Source of the DNA: Torpedo marmorata
Lineage: Eukaryota
Assembly: GCA_977017645.1 (NCBI GenBank)
Contig: OZ360247.1
Location: 16,864,001 to 16,928,000 of the forward strand
Direction: 5' to 3'
Length of the DNA: 64,000 nucleotides
Positions 1 to 64,000 of the stretch are shown here, piece after piece (position 1 is the first letter of the stretch; each line of letters starts with the position of its first letter). Under the pieces are notes generated by a model, which saw only the letters and a list, made by a program, of their open reading frames with translations, had not been told where the DNA came from and did not search any database. A program made the translations under genes and the position numbers.

Positions 1-497
1 CTCTTCGCCTCATTACATGGAGGGTGTGGAAGCCATGGAGAGGGCGCAGAGGAGACTTACCAGGATGTTGCATGGATTGGAGAACGTGTCTTAACAGAGC
101 TAAGGCTTTTCTCTTTGGACCAATGAAGGATGAGAGGGGGACTACAAGGTTATGAGAGGCATAGATTGGGTGGACAGCAAGCACCTTTTTCCTGGTGCAA
201 GAGTAGCAAACACCAGAGGACATCTGTACAAGGTGAGGGGAGGAAAGTTTAGGGGAGACGTCAGGGGTAAGTGTTTTACACAGAGAGTAGTGGGTGCCTG
301 GAATGCATTGCCAGGGGTGGTGGTGGAGGCTGGTACAATAGGGACATTTAAACGACTCTTAGACAGGCACATGGATACAAGAAAAATAGAGGGTTATGGG
401 TGTGAGGTAGCGAAGGTTTAATTTGATGAGTACGTTTCTATAGGGCAGCACAACAATGTGGGCCAAAGGGCCTGTACTGTGCTGGAATGTTCTATGT
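1..497 (+). mobile_element. CR1-type LINE 3' end
   Basis: TRGHLYKVRGGKFRGDVRGKCFTQRVVGAWNALP is the CR1 ORF2 C-terminus, followed by a 3' UTR ending gggcctgtactgtgctg...ttctatgtt. Confidence 0.85.
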
Positions 498-1134
498 TTT
501 CGGTGCTGAATGACCAAGCCCTTCTGGCACTGTGCCTGGTTACTCTCTAGCCTGATGTCACCAGGGTGGTAGAGCAGTTAGTGCAGATGGATGCAGGCTC
601 GATCCTCACCCCAGGTGCTGTCTGTGTAGAGTTTGCACATTCTCCCTGTAACTGTGTGGGTTTTCTCCCGGCACTCCACGAAGTTATTAATTAAGTAATT
701 AATTTGAATTGTGTATTTACGGAAATGTAATTTATAGCATTTTTTTTTGCACCTGTAACGCACAATAACGCTGCCGCAAAACAACGAATTTCGTGACACA
801 TGTTCTTGACAATAAATTCCGATTCTGATCCTCCATGTCTCAGAGACACGTGGTTCTGGTCAGTTGACTTCGACCACTCCAAAGCAATGCCTGTTTGGAC
901 AGTTAGAGATACACACAGAACTTACAGCAGGGAAACAGGCCATTCGACCCCTCTGCCCAATGCCAACCCACTCCCCCACTCCACCAGCCCCCTCCCCATC
1001 ACCTCATTGCTCCCTCGTCGTTATGCACCTTCTCCGTAACCCCACTGCACTCTCTCACCTCCGGACCTGGAGCAGTGACGCCCCTCCCCCCAGTCAAGCC
1101 TTCCTGATGATCACCCCTCAGCATCCCCCTCTCT

Positions 1135-1472
1135 TTTTGAATATTTTTATTAACATTGAGATTCCACATCAGAAAATATAGAGTCCATACGGATATATGT
1201 TAAAAGTCAAAAAAATACATTACACTTAAATCATATCATTTCATCCAAGGTACCCCGCATTCTCAATCAAACAAATTATATTGTATTAATATTTTATGAT
1301 TTTATTAAATAAAAGATCTAAACCCACTACTAAAAAAGAAGCTGTTTGGCAAAAAAAAAGACAGAATTCTTATCAAAGTAATAAATTACCGTATTAGTCA
1401 ACACTTCATGTCAAATCAGAGATTATGAACATAATTCAAGAAGGGTCCCCAGAGTGTTTGAAAATTTGATGC
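1135..1472 (-). mobile_element. 5'-truncated AT-rich L1-clade 3' end
   Basis: Minus strand encodes ...FQTLWGPFLNYVHNL*, then an AT-rich UTR, AATAAA and A tail; TSD TCCCCCTCTCT at 1124-1134 and 1473-1483. Confidence 0.7.
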
Positions 1473-1485
1473 TCCCCCTCTCTAA

Positions 1486-2105
1486 TGCCCGACACTCCCC
1501 CGCAGTGCCCGACACTCCCCCGCAGTGCCCGACACTCCTCCGCAGTGCCCGACACTCCCCCCAGTGCCCGACACTCCCCCGCAGTGCCCGACACTCCCCC
1601 CCTGTGCCCGACACTCCCCCCCAGTGTCCGACACTCCCCCCCCAGTGCCCGACACTCCCCCGCAGTGCCCGACACTCTCCCGCAGTGCCCGACACTCCCC
1701 CGCAGTGCCGACACTCCCCCCCAGTGCCCGACACTCCCCCCCAGTGCCCGACACTCCCCCGCAGTGCCCGACACTCCCCCGCAGTGCCCGACACTCCCCC
1801 GCAGTGCCCGACACTCCCCCGCAGTGCCCGACACTCCCCCGCAGTGCCCGACACTCCCACCACTGCCCGACACTCCCACCACTGCCCGACACTCCCCTCA
1901 GTGCCCGACACTCCCCCCAGTGCCCGACACTCCCCCCAGTGCCCTACACTCCCCCCAGTGCCCTACACTCACCCCCAGTGCCCAACACTCCCCCAAGTGG
2001 CCGATGCTGCCCCCAGTGCCCGATACTCCCCCTTCCCCGTGCCAACACTCCCCCCAGTGCCCGAAACTCTCCCCCAGAGCCCGACACCCCCCCCCCCCAG
2101 TGCCC
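1486..2105. repeat. ~21-bp C-rich minisatellite (CAGTGCCCGACACTCCCCCG variants)
   Basis: Direct tandem units that decay toward the 3' end; explains the overlapping repetitive ORFs. Confidence 0.95.
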
Positions 2106-3499
2106 TTAACTCATCGCTTCCCAGCATGTTGCCCTGGGAGAGGTGTGAAACTAGTTCCAGGAACCTCCCCGATCCTTTCTCCCCTCTTCTCTGCTCTGTG
2201 TTCACCTGCCCAATCACTCTGCTGGTGATTGTGACTGTGATGCTGTTCAGGACAATCTGCTTCCATTTGCCTTCCTTTGCCTCGACTGTTCAGGTTGCTA
2301 TGAATCTGACTCATCTTTCAACGGCAGGGGGTTTGCAGGTTTGAGCTCTGTGCATTAGAACATTGGGAACACATAAACAATTCAAGAATGGGAGCCTTTG
2401 GACCAGCAACAGTCGTTCTGTGTTCGACCTGACATACACACACACATACACACGCACGCACTCACACGCGCGTGCGTATTACCCCCTCCCCCCACTCATG
2501 AAGTCTGGATTGAACATAATTAGAAAGTTTTTACAAAGATGCCCTTTTAATCTCAGCTATCAAAGGGACTTTGAACATTTACTGAACTCACCACATCGAG
2601 AGTTACTTGAACTGTTGTAGCTTGTTTGGTGTGTGTACGATTTTACAGTAACTCGAGATGGAAAGAATTTCACCCATCTGTTTTTATTTGAATATAGACC
2701 CTACTCACGGGAAGTTGATTCAAGGAATTGGAAAGAGTGCAGTCATTTACCTCTTCTCAGTAGCTGGAATATTTGCATGACCCTCTGGTGATTAAAACCT
2801 TGTATATTCTGTTGTTTCACTTGAAAGGATGTCACAAATAGAGGTGCAGAGGTATATCTTTTATTGGGACTTATAGACGCTTTTATCGGGCATTTGTCAA
2901 AAGCTCTTGGTAAACCCTCTCCCTGTGTGGAGATGATCTGGAAAATGAAGCCACGCATATCCCCACCATGGCTCCACGTGCAGCTTGAAGTCAAGGTGGG
3001 CTCGGCATGATGTTATTTCCTCTCCTCAGTTCCTGTCTCGATGTCAACAGGCACATAAGCCCATTTCACATCGACCCAAAGACACAGAAAAGGGCTTTCT
3101 TGTGTTTATTTGGAATGTCATGGTAACATGCACCATCCACCCCTAATGCCTCTGCCAGTTCAGAGTCAACAGCTTGCGATCTGAAGTCAGGTCTGATCTA
3201 ACCGGGAAAGGCTGGCAGATTTCCTTCCCTGAGGGACACTTGAACAACTCGAGGAGCCCCTTCCCTGTAGCTTCAGCCACCTGGGCTCGATCCTGCCCTC
3301 TGGTGCTTCAGTCTGTGGAGTTCTCCGTAACCTCGTAGGGTTATCTTGCATGCTCCACCTCCAAAAATGTGCAGCTTGGAAGTTTTATTGGCTGCCGTAA
3401 ATGTGTCTGGGTGTGCCCCTGAGGGGTAGAATCCGGGAGAGTTGATGGGAATACGACGGGAAGAATTCTAAAAATAGGATTGGTGTTGGATGTAAAGAA

Positions 3500-4020
3500 G
3501 AAAATCTGCAGATGCTGGGATCTAGTGCAGTACACACACGTATGTGGTGGAGAAACTCAGCAGGTCACGCAGTGAAAAGCAGTCAACGTTTCGGGCCTGA
3601 GCTATTCAAAGCAAGGAGATGCCTGGATGAAACGGTGGTGGGAGGAGAGGAGGAGGGAGGAAGAGGAAACAGAGGAGCACAGGCTAACAGGTAATAGGTG
3701 GATACAGGTGGGAGGGTAGAGGAGAAAAAGAAGTGATGGAGAGAAAACAGAGGGCTTAGAAAAATAACTCTCTGATTGGAGATTGAAGGGAAGGAGGAGG
3801 GGAGCTGGAGGACAGGAGACAGAGGGATAGGGAAAGAGAAAACCGAGGGAGGGGGTTGAAAAATTGGAAGTCAATATTGATGCTGTCTGGTTGGAGACTG
3901 CTGAGACGGAATATAAGGTGTTTTTCCTCCAATTTGCGGTGGCCACAGTTTGGCAGTGCATGAGACCATGGACAGACATGTTGGTGCAGCAATGGCGTGT
4001 GGAATTGAAGTGGTTGGCTG
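3500..4020 (-). mobile_element. Penelope-like element 3' fragment (GIY-YIG C-terminus + terminal repeat)
   Basis: Minus strand RKLEEKHLIFRLSSLQPDSINIDF, followed by a pyrimidine-rich tract and a terminal-repeat segment. Confidence 0.75.
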
Positions 4021-4174
4021 TGTACGTGGCTAAAGGCCCTGTTTGATGCTGTGCACTGTGTGACATTCTGGTAGCTTCATGGTAACCGTGGTAACTTACT
4101 GGTTTCCTTTTTATTTCCAGATTCCATCAATTACTTGAATTTAAATCCCACACTCATGCAATTTGAACACCCAG

Positions 4175-4608
4175 CTCTAGAAAGGAAGTCATTAAAACTG
4201 GAAAGGGTGCAGAAAAGATTCAGGAGAATGTTGCCAGGAATGGAGGGCTTGAGTCATAACCAGGCTGGGACTGTTCTCCCTGGAGTGCAAAAGTGGTGGG
4301 TGACCCTATAGAGGTTAATAAAATCATGAGGGGCAAGGATGTTCCTAGGGTGGGGGGGGGGGGTGTAAAACCAGAGGATACAGTTTTCAGGTGAGAAGGG
4401 CACAATTTCAAAGGGACCTGTGGAGCAACATTTTCACCCAGAGAAAGGTGGGTCCCTGGAACAAGCTGTCAGAGGAAATGGCGGAGGCGGATACAATTAC
4501 AGTGTTTAAAAGACATTTATACAGGTACATGTATAAGAAAGGCTGAGGGGAGTATGGGACAAATGTGGGCTAATGGGACTATCTTCGGTAGGTATCTTGG
4601 TCAGCATA
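4175..4608 (+). mobile_element. CR1 LINE 3' fragment
   Basis: Degenerate LERVQKRF..MLPG...FTQR..WN coding remnant. Confidence 0.7.
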
Positions 4609-4612
4609 GACA

Positions 4613-5112
4613 AAACACACAGAAATGCTGGAAGAACTCAGCCGGTCTCGCAGCGTCTATAGGAGGTAAAGATATATTACTGATGTTTCAGGCCTGAGCC
4701 CTTCTTCGAAGCATAAGCAAAAAACAGGAAGGCATCTGAATGAAGATTGAAGAATGCCAGGGGGAGGAGTCCAGACTAACAGTCAAAAGGTGTTGATAAA
4801 ACACGAAAGTCTGCAGACACCGTGGTTGAAATAAAAACACAATGCTGGAGAAACTCAGCAGGTCAAACAGTGCACTTTATATTGCAAAGATAAAGATGTT
4901 AATTGGATAGGATAAGAGGAGAGGTGAGAATTGATTTTGGCTCTGTGAAAGGAGACAGAGGGAAAAGGGAAGAGAGAGAGAGGGCTGGGGGAAAGGCGAC
5001 AGGGGGAAGATGAAGTGGGTTGGGGGTTTAACGGAAACTGGAGAAGTCGATGTTAATGCCATCCGGTTGGAGGGTGCCCAGGCGGAAGATGAGGTGTTGT
5101 TCCTCCAATTTG
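4613..5112 (-). mobile_element. Nested Penelope-like terminal repeats and ORF end
   Basis: Two atgctggagaaactcagc-type segments plus a minus-strand KLEEQHLIFRLGTLQPDGINIDF remnant. Confidence 0.7.
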
Positions 5113-5343
5113 CAGCACAAAGTTGGGTCAAAAGGCCTGTTTCTGTGAAGAGGGGATGCTGTGTTATTGACATTCAACAAAATACTAGTTTACTGTCCCT
5201 GCCGTGGGATAATGTGACAGGACAGTGTTAAGGGAACCTTACTCTGGGTCTAACCTGTCCTGGGAGGGTAACAGTGTAGTGTAGAAGGGGCGTTAACGCG
5301 TGCTGTCTTTCTCTGGGAGGTAGTGGCAGGACAGTGTCTAACA

Positions 5344-5555
5344 CAGCTATTCTCAAACTTTTTTTGGCTATGGCCCCCTGTGGACTCTGCTCAAAGTTTA
5401 TGGGCCCCCTCCCTGTGTAGCAGTCAAGTTTTGGTTTCTTCCGTACTTCTCTCCTACCAACTACGTAGAAAACATAAAAAATATTTCTGTTACGTGAGGT
5501 GAAAAGAAAACAAGGCTTTTACTTAAATGTGCTGTGCCCCCATTGAAAATGGCTG
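5344..5555. mobile_element. hAT (Charlie-like) MITE
   Basis: TIRs CAGCTATTCTCAA / TTGAAAATGGCTG; diverged 8-bp TSD gtctaaca / gtctgacc. Confidence 0.6.
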
Positions 5556-5789
5556 GTCTGACCTGTACTGCCCCTGAACTGTGAACAGCAGACAAGATCT
5601 GAGTTTCATCTTGAAGTGGAGATTGTATGATCCCTGTACCCCACAGGGAAGGAAGCTGGATCTGAGCCAGACCTGTATATTGGAGGACAGAGCATCTGCA
5701 GAAACTGTTCTCATTTTGGGAACATCTTCAAAACTCATGAAAGGAACCCACTGAAGTGTCCCTTGCCAATGCCTGGGTGACGTTGGAAA

Positions 5790-6190
5790 TTCTTGCCTTC
5801 ATTTCACGTAGAAGCATTTCGAATGTTGAAAGGCCTGGACAGAGGAGATGTGGTAAAGTTGTTTCCCATGGTAGGGGAGTCAAGGGCAAGAGAGCACAAT
5901 CTTCAGGAATGAAGGGCACCCATTTAAAACAGAGATGCAGAGGAATTTCTTTAGCCAGAGAGGGGTGAACCTCTGGAGTTTGCTACCACAGGCAGCTGTG
6001 GGGGCCAAGTCATTGGGTGTATTTAAGGAAGAGATTGATAGGTATCTGAATAGTCAGGGTATCAAAGGTTATGGGGAGAAGGCAGGGGAGTGGGGCTGAG
6101 TGGGAGAATGGATCAGCTCATGATGGAATGGCGGAGCGGACTCGATGGGCTGAACGGCCTCCTTCTGCTCCTATACCTTCTGGACTTGTT
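5790..6190 (+). mobile_element. CR1 LINE 3' end
   Basis: EMQRNFFSQRGVNLWSLLP-type remnant plus 3' UTR. Confidence 0.8.
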
Positions 6191-6425
6191 CACCTTTCCT
6201 TCCCCAATTTTTCATTTTGTGCAAGTTTAGCATTCACTTGTTTAATCCGGATTCTTGTGCAGATTGGGAATGGGAAAGGGAGTGAGTGAAGAGCAGAGAT
6301 CCACTCCCGTAACATGGAGACAGAGACGGGGGGGTGGGGGTGTGGGGTGTGGGGGCAGGCTTGGCAGGTCCCGACTGATCCTGCTTGAAGGACAGGTCCC
6401 CCGTCAATGCTGTAGAACGAATCAG

Positions 6426-6550
6426 GAATAAAACATGAAAGACTGTAGACGCTGTGATTGTAGTAAAAAAACACAGAGATGCTGGAGGAACTCAGCCGGT
6501 CCATATGGAGGGTGCGAGACCGGCTGAGTTCCTCCAGCATCTCTGTGTTT
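6426..6550. mobile_element. Fold-back Penelope terminal-repeat insertion
   Basis: Inverted arms aaacacagagatgctggaggaactcagccggtc / gaccggctgagttcctccagcatctctgtgttt; 11-bp TSD GAACGAATCAG at 6415-6425 and 6551-6561. Confidence 0.75.
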
Positions 6551-7139
6551 GAACGAATCAGAAAACCAGTGCCAAACCAACAATGGTTCCTGGTTGCCAT
6601 GGAAACCTGTATCTGCTTGTTCCACCCCAGTGCTCCTTCGTAACTGAAATGTATTTCAACAAAAATGTTCTTTAATCTGGCAACCCTGCCAGCCTTGGCC
6701 CCAGCAAGTGTTATCAGTCGGCAGGAGAATATTTTCTGCTTTGTTCTCCTTCGATAGAAGCGCAAAGCATCACACTGGAGAGAGTCGCGCACAACCTGAT
6801 TCCACGGGAAGAAGCTGACACGGGGAAGAAGGGGAGGTTCACGGTGGGAACGGGGAGGGGAATGTTCAGGGAGGGGACTCCAGTGCTCGTGGCTGAAGAT
6901 GAGGGAGTGAAGGTATCAGCAGTCAAGGAGAGCCACACGCGGAGGGTGACAGATTGGGAGTAGGGAGGCCTTCGAGGGACTTCCCAAGGAGAAGTGAGGT
7001 TGAGAATTTGAAATCTGGGGTTTTGTTGGACGAGGGTCAGTGAGCCCAGGGAATAGGAGGGAATCATTCACCAAATATCTCAGCAATACCCCTGAGGAAC
7101 AAATGTAATTTACTGATTACATTTTATGATTTGAAAGCA

Positions 7140-7932
7140 GGTGCCGACATTCTGGAATGGAACTTCGCTGGGTAGGCTATTTTTTAAATGGGGAGAAAAA
7201 TTAAAATACCCAGATGCAAAGGGATCTGGGAATCCTCGTGCAGGATACCCTGAGGTAAACTTGTAGGTTGAGACGGTGGTGAAGAAGGCAAATGCAATGC
7301 TGGCATTCATTTCAAGAGTAATAGAATATAAGAGCAGGGATGTGATGTTGAGGATTTATAAGGCACTGGTGAGACCTCCCTTGGAGCATTGTGAGCAGAT
7401 TTGGGCTCCTCATTTAAGAAAAGACGTGCTGACGTTGGAGAGGGTTCAAAGGAGGTTCACAAGGATGATTCCGGGAATGAAAGGGTTATCATATGAGGAG
7501 CGTTTGACAGCTCTTGGCCTGTATTCATTGGAATTTAGGAGAATGAGGGGGGATCTCATTGAAACATTTTGAATGTTGAAAGGTGTGGACAGAGTAGATG
7601 TAGAAAGGTTGTTTCTCATGATGGGAGAGTCTAGGACAAGAGGGCATAACTGCAGGATTGAAGGGTGTCCACATAGAACAGAGATGCGTAGGAATTTCTT
7701 CAGCCAGAAGATGGTAAATGTGTGGAATTTGTTGCCACGGGCGGCTGTGGAGGCCAGGTCATGGGGTGTATTTAAGGCAGAGGTTGATAGGTATCTGAAT
7801 AGTCAGGGTATCAAAGGTTATGGGGAGAAGGCCGGGGAGTGGGGTTGAGTGGGAGAATGGATCAGCTCATGATGGAAAGGCGGCTTTGTCCCGATGGGCC
7901 AAATGGCCTACTTCTGCTTGTATATCTTATGG
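7140..7932 (+). mobile_element. CR1 LINE ORF2 C-terminal fragment
   Basis: VKKANAMLAFISR...YKALVRPPLE...LERVQRRFTRMIPG...RRNFFSQ; internal stop at 7570-7572. Confidence 0.9.
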
Positions 7933-8939
7933 ACGTTCACCTTTCCCTTCCCAATTTTTTCCATTTTGTGCTAGTTTAGCATTCACTTCTTTAATCTGGA
8001 TTCTTGTGCAGGTTGGGAATGGGAAAGGGAGTGAGTGAAGAGCAGAGCCCCATCCCCATAACGTGGAGACAGAGACGGGGGCAGGGTGGGCAGGTCCCGA
8101 CTGATCTTGATTAATGAGTTCTTGATTAGCCAGGGCATCAAAGGTTATGGGGAGAAGGCCGGGCAGTGGAGCTGAGTGTGAAAATGGATCAGCTCATGAT
8201 TAAATGGCGGGCAGACTCGATGGACTGAATAGCCTGTTTCTGCTCCTGAGTCTTATGGTCTTATATCTGATACCTGCCCCAGCAAGGGATAAAGGTTGAG
8301 GAAGGCAGAGTCAGTGTAAATGATTGACAATTATCTTATTTTGTAACGGGGTGGAAATGCTGAATTAGCCCTGGGCTGTCGTTTTTTTTTAAAGTTAGCC
8401 AATTATAGAATTTATTGTTCCACTTTGTCAATAAAAATGGTTCCAAGTGTCCATCTTATTTAGATAAGAAGCTTCAGTTGGCAGTTTGGTATACCTGTTA
8501 TCGTAATCTTCTTGCTTCACGCTCAGACTCCAAAAGCACTAGAACATCTCCCTCACAGACTAGTCCTTTCACATTCCGAATAATGGACCGATTGCTCATC
8601 CATAAATTCCACACGAACCTGGGTACATTGTCTCTGGGAACCAGTCCTTCCAAGAACTTTGGTGACCCTGGCCAGTTTGACGGCCTGTGACCGCAGACCC
8701 TCCATGATGGCGGCGGCGCTGGAAAGGCGGCTGTCGGTTTTCAAAGCCCAATGACCCAGGAGCCCGTATTCCTTCATTATCCTTCAACGAGGGAGAAAGT
8801 AAAGGAGAGGTGAAGAGCACGTAGCAGGTGCCATGGACGTAAGGAAAATGGAGGGTTCTGGGTGTGATAGAGGGAAGGGTTGATTGATGGAGGAGTAGGA
8901 TCATGTAGCTTATGGGTCAAAGGGCCTGTGTGCTGCACA

Positions 8940-9583
8940 AACACAATGGTGGAGAAACTCAGCTGGTCAAACAATGTACTTTACATAGCAAAGATAAAGA
9001 TAAATAACCAACGTTTCGGGCTTGAGCCCTTCATCAAGGTATGAAAAAATGTCAGCAGGCACCTGAATAAAATGGTAGGGGGAGGGGCAGGGAGAAGAGC
9101 ATGATCCCAAAGGCAGGAGGTAATAGGTGGATAAGGGAGGGAGGGCACACCAGCAAGCAGGGGGAGGGATGGCTCTGTGAATGGAGAGGGAATGGGGTGG
9201 GGAGCTGGAGGAAAGAAGACAAAGGGAAGGGAGGGAGAACGGAGAGTAGGCTAGCAGAAACGGAGAAGTCGATGTTAATGCAATCCGGTTGGAGAGTGCC
9301 CAGACAGAAAATCAAGTGTTGCTCCTCCAATTTACGGGTGGTCTTAGTGGGATAGTACATGAGGCCATGGACAGACACGCGAGTATGGGAGTGGGACGCA
9401 GAGTTGAAATGGTTGGCCACTGCGAGATCCATGTCACTGCTGCAGACAAAGCGAAGGTGCTCAGCGAAGCGATCTCCCAGTCTGCGTCCAATCTCTCCGA
9501 TGTAGAGAAGGCCACAACGGGAGCACCGGATGCAGTGAAGCGTCACCACACATGCCCTCCATCTCTTCAATGAATCCCTTTCA
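8940..9583 (-). mobile_element. Penelope-like element, GIY-YIG endonuclease 3' part + terminal repeat
   Basis: CIRCSRCGLLYIGEIGRRLGDRFAEHLR...VANHFNS...KLEEQHLIF; TSD CTGTGTGCTG(C/T)ACA at 8926-8939 and 9584-9597. Confidence 0.88.
9007..9041 (-). ncRNA. Minimal type I hammerhead-ribozyme-like motif in a Penelope terminal repeat
   Basis: Minus strand acc-TTGATGA-A-GGGC(TCAA)GCCC-GAAA-CGTT-ggt: stem I acc/ggt, stem II GGGC/GCCC, core YUGANGA...GAAA with palindromic ACGU. Activity untested. Confidence 0.55.
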
Positions 9584-10056
9584 CTGTGTGCTGTACAGTT
9601 CCATGAAATGGAGTTGGTGTTTGATAAGATGCCACGAAATAGACTTGTCATTAGTGTGGAGAGTCACGGAATAAAGGGGCCAGTGGAAGTGTGGAAAGAA
9701 GATTGGCGAAGAGGGAGGAAACAGATCGGATGCTTTCAGACTGGAGGAAAGTGTGCAAGGAGTTCTTCTTACTAGACATGAATAATATCCAAATTCTAGA
9801 TGAGACCACAGTTGGAAACACGGCAAGTTGTGCGATGGATGGAGGAACAAGCGGGGAAGGTTCAGAGGGACAGAGGCCAAAGGCAGGCGGATGGGACCAG
9901 CTGAGAGCACGTCTCAGTCATCCTGTTCCCATGCTGAGTGACTGAGGTAGAGACATGCTGGTGGAAAGGGCAGAGGATAAGGGTTAATGCTGAGAAATAT
10001 GAGGCGTTACATTTGCTGGGAAGAATGAGAAAAGGCAATGTGAACAAGAGGCGCCA

Positions 10057-10480
10057 ATAGGAGGTAAAGATATATTACCGACGTTTCGGGCCTGAGCCCT
10101 CCTTGAAGAGGATGGCATTAACATCTACTTCCCCGGTTTCTGTTAAACCACACCCCCCCTTCTACCCCCTGTTGCCGTTCTCCCAGCTCTGTCTCTTTCT
10201 CTCTCTCTCTCTCTCTTCCCTTTTCCCTCTGTCTCCTTTCACAGAGCCAAAATCAATTCTCACCTTTCATCGTATCGAATTAATACCTTTTGGCTGTTGG
10301 TCTGGACTCCTCCCCCTCCCATTCTTCAGATGTGTTTTTTGCTGAAGAAGGGCTTCAGGCCCGAAACATCGTTAATATACGTATCTTTCCCTCCTATGGA
10401 CGCTGCGAGACCAGCTGAGTTCCTCCAGCATGTCTGTGTGTTTTTACTACAATGACAGTGTCGGCAGACTTCCGTGTTCC
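10057..10480 (+). mobile_element. Penelope-like 3' end with short inverted terminal-repeat piece
   Basis: Inverted aggaggtaaagatat...cgtttcgggcctgagccct segment, then a DGINI.FPGF coding end and terminal repeat containing CTGAAGA...GAAA at 10342-10366. Confidence 0.7.
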
Positions 10481-11579
10481 AATGTGAACAAGAGGGCCAA
10501 GTTTTAAAAGGGGGGTCAAGCCGCAAGGCAGTCGGGAGCAAGCGGCACTCTCACGTCACCACATGGTTTCCACCCTCCTCACCCTGGTCTGGGGCAGGTT
10601 AACTGTGACAATAGACTGCCAACCCCCTTCACATTTGCATTTCCGTGCCAAGCACCATTGCAACCAAGCAGCTTTTCACCGGCATTTAATGCGACGGCGC
10701 ATGGTGTGTGTTTGACTGTCATCCTGCAGCACCTGTTGTTACTCTGGCCTCTTATCGGAGAGAATTTTGCTGCCAATAGCGGCAGATTTTCTTTTAAATG
10801 GTGAAACCGGGTTACAGTTTTAGTGAAGTAAGCCGTTTGTAATTGTTATGCTAAGCCTTACTCTGCGGCATAAAACCTCCCATCAGTGATGTACAGAGGT
10901 GCTTCCTCACACACAGCAGCAAGGCCTCCCAGGGAAGCTGCTGAACTGGGCGTTGGGGTCATTCGAAGGACCCACATTGGATCAAGACTGTGAAAGAACC
11001 AAAGCAGTCTGATGCAGTGAAGACGAATTTAGTGATATATATTTGAAACCGGAATAGGCTTGATGGAACGAATGGCGTTCAGTTGCTAAGTTTATAAAAC
11101 AATGCCAGTGCTGAGCTCCCTCAATGCTGTGCTCCCTCAGTGACGAGCTCCCTCAGTGCCATGCTTCCTTGACACTGTGTTGGGGTTTCGGGCTACGGGC
11201 CCTGTAGTGACAGAGGGCACTTGCAGAGGGATGTCATCGTGCGGTGAGCTGGCTTTACCCTGGGCTGAGAGAGGAGAAGGTCAGGTTTGGGTTTGAAGGG
11301 TGAGGGCTGGTGGGAAACGACCCTGAGCTCACATGGGAGGGCAATAATAAATACACCAGTGATGGTGCAGTCCTGGAGCTTCTGAGCCGCACTGTCCTGG
11401 TTCAATCCTGGCTTCCGGTGCTGTCTGTGTGGAGTTTGCACGTTCTTCCACTGACCGTGTGGGTTTCCTCCCACATCTCAAAGATGGGTGGATTGTTCGA
11501 GTTTAATGTCACATGTACCAAGATGCATTGATCGGGGTTGCTTTGCGAGCAGTCCAGTAGACATCTCATACATGAGAAG

Positions 11580-12325
11580 TGACAAAAGAAATTGATGAAG
11601 TTTGGGTGGTGGATGTGGTGTATATGGATTTTAGTAAGGCATTTGACAAGGTCCCCCATGGTCAACTCATTCAAAAAGTCATGAGGCATGGGATCCATGG
11701 AACCTTGGCTGTGTGGGTTAGAATCAGCTCGCCTGCAGAAAGCAGAGCGTAGTAGTAGATGGAATGTATTCTACCTGGAGGTCAGTGACTAATGGAATTC
11801 CGCATGGATCTGTTCTGGGACTCCTGCTCTTTGTGATTTTTTTTAATAAATGACCTGGACAAAGAAGTGGAAGGATGGATCAGTAAGTTTGCAAATGAGA
11901 CAGGTTGGAGGTATAATGGATAGACTATAGAAGATTGTCATAGGTTACAGCAGGATATAGACAGGATGCAGAGTTGGGCAGAGAAGTGGCAGATGGTGTT
12001 CAATCTGGATAAATGTGAAGAGACGTATTTTGGAAGATCGAGCTTGAAGGCAGAGTACATGGTTAATGGCAGGATTCTTAACAGTGTGGAAAAACAGAGG
12101 GACTTTGGGGTACCAGTCCATAGATCTCTCAAGGTTGCTACGCAGGTTGATAGCGTCGCTAAGTTAATTGGCCACTAAAAATAGGCCCGGGTGTGCAGGT
12201 AAACCTGAGAGAAGTTGATGAGAATATAAGAAAATAAAAATAATTGGTACTGATATCGGATGAGTGTGAATGAGGGGTTGATGATTGGCAAGGACTTGGT
12301 GGACTGAGGGTCTGTTTCGGTGATG
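11580..12325 (+). mobile_element. CR1 LINE RT fragment
   Basis: VDVVYMDFSKAFDKVPHGQL, GSVLG and WAEKWQMVFNLDKCE remnants. Confidence 0.88.
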
Positions 12326-12419
12326 GATCTCCCGCAACTCGGTGAGTTACCCAGTCCCATTCACATGCCCTTTGGATTTTCAATGCCGACAAGGAGTTTA
12401 CAAGGGCGCAGTTTTCCCT

Positions 12420-12920
12420 TTGTTTCCCTCTTCCCTCTGAGTGCAGCCACGGTGTGGGTGTGAGTTCACACAGAGCCTCCCCATTCCCTCTTCCCCCTGA
12501 GTGCAGCCACGGTGTGGGTGTGGGTTGGCACAGAGCCTCCCCATTCCCTCTTCCCCCTGAGTGCAGCCACGGTGTGGGTGTGGGTTGACACAGAGCCTCC
12601 CCATTCCCTCTTCCCCCTGAGTGCAGCCACGGTGTGGGTGTGGGTTGACACAGAGCCTCCCCATTCCCTCTTCCCTCTGAGTGCAGCCACGGTGTGGGTG
12701 TGGGTTCACACACAGCAGAACACCTCCCCATCCCCATTCCCTCTTCCCCCTGAGTGCAGCCACGGTGTGGGTGTGAGTTCACACAGAGCCTCCCCATTCC
12801 CTCTTCCCCCTGAGTGCAGCCACGGTGTGGGTGTGGGTTGACACTGAGCAAAACACCTCCTCATTCCCCATTCCCTCTTCCCCCAAGTGCAGCCATGGTG
12901 TGGGTGTGGGTTCACACAGA
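12420..12920. repeat. 60-bp minisatellite
   Basis: Unit ccattccctcttccccctgagtgcagccacggtgtgggtgtgggttgacacagagcctcc, about 8 copies. Confidence 0.95.
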
Positions 12921-13640
12921 GAGAACGCCTTAAAATCACAGAAATGCTGGAGGAACTCAACCGGTCTCGCAGAACATCTCCCCAGCGCAGAAAGCAAACA
13001 CACAACCTGCTGCCTCAGAATTCCGCGTGAGAGCAAACTACTCATCTCAAACAAATTATGAAAAACTTTGGAATAATTTAATATTTATCGCGAAACCAAT
13101 TCATCTCTGGGCTTTGAGACATCCCGTGAGATTGGTGAGAAGGAGCTTTATGTAGAGGGGAAGCTGAGCTGCTTTTTATTAGGCAAAGCAATTAATTCCA
13201 GTCAAGCGTTGTCAGTATCAGGATGCTCCTTCCTTTGAGAAGCGTGTTCACGATCTGCTTGTGCTGAAGTAGAATTGCTGACAAAATAATAATTCATATG
13301 ACAGACAGTGCATAATACACTGCTGAACTCTGCAATGAGCTTGCAATTAAGATTTGTTACCTACTATTGTCCTCTCCACAGAACTGCAGGACTGTCTCGG
13401 CAAAGTTCTGTCTCTGAATGAGTGTGAAGTGTGGAGATGGTGGTCAGTGTGATCCCTGAGGAAGGAACCCTTTCCCAAGCCAGTCACTGGTTGTCAAAGA
13501 TCTCATCCTTGGATTCAAATGCCACTGTAACCCATGGCTCCTCCCTTATCACAGTATCAGCCCCTACATCCCTCTCTGAGAAGGTAATACCCACTTCCCC
13601 TACTCCCCTCCTGATTGCTGCGACCCCTTCCAACCCCAGT

Positions 13641-13950
13641 ACATAAGAACATAAGAAATAGGAGCAGGAGTAGGCCATCCGGCCCGTCGAGCCTGCTCTG
13701 CTGTTCAATGAGATCATGGCTGATCTGACGATCTCCACCTACCTGCCTTTTCCCCATATCCCTTAATTCCCCTACTTTGTAAAAATCTATCCAACCTTGT
13801 CTTAAATATATTTACTGAGGTCGCCTCCACTACTTCAATGGGCAGCGAATTCCATAGATTCACCGCCCTCTGGGAAAAGCAGTTCCTCCTCATCTGCATC
13901 CTAAATCTACTACCCTGGATCTTGAGGCTATGTCCCCAGGTTCTAGTACT
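13641..13950 (-). mobile_element. CR1 LINE 3' end
   Basis: acataagaacataagaa tail; minus strand RRNCFSQRAVNLWNSLP. Confidence 0.85.
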
Positions 13951-14249
13951 GCTCCTTACCTTTGTAGCCCTCTCACCTCCTTACACCCTTTGTATCCTGC
14001 TCCAGCCCTTAATAGTCCTCCCTCTCACAGTCCCAACAGCCCAACCTTTCTCTGTAACTTCCTCAGTCTCTGCACCTCTCCCTATCTTTGCAGCTCCTTC
14101 ATTCCTCCTGCCTTGGTGACCTGTGAGGCCTAGTCCACAGAACCCATGGTTGATCTGTGAAGTCCAGTGATGGGAAATGCAGAGAACAGTATTGATAAAT
14201 CATCTATGATTGTAAACATGAACATAAAGAACTGAATAATATAAATGAC

Positions 14250-15135
14250 TGTGTTGGTGGCACAATTAGTAAGATGGCATGAAAATTGGTGGGGTTGTAG
14301 ATAGTGGTCCAAGGTGTTGAAGGATAGGTTGAGACATAGATCAGCTGGAAAGTTGGCCAGAGCAGTGGCAGATGGAATTTAATCCAGACAAGTGAGAGGT
14401 GATGCACGTTGAGAGGTCGGATCCTGGTAGGACATGTGGAGTAAGAGGCAGTCAATGATAAGGATGTACAGAGAGAACTGGAGTGCATGTTCATAGCTCC
14501 CTGAAAGTGGCAACGTGGATGGAGAGAATAGTGAAGAAGGCATTTGTATGTTGCCTTTGCAGGCTAAGGCATTGAGTAGAAGAGTCAGGGTGCCACGTTG
14601 TAGTTGTACAAAATATTGGTTGGACTGCAGCGAGTACAGTTCTGGTCAACACTCCACAGGACAGATGTGGTAACAATAGAGAGAGTCCAGAGGAGATTCA
14701 CCAGGATGTGGTCTGTCGTTAAAAGGAGAGATTGGATAGGCTGTGTTTATTTTCACTAGCTGAACCCCTGGGAGGCTGCAGTTATCGAGATTTATAAAAC
14801 CATGAGGGGCATTGATGGGATAGCGTCCTTTTGCCAGGGTAAGGGAGTTTACAACTAGAGGTACAGAATCAAGATGAGAGGGGAGAAATTTAAAGATTTG
14901 ATGGGGAAGTTTTTCAAACAAAGCTGGTGAATATCTGGATGGATATGCAGAGAAGGAGGTGGAGGCAGATACAAGAACAACAATGAAAAGGATTTGGACA
15001 GGTGCTTGGATAAGAAAGACATCGAGGGCTATGGGCCTAATGCGGGCAAAGTGGATTAGCACAGATCGGAATCACAGTCAGCATGGAAGAGATGGGAAGA
15101 AGGGCCTTTCTCTGTGCGGAACAATTCCATGATTC
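14250..15135 (+). mobile_element. Degraded CR1 LINE
   Basis: WQMEFNPDK remnant and typical CR1 3' sequence. Confidence 0.75.
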
Positions 15136-15192
15136 TGCGACCTGGTTGAATTGATCTGGAAATCAGAAATAAAAAAAGAAAATGTTGGAAAC

Positions 15193-15398
15193 TGTAAAAA
15201 TACAATGCTGGAGAAACTCAGCAGGTCAAATAGAGCAAAGATAAAGGTACATAATTAATGTTATGGGCTTGAGCCCTTGACGAAGGTTATGTATCTTTAT
15301 CTTTGCTATTTAAAGTACACTGTTTGATCTGCTGAGTTTCTCCAGAATTGTGTTTTTATTTCAACCACGGTGTCTGCAGACTTTTGTGTTTTACTCCT
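15193..15398. mobile_element. Fold-back Penelope terminal-repeat insertion
   Basis: Inverted arms around ~15280; TSD AA(T/C)GTTGGAAAC at 15181-15192 and 15399-15410; nested in an older related repeat. Confidence 0.75.
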
Positions 15399-16216
15399 AA
15401 CGTTGGAAACGTTTCAGGTCAGTTTTGAGGAAGGGTCTCTGAGCTGAAACGTTCACTCTGTTTCTCTCTCCACAGACGCTGCCTGACCTGTCAAGTGCCC
15501 CAGAATTTTATGGGTTTGTTTTTAATTTATTTGGGGGTCCTTGTGAGCTGCAATTTTCATTAATGGTGCCCTCAAGAAAAGGGAAATGGGCCTTCAGTGA
15601 GAGATCAGGTGGGTGATTTCCCCCCTCACCTCCATGAGGAGGGAGTGAAGAGTGAATAAAGAGCTGGGAGCAGCACATCCCTCCGATCTATTCATCAACA
15701 TGTTGCCACGGCAATGTCGCAGCAGATACTGGTGTAATTGTATTGCACGATGCATTATTAATCACTTCAGCGTACCTTTAGTGTGAATTATTGGACTGTA
15801 CCTCACATTGGCATCTTCTAAAATTCATCATAAGATGTTTTAATTTTAACCACGGAGGGTTCTGTAGAAGTGAATGATATCAGGCTTTGTGTGTTGTGGC
15901 TTTTGAACTGCAGGTTGGACTGGTATTCAATAAATGATCCTCACCTACTCAGGGTGTTAAAATTCAGTGCCAGCTCCTGATGTCCTCAGTATCCCCTGTA
16001 TTGATCACTTCACATTGACGGCAATGCCTTGAAATGCCTGGCCCTGACTTAGCTATACTCTCCACAAACCTTGTTATCTCTTCTGCCTTTGTGAAACCTG
16101 CCTCTGTGGCTGTTTCAGTTAGTCATAATACTGCCGACCGATGCTCACTGGCAGGGACAGTCTGACAGCACTGATTTGAAATGCTGAGTGCCTTTTACGA
16201 AGTTTACTATAAATGA

Positions 16217-16302
16217 CACTCCCTCAGTACTGCCCCTCCCACAGTGCGGCACTCCCTCAGTACTGCCCCTCCCACAGTGCAGCACTCCCTCAGTACTGCC
16301 CC
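16217..16302. repeat. 33-bp tandem repeat CACTCCCTCAGTACTGCCCCTCCCACAGTGC(G/A)G, left flank of Tx1 insertion
   Basis: About 2.6 copies; the array resumes at 19958-20072. Confidence 0.85.
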
Positions 16303-16361
16303 TTTTTTTTAAATTTGAAAAATATTCTTTATTTCACAAGTACATCAAGTTAAACAAACAA

Positions 16362-17380
16362 CTATAACACATAAAACACAAGACAACTATACAACTGTAT
16401 TAAAATGTTGCCATCCCCATCAATGATGGAGTGTACACCCCGCGGTGCCCAGCGCTCAAACCGCCCGATCTCGGAGTTCCGGCCCTTGGTCGACCCCCTG
16501 GTGTACTCCTGACACAGCAGAAGATTGCCCACATCCCACCACAGCCGCAGGGAGCAGAATTCCTCCCGCTGCCCCCTCCAGGTGGTCCAGAACTCCCTGA
16601 ACGAATCCCGGAATCGGTTGTCCTCCAGCAGCCGGTTGTTAAAATGCCAATACGCGGACGCCACCCGCGGGCAGGACGGAGTGAACTCCGCCCAGACGAG
16701 CTGGTGGTCCGAGCACATCACCGGCTGCATGGAGGCAGCCGACACCCAGGAGACATGCGCTCTGGAGATATACAATCGGTCAATTCGCGAGCCTCCCCCT
16801 CCTCCATCCCTCCTCGAGTAAGCAAAGGAGTCCGGGTGGAGGTTCCGCCAAACATCGACCATATCGAAGGAACCCACTAGCTCCCTCAGCAGCCTCACCG
16901 AGGCTCAGCAAGACCGAGGGCCAGAACGATCCCTGTCCTCGACGGTGCAGTTAAAATCACCCCCGAGGATAACACATTCGCCCTGGCTAAAAGAAGCCAG
17001 TAGGGCGGACACATCTTGAAACAGGCACGCCTGCGTCGGGCCGGGCTCAGGGGCATAAACGTTGAAAAGGTGCAACGGTACGCCATCCTGGCGCACGGCC
17101 AGATGGAGCAGACGGCCAGGCACCAGCTCCTGAACCGTTAGGATCTCGGGTTGGAAGGTCGAGGCCAACAAAATAGCCACCCCGCTCGAAGTGGAGCTCA
17201 GGTGACTCATGTATACACCCCCGCGCCACTCCAGGAGCCAGGTGGATTCGTCTCCTGGACCGGTGCGGGTCTCCTGCAGGAAACTCACCGCATATCTCCC
17301 ACTCCTAAGGACCGAGAGCTGGTAAAACCTGAGGAGAGACCACCTACCGCCGTTGATGTTCAGGCGATGGTAATCTTCAT
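16362..17380 (-). pseudogene. Tx1 ORF2 endonuclease domain, frameshifted and truncated
   Basis: ORFs 16905-17390 and 16362-16898 carry APE motifs; no RT motifs are present. Confidence 0.85.
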
Positions 17381-18133
17381 GACAAGTCACTGGAGACTCC
17401 GTCGCCAGAGCCCTGGGTAGAGGGAGAAGAGCTCCTTGCAGAGCCTCCCCTCGCTATAACTGCCGGCAGCAAGGCCTGCAGGAGTGACTTGAAATTGCGC
17501 CGCTCATTCCTGGTCAATTCTGACTCCTTCCTCGTCCTTTTAAGTATGTTATAAATGGACTGAGCAACCCCAGGGAGATCTGACCAGCGGGTGGTAGCCA
17601 ACTGGGCTTTATTCTGTCTCCCCCGGGTGTCCTCCAGGAACCCCCTCACCTCCCCCACAGTGACGACCGTGGATCCAGAACTGGGGACAAAGAGGCCTGC
17701 CAGCTCTGCTTCAAAGGAGTCCTCCTCGCTGTATCCCACATCTTTGTCCTCCTCCGGGCAAGCACCCCCACTGGCCGACATGCCCTCTCCTGTCTGTGTG
17801 GCAGCGACCAAGGGAGGCCCTGACGCCCCTTGATCCAGGACCCCAGGCGCGGCAGGGCTTGTGCCCCCTACACCACCACTTCCCAGTACAGACGACTCAC
17901 AGACCATCCTTGAGTCCGAACGAAGGACACGTATTGTTGAGTCGTGCCCGCCTCCACACCCTGGTCACCCATCTTCACAGAGTGGACCGGTGACCCATGA
18001 ACTGAGCGGACTGGTTACCCAGGGGCCATCTGTCCCTCGACAGGACCCCTTGCCTCGATAGAGGCCACCAACTGGGATACCACCCCACCAGGCGACCCTC
18101 CTCCATCAGGTAACCCCTGGATTCTGGGGCTAT

Positions 18134-19417
18134 CTACCTCACCGGGCGTCGCGCACTCTGGGTTCGTAACCACACCAGAGGGTAGGTCCCCTCCCTCCCG
18201 CTCAGCGGAATCCCCCACCGACTCCGGATATGTTTGCTCAGGAAATGCAGCCCAGTTGGAGGGAAAATCACCACAACAGGGCCACCCTCTAGCTCCGAGA
18301 AGACACTCTCCGCGCATGTGACCTTTACCGGGGGTAAATCCCCTTCCTCAGGTTCCCCCTTTCCCTCTTCTGCGGACACGTGTCTCCTGCGCTTTGTCCC
18401 ACCTACTTTCTGAGGCACGGAGACTTCCATCTCTGAGGAATCCTCACCCTCTGGCACCCCATCACCCTCCCCGACTCCCACAGGCCCCTGTTGACCCCCA
18501 GAGACTATCGGGTCCTCTGGGTCGGGCCTGGAGGAAACCGCCGACTCCTGCTCCTCCAGAGGAGGGGCCTGGAGGTGTTTCGTCTTCCTCCGTGCCTTCC
18601 TCCCCTTTGCAGGAGTCCACACCTCCCCACCATCCGGCCCACGCTCTTCCCCAATGCCCGTTGCCCCCACCGCAGGAGGGACATCTACCCCGGGGGGAGG
18701 AACAGCTGGAGGGGGGACAGCAGAAGAAGGGCCAGCTGCGCCTCCTTGCACCGTCGAGGTGGAGGCAACAGCCCGCCGGTTAGGGCAATCCCTCCGAATG
18801 TGCCCATACCGCTTGCATTCCCGGCACCTCGGACGCCCCGTGGCCCAGTACACGGGATAAGTACTCCCCTCCACGTCCACCTGGAACTGCCCCTCAGTAT
18901 CCCCTCCCCGCGCCAACTGCATAAAAACGAGCCTTTTAAAGCCATACAATGACTTATAGCCAGGTACGGCAGGCTTACGCAGCATCGGGGTGATATCCGA
19001 TTTTATCTCCCCCAGAGATCGCAGGTGAGGGAGAATGGCTGTATCAGGAATATGGGGATACACGGCAGACAGGACCACCTTCTGCACGCGGGCCATCACT
19101 GGCTCCACCGGTATGAAGAGCCCTCCCACCGACAGCCCCTTACTCAGGGCCAGGGACACCTCTTTAGTGGACCGCAAGAAAAACATTGTCTTCCCGTGAA
19201 TTTTATCTACCGCGACAATACCCTCCTTCCCACCTAGAGTCTGAGACAGAGCTTTTAAACCGCCTTCCAGACCGATGAACGGAGGTATATTACATTGTAC
19301 GGCATTTTCCAAAGTCATTAATCTGAAGGGTGACACCTTTGCAGGAACCCCACCTCCAGGAGCTGCAACTGCTGTGTAGGTCCGAGGGGCCGCCATCTTA
19401 GAGCTGCAGCTCGCCAT
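18134..19417 (-). pseudogene. Tx1 ORF1 (RNA-binding protein with CCHC zinc knuckle), frameshifted downstream
   Basis: 427-aa ORF with CRECKRYGHIRRDC knuckle; a likely C-terminal continuation lies in other frames (to ~17377). Confidence 0.85.
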
Positions 19418-20446
19418 GATGAAAGTCCTACGCAGTCAGTAATTATCACACCTGCTGATATGAAACACTGTCCTTCTACCAGCAGAGAACACAATCAGTT
19501 TTCCAAAAGTTTAGCAGTGCAGGGAAGGGAGTATGGTGGGAGTTTCCACAGGAATGTCTGTGCACTGATGACTGCAACGCTCTTCTTCTCGAGCGCAGGG
19601 AAAATGTCCTCCTCCGAGTCAGCCCGATTCTTCTGCAGCCTCACGAGTCCCAGGAGCCGTCGATGATCTTCGTCCCCCAGTCGTCCTAGGCGAAGGTCCT
19701 CGGTTGGGAGTGGGCTTTCCGATGATAACGACCCAACTCCCACTGAAATCCAGAAATGGCTTTGGCGATCTGCCAGCCACTGCTGCTCCCACAGCACTCA
19801 GGCACGGTCAAAGACCTTGCAGTACAAAATCTTCTTTCTTCCTCCGAAAACGACCACCGCTGGGATGAGAATGCGCTCCCACACTTTTCAGCGACCTCTG
19901 CACTTGCACTTATCAATTTTGAAAACCATAAATTTTTGGTCGACGATAGAGCTCACGCAGTACCGCCGCTCCCACAGTGCGGCACTCCCTCAGTACTGCC
20001 TCTCCCACAGTGCGGCACTCCCTCAGTACTGCCCCTCCCACAGTGCAACCCTCTCTCAGGTCTGCCCCTCCCATAGACATATATTTCGAGCGACTGCTGA
20101 ATTTGACTATCGTTCTACTGCAGTTAGCAATCAAGTTAACGCACTTGCTATGATGTGGGAAGAACAGCAGCCAGCATGTGGGCTCTCTGGTGAGGATTGC
20201 ACGTGCAGTGCACATTCGTGAAGGAAGCAGGAGGAGTCGTCCATGACTTCTCCAGAATAACCGCTGAATTCAAAAGTCTCAAAAACCTGTGAGCCTGATG
20301 TTTGAGACAAACTTCAAAGGATGAACCAGCACCAGCTGCAAATGCACGATTGGCTGCACGTCTGCTGCATCTGGTGCGGAATTGGACTGACACCTGACAG
20401 CAGTTCTGAGGGAGCGTCACACTGTGCGAGGGGCAGTTATGAGGGT

Positions 20447-21060
20447 GTGCTGCACTGGCAGAAGGACAGTACAGAGAGCACTGCACTGGCAGAGCGGCAG
20501 TACAGAGAGCACTGCACTGGCAGAGGGGCAGTACAGAGAGCACTGCACTGGCAGAGGGGCAGTACAGAGAGCACTGCACTGGCAGAGCGGCAGTACAGAG
20601 AGCACTGCACTGGCAGAGGGGCAGTACAGAGAGCACTGCACTGGCAGAGGGGCAGTACAGAGAGCACTGCACTGGCAGAGGGGCAGTACAGAGAGCACTG
20701 CACTGGCAGAGGGGCAGTACAGAGAGCACTGCACTGGCAGAGGGGCAGTACAGAGAGCACTGCACTGGCAGAGGGGCAGTACAGAGAGCACTGCACTGGC
20801 ATAGGGGCAGTACAGAGAGCACTGCACTGGCAGAGGCACAGTACAGAGAGCACTGCACTGGCAGAGGGGCAGTACAGAGAGCACTGCACTGGCATAGGGG
20901 CAGTACAGAGAGCACTGCACTGGCAGAGGCACAGTACAGAGAGCACTGCACTGGCAGAGGCACAGTACAGAGAGCACTGCACTGGCAGAGGGGCAGTACA
21001 GAGAGCACTGCACTGGCAGAGGGGCAGTACAGAGAGCACTGCACTGGCAGAGCGGCAGTT
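20447..21060. repeat. 31-bp minisatellite CAGTACAGAGAGCACTGCACTGGCAGAGGGG
   Basis: About 20 near-identical copies. Confidence 0.95.
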
Positions 21061-21068
21061 ATGAGGGT

Positions 21069-21324
21069 AACAGAGTGAAACATAAAAGTCTGCAGACACT
21101 GTGATTGTAGTAAAAACACACCGAAATGCTGGTGGAACTCAGCCGGTCTTTTCAGCATCTATAGGAGACAAAGATATATTGCCGTCATTTCGGGCTTGAG
21201 CCCTTCTTCAAGGAAACAGAAACTGAGTCCTTGAAGAAGGGCTCAGGTCAGAAACATTGGCAATATACCTTTGTCTCTTACAGACGCTGAAAAGTCCGGC
21301 TGAGTTCCTCCAGCATTTCTGTGT
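21069..21324. mobile_element. Fold-back Penelope terminal-repeat insertion
   Basis: Inverted arms; flanking direct repeat GCAGTTATGAGGGT at 21055-21068 and 21325-21338. Confidence 0.75.
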
Positions 21325-23284
21325 GCAGTTATGAGGGTGTTCTGCACTGGCAGAGGTAGAGTTATGAGGGTGTTCTGCACTGTTGAAGGAATATCCTTTT
21401 GACAAGATGTGAAATTGACCGGTTTGAAGTTGAAGGTTGAAAGACCCCATGACTGATACAGGGTGAAGAGCCATTTCATGTCCATTCCTAAGGCCCTGAA
21501 ACCAATTAAGTTTAAAACAAAAGGATCACCCACACGGGTGGGTCTGAGTGGCACAATGTCTAAGGGGAAAGGTTGACATGAACTGTTTCACTCTGCACAG
21601 TCAATGTGAAACTCGCAGGTGACTCCCAGCCACCTCTGTTTCAATTCCACGTTCTTGGTTTAACCATTACCACTAAGTGAAGTTAGAGACCCAGACAGGG
21701 TTTTACGACATGCTGAGCATTCTGGGCCTTGTTTTGTTAGCCCACATCAATGGGGTTCCTTCGATACAAATTCTCAGCTGTGACAGTGAGGTTTGAACCT
21801 TTGTCTCTGCATGCCCTTGATTCTGGGTGGTGCCAGCAGTCCACCCACAAGCCTCTACTTGTGCTTGTTAATTATTGGAGGTGAAGACAGAAATTCCATC
21901 TGACCAATGGCCAAGACTGATTGGTCATGGGAAGGTGGCACAGGTGAGGATGGGCGGATTGGATGACCAATAGCAAGAGGCTAGCTGACATGGGTCAACT
22001 GATGGACTCTTCAGGAATTTCAAAGAGTTTAACAGTTTGCATTTGGTTTGTGCATTTTGCATTCCACTTTGGGGCCAGGGCATATTACAGGCAACAAGGT
22101 ACTTTATTAGCAGGAAACAATCTGCTGGAGGAACTCAGCAGGTCGAGCAGCATCAGTGGGAGTACCTCCATCAGATAGTTTTTATTTCTAGTTTGCAGCA
22201 TCTGCAGTCTCCTCTGTCTCTGAGGTACTTTATGAAACATCACCACTTTGGCAAAGTCAGACACACACCAGTCAATTTGTGCACAGCAGCCTTCCACCAA
22301 CAGCACTGGGGGTTCACAGACCCCAGCCCACCTGGTCCTCCTGCACACCAGCTGAGTGACAACCTCCATCATCTCATCGCTAACTCACTTTCCTTGTCTT
22401 AACAAACAAAAAACTGCAGATGATAGAAATCCGAGTTAAAAACAGAGAAGGCCGGGTATACTCAGCTAATCAGGCAGAGCCTGGGGTGAGAAACATTGAC
22501 TGCTTCTCTTTACACCATTGCTGCTGCACCTGCTGAGGATTTCCAACCTTCTCTGTCTTTATTTCAGATTTCCAGCCTCTGCCGTCCTTTATTTTTATTC
22601 CGCGTTCATGGTTTAACTTTGTCCCGTGTTTGGAGGACAGTAAATCGGGTGAGCAGCCCTGAGGTTAGGAGGCAAGCAGCTGACCTGCCTGATTTATGGC
22701 AGTTCCATTTACTCGTTCCTGGATTCACCCCCATCTGATGTGTTTTGAAGTTCAGTGATTTGACGTTTGGCGTTTTCTAAAGTGAAACATTTTGCTGAAT
22801 TTTGACATTTTGCTGCATACTATTGCACTGCAAGGGGCTCTCCCCACGCTGTGTTGGAACAAACCATCAGTGTAGCTGCTGCATTCACTCCTGGAAGGGA
22901 TATTTGCCTGCGGCACAGAGCTCCCAAAATCCAGGCACTAGTCTACTCCCTGGCACCTGAGGTGCCTTCCTCAGCTCACTGTTAGTCAGAAGCCTCTGCA
23001 GGTACCTTTTCCTTCTGGAGAGGCCTTTGCCACCATCCCCTTCCATCACTGTAGCACCTACTCATTCCATGTCAACACTCCCCAGGAACTGGAAGAATGC
23101 TTTATGCGTGTGCGTGTGTGGGGCGGGGGGGGGGGGGGTCCTGACCTTTAAAAGTCTTCTTCCTGAGGTCAGAGCTCTGACGAAAAGTCTGTGATGAAAT
23201 CAATGTCCAAATCAAACTAAATCTCTGCTGCTGGCACTTGATCCATATCCTTCCACCGCTTCATATTCATTTGTCTATCCAGAA

Positions 23285-23530
23285 GCGGCACGGTTGGCAT
23301 AGCAGTCAGTGCAACGCCTTTACAGCGCCAGCGATCGGGACCGGGGTTCAAATCCCACGCTGTTTGTAAGGAGTTTGTACGTTCTCCCCGTGTCTGCATG
23401 GGTTTTCCCCGGGGGCTCCGGTTTTCTCCCACCATTTGAAACGTACCGGGGTTGTAGGTTAATTGGGTGTAAATTGGGCGGCACGGACTCGTGGGCCGAA
23501 ATGACCTGCTACAGTGCTGCATATCTAAAT
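23285..23530 (+). mobile_element. tRNA-derived V-SINE (HE1-like)
   Basis: A-box-like tggcatagcagtcag, B-box ggttcaaatccc, V-domain gagtttgtacgttctccccgtgtctgc, CR1-like tail. Further copies at ~29218-29370(-), 32080-32250(-), 34535-34772(+), 43350-43585(+), 45258-45504(-), 51775-51950(+), 56715-56945(+), 61226-61450(+). Confidence 0.85.
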
Positions 23531-23579
23531 TTTAAAAAGAAATAATTTTTTTAAATGTTTAATTTATAAAAAAGATTAA

Positions 23580-23912
23580 ACACAACTATTGAATCTGCTT
23601 CCACCACTACCCCTAGCAGCTCATTCCAGGAACCCACCACTCTGCGTGCAAAATATTTGCCCTGAACATCTCCCTTAAACTTCCTCCCCCTCGTCTTAAA
23701 TTCACATTGTCTAGTGAGTGACGCTTTTACCCTGGGGATAAGATTCTGACTGTCCACCTCTCAATACCTCTCATGATTTTATACACTTCTATCAGGTTGC
23801 CCCTCAACCTCCTCTGCTCCAGAGAAAACAACCCAAGTTTGTCCAATCTCTCCCCATAACTCACGATCTCTAAACCAGGCACCATCCTGGTAAACCTCGT
23901 CAAAACCCTTCC
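23580..23912 (-). mobile_element. CR1 LINE fragment
   Basis: FKGDVQGKYFARRVVGSWNEL on the minus strand. Confidence 0.8.
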
Positions 23913-24299
23913 ATCTTAATGAACACAAGAATTCCCAGACCAATTAAGATCTAAATTGTAAATAAGACAAGTAACAATATCAGGCAGAGTGCTGTTGCAT
24001 TTGTAAGCCATCTCTACACTAGTCTGACCTCTCCAGAATTCTTCCACTTCAGTGTCCTCTGCTGGTTGTGTGTTTATGAACTTGCTGGTGAAGGGTGACT
24101 GTGCAGGGCGAGGCTGAGAGGGTGTGTTTGATCTCAGTGATTTCAACCCAACATCCCAAAGCAAGATGCGAAACAGGAGACAGCAAAACTCAGCCCCGGC
24201 AACCTCATCCAATGCCACTGTGTGGGTCATGAGATGCACACCGTGCTCTCTTGTTTGGAAAGATTTTATGCTATTTTTCTTTACCTTAATCTGTCCCGA

Positions 24300-24620
24300 G
24301 GCACTTTACTTGCAGTGATATTAAGTTTTGAAGTGTTAATCTGTACCGGACACCGCACATGGCCAAGTCTCACAAAATGGCTCGATAATCTACTCTCGTG
24401 ATGTCAGGAGGCTCTACTGCTCTTCTTTCAAATTGAACCAAGGGGCATTACTCCCACCCTGACAGCCCCGGATCCCCGTTCGACATCACACTTGAAAGCC
24501 CGCTCCTCCAACAGTGCTGCACTCCCTCAGCTGCACACTCAGATCTCTAAAGCCCAGGCTAAACCCGTGACTTTCTCACTGCAGAGTATCATCCTCCGAG
24601 CTACGGTTGACATGAGAGGC
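24300..24620 (-). mobile_element. Old Deu-SINE-like (SacSINE/AmnSINE-related) element
   Basis: ctcctccaacagtgctgcactccctcag segment resembles the reverse of the Deu domain as I recall it; related copies at ~28790-29050(-), ~45670-45730(+), ~53210-53390(-). Confidence 0.5.
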
Positions 24621-24744
24621 ACTCAAGGTCCAGACTGGCCCAGGGATTGAGGGCAGCTATTCCAGGTGGATTTTATCTCCCAGCTCAGGTTGGCGGGTTC
24701 CAGGAGAGGAGGAGGGTTGGGGGGGGTGGGGGGTGGTGGGGGAG

Positions 24745-25780
24745 AAGCAGCAAGCAAAATAAATAAAAATCTTTTTAAGCCTGGCATGGTTTAGGCAATC
24801 AGCTACTGAGATTGCAGGTGCCCAGAATTTATGTTAATCACAGCAGTGGTGTGTTTATTGTGTTAGACTGTGTTATTGCATCACTCAATGTGCATTCGAC
24901 AACCAGCTGTTTAGTAAAGAAGGGGAATGGCTTGAAAACCAAAATAATAATGATATAAAAACGATAATATGAAGGAAATAACTAACCGGGTGTGCATGTG
25001 GGGTTGGATGCAACGTTCTGCTCGCATCATTAACCTGCACATAACAAAGAGTCCAATCAGATATATTAAATGCGGAGCGAGAGGGGAAAATGCTGTTAGT
25101 GTCTGCAGGCTTTGCAGACCTTAATTGATCTTTTAATGCAGCAGGATGAAGCTTTCAATTCCACAGCTTATTTCATTGAATTACCAGCCTGCGCTCAATG
25201 ATTTATGCAATAGATTTGTTTCAGGGTCCCAGGGAATCTCAGCCCTGCTCCCGTACACAGCGAACAACGATGTTAAACCATTGAAGCAACACTGGCTGAA
25301 AGATGCAGGTCCCTGGGCAATGCCATATTTTTTAACCATGCATATTAATGTAAGCCTCCTGGGGCAGAATCTTCCCTCTCTGGCCCTCAGCAGGTTATTG
25401 TGCGTGCTGGTTGCTTTTCAGTTGAAAGCTAAATATAAAATGGAAAAATATATATAATTTTATGCCAGGCATCTGGAGTGAGACTGGGAGAACGGGGGAG
25501 GAATGAAATTCTACTGGTAGGGTATATTGTTTCAGGGAAGAATGCATCCCAACCTGAATCGTCTCATCTCCTTTCCTTTTGATTTAACTCTCTACATTTT
25601 GCCTGATTAATAAATTAACAAGTTGCAAGCAAAACAAAAAATGCTCTTGCAAAATTCATTGCAGTTTGTGTCCTCTGTGAATTTCGGTAAGTGTGAGCCT
25701 GTGAGGGTGTGCATTTGTTTATCTCATTTGCAAGCCGTCAATTCCAAGAGGCTGTGTGAATAAATAAAGAATTCTGAAGG
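24745..25780. promoter_or_regulatory. Candidate conserved non-coding enhancer block
   Basis: About 1 kb free of recognisable repeats, AT-rich, dense TAAT/ATTA, Pbx-Hox-type TGATTTAT at 25199-25206. Conservation not tested. Confidence 0.4.
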
Positions 25781-25989
25781 ATTGGTCTGCCCAGAGCTCT
25801 GCAGCTGCTCCTCCAGTGTGCAGGACACCAGCCCAAGTCCGCTGCTGACTTACCTGCTGGGTTTGGTCCAAAATCAGCACTTATTGTGTGTCAGCTTTGC
25901 TAATGAGTGCCTGAGAGAACTATTTGACTGCAGATCTATCACAGAGAGGAAACAAAGTCATCTTCATTTTGCAGCAGGACAGAACTCGG

Positions 25990-26310
25990 GTCGAGGGAGT
26001 GGACGTGGAGAAGATGTTTCCAGCAGTGGGAGAGTCTAGGACCAGAGGGCGCAGCCTCAGAATAAAAGGACGTCCCTTTAGAACAGAGATGAGGAGAAAT
26101 TTCTTCAGCCAGAGGGTGGTGAATCTGGGGAATTTGACGGCTGTGGAGACCAACCAGGGTTGATAGGTTCTTGATTAGTGAGTGCGTCAAAAGTAATGGG
26201 GAGAAGGCAAGAAAATGGGGTTGAGAGGAAAAGTACATCAGCCATGATTTTAATGGCGGAGCAGACTCGATGGGCTGAATGGCCCAATTCTGCTCCTGCA
26301 TCTTATGGTT
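25990..26310 (+). mobile_element. CR1 LINE 3' end
   Basis: ESRTRGRSLRIKGRPFRTEMRRNFFSQRVVNL plus 3' UTR. Confidence 0.85.
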
Positions 26311-26639
26311 TGGACTTATGCAGGCAACTGGCAAAAGTAAATGTGGATCCACAGAAAGCAGGTCGCATAAAATGGCAGCCAGATGGATCAAGGTATTGGT
26401 TGCATTTAATGTTGACATTAATATTAATATATCAGGCAAATCAAATTTAAAATTTAAATCAAAAATAACAGCAGCTTCCTAATGGGAATCCAGCAGGACC
26501 GTCACTCGAGTCTCGCCCCTGGAACAATCCCGGCTCTCTCCCTGGGATTATGCAGCAATGCCTGTCAAAGTAACCGCGGTGGAGTTGTGCCACGACACCT
26601 TCAGAGAAAGGCCAGAGCTGGGGTCATTCCTGGGGTTGT

Positions 26640-28125
26640 AGAACAGAACATAGAACAGTACAGTCCCTTCAGCCCACAATGTTGTGCCGACCTTTGTAAA
26701 CCTACTCTACAACAATCTAATTTTTCCCTATCTCACACCCATAACACTCTATTTCCTTAAATCCTTGTGCCTATCTAAGAGTCTTTTGAGTGGCCCAAAT
26801 GTACCAGCCTCCACCACCATCCCCAGCAATGCATTCCAGGCACCCACCACTCTCTGAGTAAAAGACTTACCTCTGACATCTCCCCTAAATTTTACACCAC
26901 TCACCATAAACAGATGTCCCCTGTTTGCTATTTTTGCCCCAGTAAAAAGGTTCTCCACCCTATCTAAGCACCTCGTAATCTTATATACCGTATTTGACGG
27001 CATATAGGACCCACTGGCATATAGGACCACCCCTCCCCCCCCCCCATTTTTAGCTTGAGATTTCAGGAAAAATTTGTTTTAGTGTATTTACCTTCATAGC
27101 AGCAACACATCCACCTGCCCGCCGCACACCGAGGCTCAGGCTGCTTCCCCCCCCCCCTCCACCACCGTCCAAATGCTAATTGATTGACAGGCGCACCGGG
27201 ACCCGCGAGGGTGGGAGGGAGATAAGCCAGGACAACGGGCAGGGCCCAGGCCCACCGTCGCGGGGAGCAGATGATCGATCGCTTGCTTTGAGGGGAGCGC
27301 CGGTGATCAGGCTCCACGCTGAGCCATTGTTCGACGCACACGGCTCCCCGAACAGATTGAATGAGGCGCGGGGGCAGGTGGCAGTGAGCGAGCGACATGT
27401 TGAGCTGAGCTTGACAGGCCGCTCGCTCACTGTCACCCGCCCCCGCGCCTCATTCAATTTGCTCGGGGGTTCGTGCTCGTCTAACAAAGCCTGATCATCG
27501 AGGCCCAGCGCTCCCCTCAAAGCACTGTGGGAGAGAGCGAGCGGGAGGGAGAGAGCGAGCGGGCGGGAGGGAGAGAGCGAGCGGGCAGGAGGGAGAGAGC
27601 GGGCGGGCGGGAAGGAAGGAGAGAGTGAGCGGCGGCGGCGACACCGGAAAGCACGGGCCACCCAAGGGAAGGTGGTCCGCGAATCTGCGGGCCCGTTTCT
27701 TGGACAGCCGCAACACCTCCGCGGGCTTCTTGAAGCTGGGTGAGTAGTTTGAGCGCTTTCCTCCTGTCGCCATCTGGCGGCACAAAAATGTCACCTTCGC
27801 GTATAAGACCCGGGGTGGTTTTTAAGGCGATTTTTTGGGAAAAAAGGGGGGGTCTTATATGCTGTCAAATACGGTACATCACTTCACATTTATCCAGATT
27901 GAACTCCACCTGCCACTTCTCTGCCCGGCTCTGCATCCTGTCTATATCCTGTGACAACCTTCTACACCATCCAGAACACCTCCAACCTTCGTGTCATCTG
28001 CAAACTTACTGACCCACCCTCCACTTCTTCATCCAAGTCATTTTTAAAAATCACAAAGAGCAGGGGTCCCAGAACAGATCCCTGCAGAACGGCACTAGTC
28101 ACCGACCTCCAGGCAGAATACATTG
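26640..28125 (-). mobile_element. CR1 LINE pieces flanking a MITE
   Basis: agaacatagaac tail at ~26645; minus-strand FRGDVRGKSFTQRVVGAWNAL; RT-region piece at 27877-28125. Confidence 0.75.
26988..27874. mobile_element. Tc1/mariner-superfamily (Tc2/pogo-like) MITE
   Basis: TIRs CCGTATTTGACGGCATATAGGACCC / GGGTCTTATATGCTGTCAAATACGG, flanked by TA at 26986-87 and 27875-76; CpG-rich interior. Confidence 0.85.
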
Positions 28126-28420
28126 CATCTCCTTCCCTCTAGTTTAGCTAGCAAAAATCCTTTGCACTCATGGTCATGGCCTTTTGACCCTTTTGAAAGT
28201 GAAGATGTAGTTTAGTTACAAAGGGTAACAGTTTCCAGGTTATGATTGACAGCCAGGATGGATTTGAAGTGGAACACTTGGGTTGCTGCACCACAGCTGA
28301 GTGTACAGGAGGTGAGGTTAGATCTATCTGAGGATGCTCTGGTTTACCTGAAGAGCCTCCTTCTGGAAATGGCTCTCCGTTTCCATCAGGGAGGTGTCAA
28401 CCACTTCACCCAGATGTTAG

Positions 28421-28666
28421 GAGTAAAACATCAAAGTCTGCAGACACCGTGGTTGAAGTAAAAACACAAAGCTGGAGAAACTCAGCAGGTCAAACAGTGT
28501 CCTTTATACAGCAAAGATAAAGATACATAACCAACATTTTGGGCTTGAGCCCTTCATCAAGGTATATGAAGGGCTCAAGCCTGAAACGTTGGTTATGTAT
28601 CTTTATCTTTGCTGCATAAAGTACACTGTTTGACCTGCTGAGTTTCTCCAGCATCTTGTTTTTGCT
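28421..28666. mobile_element. Fold-back Penelope terminal-repeat insertion
   Basis: About 100-bp inverted arms centred near 28562; perfect 13-bp TSD ACCCAGATGTTAG at 28408-28420 and 28667-28679. Confidence 0.85.
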
Positions 28667-30769
28667 ACCCAGATGTTAGTCCATATCTGGAGCAAGCTGC
28701 CAGATGAAGCTACAGAATGGGTTCAATGTCTTACAAAGAAAACCTTAACATTTTAATATTTATACTGATAGATATATCTATATGTCATATCTAAGATGAT
28801 GATGCTCCATATTCACCAAGACATCAGGAAATCCCTCCCCTGGTCTTTACTTCGTAGCTTCAGTCCATTTGAGAGGCCACGTGGTGCAATGGTTTCAACG
28901 TCTTATCCCAAGGATAGAACGTCTGATGGTGCAATACTCACTGAGGATTGTACTGGAGAGTGGGTCTGGATTATCCACTCACGTTGCTGGAGTGAAGCTT
29001 GAATCCAGCACCCCAAACACTCATATGAGTCAGCAGTGGGTCACGGATGTTTACATGGATCCCGGGGTTAAGACAACACTCTGGGTCATTGGGATGGTTC
29101 ACCTGTGAGTGCACTAAGGATCAGAGAGAAACCTGTTAATATGAGTAGGCCATTTGGCCCTTTGAATCTCCGCCATTGTTCAGTGATTATCTATTTATTT
29201 ATTTATTTTAATTTTAACAATATTGCACAGCAGAAAGCCCTTCCAGCCCATGTAACCTGTGCTGCCCAATTAACCTACCGACCCCGCACGTTTTGGAGGG
29301 TGGGAGAAAACCCATGCAGTCACGGGGACAAACTCCGGATTCGAACCCGGGTTGCTGTTGTTGTAAGAGCGTTACTGATCCACAATCTCAATACCATGTT
29401 CCCATTATCTCCCTATACCCTTTGGTACTTCAAACTGTGTTGGAGAAATGTCTGGAAGCAGAGATTTAATTCCACTCAACCAGTCCCAGTTAGTGAAGCT
29501 GAAACTCTGGCTCCATGCTTCAGATTAACACCCAGAATATCCACGTAGATGTAGATGACCCTCCCTTTCATTGAATGGACCATTATTCCTTATTTTTCCT
29601 TGAAGAATAAGGAATAATGCTTATTCCTTGAAGAAGGACTCAGGCCCGAAATATCTTTTCTTTTTATGGATGCTGAAAGACCGGCTGAGTTTCTCCAGCA
29701 TTTCAGTGTGTTTTTAGTACAATCACAGTGCCTGCAGACTTTCGTGTTTCACTCATTATTATCCATTAAACATTTCTCCCCCACCAAACCCCCCCTCAGC
29801 ACCTGGGGTAAAGAAGATCCCAGCTGTGGAAAGAAGATGCACATTGGCTTAGCCAGGTGGAGAATATTTGAAGCGTTTCCCCAGGGGTCAAAGTTAAAGC
29901 TACAAAACAATCCTGCCAGTCAGTTAACCAGCAGAGGGTCCTTCCTCAAGGGTCATGGAGACTGAGCGCAATGTGGAGTCGAGGAGGAAGACCATGGTCT
30001 CCATGAGCAGTGGGGTAGATGGGTGCCCTCCTGCCCTCCGGTTGCTTCTGCCCTTTATTCCCTTTTTTAAAAAATATTTTATTTAAAATGTTTAATCACA
30101 CGATAATACATGTTTATAAATTTCAGAAACCCCTTATTCCCTTGAGGAAGTAGATGAAGGTGTGGGGCAGGGCTGCCTGGTACAGGAACCTCCATATCCC
30201 GAACAGGCTGGCAAAGAAGTGGGCACTTATCACAGTCCCAACACACCTCAGATCTTGCAGGAAGTAACACGACACAATGACTGGAATGAAGCAGCAGACT
30301 CGCTGGGAGCCTCTGAACACATTGTAGAATATTAAACTGTCTTCAGTCTCTGCAGATGTCAGTGTTCAATACCAGTTAGTGGTCATTACCTTCTGAGCAC
30401 TGCCTATTGTTTCCATAATGTATATTTATTCTCTCTCCTCTTCTCTCTTGTGTCCTAACCATGGACCTCTTAACGCATTGGTGGTTACACCAAGAGAACC
30501 TGAGCTGGGAGGTGTCCTCATCTCCTCTGCATGTCCCCAGTTGTCACTTGTTACTCTCCCAAAGGCTTTGAGAGGGGGGGGGGGGGGTTGTGACACGAGC
30601 TTCAGCAGAGTCATCTCATTTCCTCACTCTCTCCTCAAAACAATGATTAAAATGTGAACTTGAAGAGTCATCAGTAGTGGTCCCAGTGTCCTGTTCCACC
30701 CTATCTCCACACCCTACCCTCTCCCGACACCACCTCCTCTTCTCATTTGGCTAGCTCACTGCTGCAGTG

Positions 30770-31270
30770 TCAAGTCAAGTTTATTGTCATCTGATTGCAC
30801 AAGTACAACCTGACGAAACAGCGTTCTCCGGTCCTCGGTGCAAAACACGCAGACACACAACCAGACATAACACACATGCAGACAAACAATACATATGCAG
30901 GACAAGTATTCATCTATAAAAATAAATAAATATTGTTTCATGAATATGAGAGTCTCGGATGGTGAGTGTGAGCAGTTCCTTTGGTCGTTCAGCATTCTCA
31001 CTGCCTGTGGGAAGAAGCTGTCCCTCAGCCTGGTGGTGCTGGCTCTGATACTCCTGTATCTCTTTCCCGACGGGAGCAGCTGAAGGATGCTGCACGCGGG
31101 GTGGAAGGGGTCCTCAATGATTTTGCGAGCCCTCTTCAGACAATAATCCTAGTAGATCACGTCGATGTGGGGGTGGGGGGGGGGAGTGGGAGACTCCAGT
31201 GATCCTCTCTCCCACTCTTATGGTCCTGTGGATTGACCTCTGATCCATTTCTCTGTGGCAACCATACCAC
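30770..31270 (-). mobile_element. Rex1/Babar-type LINE 3' end
   Basis: caagtcaagtttattgtcat tail; minus strand LLPSGKRYRSIRASTTRLRDSFFPQAVRMLN. Confidence 0.85.
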
Positions 31271-31477
31271 AATATCACCTGTGATTAGCCCTGAGAACAG
31301 ACAAGGTTTCGCTTTGAGTTTTAAAGGATCTTTGCATTCCAACACCCAAACCCCAGCCGTGCATGTTCGATTCCCCTCAAGGTTTCTGTGTTAAATCTCC
31401 CTAGCTGCAACAGTTAATTTAACATTATTGGGAGCATGCAAACTATTGATTTTCCTGCCTTTGTTCTCCTCTTTCAG

Positions 31478-31561
31478 AGCAATTTGAAGACATCCCACTT
31501 GTTCCAGCTCAGGACCTGTCCAGCATACTGAAGCAAGGCTATCTGGAGAAAAAGCGCAGAG
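31478..31561 (+). CDS. SKAP1: SKAP-family adaptor, internal exon (pre-PH linker and PH strand 1)
   Basis: Polypyrimidine tract + tttcag acceptor, G|gtatgg donor; 84 bp, phase 1-1; encodes (E)QFEDIPLVPAQDLSSILKQGYLEKKRR(D), matching the SKAP AQDL..LKxGYLEK motif. Missed by the ORF track. Confidence 0.9.
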
Positions 31562-32652
31562 GTATGGAGCCAAGAAACATTCCTCCCTTTAATGTCAGCA
31601 CCTCGTGACCTCTTGTGGAATTCCACAAATGCACTCTGACTGACCAGACCAAGAAAGAAGTGGCTGGTTTGTGCCTGTCTGCTCCCCACAGCTCCCAGGT
31701 TACTTCCAGTGAAACTGACGGCAGAAAGGTAAAGGAGAGCCACATGTCAACACTGAGGTTAGGCAGTTTACGGGTGCCCAGTTCTAAAAGGCCATTGTCC
31801 AATGTGTGTGGACGCGGGAGAGAATGAACCTATCCACTCTCCTTCCCAGATCTCAATATTGATAAAAGGTGAGGACATTCAGCCCATCAAACCTATCCCT
31901 CCAATATCTCAAACTCACCCATACTATGGTCCAACCACCCCTTGAGCTCTTCTAATGATTTTGTTTTCACAGTGCCCTATAGTTATTTGTTCCATGTGAC
32001 TGAGTGAAATCATTTCTTCTTGAAAATTGTGTTCAGGAAAGGTGACCTGATAAAATGTCTGAGGTGTTTCTTTTTAATTAGATGTACAGCGCGGTAGTAG
32101 GCCCTTCCGGCCCACGAGGTTCTGCCGCACAAAAACACCAATCAACCTACAATCCCCAAATGTTTTGAAGGGTGGGAGGAAACTGGAGCACCAGCGGTAA
32201 ACCTATGCAGACATGGGGAGAATGTACAAACTCCTTACAGACAGCGCCGGATAATAGTGTTCTTGTGGGGAGGAGGGATCTTAAAGAAGGTAAGAGAGAT
32301 GAAGGCAAGTAATCTCACAGTCAGATAGGGCCTTGGAGAGTTACTGGCTTTGGCACCAGTGCTTGAGCTGAGGGAGTGGGCAAGAGCAAGTAATCAAAGG
32401 TGGAAGTTGCTGAGATCTTGGAGGCGTGTAGGATTTGGAAGAAGGTACTAAGATAGGGATGGGTAATAGGGGATGGAGGGGTTGGAGGATGTTACTGAGA
32501 TTGGTAGGAGCTGGAGGAGGTTACAGGGATAGGGATGTAGTGTCTGAAGGAATAGGAATAGTGGGGGGTGTAGGGGCTGGAGGAAGTTAATAGGGATCAG
32601 GAGGAACATAGGGGCCAGACGTGCTTGCAGAGAAAGGGAGGGGCGTTAGGGC

Positions 32653-33052
32653 CAGAACGTGTGTTAGAGGGGGGCATTAGGGTAACCGGGGGGGTGGGCA
32701 CAGTCCAACACTCATAAACTCGCTCGAGGTGGGGTGCTGGTACCTACCTGCCGAACGAACTTTAACGTCCTCCGTCCCTCCGACGTAGCAGACGAAAGCG
32801 CTGCTTTTATTGCGTGGAGTCACTAGCGTGCGTCAAGCTAGACACTAGTGACGCTTGACGCACGCTAGTGACGCGGGCGGGGGCAGGTGGAGAGTCACTA
32901 GCGTGCGTCAAGCTAGACGCTAGTGACGCTTGACGCACGCTAGTGGCGGGGGCAGGTCTGAATGCGAGCGATGGCCGCGAGTGTATAGGGGGGCACAGCA
33001 GCTCGCTTGGGGGTGCGATGACCGCGAATGTCCCCCCTTGGCGCCGACCCTG
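32653..33052. mobile_element. hAT MITE, copy 1
   Basis: 8-bp TSD GTTAGGGC at 32645-32652 and 33053-33060; right TIR TGGCGCCGACCCTG; homologous to 46765-47147. Confidence 0.85.
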
Positions 33053-33931
33053 GTTAGGGCTGGAGGAAGTTAACAGGGATAGGAACAGGTATGGGAGGTG
33101 GGGGAAGTTAACAGGGATAGGGAGGGGTGTGGGGGCCTGTGGAGGTGATAGGGATTAGGATAGGGTGATACAGAGGCGAGAAGCATTTGACATGAAGGTA
33201 AAGATGTTAGTTTTGAGTTATTGAGGGTGCGAGTGTCAATAAGTGTAAGTGAGTGTGGTAAATACAGGGTAAGTTCTGTTGAAATTGACTGTTCACAGAT
33301 ATAGATTTCTACTGCCTTGTTCCCTGCTGCTCAAATGGATACAGTAATCTGGATTCACTTTCCCTGTACATCATTTATTATTTTGTTTACTTAGGTAAGG
33401 TCCTCTTTATCACTCTCAGCTTCAGAGTTTAATCTGCTCTAATCTTTCCTCATAACTCATCCCCTGTGCACTTGCAATCATTCCTCTTGCATTCTTCTTG
33501 ATCGTTTCCAATGCACACAAGTCCCACTGTGGAGCTTTGTGACTGGAATTCTGGCCAACGTTCCAGGTATAATCTCCAACTCCTCAGTTCATCCTCCGGG
33601 AAAGTGCTTGGATAAATGGGTTCCATCAACCCAAGTATACAATTTAAACGTACATTCAGAAAAATGAAGATAATATCTGGAAACCACTTAAGGACACTAC
33701 AAACACAGCAGCAGTCACCATGTGGAGACGGATCTATATTAAGGAGATAGTGAAGAAGATGCAGAAAAAAGATTTAAGAGGGTGATATTGGAACTGAATA
33801 ATTAAACCTCTCTGGAAGATTGGATGGCTGGTATTCTTTAGAAGAGAGAAAGCTATGTGTGACCTCAGAGTGGACAGTAAGATTATGCAAGGGAGGTCTC
33901 TCCTGCTCTTCACAGAGCTGTTCTGTTAACA

Positions 33932-34286
33932 CAGTGGTTTTCAAACTTTTTCTTTCCACTCACATACCACCTTAAGTAATCCCCATGCCATAAGTGCTCT
34001 GTGATTAGTAAGGGATTACTTAAGGTGGTATGTGAGTAAAAGAAAAAGTTTGAAAACCACTGTTCTAATCGTACCTAATTAACTCGTTATGTGCACGGTT
34101 TCATAACTCCAAAGGAAATGGGCCAAAATGACCATTTTTCTCAAGCAAAATATTTCAATATTTCAGTGGTTCTCAACCTTCCCTTCCCACTCACATACCA
34201 CCTTAAGTAATCCCTTACTAATCACAGAGCACCTATGTCATAGGGATTACTTATGTGAGTGGAAAGAAAAAGTTTGAAAACAACTG
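33932..34286. mobile_element. Double palindromic hAT-Charlie-like MITE
   Basis: Two units with CAGTGGTTYTCAA ... TTGAAAAC(C/A)ACTG ends (33932-34062, 34164-34286), each a near-perfect hairpin; no outer TSD found. Confidence 0.75.
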
Positions 34287-34407
34287 TAAAAGAGGACAGA
34301 TCGTCATAAAACCTCAATTCAGCGCTCTCTCACTTCTGCCCAGCTACAATGCAGCTTCCCACAATACAGTCCCTCTCTGAGTGCAGCACTCTCTCAGTAC
34401 TGCCCCC

Positions 34408-36060
34408 TTTTTTTTGCCTTTTTGGCTGTAAATCAATACTGCCCCTTTATTATTCTTAGTCCAAAAGTTACAGGTACTGCATTAGTCTACAATTCAGGCT
34501 ATTCACACAAAGCATAAGTTCCAAATTGAAACAGGGCTACACGGTTAGCGTAGCGGTTAGCGCAATACTATTACAGCCCCAGCGACCCAGTTTCAAATCC
34601 AGTGCTGTCTGTAAGGAGTTTGTATGTTCTCCCTGTGTCTCTGTGGGTTTCCTTCAGGTGCTCCAGGTTTCTTCCCACCTTTCAAAACGTACGACGGTTG
34701 AAGGTTAATTGGGTGTAATTGAGTGGCACAGGCTCGTGGGCCGGAGGGGCCTGTTATCGTGCTGTATGTCTAACTTTAAGAATGATTATCTCCGTTGATA
34801 CCGTCAAAACTTTGGGGAGAAACTGTTCCCAGAGACCCTCCAAACTGCCTGTGAGCACTGAGTGCTCTTTCTCTAGGAATACATGGGTACTCACAGGTGT
34901 CCTCAGAAGAGGGGCGATTTGTCAGCCCGAGCTGACTGCCCACTACCGGGACCCATACATGGCCATCGTGGCCAGGCCCAGTACCAGACCGACGAGGACA
35001 ACTCTCGACCCACCCTCCCTCCTCCGTACAGGGTGCCCAAAGGTCAGGAGCATGGAGCTGAAATGCAGACAGGACTTGAGGAGCAATCCCTTCAAGCACA
35101 TGAGCAGGGGCTGCACCCTCGCACACTCCATATCTCCGTGAAACACACGGTCTCAACCAAGCCGCTGAAGTGACAGATGGCCGGTGAGTCCATGAATCCA
35201 CTCAACTCGTGACTAGACCCATCGCCTCATGTTTCGGAGGCAAATCATGGATTTCCCCTTCATTTTCACACTCACTGTAATGGTCGATGTGCCGCCGCTC
35301 CCCACCATTGCCTTTGTGCATTCTCCAATCATGATAGTAGGGGACAAGAATCATGACCACATTCTCCTCTTCCATTTATGCGAATGAATTCCTGGCTACA
35401 GGGGTCGTTGACCCAGTGCGACTCCTGTAGGGCCCAGGTCTTTCAGAGGACGGGTCTGGCATAATTTATGAAAAACAAGCAAAATAGACCACTGTATAAA
35501 CTAATAGTCCGCAACAGGAGAGGGCGTCTCATGTTGATTGAAGTTGCGCTAACTCAGTCCTCCTCAGAGCACACCATCCGTATTCCCCACGTGGAAACAA
35601 GAGTCTGAGATGTGAGTTCTTTATCTGGATGATGAGATAGCAGACCAATGAACAGAAATCCTCGGATGTTTCGCGAACTGGTTCCCTGGCAATCCGCCAA
35701 AGCCTCCCGAACTCCTCGAAGGTGAGGCCGAGGCTCCCAGGCCTTTGAGACGCCATCGAAAAGTCATCCACAACCGACCGCCAAGCGATGAACCAGTGGT
35801 GGAGTCACTGATGTTAAACTTTTAACGAGAAAATTAGATGAAAGACAGTAGTTCCGCAGTGGAGTGAATCCACCCTGGCAATCTGCTAGCTAATTGCTCG
35901 AACTGCGTTGTTGGAGACAGCAGAGCTTTACTCACAAGAAGTCTGTCCAAGTACTCCCACACCACACACACACTAAACCTCCTTTCGATTCAAATCCCAT
36001 TACAGCCATTTAAATAATTTATCTTTCTCCCTCTTCCCGGCGGTGCAGACCGTGGCTTCT
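34408..36060 (-). mobile_element. Decayed, internally deleted Tx1-clade element with nested V-SINE
   Basis: Minus strand ETV.FH..MECARVQPLLMCLKGLLLKSCLHFS...LLTFGHPVRR...GLVLGLA resembles the Tx1 ORF2 C-terminus; T-run after cagtactgccccc at the left end; the same repeat motif resumes at ~36060-36130. Confidence 0.65.
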
Positions 36061-37397
36061 GCACCACCGCTCCCTACAGTGTGACCCTCCCTCAGTACGG
36101 CCCCTCCAACAGTACAAGTGCTCCCTCAGTCCTGGTATTGGTGTGCCAACAGAGATTCTCAGTTTGCCCAAAGCCAGTGTTGAGCCAGGGCATTGGTTGG
36201 GAGTGGTGGGACATAGAATACTGGGACGCTACACATGGCATATGTTCTGGATGTGATCATTAACAACGCGAGTCTGACCACACCTTCAAGAACTAAGACC
36301 CATTGCCCAAGATGTGTCCAGAAGGAATCCCAAGGAGAAAGTTATAGTGCAAAAGAATTGTGTTTTTTTAATATTAATTACAGATTTCAGTTTCATTCCC
36401 AATGGTAAAAATATTGCACAAGAATTGGCTGACTGACAGTTGAGAATTGTCCAATCAGATGCTAGAGTGGGTTCTGCCAATCAGCTTGGGAAGATGCCAG
36501 AAGGTGAAGATGGACATGCAGACTGACCAATAGCAGGAAGGTGGGGGCAGCAGGGTGGTTCTAGGGCATCATGTGATGACATCAGCAGGAAGATGTCCGG
36601 GCAGAGCTGACGCTTGAAGATGCAATGGTGGTGTGTGAGGCATTGTGGAGCAACCTGACAGCACTTGTGGACAGACTGTCAGAGGACTCGATAGTCCTGT
36701 TCGGTCATTTTTATTGCTCTGGAAGGTCAGGGTAAAAAGATGAAGATCAGTCAAAGAGATTTTCTGCAATATTAGCCTGAGAACAGCATTCTCAGTTCAT
36801 TAGCACTATCTGCATTTTGTCCAGGGTTTTATCTCTGGCATTCACATTTCTAGCTTTCACAACATTTCAGCCAATTTGTCGGATGCTCACGTCTCCCAGG
36901 ATTTCCTCAGAGGCCAATTCTTTCCCTAAGTGCCTTCTATGGTTTCTTTGTGATCTACACAGTCCATTACACAGGACGACATTGCTGATTAAACATTGTG
37001 TTCATTGCACAGGGGAGTGCAGGAGGGCGCCATCATTCCTTCAAACCTAATGAAGATAAACATTTTTAAGAGGAGACAAAGGGATTCAAGTCTGAACCAG
37101 CCTATTTTATCTCTATGTTTTGACCCCAGACCTCCGCCCCTCCCAGAGCTCAGTCCCGTCCCTCTGCCACCTGCCGGTCCTTTCACTGGAAGAGGGAAGG
37201 GGCCATTGAGCCCTGCGGAACTTTCCTGCATTCACTCCGTCCTAACAAAGGCCTCCTCCAACATCTGAGGATTGGTGTCCAGATTGGCAGAAGGGTCACA
37301 CAGAGGAACCGAGCAGGGGGGGTAACGCCATTGTCTGGACAGACTCATTTGCGGCCTCTCCCCCGTGATCTTTACTGCCCAACAGCAGTATGTAGTT

Positions 37398-37905
37398 ACC
37401 CCAGCCGGACGGACCTACCCCAGCAGCAGGGTGGAGTTACCCCAGCAGGACAGACCTACCCCAGCAGAAGGATGGAGTTACCCCAGCAGGACGGACCTGC
37501 CCCAGTAGCAGGGCAGAGCTGCCCCAGCAGGACGGAGCTGCCCCAGCAGGATGGACCTACCCCAGCAGAGGGACCACCCCCAGCAGAGGGACCACCCCCA
37601 GCAGAACGGACGTGCCCCAGCAGCAGGACGGACGTGCCCCAGCAGCAGGTCGGACCTACCCCAGCAGCAGGGCGGATCTGCCCCAGCAGGACAGACCCGC
37701 CCCAGCAGGACAGACCCGCCCCAGCAGGACAGACAGCCCCAGCAGGACGGACCCGCCCCAGCAGGACGGGCAGCCCCAGCAGGACGGACCCGCCCCAGTA
37801 GGACGGACCCGCCCCAGTAGGAGGATGGACCCGCCCCAGCAGGGTGGACTTGCCCCAACAGCAGGGCGGACCCGCCCCAACAGGACGGACCCGCCCCAGC
37901 AGCAG
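37398..37905. repeat. ~19-23-bp minisatellite CCCCAGCAGGACGGACCCG variants
   Basis: Direct tandem units. Confidence 0.9.
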
Positions 37906-38529
37906 TACACAGGTTTACCGATGGGACAGAGAAGTCCACAACATTGACTGCAGACTACAATGAAGTCTCACGGCATCCGGGACCAAACGGACCAGGAAAC
38001 GTCCTCCTGATTCATACTTCCCGCAGCTGATGAATCAGTGCTCCCTCCATGCTGAACAACACTTGGAAGAAGCACCAAGTAGCAGGGGCACCGAGGGGAG
38101 CTGTCCATGTTCATCATCCAACACTGAACAAGCTGGTGAAGGACAGAAGTGGCAGAAATAAGAACGTGCTCAAGATACTCATCAGGTCGAGCAGCAGCTT
38201 TGGAGAGAGTCACGGACATCAGTACAGGGAATGAGAGAAAGAAAATTCGATTTAAGTTGCAAATATGGGAGCGAAGGATGAGGCAACAGGAATATCTCTG
38301 ATAGGCTGATGCCCAGGTTGCCATGGGGATGGGTTGTAGATGAGGTCACCCAATTGCTTGTTTAATGGAGGCATCTAGAGAGAGAGTATGAAGAATAGTG
38401 AGGGGATCAGATCCCGGAAAAATCTGATGGGGCAGCAAAGCTTAGCAGGGAGAGGGGGCCAATCAGTCTGTCAACGGCGGTATTACACCCCTGCTGGATC
38501 CGCTGGGCGACACCTCTGCCAATCCGGTC

Positions 38530-41500
38530 GGGGAGGGGGAGTGGGAGGGGACGAGCAGGGGGTGGGGAAGGGGAGACGAGGAGGGAAAGGGGTGGTGTGT
38601 AGAGGGGGAGGAGTGGAGGGGGTGGGGACGTGGAAGGGGAGGAGACCTGGAGGGGGGCAGGGGTGACGCGAGGGGGAGAGGATGTGGAGGGGTGACATGT
38701 GGATGGGGAGGGGTGGTGTGGAGAGGGAGGGGACCTAGAAGTGGGCAAGGCTGACGTGAAGATGAGGGGACATGGAGGGAGAGGGGGAGGGGTGATGTGG
38801 AGGGGAAGGGGTTGAGGGGGAGGGGTGACATGGGGGGAGGGGTGTTGTGGAGGGGAGGAGTAATGTGTAGGGGAGGGGAGAGGTGAGGGGGAGGGGTGAT
38901 GTTTTTTAAAAAAATATTTTATTTAAAATTTTAAATCACAAAATACATAAGGTAAAATATGAAATTATCAAAATACTTGTGATACATTTTCACCCCCCCT
39001 CCCTCCCCTCCCTAACCCTCCCACCCCTACTAATCTACTAAAATAAAAAGAAAAAGAAAGAAAAAGATAGAATAAGGAGAATATGAATCTAAAAACACAT
39101 CTATAAACTGATTTTATTGTGGAGGATAGGTTTGCCAGTCAGATCCGATGTCTAGAGATCTTCAAATCCTTAAACCAACAGCCTTCATATAAGGGCTCCA
39201 TATTTTCAAAAAGAAATGATATTTATTACGTAAATTATAAGTAATTTTTTCAAGTGGTATACATGAACGAAGTTCTGCATGCCATCTCTCTAACCCTAAA
39301 TCAACATCAGATTTCCATGTAATAGCAATGCATTTCTTAGAAACAGCTAAAGCAATTCGCAAAAATTCTATTTGATACATATTTAATTTCATCTTAATAC
39401 TAATTCTTTTAATATCTCCAAACAAAAATATCATAGGGTCCATTGGAAGTATAATACTCAATACTTTATCTAAAAATGTTTTAATTTTCGACCAAAAATC
39501 ATAAATCTTTGGACAAAACCATGTAGAATGTACAAAAGAACCTTCCTCTCTGTTACATCTAAAACATAAACCTTATAATGTCGAATTAAATTTCTTTAAA
39601 TTTTTAGGCGTTAAATATAATTGATGAAAAATATTATATTGAACTAATCTATATCTAACGTTAATAATCTTCGTCATACTTAAATTTACTTAATTCTTTC
39701 CGATGTTCTTCGTCTATTGTTACATTCAAATCTGATTCCCATTTTAATCTTGATTTATGAATTCCTACTTTAGGGATTTTTCTCTGAAACAATCTATACA
39801 TTTGAGAAATAAATTTATTTACACCTCCATTAGTAACTAATAATTCTAGTTCACTCTGTCTTGGTAAAGTCAAACTATTACCTAACTTCCCAACTTAAAA
39901 TGCTCTAATTTGATAATAAGCAAAAAGTGTATTATTCGAAACATTAAACTTATCTTTCATTCTTTGAAAAGTAATAAATTTACTAGCTTCAAAACAATCA
40001 TTTATTTTCTTAATTCCCTTTTGAAACCAAATTTTAAATAATTGATTATCAACAGTAAATGGAATAAGTTTATTTTGATATAAAGGCATTTTTGGAGAAA
40101 TCAACCCTTTCCCTCCTATCTCCCTATCCAGTCTATTCCATATTTCTAACAAATGTTTAAAAATAGGAGAGTTCTTCCCTCTTGTTAATAATAATTTAGA
40201 ATTCCATTTATAAATAACTTCTTCTTTCAAATCTTCTCCTATATTATTTAATTCTCTTCTAATCCAAGCAGAAGATTTAGCTAAATCAAACATTTCATTA
40301 ACAAATTTTAATTGAGCTGCTTTATAATAATGGGGAGGGGTGATGTTGAGAGGGAGAGGACGTGGAGGAGGAGGGAAAGTGGAGAGGGAGGGAACATGGA
40401 GGAGGTGGGGTGATGTGGGTGGGTGATGTGGAGGGGAAGGGGTGACCTGAGGGGAAGGGGTGATGTGAGGGGAAGGGGTGATGTGAGGGGAAGGGGTGAT
40501 GTGAGGGGAAGGGGCGATGTGAGGGGAAGGGGCGACGTGAGGGGAAGGGGTGATGTGAGGGGAAGGGGTGACGTGAGGGGAAGGGGTGACGTGAGGGGAA
40601 GGGGTGACGTGAGGGGAAGGGGTGACGTGAGGGGAAGGGGCGATGTGAGGGGAAGGGGCGATGTGAGGGGAAGGGGTGACCTGAGGGGAAGGGGTGATGT
40701 GAGAGGAAGGGGTGATGAGTGGGGAAGGGGCGATGTGAGGGGAAGGGGTGACGTGGAGGGGAAGGGGTGATGTGAGGGGAAGGGTTGATGTGAGGGGAAG
40801 GGGTGATGTGAGAGGAAGGGGTGAGGTGAGGGGAGAAGGGGTGATGTGAGGGGAAGGGGTGATGAGTGGGGAAGGGGTGATGAGTGGGGAAGGGGTGATG
40901 AGTGGGGAAGGGGTGATGAGTGGGGAAGGGGTGATGTGAGGGGAAGGGGTGATGTGAGGGGAAGGGGTGACGTGAGGGGAAGGGGTGACGTGGAGGGGAA
41001 GGGGTGACGTGGAGGGGAAGGGGCGATGTGAGGGGAAGGGGCGATGTGAGGGGAAGGGGTGATGTGGAGGGGAACGGGTGACATGGAGGGGAAGGGGTGA
41101 CATGGAGGGGAAGGGGCGATGTGAGGGGAAGGGGTGATGTGAGGGGAAGGGGTGATGTGGAGGGGAAGGGGTGACGTGAGGGGAAGGGGCGACGTGAGGG
41201 GAAGGGGTGATGTGAGGGGAAGGGGTGATGTGTGGGGAAGGGGTGATGTGAGGGGAAGGGGTGACGTGAGGGGAAGGGGTGATGTGAGGGGAAGGGATGA
41301 TGAGTGGGGAAGGGGTGATGTGTGGGGAAGGGGTGATGTGAGGGGAAGGGGTGATGTGAGGGGAAGGGGTGACATGGAGGGGAAGGGGTGACATGGAGGG
41401 GAAGGGGCGATGTGAGGGGAAGGGGTGATGTGAGGGGAAGGGGTGATGTGTGGGGAAGGGGTGATGTGAGGGGAAGGGGTGACGTGAGGGGAAGGGGTGA

Positions 41501-42565
41501 TGTGAGGGGAAGGGGTGATGTGATGGGAAGGGGTGATGTGAGGGGAAGGGGTGATGTGGAGTGGAAGGGGTGATGTGTGGGGAAGGGGTGATGTGAGGGG
41601 AAGGGGTGATGTGGAGGGGAAGGGGCGACGTGAGGGGAAGGGGTGATGTGTGGGGAAGGGGTGATGTGAGGGGAAGGGGTGATGTGAGGGGAAGGGGTGA
41701 TGTGGAGGGGAAGGGGTGATGTGGAGGGGAAGGGGTGACAAGGTGAAGGGGTGACGTGAGGGGAAGGGGTGATGTGTGGGGAAGGGGTGATGTGAGGGGA
41801 AGGGGTGACGTGAGGGGAAGGGGTGATGTGGAGGGGAAGGGGTGATGTGGAGGGGAAGGGGTGACAAGGTGAAGGGGTGATGTGAGGGGAAGGGGTGATG
41901 TGATTGGAAGGGGTGACGTGAGGGGAAGGGGTGATGTGAGGGGAAGGGGTGACGTGAGGGGAAGGGGTGACGTGGAGGGGAAGGGGTGACAAGGTGAAGG
42001 GGTGACGTGAGGGGAAGGGGTGACGTGAGGGGAAGGGGTGACGTGGAGGGGAAGGGGTGACAAGAGCGGAAGGGGTGACGTTAGGGGAAGGGGCGATGTG
42101 AGGGGAAGGGGCGATGTGAGGGGAAGGGGCGATGTGAGGGGAAGGGGTGACGTGGAGGGGAAGGGGCGACGTGAGTTGAAGGGGTGACGTTAGGGGAAGG
42201 GGTGACGTGGAGGGGAAGGGGTGACGTGGAGGGGAAGGGGTGACATGGTGAAGGGGTGACGAGGGGAAGGGGTGACGTGAGGGGAAGGGGTGACGTGAGG
42301 GGAAGGGGTGACGTGGAGGGGAAGGGGTGACATGGTGAAGGGGTGACGAGGGGAAGGGGTGACGTGAGGGGAAGGGGTGACGAGAGCGGAAGGGGTGACG
42401 TGGAGGGGAAGGGGTGACATGGTGAAGGGGTGACGAGGGGAAGGGGTGACGTGAGGGGAAGGGGTGACGTGAGGGGAAGGGGTGATGTGGAGGGGAAGGG
42501 GTGACGAGAGCGGAAGGGGTGACGTGAAGGGGAAGGGGTGACGTGAGGGGAAGGGGTGACGTGGA
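38530..42565. repeat. G/A-rich 18-19-bp minisatellite GAGGGGAAGGGGTGA(T/C)GT, interrupted by an L1
   Basis: More than 100 units in 40420-42565; degenerate units at 38530-38900. Confidence 0.95.
38904..40331 (-). mobile_element. 5'-truncated AT-rich L1-clade LINE (ORF2 C-terminus + 3' UTR)
   Basis: YYKAAQL...FKIWFQKGI...CFRC..EEGSFVHSTWFC...LEKITY...IWSPY with stops and frameshifts; 16-bp TSD GGGGAGGGGTGATGTT at 38888-38903 and 40332-40347. Confidence 0.9.
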
Positions 42566-42683
42566 GCAGGCAGTGATGTGGAGGAGGAGGTTTGTGCTTG
42601 ATCGTGAACCATTGGTGCAGCTCTCGCGAACTCACTGTCCCGACGAGAACGCTGACAGGTGTTGCACTTCTCTCCTCTCCCAG

Positions 42684-42767
42684 ATCACATTTTCTTTGGT
42701 TCAGAATGGCGTCGACGGTTCTGTGTGTTGAACAAAAACATCTTCCACTACTACAGCTCTGAGAAAG
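42684..42767 (+). CDS. SKAP1: SKAP-family adaptor, PH domain exon
   Basis: ctctcccag acceptor, AAG|gtatg donor; 84 bp; (D)HIFFGSEWRRRFCVLNKNIFHYYSSEK(D), similar to SKAP1 DHSFFGSEWQKRWCV. Confidence 0.93.
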
Positions 42768-43147
42768 GTATGTGTCCGACTGTCGCAAGCTCGGCCCAGA
42801 CTCTTGAGGAGCGATTGATCTCCCAATCCTCGCCCACCCGACCGTACATAAACCACACTACATCTGCAACTTGTGATATCTCCAGCAAGGCCAGTGCTCA
42901 CCGACATCGTTGACCAACCTGGCCTTTGATACAGCCAATGGGCTTGCTCGTGAGGGCAAGTTCGAATCAAGCAAGAGCACTGAATTGATGCTGCTTGATC
43001 TGCTGAGTTCCTCCAGATTGTTTTCTGGTCAAGAGCACTGGGATGGTGGGGATTGTTGCCTGGTATCTCGTGGAACCCACCTCCATCGCTTGTCCATTCC
43101 TACCCAGGGATCCTGCAGCCCCTCTCTAGCTGATTGCTTTCTTGCAG

Positions 43148-43266
43148 ATAAACAGCAGAGAGGCGCGTTCTACGTTTGCGATGCCTACCTGGTTCAAAAT
43201 CTCCGGAAAGATGCCAAGAAAAATTCCTGCTTTGAAGTCCTCAGTTCAGACAAGAAGGTGTATCAG
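43148..43266 (+). CDS. SKAP1: SKAP-family adaptor, PH domain exon
   Basis: tttcttgcag acceptor, CAG|gtaag donor; 119 bp, phase 1-0; (D)KQQRGAFYVCDAYLVQNLRKDAKKNSCFEVLSSDKKVYQ. Confidence 0.93.
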
Positions 43267-44339
43267 GTAAGAATTCCCGTTATGCATGGAGTGGCCATGT
43301 GACCATGAGATACCTGACAGTGAAATTGTTTGATTCCGCACTCATTTGCAAGGTTGGCGTAGCGCAACGCTATCACAGCGCCAGCGACCCGGGTTCGAAT
43401 CCAGCGCTGTCTGTAAGGAGTTTGTCCATTCTCCCCGTGTCTGCTTGGGTTTTCTCCGGGTATCCGGTTTCCTCCCACCCTCCAAAAATGTACAGGGGTA
43501 GTAGGGCATTGTAGGTTAATTTGTATTTGGGGGGCACGGGCTTGTGGGCCGGAAGGGCCTGTTACCCTAGTGTACGTCTAAATTAAAAATAAATTAAAGT
43601 TTAAAAATAAAAAAATAAGTGGCTGAAATGCAAGGAAATAAATCTACAATTCTATAGCATCTTTCACATCCTTCGAGGTGTTTAACAGGCAACCAAGTCC
43701 TTTCTAAAGTTCAGCCTCTATTCTTTGAGAAACACCGTCCAATATGCACACAGGAAACTTCTCAAGTTATCAAGTTCAAGCTTATTGTCGTCTGCACGTA
43801 TACTTTTCTATACCGGTGTACAAGTCTGCACTGTGCTATTCTGTATGTCAGTCTGTACTGTGGAGTTCTGAGCTGTACAGTTTCCACTGGAGCACTCTGT
43901 GCTGCACTGTCCTGCGCTGTTACATTTGCTCTGAATGCAGTACATTCTCGCACTGACCAGCGACATTCCCAAAGCCATGCTCTCCTGTCCTTCCACTTCT
44001 CACCACGTCCACGTACATAGGTTTCCAGTCTCCCCTTCCTTTCTTCCTTCCTTTCCTTCTCTCCATCTCTCTCTCTCCTATCACTTTTTCTATCATTGTC
44101 TTTCTCACTCTCTTTCTCTCACTCTGTCACTTTCTACTCCACCCTTCTCCTCCCTCCCTCTCCTCTCTTACCCCTTCACTTTCTTTCTCTCCATCTCTGT
44201 CTGTCACTCTCACATTCACTGACCCCTTCCATTTCCTCTTCTTCCTCCCCCTCCCCCAACTTGCTTCATTTGAGTGTTTGTTCCTCTGGGATTTGTTGTG
44301 AAGTTTTCCTGTTAAAAGCTGCATTGATCTTAAATCAGC

Positions 44340-45060
44340 AGTTGAATTGTGTGTCTGATGAACTGTCTGCCGCTGTGTGTACATTACTAGAGCAATCCTT
44401 ACTGCAGTCCATCCCCTGCCACCAAACTAGTTGTCTCCGGCGCCACCTCAAACATCTGCGAACTGGGTTACAGAGGTGGAGTGGCGCCAGAGAACACAGT
44501 GTTTTGCTGAGTACATTCGTTCTCCAGTCTGAATGTGAGGTGCTGGGGGCAGGGAGCTTCTTCCTGACGGGAAGGTGGGGGGTGGTGGGGAGGGGTGAAG
44601 AGAGTGTGGCCAGAGTGTGATGAGTCTGCTTTTCCCAGACAGCAGGAGGTGTTGATAGAATCGATGGGGGGATATGTGATCGACTAAGCCACGTCCACAA
44701 CCCTCTGCAGGTTCTTGCGGTCTTGGGCGGAGCAGTTCCCGTCCCACACAGTGATGCACTCTGATTGGAGTCTTTCAGTGGAGCACCTGTGGTTGACGGG
44801 CCGAATGTCCTCAGGCTTCTGAGGGCACAGAGGCACTCGTGCATTCTCCTGGCCGCTGAGTCAATGAGAGCAGACCAGGGCAGTACAACGCAGGCCAGTA
44901 AACTACAGGAGTGAACAGTACAGAACAGTCTGTGAAAGCAGCATGAAATGTCGGAACTGGAGCGGAGACGAGTGCAAAAATGTTTTCTGTCCAGAAGGAG
45001 GTTTCTCCTGAATTCCTGACCACCTTGTTTTGGTCTTGTGTTGCTCTGCCACACATGAAT
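44340..45060 (-). mobile_element. Degraded Rex1/Babar-type LINE
   Basis: Minus-strand LRSLRTFG...YG..S...RKNLQR remnants. Confidence 0.55.
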
Positions 45061-45779
45061 CATTTTACCGATGAAACTCTCAGAAATTTAAAGTCTGAGG
45101 CTATTCCCCAGTAACTTGGTTCTGTAGACCACAAACCTCTGGCCAAGTGATGGCAGAGCGGCAATTTGAACTGAAGGGTTGGCGTAGTTGGGTGCTCCAT
45201 TAACACTTGAAACTTGCAGTGGTGTTGCCAGATCATCAGAATGGTTGAATTTTTTAATGTAGACATACAGCACTGTAACAGGCCATTTCGGCCCACGAGT
45301 CCATGCCGCCCAATTTACACCCAATTAACGTACACCCCTGGTACGTTTTGAACGGTGGGAGGAAACCGGAGCCCCCGGGAAAAACCCACGCAGACATAGG
45401 GAGAACGTACTAACTCCTTACAGACAGCGCGGGATTCGAACCCCGGTCCCGATCGCTGGCGCTGTAAAGACGTTGCGCTAACCGCTACGCCAACCGTGCC
45501 GCCCAATGGCCCACATCTCATGGGGCAAGCATCCCATTAAGTTGTAAGACACAACAAATGCAACTCCTGATCTACCCAACCAAACCTCAGGGTCTCCTGA
45601 TGCATCAGCTTGCTGTGGATTGCAGGGGAATGCCCAGCTGTGGAGACCAGCACAGTTCTCCAAGCCAACCCTCTCCCTGACAGTACTGAGGGAGTGCTAC
45701 ACATCACGGATGCAGCTTTTCTGATAAGAGTGCAGGAAATGGGAGTCAGAGTGGAACTTTCAGTTGTCCATTCATGCAC

Positions 45780-48057
45780 GGTTCCGGGTAGGAAAATTTC
45801 TGACAGCCTCACGCTGCTCAGAGATACCATCGCCCACGTGCAGGACTGGGGTGGTGGACACCTGCCTGGTCAACTTAGACCAGGAGAAGGCTTTCGACCG
45901 GATATCGCACACGTACATGATGGACGTGCTCTCCAAAATGGGCTTTGAGGAGGGAATCGGGAATTGGATTAAACTGCTTGACACGGACATCCGTAGTGAA
46001 GTCCAAATCGATAGGTGAGAAACTGATAGCTTCCCCATCACGTCTGGAGTTAGGCAGTCCTATTTGGGTGCTGCATAGAGCCCTTTGCTGAAACCATCAG
46101 GAAGGACGAGGGCATAAGAGGAGTGACGTTGCTAGGCAGTGGAGGCACCCAGGCCAAGGCCTCCCTGTACATGGACGACGTCACCATCTTCTGTGCGGAC
46201 ACACGATTGGTCCGCAAATTGATCAGCATCTGCAGCCAATATGAGTCTGCATCAGGCACCAGGGTAAACCGGATGAAGAGCGAGGCAATGCTCTTCGGTA
46301 ACTGGCCCGACCGGTCCATCAACCCGCTCACAGTCAGATCTGACTACCTGAAGGTGTTGGGGATCTGGTTTGGAGGGACTGAGCTGTGCAACAAGAATTG
46401 GTTGGAGCGGATCGCAAATGTCCACCAGAAATAGGGATTGTGGGTGCGGCGCTCCGTCTCAATACCAGGGAAGAACCTGGTCATCAGGTGCAAGGTGCTT
46501 TCGTGTGGCCCATCCCCGCAACTCCGCCCGGGCAGTCACCAGAGCAGTTTTCCAGTTGATATGGGGATCCAAAATGGAAAGGATCAGAAGGGTTGCCATG
46601 TACAAGTCGCCAGACAACAGGGGCAGGGATGCACCCAACGTGGCCTTCATCCTGATGACCACCTTCGTGTGTGGCTGCATCTGGCTGTGCATGTACGAGG
46701 GCACCAAGTGCCGCTATGTGCTGAGGTTCTACCTGTCCCAGGTGTTGCGAAGGATAGGCCTGGCCAGGGTCGGCACCAGATCGAGTGTTAGAGGGGGACA
46801 TTAGGGTAAGCGGGGGGGGGGGGGCACAGTCCGACAGTCGTAAACTCGCTCAACAGGTGGAGGGGGGGGTGCTGCTAGCTGCCTACCGGACAGACGGAAA
46901 CCTCCATTCCCTCCAACGGTAGCAGCCGAAATCGCTGCTTTTATTGCGTCGAGAGTCACGCTTGACGCACGCTAGTGACGCGGTCGGGTGGAGAGTCACT
47001 AGCGTGCGTCAAGCTAAGACGCTAGTGATGCTTGACGCACGCTAGTGACGTGGGTGGGGGCGGGTCTGTCGGCATGTGGTGGGGGGGTCACAGCACCTCG
47101 CTTAGGGGGGCAATGCCTGCGAATGCCCCCCCTTGGCGCCGACGCTGGGCCTGGCCCCGTTGCCTCGCGATGTCCCAGTCAGCTGGACTTTGCCACACAA
47201 CCTATCCTTCATGGAAAAGTTTTTCCAGACCAACACCTTTGACAACAGGGCCTTCAGGCAGTGGTCAGCACGGAACGTCCTGCAGACACAGAGACAAAGG
47301 ACTCGATGGACCCGGTGGGTTGGTTCCCTGAGCAGACCGTCAAGGTCATCTGGTGAAATGCCTCATTGCCAGTGCTCACGAACAGGCACCAGGACTTGGC
47401 CTGGCTGGCAGTGAGAGGAGCCCTCCCAGTCAGATCCTTCCTGTACAATCGGAGCATCACCCCCAACACATGTTATCTCCGAGATGACTGCAGTGTAGTG
47501 GAGACAGTCGCCCACCTCTTTGCTGAATGCAGATTCGCTAAGAGTCTCTGTCACGGTTCATCCCCAGCGGCAACGTGACAGAGGACTCTCTGATCTGCGG
47601 GCTATTCCCGGGGGCGCACACAGTCAGACATCCAGAACTGCTGGAAGACCATCAACTCGGTGAAAGATGCACTTTGCTCTGCCCGAAACCTGTTGGTCTC
47701 TCAGCACATGGAGATGTCGGTGAGAGAATGCTGCCGACTGGCACATTCCAAGCTGCAGGAGTATGTACTAAGGGGCGCACTGAGGCTTGGTTGGGCACTG
47801 TGGGGAAGGACCACAGTCTAGAGTCCTCCCATTACCGGGCATTGAGGGGTTAAGAGCGAGGGGAAGCCCCTCAAATAAAAGAGGGGGGAGAAGCGACAAG
47901 ATGCGACCATGGTGGTAATGGTGTAAATAGAAATCAATTTAACAATGTACAGTGATGGAAATGTATGGATACAAAACGAAGGTTGGGAAGAGACTTTGAA
48001 CGGTTTCCTTTTTGTAAATAATTTATTGTGAATAAAGTCTATTTTTGGTTAAAAAAA
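45780..48057 (+). mobile_element. 5'-truncated Tx1-clade LINE (RT + C-terminal Cys/His motif)
   Basis: VPGRKISDSLTLLRDTI, LDQEKAFDRISH, SLYMDDVTIF, HQDLAWLAVRGALPVR, ETVAHLFAEC; frameshifts; AATAAA at 48031 and A tail. Confidence 0.9.
46765..47147. mobile_element. hAT MITE, copy 2, nested in Tx1 ORF2
   Basis: TIRs CAGGGTCGGCACCA / TGGCGCCGACGCTG; perfect 8-bp TSD GGCCTGGC at 46757-46764 and 47148-47155. Confidence 0.9.
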
Positions 48058-48139
48058 CAATCCTGCCTCACCATGCTCCCTGATTACAGCCCCTCAGCAC
48101 CATTTTCGATCACTATCCCCATCTCGCTGATGCCGTCAC

Positions 48140-49035
48140 CACCGTTCGGGAAACCGAACAGTCCTTCCAAGTGAAGCCACACTTCACCTGTGAATCTGCA
48201 GGGTCATTTACTGCGACCGGTGCTCCCGTTGTGGTCTCCTCTACATCAGGGAGACTGGACGCAGACTGGGGGATCGCTTTGTTGAGCACCTTTGCTCTGT
48301 CCACAGCAACAGCAAGGACCTCTCAGTGGCCAACCACTTCAATTCAACACTCCATTATGACACTGAGATTCTGTCCATGGCCTCGTGTACTGCCAAGTTG
48401 AGGCCACTTGTAAATTAGAGAAAATGCAACTTGTATTCTGTCTCGGCAGTTTCCAACCAGATGACATCAATATCGACCTCCAATTTTTGTTAACCCTCCA
48501 CCCTGGTCTCATTCCTCTGTTTCCCTTCCTCCAGCTCCCCACCCCCTTCCCTTCCTTCTCCTATCAGAGAGCTATCTTTCAAGTCAAGGCAAGTCAAGTT
48601 TATTGTCATCTGAGTGTACAAGTACAACCCGACGAAACAGCGTTCTCCGGTCCTCGGTGCAAAACATGCAGACACACAACTAGACATAAAGACACATACA
48701 GACAAACAATACATATGCAGGACAAGTATTTCATCTATACAAATAAATAAATAAATATTTTTCTTTAGCCTTCTCCCCTATCACCTCAGCTTCTTTCTCT
48801 CCTTCCCCTTCCCACCTGTATCCACCTATCACCTGCTAGCCTGTGCTCCTCACCCTTTCCACCACTCCCCCCTCTCCCAACCTTCCTATTTGGTTGTCTG
48901 CCTGATTATCGGCACTCCTGATGAAGGGCTCAGGCCCGAAATGTCGACTAGTTTGTGCTTCCCGTGGATGCTGGGTGAACTGCTGAGTTTCTCCAGTTTG
49001 TGTATTGCACTCAACCCCAACATCTGCAGACTGCT
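48140..49035 (+). mobile_element. Penelope-like GIY-YIG fragment + terminal repeat, with nested Rex tail (~48590-48760, -)
   Basis: SFQVKPHFTCES, CGLLYI.ETGRRLGDRF.EHL, KLEKMQLVFCLGSFQPDDINIDL; hammerhead-like core at 48918-48945. Confidence 0.85.
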
Positions 49036-49119
49036 GCTGTTGGGGGCTTGTGACCCGGTGATAACTGATCTCATGCACTGAAGCATCGATGGCTGATGAA
49101 CCTTTCTTCCATTTCCTAG

Positions 49120-49183
49120 TTTACTGCTCCGAGTGTGCGGGAAGCCAAGGACTGGGTGGATCACATCTCCTTTGTGCTGAAAG
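49120..49183 (+). CDS. SKAP1: SKAP-family adaptor, PH C-terminal helix exon
   Basis: atttcctag acceptor, AAG|gtaaa donor; 64 bp, phase 0-1; FTAPSVREAKDWVDHISFVLK(D), similar to SKAP1 [22 protein letters not shown]. Confidence 0.93.
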
Positions 49184-52100
49184 GTAAACTCCCTCCTGTT
49201 ATGGTGGACATCTGTGGGGAGGGAGAGGCCGATGGATCGGTGCAGCTCTTGCCCGTGGTTAAGGGAGTCTCGGCACCAGATCTGGGAGCCAGCTGTGTGC
49301 ACACAGGAACAGCAAAGTAACTCCTTTCCAACCATCTGGAGTGCATGAGAGAAACACTGAGAGCGCAACTAGATCTAACCTTCTTCAATACCTTTCCATG
49401 CTCACACAAGAATGGAAGAAAATAGGTGCCGGATAGGCCACAGCCCCTTGTGCCTGCCCCACCATCTAACATGATCATGGCTGCTGCCCCACAAGTCAAT
49501 TCCTTTTCTGTGCCGGTTCCTCATGACCTTAATCCCCCAATCTTTCAAAGACGTATCTATGGCCTCTTCTGATGATCCAGCCACCCCAACTCTCCAGGGT
49601 AGAGATTCACTATCCTCTGCAAGAAGGTGCTAATCAGCCAACATATAAAAAGACTCATCCCATCCCAGCCAGCACCCCTCCACCCACCCCCATCAGGCAA
49701 GAGATCACGAGCCACCACATTCAAGGGCAGATTTGTTCCCGCTGTTATCAAACTCCTGAATAAACCTCACTCTCATAAAAAGTTCCTGCCTTTGCTTTGC
49801 ACCAACTGGCCTCTCTCTGTGACTGTGTCTTACTTGCTGCATTATGTATGAGATATCTAGTTGTTCTGCTCGCAAAGCAAACTTTCTCACTGCACCTTGG
49901 TGCAGGTGACAGCAAACTTGAACTTGAATGTTGGGGCTGAGGTGAAAAACAGATGGAATCGGAAGGTGAAGTGGATCCGATAGTTGGAATGTGTGCAGAG
50001 ACAGTTGCTCCCCGACCTGTCTCTCCACCTCTAACACCTTCATTTGTCCAGTGTCTCCCCCTCGCTTTTCAGCTCAATATCTCCCCTTCACACCAGAGTC
50101 TTGATAAAGGGTCCCGACCCAAAATGTTGACTGTCCCGTTCTCTCCGGGTGCCGTCTGACCTTCTGTCCCTCCAACCTCTTTGTTTTCAGCATCCGCGGT
50201 TTCTTCTGTTTTTTCTGTGGTCTTCAGAATGAGGCCATTCAGCCCAAAGAACCAGCCTCCCCCCACATCTTCATCTTGTCCTATCCGTCCCCTGTGAATG
50301 CATTTATATGACTCGCTCAGCCACTCTCAATTGGGGTGAGATAAATGTTTTATTATTATACTCGTATTGTACATTCTAAGCTCTGCTATCTACACGTATA
50401 ATAACTGTGCTGCAAAATGGCGCCACACTGCTCCCACAGGTGGGAGGATGAATTGTAGCCTGATGGGCGAATTACTCCAATCACGTGCCCGGAGAGGTTG
50501 GGATGGGGAAAGCTGTGAGGACGCTGCGTTCGTGTGCACCCCCTCCTCTGCCCTCTCCCACTTCTCACCCTTGGAGAAGAGCTGTCAATCTGGGCGATAT
50601 CCAGTGGCATGTGTAAAAGTGCTTGGAATTAAGGATGTGTTTGATGACCTGAACTCAGGGTAGATTTTAATAAATAGCAATATTTCCATCTGTCAGCACA
50701 ATTTAAGGAAGTTTTAAATCACTCTTATCTGCATTCTTTGGTTCCTTAAATAAATTGTAATTTGACTTACTTTTTAAATCACATTTACTTTCCAATTAAA
50801 TTTTAAATGAACACTGTCCATCTCTGCTGGAAAACCCTACTGAGGTGAATATTAGTCTGCGCTGAAAATTTCAGTTTCTAATTAAACATTGTTCCATTGA
50901 TTAGGGTAATAAAAGTTTGAAGTTTGCCAGTAATTAAAAACAATTTCTGCTGGAAGCACCTCGAACCACTGCACCTGAAATGTGTTTCCTTCCCCCATGT
51001 TTTCCACTGAAGCCACATAGCCTCGGCGATCTTGAGATGGCAAGTACAGATCACAGCCACCAGTCCTGTTCCCGACCCCCGCTATTGGCCATGGGGGCCG
51101 TGGGTACACTGGCAATTGGTCAAAAATAAGTCAGTCTCTGCTATAGCAACTGAGCCCAGTTGTGTTCCCCACCTTCAAGCTTGGAGGAGAATAAAGATTA
51201 CATGCTGAGATGAATGTGAATTTCTGTGCCAATAACCTTTGTGTTACAGCTTATCACCCTCCCCCTCCCCTCAGCTGGCTCACCTGTCTGTCATCCTTCG
51301 CCCCTCCTCAATGCACCGATCACCTCCAAGCCCCTGCCTCACCCCTCCCCCTCTCTTCTTTACACCAGCCATCTTCCCTCTCCCCTCTCAGTCTTGATGT
51401 AGGATCTTGATCCGAAACGTTGACAATTCCTTTCACCTCCCCATCCCCCCATAGATGTGGCTCGACCTGCTGAGTTCCTCCAATCAAAATCAATCTGCCG
51501 GAGGAACTCCGTGTGTCGAGCAGCGTCTGCGGGTGAAAGGAATTGTCAACCTTTTCTTGACCCCCCACCCCCCCGACTTCCTCCAGCAATCTGTTTGTTG
51601 CTCCATATTTTTGAAGCCTTCTCATTTCATTTTCAGGATGTTCAAGGTCCAGTTCAAAGTAAGTGAGGTTCCTCTGAAGCATTATAGCTGCTTCATGTGA
51701 GAACTGTGGCAGTCAGCTGATGAAGTGATGCTCATGACCACAAAATCCATTGTAGTAATGATGTGGAGAGCAAAATGCCGTCGCGGCAGTTAGTGCTGCT
51801 GCCTCACAGCTGCAAGTGATCGAGGTCGACCTTCATCTTCGGTGCTGCCTATGTGGAGTTTGCATGTTCACTCTGTGACTGCGTGGGTTCCCACTGGGTG
51901 CTCTGTTGGGTAGGTTAATTAGCCACAGTAAATTACCCCTGGTGTTGGTAAATGGCAAAATGGGCATGTGTGAGAGAGAAGGGTGGGGGGGGTGGCACTG
52001 ATGGGATTACTACCCTGGGTATCTTCAAGAGGCAAGTGTCTCTGGGCCAGAATATCAGAGGGTTCAAGTACAAGTTTATTGTCATCTGATTGTACATATA

Positions 52101-52361
52101 CAACCCGACGAACGAGCGTATCTCTGGACCATAGTGCATCATATAGACTCACAGTACACCCTACACACAAACGACATATGTACATCGTTCGTCGTTCAGG
52201 TGCCTTGCCGTTCGGCATGGGTGATCACGTCTCTCCATCCATCACGGTCTCTGACCCTCTGAATTGTAGTTGTTTATAACCATGATGTTAATCCATCTAT
52301 CATTTTCATTCTCTGTCTTGTCCGCCTCTGCTTCTTTTTCCTTCCATCTTTCCAGTTGTAA

Positions 52362-52938
52362 CTAAATCTGTCCTGGAGCCTCCACATTGATGCAATCACA
52401 AAGAAGGCTCGCCAGCGGCTATACTTTGTGAGGTGTCTGAGGAGATTCGGTATGTCACCGAAGACTCTCGTAAACTTCTACAGGTGTACCATGGAGAGCA
52501 TTCTGGCTGTTTGCATCACTGCCTGGTATGGAGGCGCCAACTCTCAGGACAAGAATAAACTCCAGAGGGTTGTTAAATCGGCCTGTGACATCACAGGCAA
52601 CAGACTTCACTCCAACGAGGACATCTACACGAGGCGGTGTCTTAAAAAAGCAGCCTCTATCCTCAAAGACCCCCACCACTCTGCTACCATCGGGAAAAAG
52701 GTACAGGAGCCTAAAGACGAGCACTCAATGGCACAAGGACAGCTTCTTCCCCGCTGCCATCAGATTCCTGAATAATCAATAAACCAAAGACACTGCCTTA
52801 CTTTTCATGCACTATTATTTATATATATTTTTTTGCAGTAATGTCGTAAGATGGTTATAATATGAATGTTTGCACTATGATGCTGCCGCAAAACACTGAA
52901 TTTCATGACTTGTTCATGACAATAAATTCTGATTCTGA
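52362..52938 (+). mobile_element. Rex1/Babar-type LINE 3' end
   Basis: KKARQRLYFVRCLRRFGMSPKTLVNFYRCTMESIL...LLPSGKRYRS; tail aataaattctgattctga. Confidence 0.88.
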
Positions 52939-53964
52939 TGTTCTATTGTATCTCTTCGTATGATATACATAGTGATCCAAAATAAATATATATAAAAATA
53001 AGTTACAGGTTTCTAAGATAGTTCAACAGTCTCACCACCTGCTGCAGGAAGAAGCTGTTTCCTCGCCTGGCAGTCGTAGATTTTATGCTCCTGTACCTCT
53101 TCCTTGAAGGTAGAGCCCCAAAGATACTGTGGGCTGGATGGTAAGGATCCTCAATGATTCTTTGAGCCCTCTTTAACTTTCTGCTCCTCCTCTGTGCTAT
53201 TTCTTACTTCCCTCAAAGATCGCAGACATACCTTCACTTAACAGTCCACCCAATGACCCAAAAAACCAGAGTTCTGCAGAACAGCATTCCCACCATTTGC
53301 TCTGCAGTTTGTGTGTACCTTCTGGGGCAGGATTTGAACCCATGAACTCTCGGACGTGGGAGCTCCATGCACTCAGCCTCAGGTGACAAACCTTATGTGT
53401 GTCTCCAAGCCACAGGACTCGCGTTCTATCAAAATGCGGGAAGATCGGGAGTGATTTAGCCGAGGTGTTTAAGATGATGGGAAATTTGGATGGTAAACGA
53501 GGAGAGTCTGCTTCTGACGGTTTATGGTCAGAGGAAGTGGATTGGATTGGGAGCAGAAGCAAGTGGAGTAGACTGTTACTCTGCCTGAAAGGATGGCGGA
53601 AGCAGATATCTGAGGGGAGAGAGCAGGAGAGTGAGAGTAATTATGCAGCTTGTTCAAAGATCCACAGTGTTGAGTTGAATGGGCTCCTCTTGCACTAAAT
53701 GGCGTTGCTGCCTTTCTGGGTTAGCACAGTCAGTGATTGTGACCTTCCGTCCTGGATCGTGGAACCGCCAAAGAGATGGTGCCAGCTGGATTCGGAACGA
53801 GAGCCCAGAGTGAGAATAAGTGTTCGCTGTCGTTGTGTAATGAGCACAGTGAACAGATGCACTGAAATTCTTGATGCAGCTGCATGGGTACACTAACAAG
53901 CAATAAATATAAGTTAAATTTACACTCAAGAGAAGAAAAAGATAATAAATATAAAAGGATAGAT

Positions 53965-54577
53965 AAGATTTCAGATTTATTGTCAGAGTACATCCATGAC
54001 ATCACATACAACCCTGAGATTCTTTTTCCTGAAGGCGAGGCAGAATTACCACTTATTGGTAGTGCAAAAAAACTACTCAAGAAGATACGTATATATGATT
54101 GAGTTTGTTGTTGAGGAGTCTGATGGTGGAGGGGTAGCAGCTGTTCCTGAAACTGGTGGTGCGAATCTTGTGGCACCTATACCTCCTTCCTGATGGTAGC
54201 AGCGAGAACAGAGCGTGTGCTGGGTGGTGTTGATCCTTGATGATTGCTGCTGCTTTCCGACGGCAGCGTTCCCTGTAGATGTTCTCGATGGTGGGGTGGG
54301 TTTTGCCTGTCATGTCCTGGGCTGTGTCCTCTACCTTTTGCAGGGCTTTATGCTCAGGGGTATTGGTATCCCCACACCAGACTGTGATTCAGCCGGTCAG
54401 TACACTTTCCACCACACATCTGTAGAAATTCGCCAGAGTTTCCGATGTCATACCAAATCTCCGCAAACTCCTGAGGAAGTAGAGGCGCTGACGTGCTTTC
54501 CTCACGACACCATTAGTGTCTTGCATCCAGGAAAGATCCTCTGGCTCCCAAGAACTTAAATTTGCTCACCCTCTCCA
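53965..54577 (-). mobile_element. Rex1/Babar-type LINE 3' end
   Basis: HPAHALFSLLPSGRRYRCHKIRTTSFRNSCYPSTIRLLN; tail aataaatctgaaatct. Confidence 0.88.
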
Positions 54578-56334
54578 CTCCAAAATTTGCACTTGCAGTT
54601 AGTGCAAAAAGAAGTGATGTTACAACAGTGCAGAGGGTCTTTGGGCTTGCAGTAGCATTGTGGTTCTGGTTGAGGTATTATGAGGAGGTTCAAGAGCCTG
54701 AAAGCTGTTGGTAAAATCTGTTCTTGAACATCGAGATCTCGAACTACAGTCTTCGGTCTGAAGGCAGCAGTGAGAAGAGAGCACGGCCGGGGTGATGGGG
54801 ATCCGTACGATGTCAGCTGCCTTCGGTAGCCTACCCACTCATTGCTCTCAAAGTCATCTGCAAAGTGACATTGCAAAGCTGGCATCTCCACTGCACCTTA
54901 TCAAGCAAGAACTTCTCAGGAGAATCATCAGATGGCCCTGACCAAGCCCGCCAGGAGTAGAGAGCGCGGGCCAATGGAGCCTCCCAAAAGGAGAAAGATG
55001 CGGAGAGGTTCAGGGAGAGAATTCCTGCGGTCAATAACACCGCTAGAGAAACTAAAAGCTGGGGAGCGCTGCAGGATTGGAGGAGCACAGGCTCCAATGG
55101 TGGTTAAGGTAGAAGCAAAGGCTGTGGGTAGTCATCCTGGAAAATCCTTGCCCACTAAACCAGGAGAAAGATTCGGCTTTTAACTCAAAACTCACAACCT
55201 CCCCTAGTAAAGCCCTGCCTGTGTGTGCCTTGGGATACAGTCTAAATCTCATCTCTCTAATCTGATCAGAGGCTCCGCCAGTTATTGACATCTCTGATTG
55301 AACAACCACGGTGATTATCATTGGTGTAGTTTTCGAACTGTGCCAGCCATTAACTGGTCAATATGACAATTGGCAGATAAAATAACCACCTGCGAGATGG
55401 AGATGAATGAAGAGTGAAGCACTTGCTCCTTCTGTCCAGAAATACTTTAATCCGACAGCATTTACAGATATTGATTTGTGGAATTAAATAAAGTGGAATC
55501 CATGTAAAGTCAAGAAAATAAACTCAGAGCTGACTCAAAAGTAGCAGACACGAGTTGATACAAATTAAATTTATGAGATGTTTTGTGTCAGTGTTGCTGA
55601 GAAAGGTATTGATTTTGTTGCTTGTGTTTTATTGCTGTGAAATCATATGGAGTGTTATTAGCTTCAGCCTGATGGTAAATATTGTTCAGGCTTCTCCGCA
55701 GCTGCTCTGACTTGCAGTGAGTGGCTGAGCAGAGCTGTGACGAGTTCCTTATGCTCCTTATTTGGCCAGTGAGAGGGAGCACAGAACACATTCCGAAAAG
55801 TTCAGGAGCATCCTGCTGCACTTCGAATGGAGGAGACTTCCCTACACAATGCCTTATCCCGCGAACTTCTCCCTTTCTCACCCCAAAGCTCAACCAGTCC
55901 AGAGCACTGCATTAATGCATGAACAGCAATTTTTTGAATTTTAGAGAACCCCCAACTCTGTCTGGTTCCCCTGTTTCCATCTCTTCTTTACCTCTACTGT
56001 TCTTCATTTTCCCTCCGAGTATAATGTAGAAAAAAAAATCTAAAAGGAAGAGAAAATAAATAATAAATATTCGCAGTCGTTAGTTCAAAATTGTTTTCTG
56101 TCAGTTGTACAGACGGATCTTTGGTGGTCTTGCAGTCTTGACATGGTTTGGCCGATATCAGGAAGTTCAAGGCCTGACAGTGTTAGAACGAAACTGCTCT
56201 TGAACCTAGAGGTGTTGGACTTTCTGTACCTTCTGCCTGAAGGTAGCAGCGAGAAGTGATCGTAACCAGGGTAATGGGGCAAGCACGGGGGAATATCGTT
56301 GTGCTTCATATGCGATGTGATGGATTCTCCACAG

Positions 56335-56553
56335 ATATGAATTCCAACTTCATTCCCCTGGAAGAGGAAGAGGAGGTGGAGGAGGAGGATGAGGATCAAG
56401 ACAATGGGCTGGTAATGTATAAAGAGGAAGCCCTGCAGGAGGAAACATACGATGATGTGGACACAGCTTCTGCAGATCAAAGACCCTCCATGAGTCACCC
56501 ACCTCCCAACGTGGACAGGAACCAGGATGACGAGATTTATGAAGAACTGCCAG
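56335..56553 (+). CDS. SKAP1: SKAP-family adaptor, acidic linker exon with tyrosine motifs
   Basis: ctccacag acceptor, CAG|gtagg donor; 219 bp, phase 1-1; (D)MNSNFIPLEEEEE...EETYDDVD...DDEIYEELP, in frame with the previous exon. Confidence 0.92.
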
Positions 56554-59365
56554 GTAGGTTGTGGGGAGACAACCTCAAGAAGCCAGCAGGCGCGTCTATC
56601 GGTGGGGTGGACATGCCCAGAGAACGAGAAGTACTTTGCACCCATGCGCATATCAAACATTTCCACGCCCAATCAGAACAAGGCTGGTGCTGCCCCAATC
56701 CGTTCAAAATTTGGGGCGGTAAGGAGAGCGTAACGGTTAGCGCAACGCTGTTACAGCGCCAGTGACACGGGTTAGAATCCGGCGCTGTCTGTAAAGAGTT
56801 TGTATGTTCTCCCCATGTCTGCGTGGGTTTCCTCCGGGTGCTCCGGTTTCCTCCCACCTTTCAAAACGTATGGGGGTTGTAGGTTATTTGGGTGGCATGG
56901 GCTCATGGGGTGGAAGGGTCTGTTACCATGCTGTAGGTCTAAAAAAAAATTCCCGTTCCCATTGTGCAGTTGAGGCTTCAAATCCAGTACAATGGAGGCA
57001 ATGTTCTCCTGGGCTCATGAACTGCTTCTGGTGAAGATACACCCATCATTTAGACCCAGCAACGATGAAGGAGTGGTGACATATTTCCAAGTCAGGATGG
57101 CGGACAACTTGGAGGGAACCTGCAGGCGGTGGTGTTTTGGTGTGGCAGAGATCACATGGCTAACACATCAAGCCGAGGCCAGGTAACCACTCACAAGCCA
57201 TGGTCAGGTGCCCCCGGCACCTGCTGGGCCAACTTCTGTCCCTCACTGTTGGACCAAATACAAATCAAGTTGGGAGAGATCATTGCATCCTGTCTGACTC
57301 TGGGCAAGATCCTCAGCCAACTCAACTTCACCTGGAGAATACGGGACTGGCGCTGCCCATCTAAGACCCCTCAGCCCTCCCAGGACTTATCACTGCCAGC
57401 TCTATGTCTGTGTATTTAAGTGAGGTGACTTGCTTCCAGAGTTTTCCACCTACTGGAAACAGGCAGGGGACTACAGATGCTTGAATCTGAAGCTAAATGC
57501 AATCTGCTGGAGGAACTCAGCGGGTCGAGCAGCATCAGGGGGAGCATCTCCCCCAGGTTCCTCGGCAGGACGTGGCTGCCTTGTGCTTATCCATCTTTCC
57601 CTCTCAGATCAGCTCCCTCTCTGATCTTGGGATGAGAAATCTTCTCGTGGAGACTGTTCTGCCAAAGGCTCGGGCAGTATTGAGCAGCAACTGGGATCTG
57701 ACAAGGAGTTTTGATGAGCTTGATGCCTCCTCTAAATAGGTAGTCCCTCTGTCAAGGTTTGTGTTTGAAGAATTGCCATTTGTGCTTTGGGACATACATT
57801 GCAAAAAAAAATTAATCCACTAACATCAAAACCATCATTTGTGGTGTAACTCCTCAAAACTCAGTCAGTGCAAGGGTTAAGGAATTGAAGAAGTTGTGGT
57901 TATTTATCTTATGAAGAGTTTTGCTGGGGATTTGTAAAGGATGTTTTGCATCTCAAATGAGGTCAATTAGCATGCATTTGCATATGCAGATGAGTTTCAG
58001 TTCGTAGTTGACGTGTGTGTCAATTGCATTTTATGAGCCTACCTTGACCATTTTAGATTTATCTAATTTTTTTGATTTGTTTGTTATGATTAATATTTTA
58101 TGGAGTTCTCCGCATTATTACAACTCCCAGCTGTACAATAATTGCAGGACAGGTTTGATGTAGGCAGTACGCATCATGAAAATGTGAGCCTAGGAGACCA
58201 AGGCTCCAAAACACTCCAGCAGAATTTCAATTACTCAAGACCTCACAAAACTTTCACAAGCAAGATTTGATTGCAAATATATTTAAACAGAGACTATGCA
58301 TCGTTCTCAGCTGCAGTAATGTTCCAGCTGACTCTCAGTTCTGTCGGATTTGGGAATTACAGTGAGAACATTTTTGCTCTCATTCCAACCCTTTCTTGCC
58401 TCTGTTCTAACTCTCTTCAGGCCCTGTTCCCCCATCTCCTGTGCTGTCTGAACTGATAGCCACCCCTGTCTCTGCTTCCGTTTTTAAGCATTCTAATTCC
58501 CTGGTCCACGTTATCTAATGCTGCAAGGGAGAAGAGTTGGATTTTATTGAAGGATGGACTAATCCCAAGGAGTGGTTCCTTGCGTTTTGAAATAAGGTAG
58601 AATAAAGCTCTGGTTTTCATCTCCAGGGGCTCTGGGTTGGCTTCTGGGAACCGTACGTGACAGGTATTGGACAGATTTTTCAAGAATGGTACTGAGGTTA
58701 AGAGCGTTAAAATAAATGAGGCAGGATTGTCCGGACTGACTTGTATTTCCTTTAAAATGCAGAAGAAAATGAGGAAAATCTGAAGAGTTTAAGATCTCCA
58801 AAGGATTTAACATGAGAGACACTTTCCATGGGGAAAAACAGACAAGAACCCTAGCATTAAACCATGTTCAGAGCTGATGTTAGAAAGCACTTCCTCACAC
58901 AAAGGAATCTTCAACTCTCTCACTGAGACTCGAGAACAACACAAACCTTCCAAGCCAGGATTCAGGGAGTTTTATTGGGGAAGAGTGTTGAGGGAACCAA
59001 TATGGGAGTCAAGATTGGCAAGTTCTGTCATCTGTTGCCAAGAACTGGCCCTCTTTAATAAGAACCTAAACATTCAATGGCATGACCAGACCACACCTCT
59101 CACACCCACAACTCCTACCATATGGAAAAATACAGCAGGTGAATGGAAATGCAGCATTTTCTCCAAGTCCCTCGACATCCAGACTTGGGCATAAATTGCT
59201 GGTCCTTCATCATTGCTGGGTCTAAGTCCTAGAGCTCCCTCCCCAACAGCAAGGTGGGCGCATCTTCACCAGAACAACTGCAGCAGTTCACTGCTACGTT
59301 CACAAGAGCAATTAGGGATGGCAGTGAAAGTTTGCTTTTGCCAATTATGACCAGATCCCAGAAAT

Positions 59366-59579
59366 GAGTAAAGACTGGCCTGACCAAGTTGGAGGGTGGA
59401 GGGTTTAGTGACTCCTGGTGAATGAGCAAAGGCTTCTGGTAAACAAGTAAAGACTGGCCTGACCAAGTTGGAGGGTGGCAGGTTTAGTGACTCCTGGTGA
59501 ATGAGTAAAGGCTTCTGGTAAATGGGTAAAGACTGGCCTGACCTGGTTGGAGGGTGGAGGGTTTAGTGACTCCTGGTGA
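59366..59579. repeat. 79-bp tandem repeat, about 2.7 copies
   Basis: gtaaagactggcctgacc... recurs at ~59368, ~59447 and ~59526. Confidence 0.9.
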
Positions 59580-62500
59580 CCCTGTGTCCGAGCTGTTGCT
59601 CCAGATGTTAGTCTTTATCTGCAGTCAGGAGACAAGAGGGAAGAGTTGCCTTCACTGTTCTCGTAAACAGTGCAGGGCATCTCCAGTGGATCCAGTCCCA
59701 TCTCCCCTTCGAATCGCCTCTCTAAACCCTGCTCATCCACTGGTTGCCGTTTGGAATGGCTGCGATTTTTTTTCCACTCATTTGGAATAATTTTGCTAAA
59801 AGTGCTTAATTGAATCGCCCGTGGGTTTCAGCTCTGTGCTTTATTACTTGCTGGAGTATGCAGTGGTGGAGAATGGTACAGGGCCTTTTATGCAATTTGG
59901 AAGGCAGTTTGTTGCAAAATAAATATAGATTTATGCCAACAAAAGGATTAAAGAAAGGTTTAAAGCCTTTACTCAGATCCGTATGCACAGTGTTCATCAT
60001 TATTAAGCCCTCTGGCTAGATTCTCAAATGCTGTACCCAGGCTGGATGCAGTCAGCTGGTAAATCAGATTTTGCTCTTGCCTGCTAATTCACTTCCATCA
60101 GGCGCTGCATTGTAAGAGCTTCTTTTCTCTCCGGATCGACAGTGGGGTGCACGTAAAGGTTCCACTGCTGCAAGCAGTTGAGGTGGAAGTTGAGCGGGAG
60201 ATTGTAAGCGTCTTCATAGGCCGTTTATGTGGTCTGCGAAGGCCAGCATTTCCAGCCCATCCAGAGGTGCCCTTGAGAGGGCGGTGGTGAGCCACTGTCG
60301 GGGATCGCTGCCATCTCTGCGCTGTTAGATCACAGGTGTTGACTCAGTGACAATGAAGGTGTTGGCCACAGGCTTCCAGGTCAGGGTGGTGTGCTACTTG
60401 GAGGAGAACCTTCCCCGATCCCCAAGGCAACTTTATTCAACCCTTGTGTTCTCTGAAACACTCTGAGGGTGGTGTGTCAACCATCTTATGCACAGTGAGA
60501 TCCCATCAACTCATCCATTTGAAATCATTCCAGTTGAGATCAAAATGCCAGGATCTTAACATGTCTGTTTTATTCATGAGTTGCTTTCATGCAGGACCAA
60601 CTCATAGTCTGCTGGAGGAACTCAGCGGGTCAAACAGCATCAGTGGGAGCAAAAGAATTGTTACGTTTTCAGGATAGAACCCTTCGTCAAGTCTTGATGA
60701 AGGATTTCCAGCCAAAAGCGTCGACCATTCTTTTGGCTGTTCGACCCACTGAGTTCCTCCAGCGGATTGTGCTGCAGTATCTGTTGTCACTCAGGCTTCA
60801 TTGCAGCTGTGTTGGAGGCTGATGACAAATCCTACTGGAGACAACAGAGAAGGAAAGAGGCAGGAATCTGGAAGCTTGGGGTTCTGCCCCCAAACCCATA
60901 CTTTGGCCTCACAGGTCATGCCAGCAAATATGTTGCAATAAAATATATGATAAAGCATCGAAAAAAGAAAATGAAAAGCAAAATACTGCAGAAGATGGAA
61001 ATCTGAAAAAGAGAAATGGTGGAAATGCTCAGTGTCCGTGGAGGGAGAAAACTAGATACTGATGAAAGGTCATTGACCTGAGATGTCAACTGTGTTTCCA
61101 GCATTCTTCTGTTTTTATACAAGAAATGCCAGTTTCACCTGGTAGTAATTTGTCAGAGGGGCTTAAAGTGAGAGCGTCGAGACCCTTTAGGTGGGAGCAG
61201 CTGGTTCACAGTGGTTGTAGGACTGTGGGCAGTACGATTAGCCTAGCGGTTAGCGCGATGCTATTACAGAGCCAGCGACCTGGGTTCGAATCCAGCGCTG
61301 TCTGTATGGAGTTTGTTCGTTTTTCCCCATGTCTGCATGGGTTTCCTCCGGGTGCTCCGGTTTCCTCCCACCCTTCAAAACGTACGGAGCTGTAGGTTAA
61401 TTTGGGTGTAATTCGACAGCACGGGTTTAAATGGCTGGAATTGGCTTCTACTCGATAAGATTCAAACCCCAAACTGCCTTCGTTCACCATTAATGTTCCT
61501 GGCATCACTCATTTCGCAATGGGATGTCTTTCCAAGGCCCCATTTGCTCTGACAAATGATGACGAGATCCCACAGATTACATTGATACAGAGTTATTTCC
61601 AGTTCTCGTCAGTATTTACACCCTGCCCCACCAACCAACATCAACAAAACGGAATAACAGGTCATTGCTGCTTGTGGGATCTTGCTGTGTGTAAATTAAC
61701 AACCATGTTTAACAATCAGCAGAAAATGTTTCACGGCGTCCCACTGGCCTGTCCTGAGCAGGTGACAGGTGTGAGGTCAATGGTTAGCCTGGTTTGTTCC
61801 CCCCGCCCCTCCCCCAATGTCTTTGGCCAGTCACCAACATTCCAAAAAGGGAGCATAGTATTTCTGAAGGTCCAGCTTTCTGTCCATGAGCAAGGACTGG
61901 CTTGGTTCAGAGTGACCTGTGCACCTTTGCCCAGCCTGCTGTCAGCTGCAGGATGAAACTTCAGTAGAAAGAGTCTTTTACCTTGACCCTCCCCTATTTT
62001 AGTTGCTCTGTTGTTGCTGCACATGCCTTTGGCAGTCTTAGCCTTGAGATCTGGGAGCTCTCTGTCTTAAACCCTTCACCCTCCCATTCTACAATGTTCT
62101 TTGAAACCTCACACTTTGGTCCTGGTTTAATACCAGTTCCTTAATTCTCCTTCGGACTGTTGTTTTGTTAAATGTACCACATGAATTCACTGAGAAACAC
62201 AAAGGCTGGAATCTCGAGCAAAAAACCGCTTGAGGAACTCAGCAGGTCAGACAGCATCGATGGGTAGAAATGGTCAGTCAACGTCTCTAGTCTGGGCCCT
62301 TTGGATGCTGTCTGACCTGCTGAGTTCCTCCTGCATTTCTTTGTACATGGATTCACTGAGTTGTTGTTGAATCGTACGCCCATCCTGGTGCCTGTGTCAC
62401 GAACACTGGACCTGAAAGGGCAAGTTGAAAGAAATAACTTTGCCCAGGAAGGAAAAGCAGAACTTGTGGCCTTCGTGGGCCTTCGTGGGCCCCATCACTT

Positions 62501-64000
62501 CTTCCTGTGATTGGTTTAGGCCATTTTCCAGATCTGCAATTGGATTGGCCGCCCATTGCAGTTCCGGGAAGGACTGGCTACAGAGCCTCCAGTCTTGGCC
62601 ATCAGGCCCTGGGAGAGGAGCCATTTCCAGAGGCAGGTTGTCCATCAGGACCCAGGACCCAGTTGAGGGCTTGTCTTGTTGGTGGGACCGAGGGGGCGTG
62701 GCAGTGAATCCACTCACTGAGCTGCGCCCCCACCACACCCAACCATCGGACGTACGTTCCACAGTGTCGTGAGCTCATCGACGCCTCCGTGTGAGATCCT
62801 AACCAACTCCAAGATAAGCTTTCAAGAAAGGGAGGAAGCTCAAGGACCCAGGTTTAGAGAGGGATCTCCAGAGCTCAGGGCCCAGGCAGCTGCAGGCATA
62901 GCTTCCATGGCAGAGCAATGAGAATTGGGCATGGCAGAGGTTAGAATCCTACAGTCGTGGAGATTTGCAGGATCAGCAGAGGGGAGAGGGATCAGAAATT
63001 GAAGATGAAGGTTTGAAAACAACCCTAACGCAATATGCAAGGATTGTTTAGACAGGCCCTTTGGCTGCTGGGAGAGTGCCCAGCAATTGGCTGCTTCGAA
63101 TCGAGGTGCAGTGGGATCCAAACTGTGCTGCGATGTATTCAAGCTAATCTGCATCAGGGAAAGTTAAAGGAGGACTCAGGAATGGCACGGACTCTCAAAA
63201 GCTGCCTCCTGCACCCCCACTCCCTACATAAACATGTGATCAAATGTCAAGCCTTTTTATTTTCACCTTAAAAATATTGTTTTTTTTTCAAACCACAAGT
63301 CTTGCTTTCATTAATGACTTTTGGTGGAGAGTGTTTTGCTGTATTCCATAGTGGAACAATAAAATGTCACAGGTAATAAAGTTTCCAATTTTCCCATCAG
63401 AAGTACATAAAATCTTAAAATTAAAAAAGTGAATACAAATTGACATTTATGCCTCAATGCTCAAAGCAACATCAGGTGTCTTTATAGACTGAGAAACTTA
63501 ATGGATTGCTAAATCAGAAATGTTTGTTGTAATTTGCATTCCTATGGGTACCATAACAACACTGAAAGTACTATATTTGCATATTCACTCCTTTTTATCT
63601 GTGGCTCCTCATTGCCAGTAATTAGCTGGCATTTGCTGGCAATTCTTTTCTGATCTGCCTGATAATAAATTTTTACGCACAGCTAGTCAACCAATGCAAA
63701 TTTGGAAATGCGCCTTTTAGCAAGGGATGTGCTGCTGCTAACTTGCCCTGGGGTTGGACGCCAGTGTGTCATGCGTTTACTCCGAACCACAAAGCCGCCC
63801 AGATCGATTAGAGACCGCGTTCCAAGCTCGAGGCAGGTACTAGTGCCGGGGTCAAGTTTCCGCTCTGGGTTGGAATCGGCGATCTTGACCATGAATTGTG
63901 TCGGATTACCGATTCAGCTATCTGCCCGATTACAAATATAAAAGTGCCCACCAACAGTACAATCGGGAAGTGAAAGGGAGCTCAAAGAAAAACTTCATCC

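Follow-up and report, generated by a model that had tools for sequence, protein, structure and literature searches.

Minimal hammerhead motifs in the terminal repeats of an abundant Penelope-type element around a SKAP-family gene of Torpedo marmorata

The repeats of the window analysed here, a whole stretch of 64,000 nucleotides of Torpedo marmorata (contig OZ360247.1, positions 16,864,001 to 16,928,000), are, judging by their sequence, terminal pieces of a Penelope-type element (PLE) of very high abundance and carry the known minimal type I hammerhead motif. Both the motif and its host element were already known. We consider it probable that the hammerhead acts as a weak, presumably protein-assisted dimer linking the two repeats within longer-than-unit RNA of the element itself, and that the solo copies of the window are decaying leftovers unlikely to cut the SKAP pre-mRNA.

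A strict motif pattern gave 93,024 matches across the 6.2-Gb genome and its reversed-pattern control none, while a semi-strict pattern matched 6 times within the window and only once in total over 50 dinucleotide shuffles. Therefore, the motif exceeds chance. The initial annotation had read six places in the window as minimal hammerhead cores in Penelope terminal repeats, and the pLTR position, the covarying stems and the palindromic ACGU bear this reading out. All six were found at, or a few bases from, the positions it gave, and a downstream anchor motif matched 24 times in the window, which means more copies than it had listed. Among the sequencing runs listed for the stretch there was none of RNA, and the single contig run (share 0.07) mainly covered the repeats; as such coverage shows neither ends nor strand, it is not counted as evidence. 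The Rfam search which it had proposed as a check returned no hammerhead family at E<=5 among the 21 matches listed for the window, a miss that would be expected for a hammerhead motif without stem III. The motifs and element remnants of the window are the following:

4682..4709, minus strand: decayed subfamily B motif (motif match)
8939..9540, minus strand: 5'-truncated Penelope-like element, a GIY-YIG remnant followed by a hammerhead-holding pLTR
9007..9040, minus strand: minimal hammerhead motif of subfamily A2 with unbroken core (U3·G8, extra A, 4-bp stem II, ACGU, GUU site), running antisense to SKAP
10342..10370, plus strand: decayed subfamily B-like motif with C3-G8, palindrome broken (ACAT), lacking stem I
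21117..21325, no strand assigned: palindrome formed by two subfamily B stubs lying head to head, each with a decayed core (inverted repeat I12, 84% over 103 nt)
28457..28666, no strand assigned: palindrome formed by two pLTR stubs lying head to head and meeting immediately 5' of the core (inverted repeat I10, 91% over 101 nt)
29628..29655, plus strand: decayed subfamily B motif (ATAT), lacking stem I
48133..48483, plus strand: piece of a Penelope-like element left from its GIY-YIG region, upstream of the 48918 motif (tblastn E 1e-28)
48916..48947, plus strand: motif 174 nt upstream of the 49120 exon, with an intact catalytic strand (C3-G8), ATGT as its palindrome and a stem I of 2 bp
50097..50132, plus strand: decayed subfamily C1 motif with U3-A8 core pair, G12A, ATGT and stem I AGUC/GACU
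51391..51424, plus strand: decayed subfamily C-like motif with U3·G8, A9U, stem I GUC/GAC and stem II GGAU/AUCC
60590..60766, no strand assigned: two subfamily C stubs lying head to head, each with a decayed core (motif matches)
61059..61087, plus strand: decayed motif with GAGA replacing GAAA, ATGT, lacking stem I

The individual copies of the window are often core-broken, unlike the six subfamily consensuses. In all six consensuses the core (C/U)UGAN(G/A)A ... GAAA is present with an extra nucleotide before stem II, G12, A13, A14 and the CpG-containing palindromic ACGU are retained without a loop III, and C or U occupies position 17; the palindrome is found in 2 of the 6 copies listed by the initial annotation. 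That several of these copies have core mismatches was correctly noted before, and actually five of the six have defects, the only unbroken core being that of 9007-9040 on the minus strand. The core strings given for them marked the right sites but left out an additional A that every copy has between A9 and stem II. Two details did not survive closer reading: the (C/T)GT variation is CpG decay and no feature of the family, and at 61059 a 5-bp stem closes a loop of 3 nt instead of the supposed 1 nt.

Regarding the stems, 56 copies were aligned on sequence only. In this alignment 87.9% of cells pair, and double-sided changes occupy 33 cells compared with 10.8 in the shuffles, none of 500 reaching the observed value and all slid controls being lower. 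Compensatory changes were C-G to U-A (12) and A-U to G-C (9) in stem I and C-G to U-A (8) in stem II, counts which rest on few subfamily events and not on independent sequences, and which are uncorrected for subfamily structure. The covarying stems claimed before hold between subfamilies, in stems I and II and in pair 3-8, but are not maintained copy by copy. This subfamily-level covariation points to selection for the RNA fold in active lineages.

The core was identical at 11 of 11 positions over the six consensuses against 3 of 20 positions downstream (hand count), a conservation that is inflated because the core itself served to register the copies. At CpG sites the single copies decay: in the older subfamilies 43 of 157 core CpG cells were mutated compared with 30 of 437 non-CpG cells, and cores were intact in 21 of 25 young copies but in only 11 of 70 others. 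The non-CpG core cells were also mutated less than the spacer cells (87 of 702, p 0.003). A purely neutral reading does not predict this difference, which the core registration bias and the mixing of subfamilies in the spacer may explain.

The core pair 3-8 is the U3·G8 wobble in around 98% of the strict matches (91,096 of 93,024). Watson-Crick pairs are seen in the C3-G8 and U3-A8 subfamilies. Among the first 100 of the 164 subfamily C matches, classified by hand, we counted 18 C-G, 39 U·G, 42 U-A and a single C·A (Fisher p 1.7e-4). The U3·G8 variant is already published, as one row (Saccoglossus 1) in Fig. S3 of PMC4209133; a literature search for its cleavage rate gave nothing direct, which does not imply absence from print. 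We also considered that U3 destabilises the misfolded monomer, and rejected this idea on 30 natural subfamily C copies, where the C-G, U·G and U-A classes overlap in energy.

Among the 20 loci with a long ORF, four (L032, L034, L039 and L048) are full-length pLTR-ORF-pLTR copies with the motif in each repeat, 3.85-4.1 kb apart. The main ORF begins around 178 nt downstream of the hammerhead core. The 1289-aa ORF matched RVT_1 (E 5e-6) as well as GIY-YIG (E 0.002), although neither match reached the Pfam cut-off. It has a Cys linker of the CX2-5CxxC type between the RT and the C-terminal GIY-YIG and, towards the N terminus, a long insert rich in Pro/Ala repeats. By its domain layout and this linker, which is defined in PMC8557442 and also found in Nematis, the element would be a Neptune-like Penelope. 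Pfam found neither RT nor GIY-YIG in 8 peptides of the window, and it is tblastn that links the window fragments to the element: 8939..9540 matches aa 1109-1201 of the L032 ORF at 79% (E 2e-39; blastn 76%).

The host gene of the window was recognised by its exons, of which we propose four:

31490..31561, plus strand: likely exon with approximate start, presumably the SKAP exon that begins the PH domain (sequence reading, motif search)
43148..43266, plus strand: PH-domain exon of the SKAP-family host gene (splice sites read in the sequence; phmmer)
49120..49183, plus strand: next likely exon, which we take to be the SKAP exon that ends the PH domain (AG/GT boundaries and reading frame)
56335..56553, plus strand: likely exon ending in an IYEELP tyrosine motif, presumably also of SKAP (sequence reading, motif search)

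With phmmer, the 43148..43266 peptide matched PDB 1u5e (SKAP2, E 1.8e-6) and 1u5d (SKAP55, E 1.3e-4). A motif search of the window and six neighbouring 10-kb stretches found neither the 5' exons nor the SH3 exons of SKAP, so that the copies at 9007, 10342 and 61059 may lie inside or outside the gene.

The insertion junctions were of two kinds. Short stubs begin around 5 nt upstream of the hammerhead core, and long copies extend beyond one unit with no boundary there, which fits uncut multimeric or religated circular templates. The 5' ends showed no clear peak at the cut site, where 60 junctions were counted, compared with 34 and 83 at two positions taken as controls (around 1.4-1.8-fold after a rough filter correction), and none of 64 long copies ended within 3 nt of it. 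Of the 3' ends of 30 copies, most lay within +102..+109 or +136..+144. Copies that extend beyond the core by over 400 nt made up 30 of 53 on the second pass and 18 of 30 on the first. As to what causes the peak 5 nt upstream of the core, AT-rich microhomology was rejected as its sole cause, because an equally AT-rich stretch after the cut site has no such peak, and RT stalling on structure is unlikely because RT would probably reach the 3' side of stem I first.

By nearest-neighbour energies, two misfolded monomers were favoured over the active-like dimer by 2-18 kcal/mol in every copy tested, and by 9.9 kcal/mol in a young full-length copy. The stability of the monomer lends no support, since none of 7 stretches folded as single strands was notably more stable than its shuffles (z -1.64 to +0.53). 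The published minimal PLE hammerheads are inactive as monomers and of low activity as dimers (PMC4209133), or they need the element's protein (PMC11167929). Self-cleavage would probably require two motifs paired within RNA of the element itself. The in vivo role of PLE hammerheads is unsettled (PMC8557442, PMC11167929). The fold could be conserved but catalytically dead in the dominant subfamilies, having a promoter-proximal or protein-binding role, with the elements spreading via uncut tandem read-through RNA. The prevalence of U3·G8 and the lack of a 5'-end peak at the cut site would agree with this, as would the Anolis ribozyme mutants that leave in vitro insertion unaffected, the lack of RNA-seq ends at the cut site in that system (PMC11167929) and the Naiad PLEs, which multiply without canonical hammerheads (PMC8557442). 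However, pair 3-8 remains pairable over the subfamilies (C-G, U·G or U-A, with C·A in 1 of 100), and the positions kept in the six consensuses, including the C or U of position 17, are constraints of a catalytic core rather than of a generic hairpin, so that we judge a dead fold unlikely. Protein coding as the source of the conservation is hardly credible: the frame does continue through the 3' motif in 3 of the 20 long-ORF loci, N7 being a third codon position there, but in 14 of the 20 the ORF stops around 195 nt short of this motif, and in the read-through frame the compensatory changes are not silent but replace amino acids.

It had also been suggested that plus-strand copies could cleave the intronic RNA of SKAP, and this was not supported, these copies being solo and CpG-decayed. 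Such copies would have to pair across the 49120 exon, and actually the 48918 copy keeps its catalytic strand with C3-G8, copies with GUU sites lie 1,183 nt and 2,476 nt from it, and stem III could form with one or two wobbles, the other stem I having 4 bp. However, in the pairings within 3 kb the catalytically intact half gets only a 2-bp stem I with either partner together with a wobble-containing stem III, and therefore intronic cleavage at this copy appears unlikely. Furthermore, the catalytic strand is broken in 5 of the 9 plus-strand copies examined, the CpG decay of the copies is ordinary, and neither special conservation nor a tandem arrangement was seen. An effect on SKAP, if true, would matter more than the motif itself, but with the evidence against it we regard it as very improbable.

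Compared with the minimal hammerheads of metazoan PLEs, in the parts available of Cervera and De la Peña 2014 (PMC4209133), the Torpedo motif is alike in its presence in both pLTRs, mostly solo and with opposite-strand pairs, in the extra nucleotide between 9 and 10.1, in G10.1-C11.1, in the short stem I and in the palindromic 15.2-16.2 without loop III; a U3-A8 variant is described there for Schistosoma, beside the Saccoglossus 1 row. It differs in its stem II, of 4 bp compared with 7-8 bp reported for Schistosoma, in having U3·G8 as the norm, and in its copy number, at least 93,024 against around 4,000 in coelacanth and 9,000 in Xenopus, although the descriptors differ. The examined part of Fig. 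S3 has no cartilaginous fish row, and a literature search combining Penelope, hammerhead and shark gave nothing direct, which again does not imply absence from print. The Poseidon element PAc of Anolis carolinensis (Frangieh et al. 2024, PMC11167929, in part) also has a pLTR hammerhead without ends at the cut site, templates read across that site and two internal RT start sites setting a 30-40-nt tail, which the two clusters of 3' ends in Torpedo resemble. However, PAc has C3-G8 and an ORF starting in stem II, whereas the Torpedo ORF starts well past the core and has the Neptune/Nematis-type Cys linker.

The Neptune-clade EN+ PLEs, as far as described in the available parts of PMC8557442 and PMC3846280, share the RT, the Cys linker and the C-terminal GIY-YIG, the 5'-truncated partial tandems, the head-to-head inverted repeats and an initiator-like pLTR sequence, reported for Adineta; the Pro/Ala-rich insert sets the Torpedo ORF apart. 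Finally, the non-LTR retrozymes of animals (bioRxiv 10.64898/2026.07.22.740005, in part), reported in one chondrichthyan, have a type I hammerhead derived from PLE pLTRs but form tandem arrays with a hammerhead per unit. We rejected this identity for the window copies, which are dispersed solo copies or head-to-head stubs, no tandem units with a complete hammerhead being found.

Our best explanation, the weak dimer in the element's own RNA, joins the observed anatomy, subfamily covariation, CpG decay and junction statistics to steps of transcription and RT start that we infer. Transcription would start around 5 nt upstream of the core, where an initiator-like sequence doubles as the 5' strand of stem I, and reverse transcription would initiate inside the RNA, downstream by around 105 or 140 nt. 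When it starts within the first repeat of a transcript that is uncut, it would give the 110-150-nt stubs and the head-to-head palindromes, and when it starts on multimeric or cut-and-religated circular RNA, the longer-than-unit copies. It is possible, although we propose it only tentatively, that the junctions of around 10^5 copies go back to templates of two classes, uncut transcripts starting at the 5' strand of stem I that become stubs and circles made by U3·G8 hammerhead cleavage and religation that become longer-than-unit copies, and that the path of pair 3-8 from C-G to U·G to U-A tunes ribozyme strength.

The value of the Torpedo copies is as test material: among them are intact elements of young age and natural variants with C3-G8, U3·G8 or U3-A8, and their junctions number in the tens of thousands. 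If the reading with two template classes were true, it would give genome-scale support to the proposed rolling-circle step of Penelope transposition.

The six hammerhead-like copies cited in the initial annotation (the 9007, 10342, 48918, 50101, 51394 and 61059 copies) were all found in the window, and in every one of them an additional A separates A9 from stem II. A semi-strict hammerhead pattern gave 6 matches in the window versus 1 in total over 50 dinucleotide shuffles; genome-wide (6.2 Gb), the strict pattern gave 93,024 matches versus 0 for the pattern read backwards. In the window, the Rfam check proposed for the motif gave 21 matches at E<=5, none of them to a hammerhead family. A conserved downstream motif, 20-45 nt 3' of the hammerhead, had 24 matches in the window, therefore the initial list covered only part of the copies. 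The motif (~20 nt, located 20-45 nt 3' of the cut site) is conserved across subfamilies as strongly as the hammerhead core and is able to form a small hairpin. It is a candidate RT-binding or promoter element, placed immediately 5' of the first RT start site.

Features of the window
8948-8968 (-), 10409-10429 (+), 48977-48997 (+) and 21 other places: ~20-nt downstream motif
21117-21325: head-to-head palindrome
28457-28666: head-to-head palindrome
60590-60766: head-to-head palindrome
16362-19435 (-): decayed non-LTR retrotransposon, ORF1-like frame, AP-endonuclease match (PF03372, E 2.5e-9)
1418-2089: tandem minisatellite, period about 20 nt
12418-12921: tandem minisatellite, period about 60 nt
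20295-21183: tandem minisatellite, period about 31 nt
40290-42630: tandem minisatellite, period about 18 nt
27312-27502: GC-rich inverted repeat, 95-nt arms, 79% complementary, miRNA-family matches sub-threshold only

The proposed Penelope origin held. In the window, the 9007 copy terminates a 600-nt remnant that includes the GIY-YIG region (E 2e-39), and the 48918 copy has another element remnant upstream of it (E 1e-28). The anatomy of the element was read from 20 genomic loci, selected because their open frames around the RT are long. In L032, L034, L039 and L048 the motif is present in both repeats, 3.85-4.1 kb apart, which flank one ORF. The 1289-aa ORF of L032 gave two Pfam matches that stayed below the cut-offs, RVT_1 at E 5e-6 and GIY-YIG at E 0.002, and a Cys-rich linker precedes its nuclease; such a linker is a mark of Neptune and Nematis (PMC8557442). 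The three head-to-head palindromes fit the inverted terminal-repeat (pLTR) layout of PMC3846280. The paired repeats of a locus were 97-99% identical in six of the eight loci with an in-register pair, thus most long copies likely come from one event. In the ORFs of L031-L037, a Pro/Ala-rich insert of variable repeat number separates the N terminus from the RT, which brings the ORFs to as much as about 1,300 aa. The usual ORF stop is read through in L032, L033, L042 and window 8967-9311 (-), where the frame crosses the 3' hammerhead.

Regarding the stems, we sampled 1,064 kb (the window and 100 stretches of 10 kb) with 143 downstream anchors, 95 of them with the 28-nt core in register; the 48 without it were excluded. 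The 95 cores fell into six subfamilies and 10 singletons. Once 7 further rows with a missing or shifted 5' half had been removed, the structure-blind alignment comprised 56 copies: 3 from the window and 53 of the 78 rows that were left, with most of the thinning in the young subfamily, whose copies are near-identical. The stem covariation claimed at the outset is present there: 87.9% of the cells were paired, two-sided changes affected 33 cells versus 10.8 in shuffles (0/500), tracing back to a few subfamily events, and all six slid controls were below the real register. By stem, these changes were C-G to U-A (12) and A-U to G-C (9) in stem I and C-G to U-A (8) in stem II. Counted by base pair, two-sided change (6 pairs) was within the shuffle range (50/500). 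By hand count, the positions identical across the six consensuses were 11/11 in the core versus 3/20 downstream, a comparison in which registering by the core favours the core.

The copies are decaying. Only 9007-9040 (-) has an unbroken core among the six cited copies, and intact cores were found in 21/25 young copies versus 11/70 others. In the older subfamilies, 43/157 CpG core cells were off consensus versus 30/437 non-CpG ones (p 3e-10). The latter mutated less than spacer cells (87/702, p 0.003), which may be explained by core-based copy choice and subfamily mixing.

C3 occurred in just 1,928 of the 93,024 strict matches, therefore about 98% carry the U3·G8 wobble at core pair 3-8. Among the first 100 of 164 subfamily C matches, classified by hand, this pair was C-G in 18, U·G in 39, U-A in 42 and C·A in 1 (7, 11, 11 and 1 by script on the first 30 of 164), a distribution that fits a compensatory path via the wobble. 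U3-A8 is an already known natural variant (PMC3088659, PMC4209133), and Fig. S3 of PMC4209133 has a Saccoglossus row with U3·G8; a literature search of limited reach found no measured U3·G8 rate.

Insertion junctions were counted from U3, with the cut site at +28. The 3' ends of 30 copies clustered at +102..+109 and +136..+144, forming a two-site tail. In the young subfamily, 5' ends were taken from 100 of 1,923 matches, which came down to 82 events once repeats and palindrome arms had been merged by hand. Internal deletions accounted for 11 of them; among the other 71, 37 started in -7..+2 and 3 no more than 2 nt past the cut site. Scripted counting of the first 30 rows gave 15 starts in -7..+2 (9 after merging) and 0 at +28. 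In genome-wide counts at single positions, -5 had 388 junctions and the cut site 60, with 34 and 83 at two control positions; by a rough pattern-filter correction, -5 exceeds both the controls and the cut site about 6-10-fold, the cut site itself being 1.4-1.8x the controls. Among the cut-site rows, many have recurrent flanks in common, as expected from inversions or deletions. The -5 site falls in sequence that doubles as the stem I 5' strand and is initiator-like. In addition, one hammerhead stub has been amplified inside a larger local tandem repeat (G000:C1:58.60-60.19 Mb, L173-L180), supplying 13 rows of the 5'-end set.

For long copies, an anchor near the ORF start was used; 92 of the first 93 of 2,066 matches were aligned, and 64 of the 93 extend into the ORF. 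Among these 64, 54 cross the cut site, 1 ends at -10..+3 and none ends within 3 nt of the cut site. Of the long copies in this set that reach U3, 30/53 continue for >400 nt further, versus 18/30 tail-ending copies (p 0.82).

Anatomy, covariation, decay and junction counts are the observed part of a mechanism in which the transcript would start about 5 nt before the core and the RT would initiate internally at either of two sites. The short pLTR stubs would come from RT starts in the first repeat of uncut RNA, and longer-than-unit copies would derive from a template whose junction is intact, whether an uncut multimer or a cleaved and religated circle, two sources that DNA alone cannot tell apart. 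Circles via dimer cleavage and religation are proposed in PMC4209133. For all copies tested, misfolded monomers were more stable than the active-like dimer, so the dimer likely needs a helper protein. Direct head-to-tail hammerhead pairs ~46-48 nt apart also occur (G000:C1:5814638-5814711 and C1:189548178), an arrangement expected to favour dimers in cis.

The initial annotation also suggested cleavage of SKAP intronic RNA. Exon 43148-43266 matches the PH domains of SKAP2 and SKAP55, and three further exons were deduced from reading frames and splice sites. The catalytic strand is intact in 4/9 + strand copies examined. Lying 174 nt 5' of the likely exon 49120..49183, the 48918 copy could pair with 50101 or 51394, with an active-half stem I of 2 bp and 1 or 2 wobbles in stem III. 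Published minimal PLE hammerheads are inactive as monomers and of low activity as dimers (PMC4209133), and that of Anolis requires the element's protein (PMC11167929). Because of the short stem I, the wobbles and these published properties, cleavage within SKAP introns is unlikely. The window motif is a real feature, already known in kind: a new member of the minimal hammerheads of Penelope-like elements.
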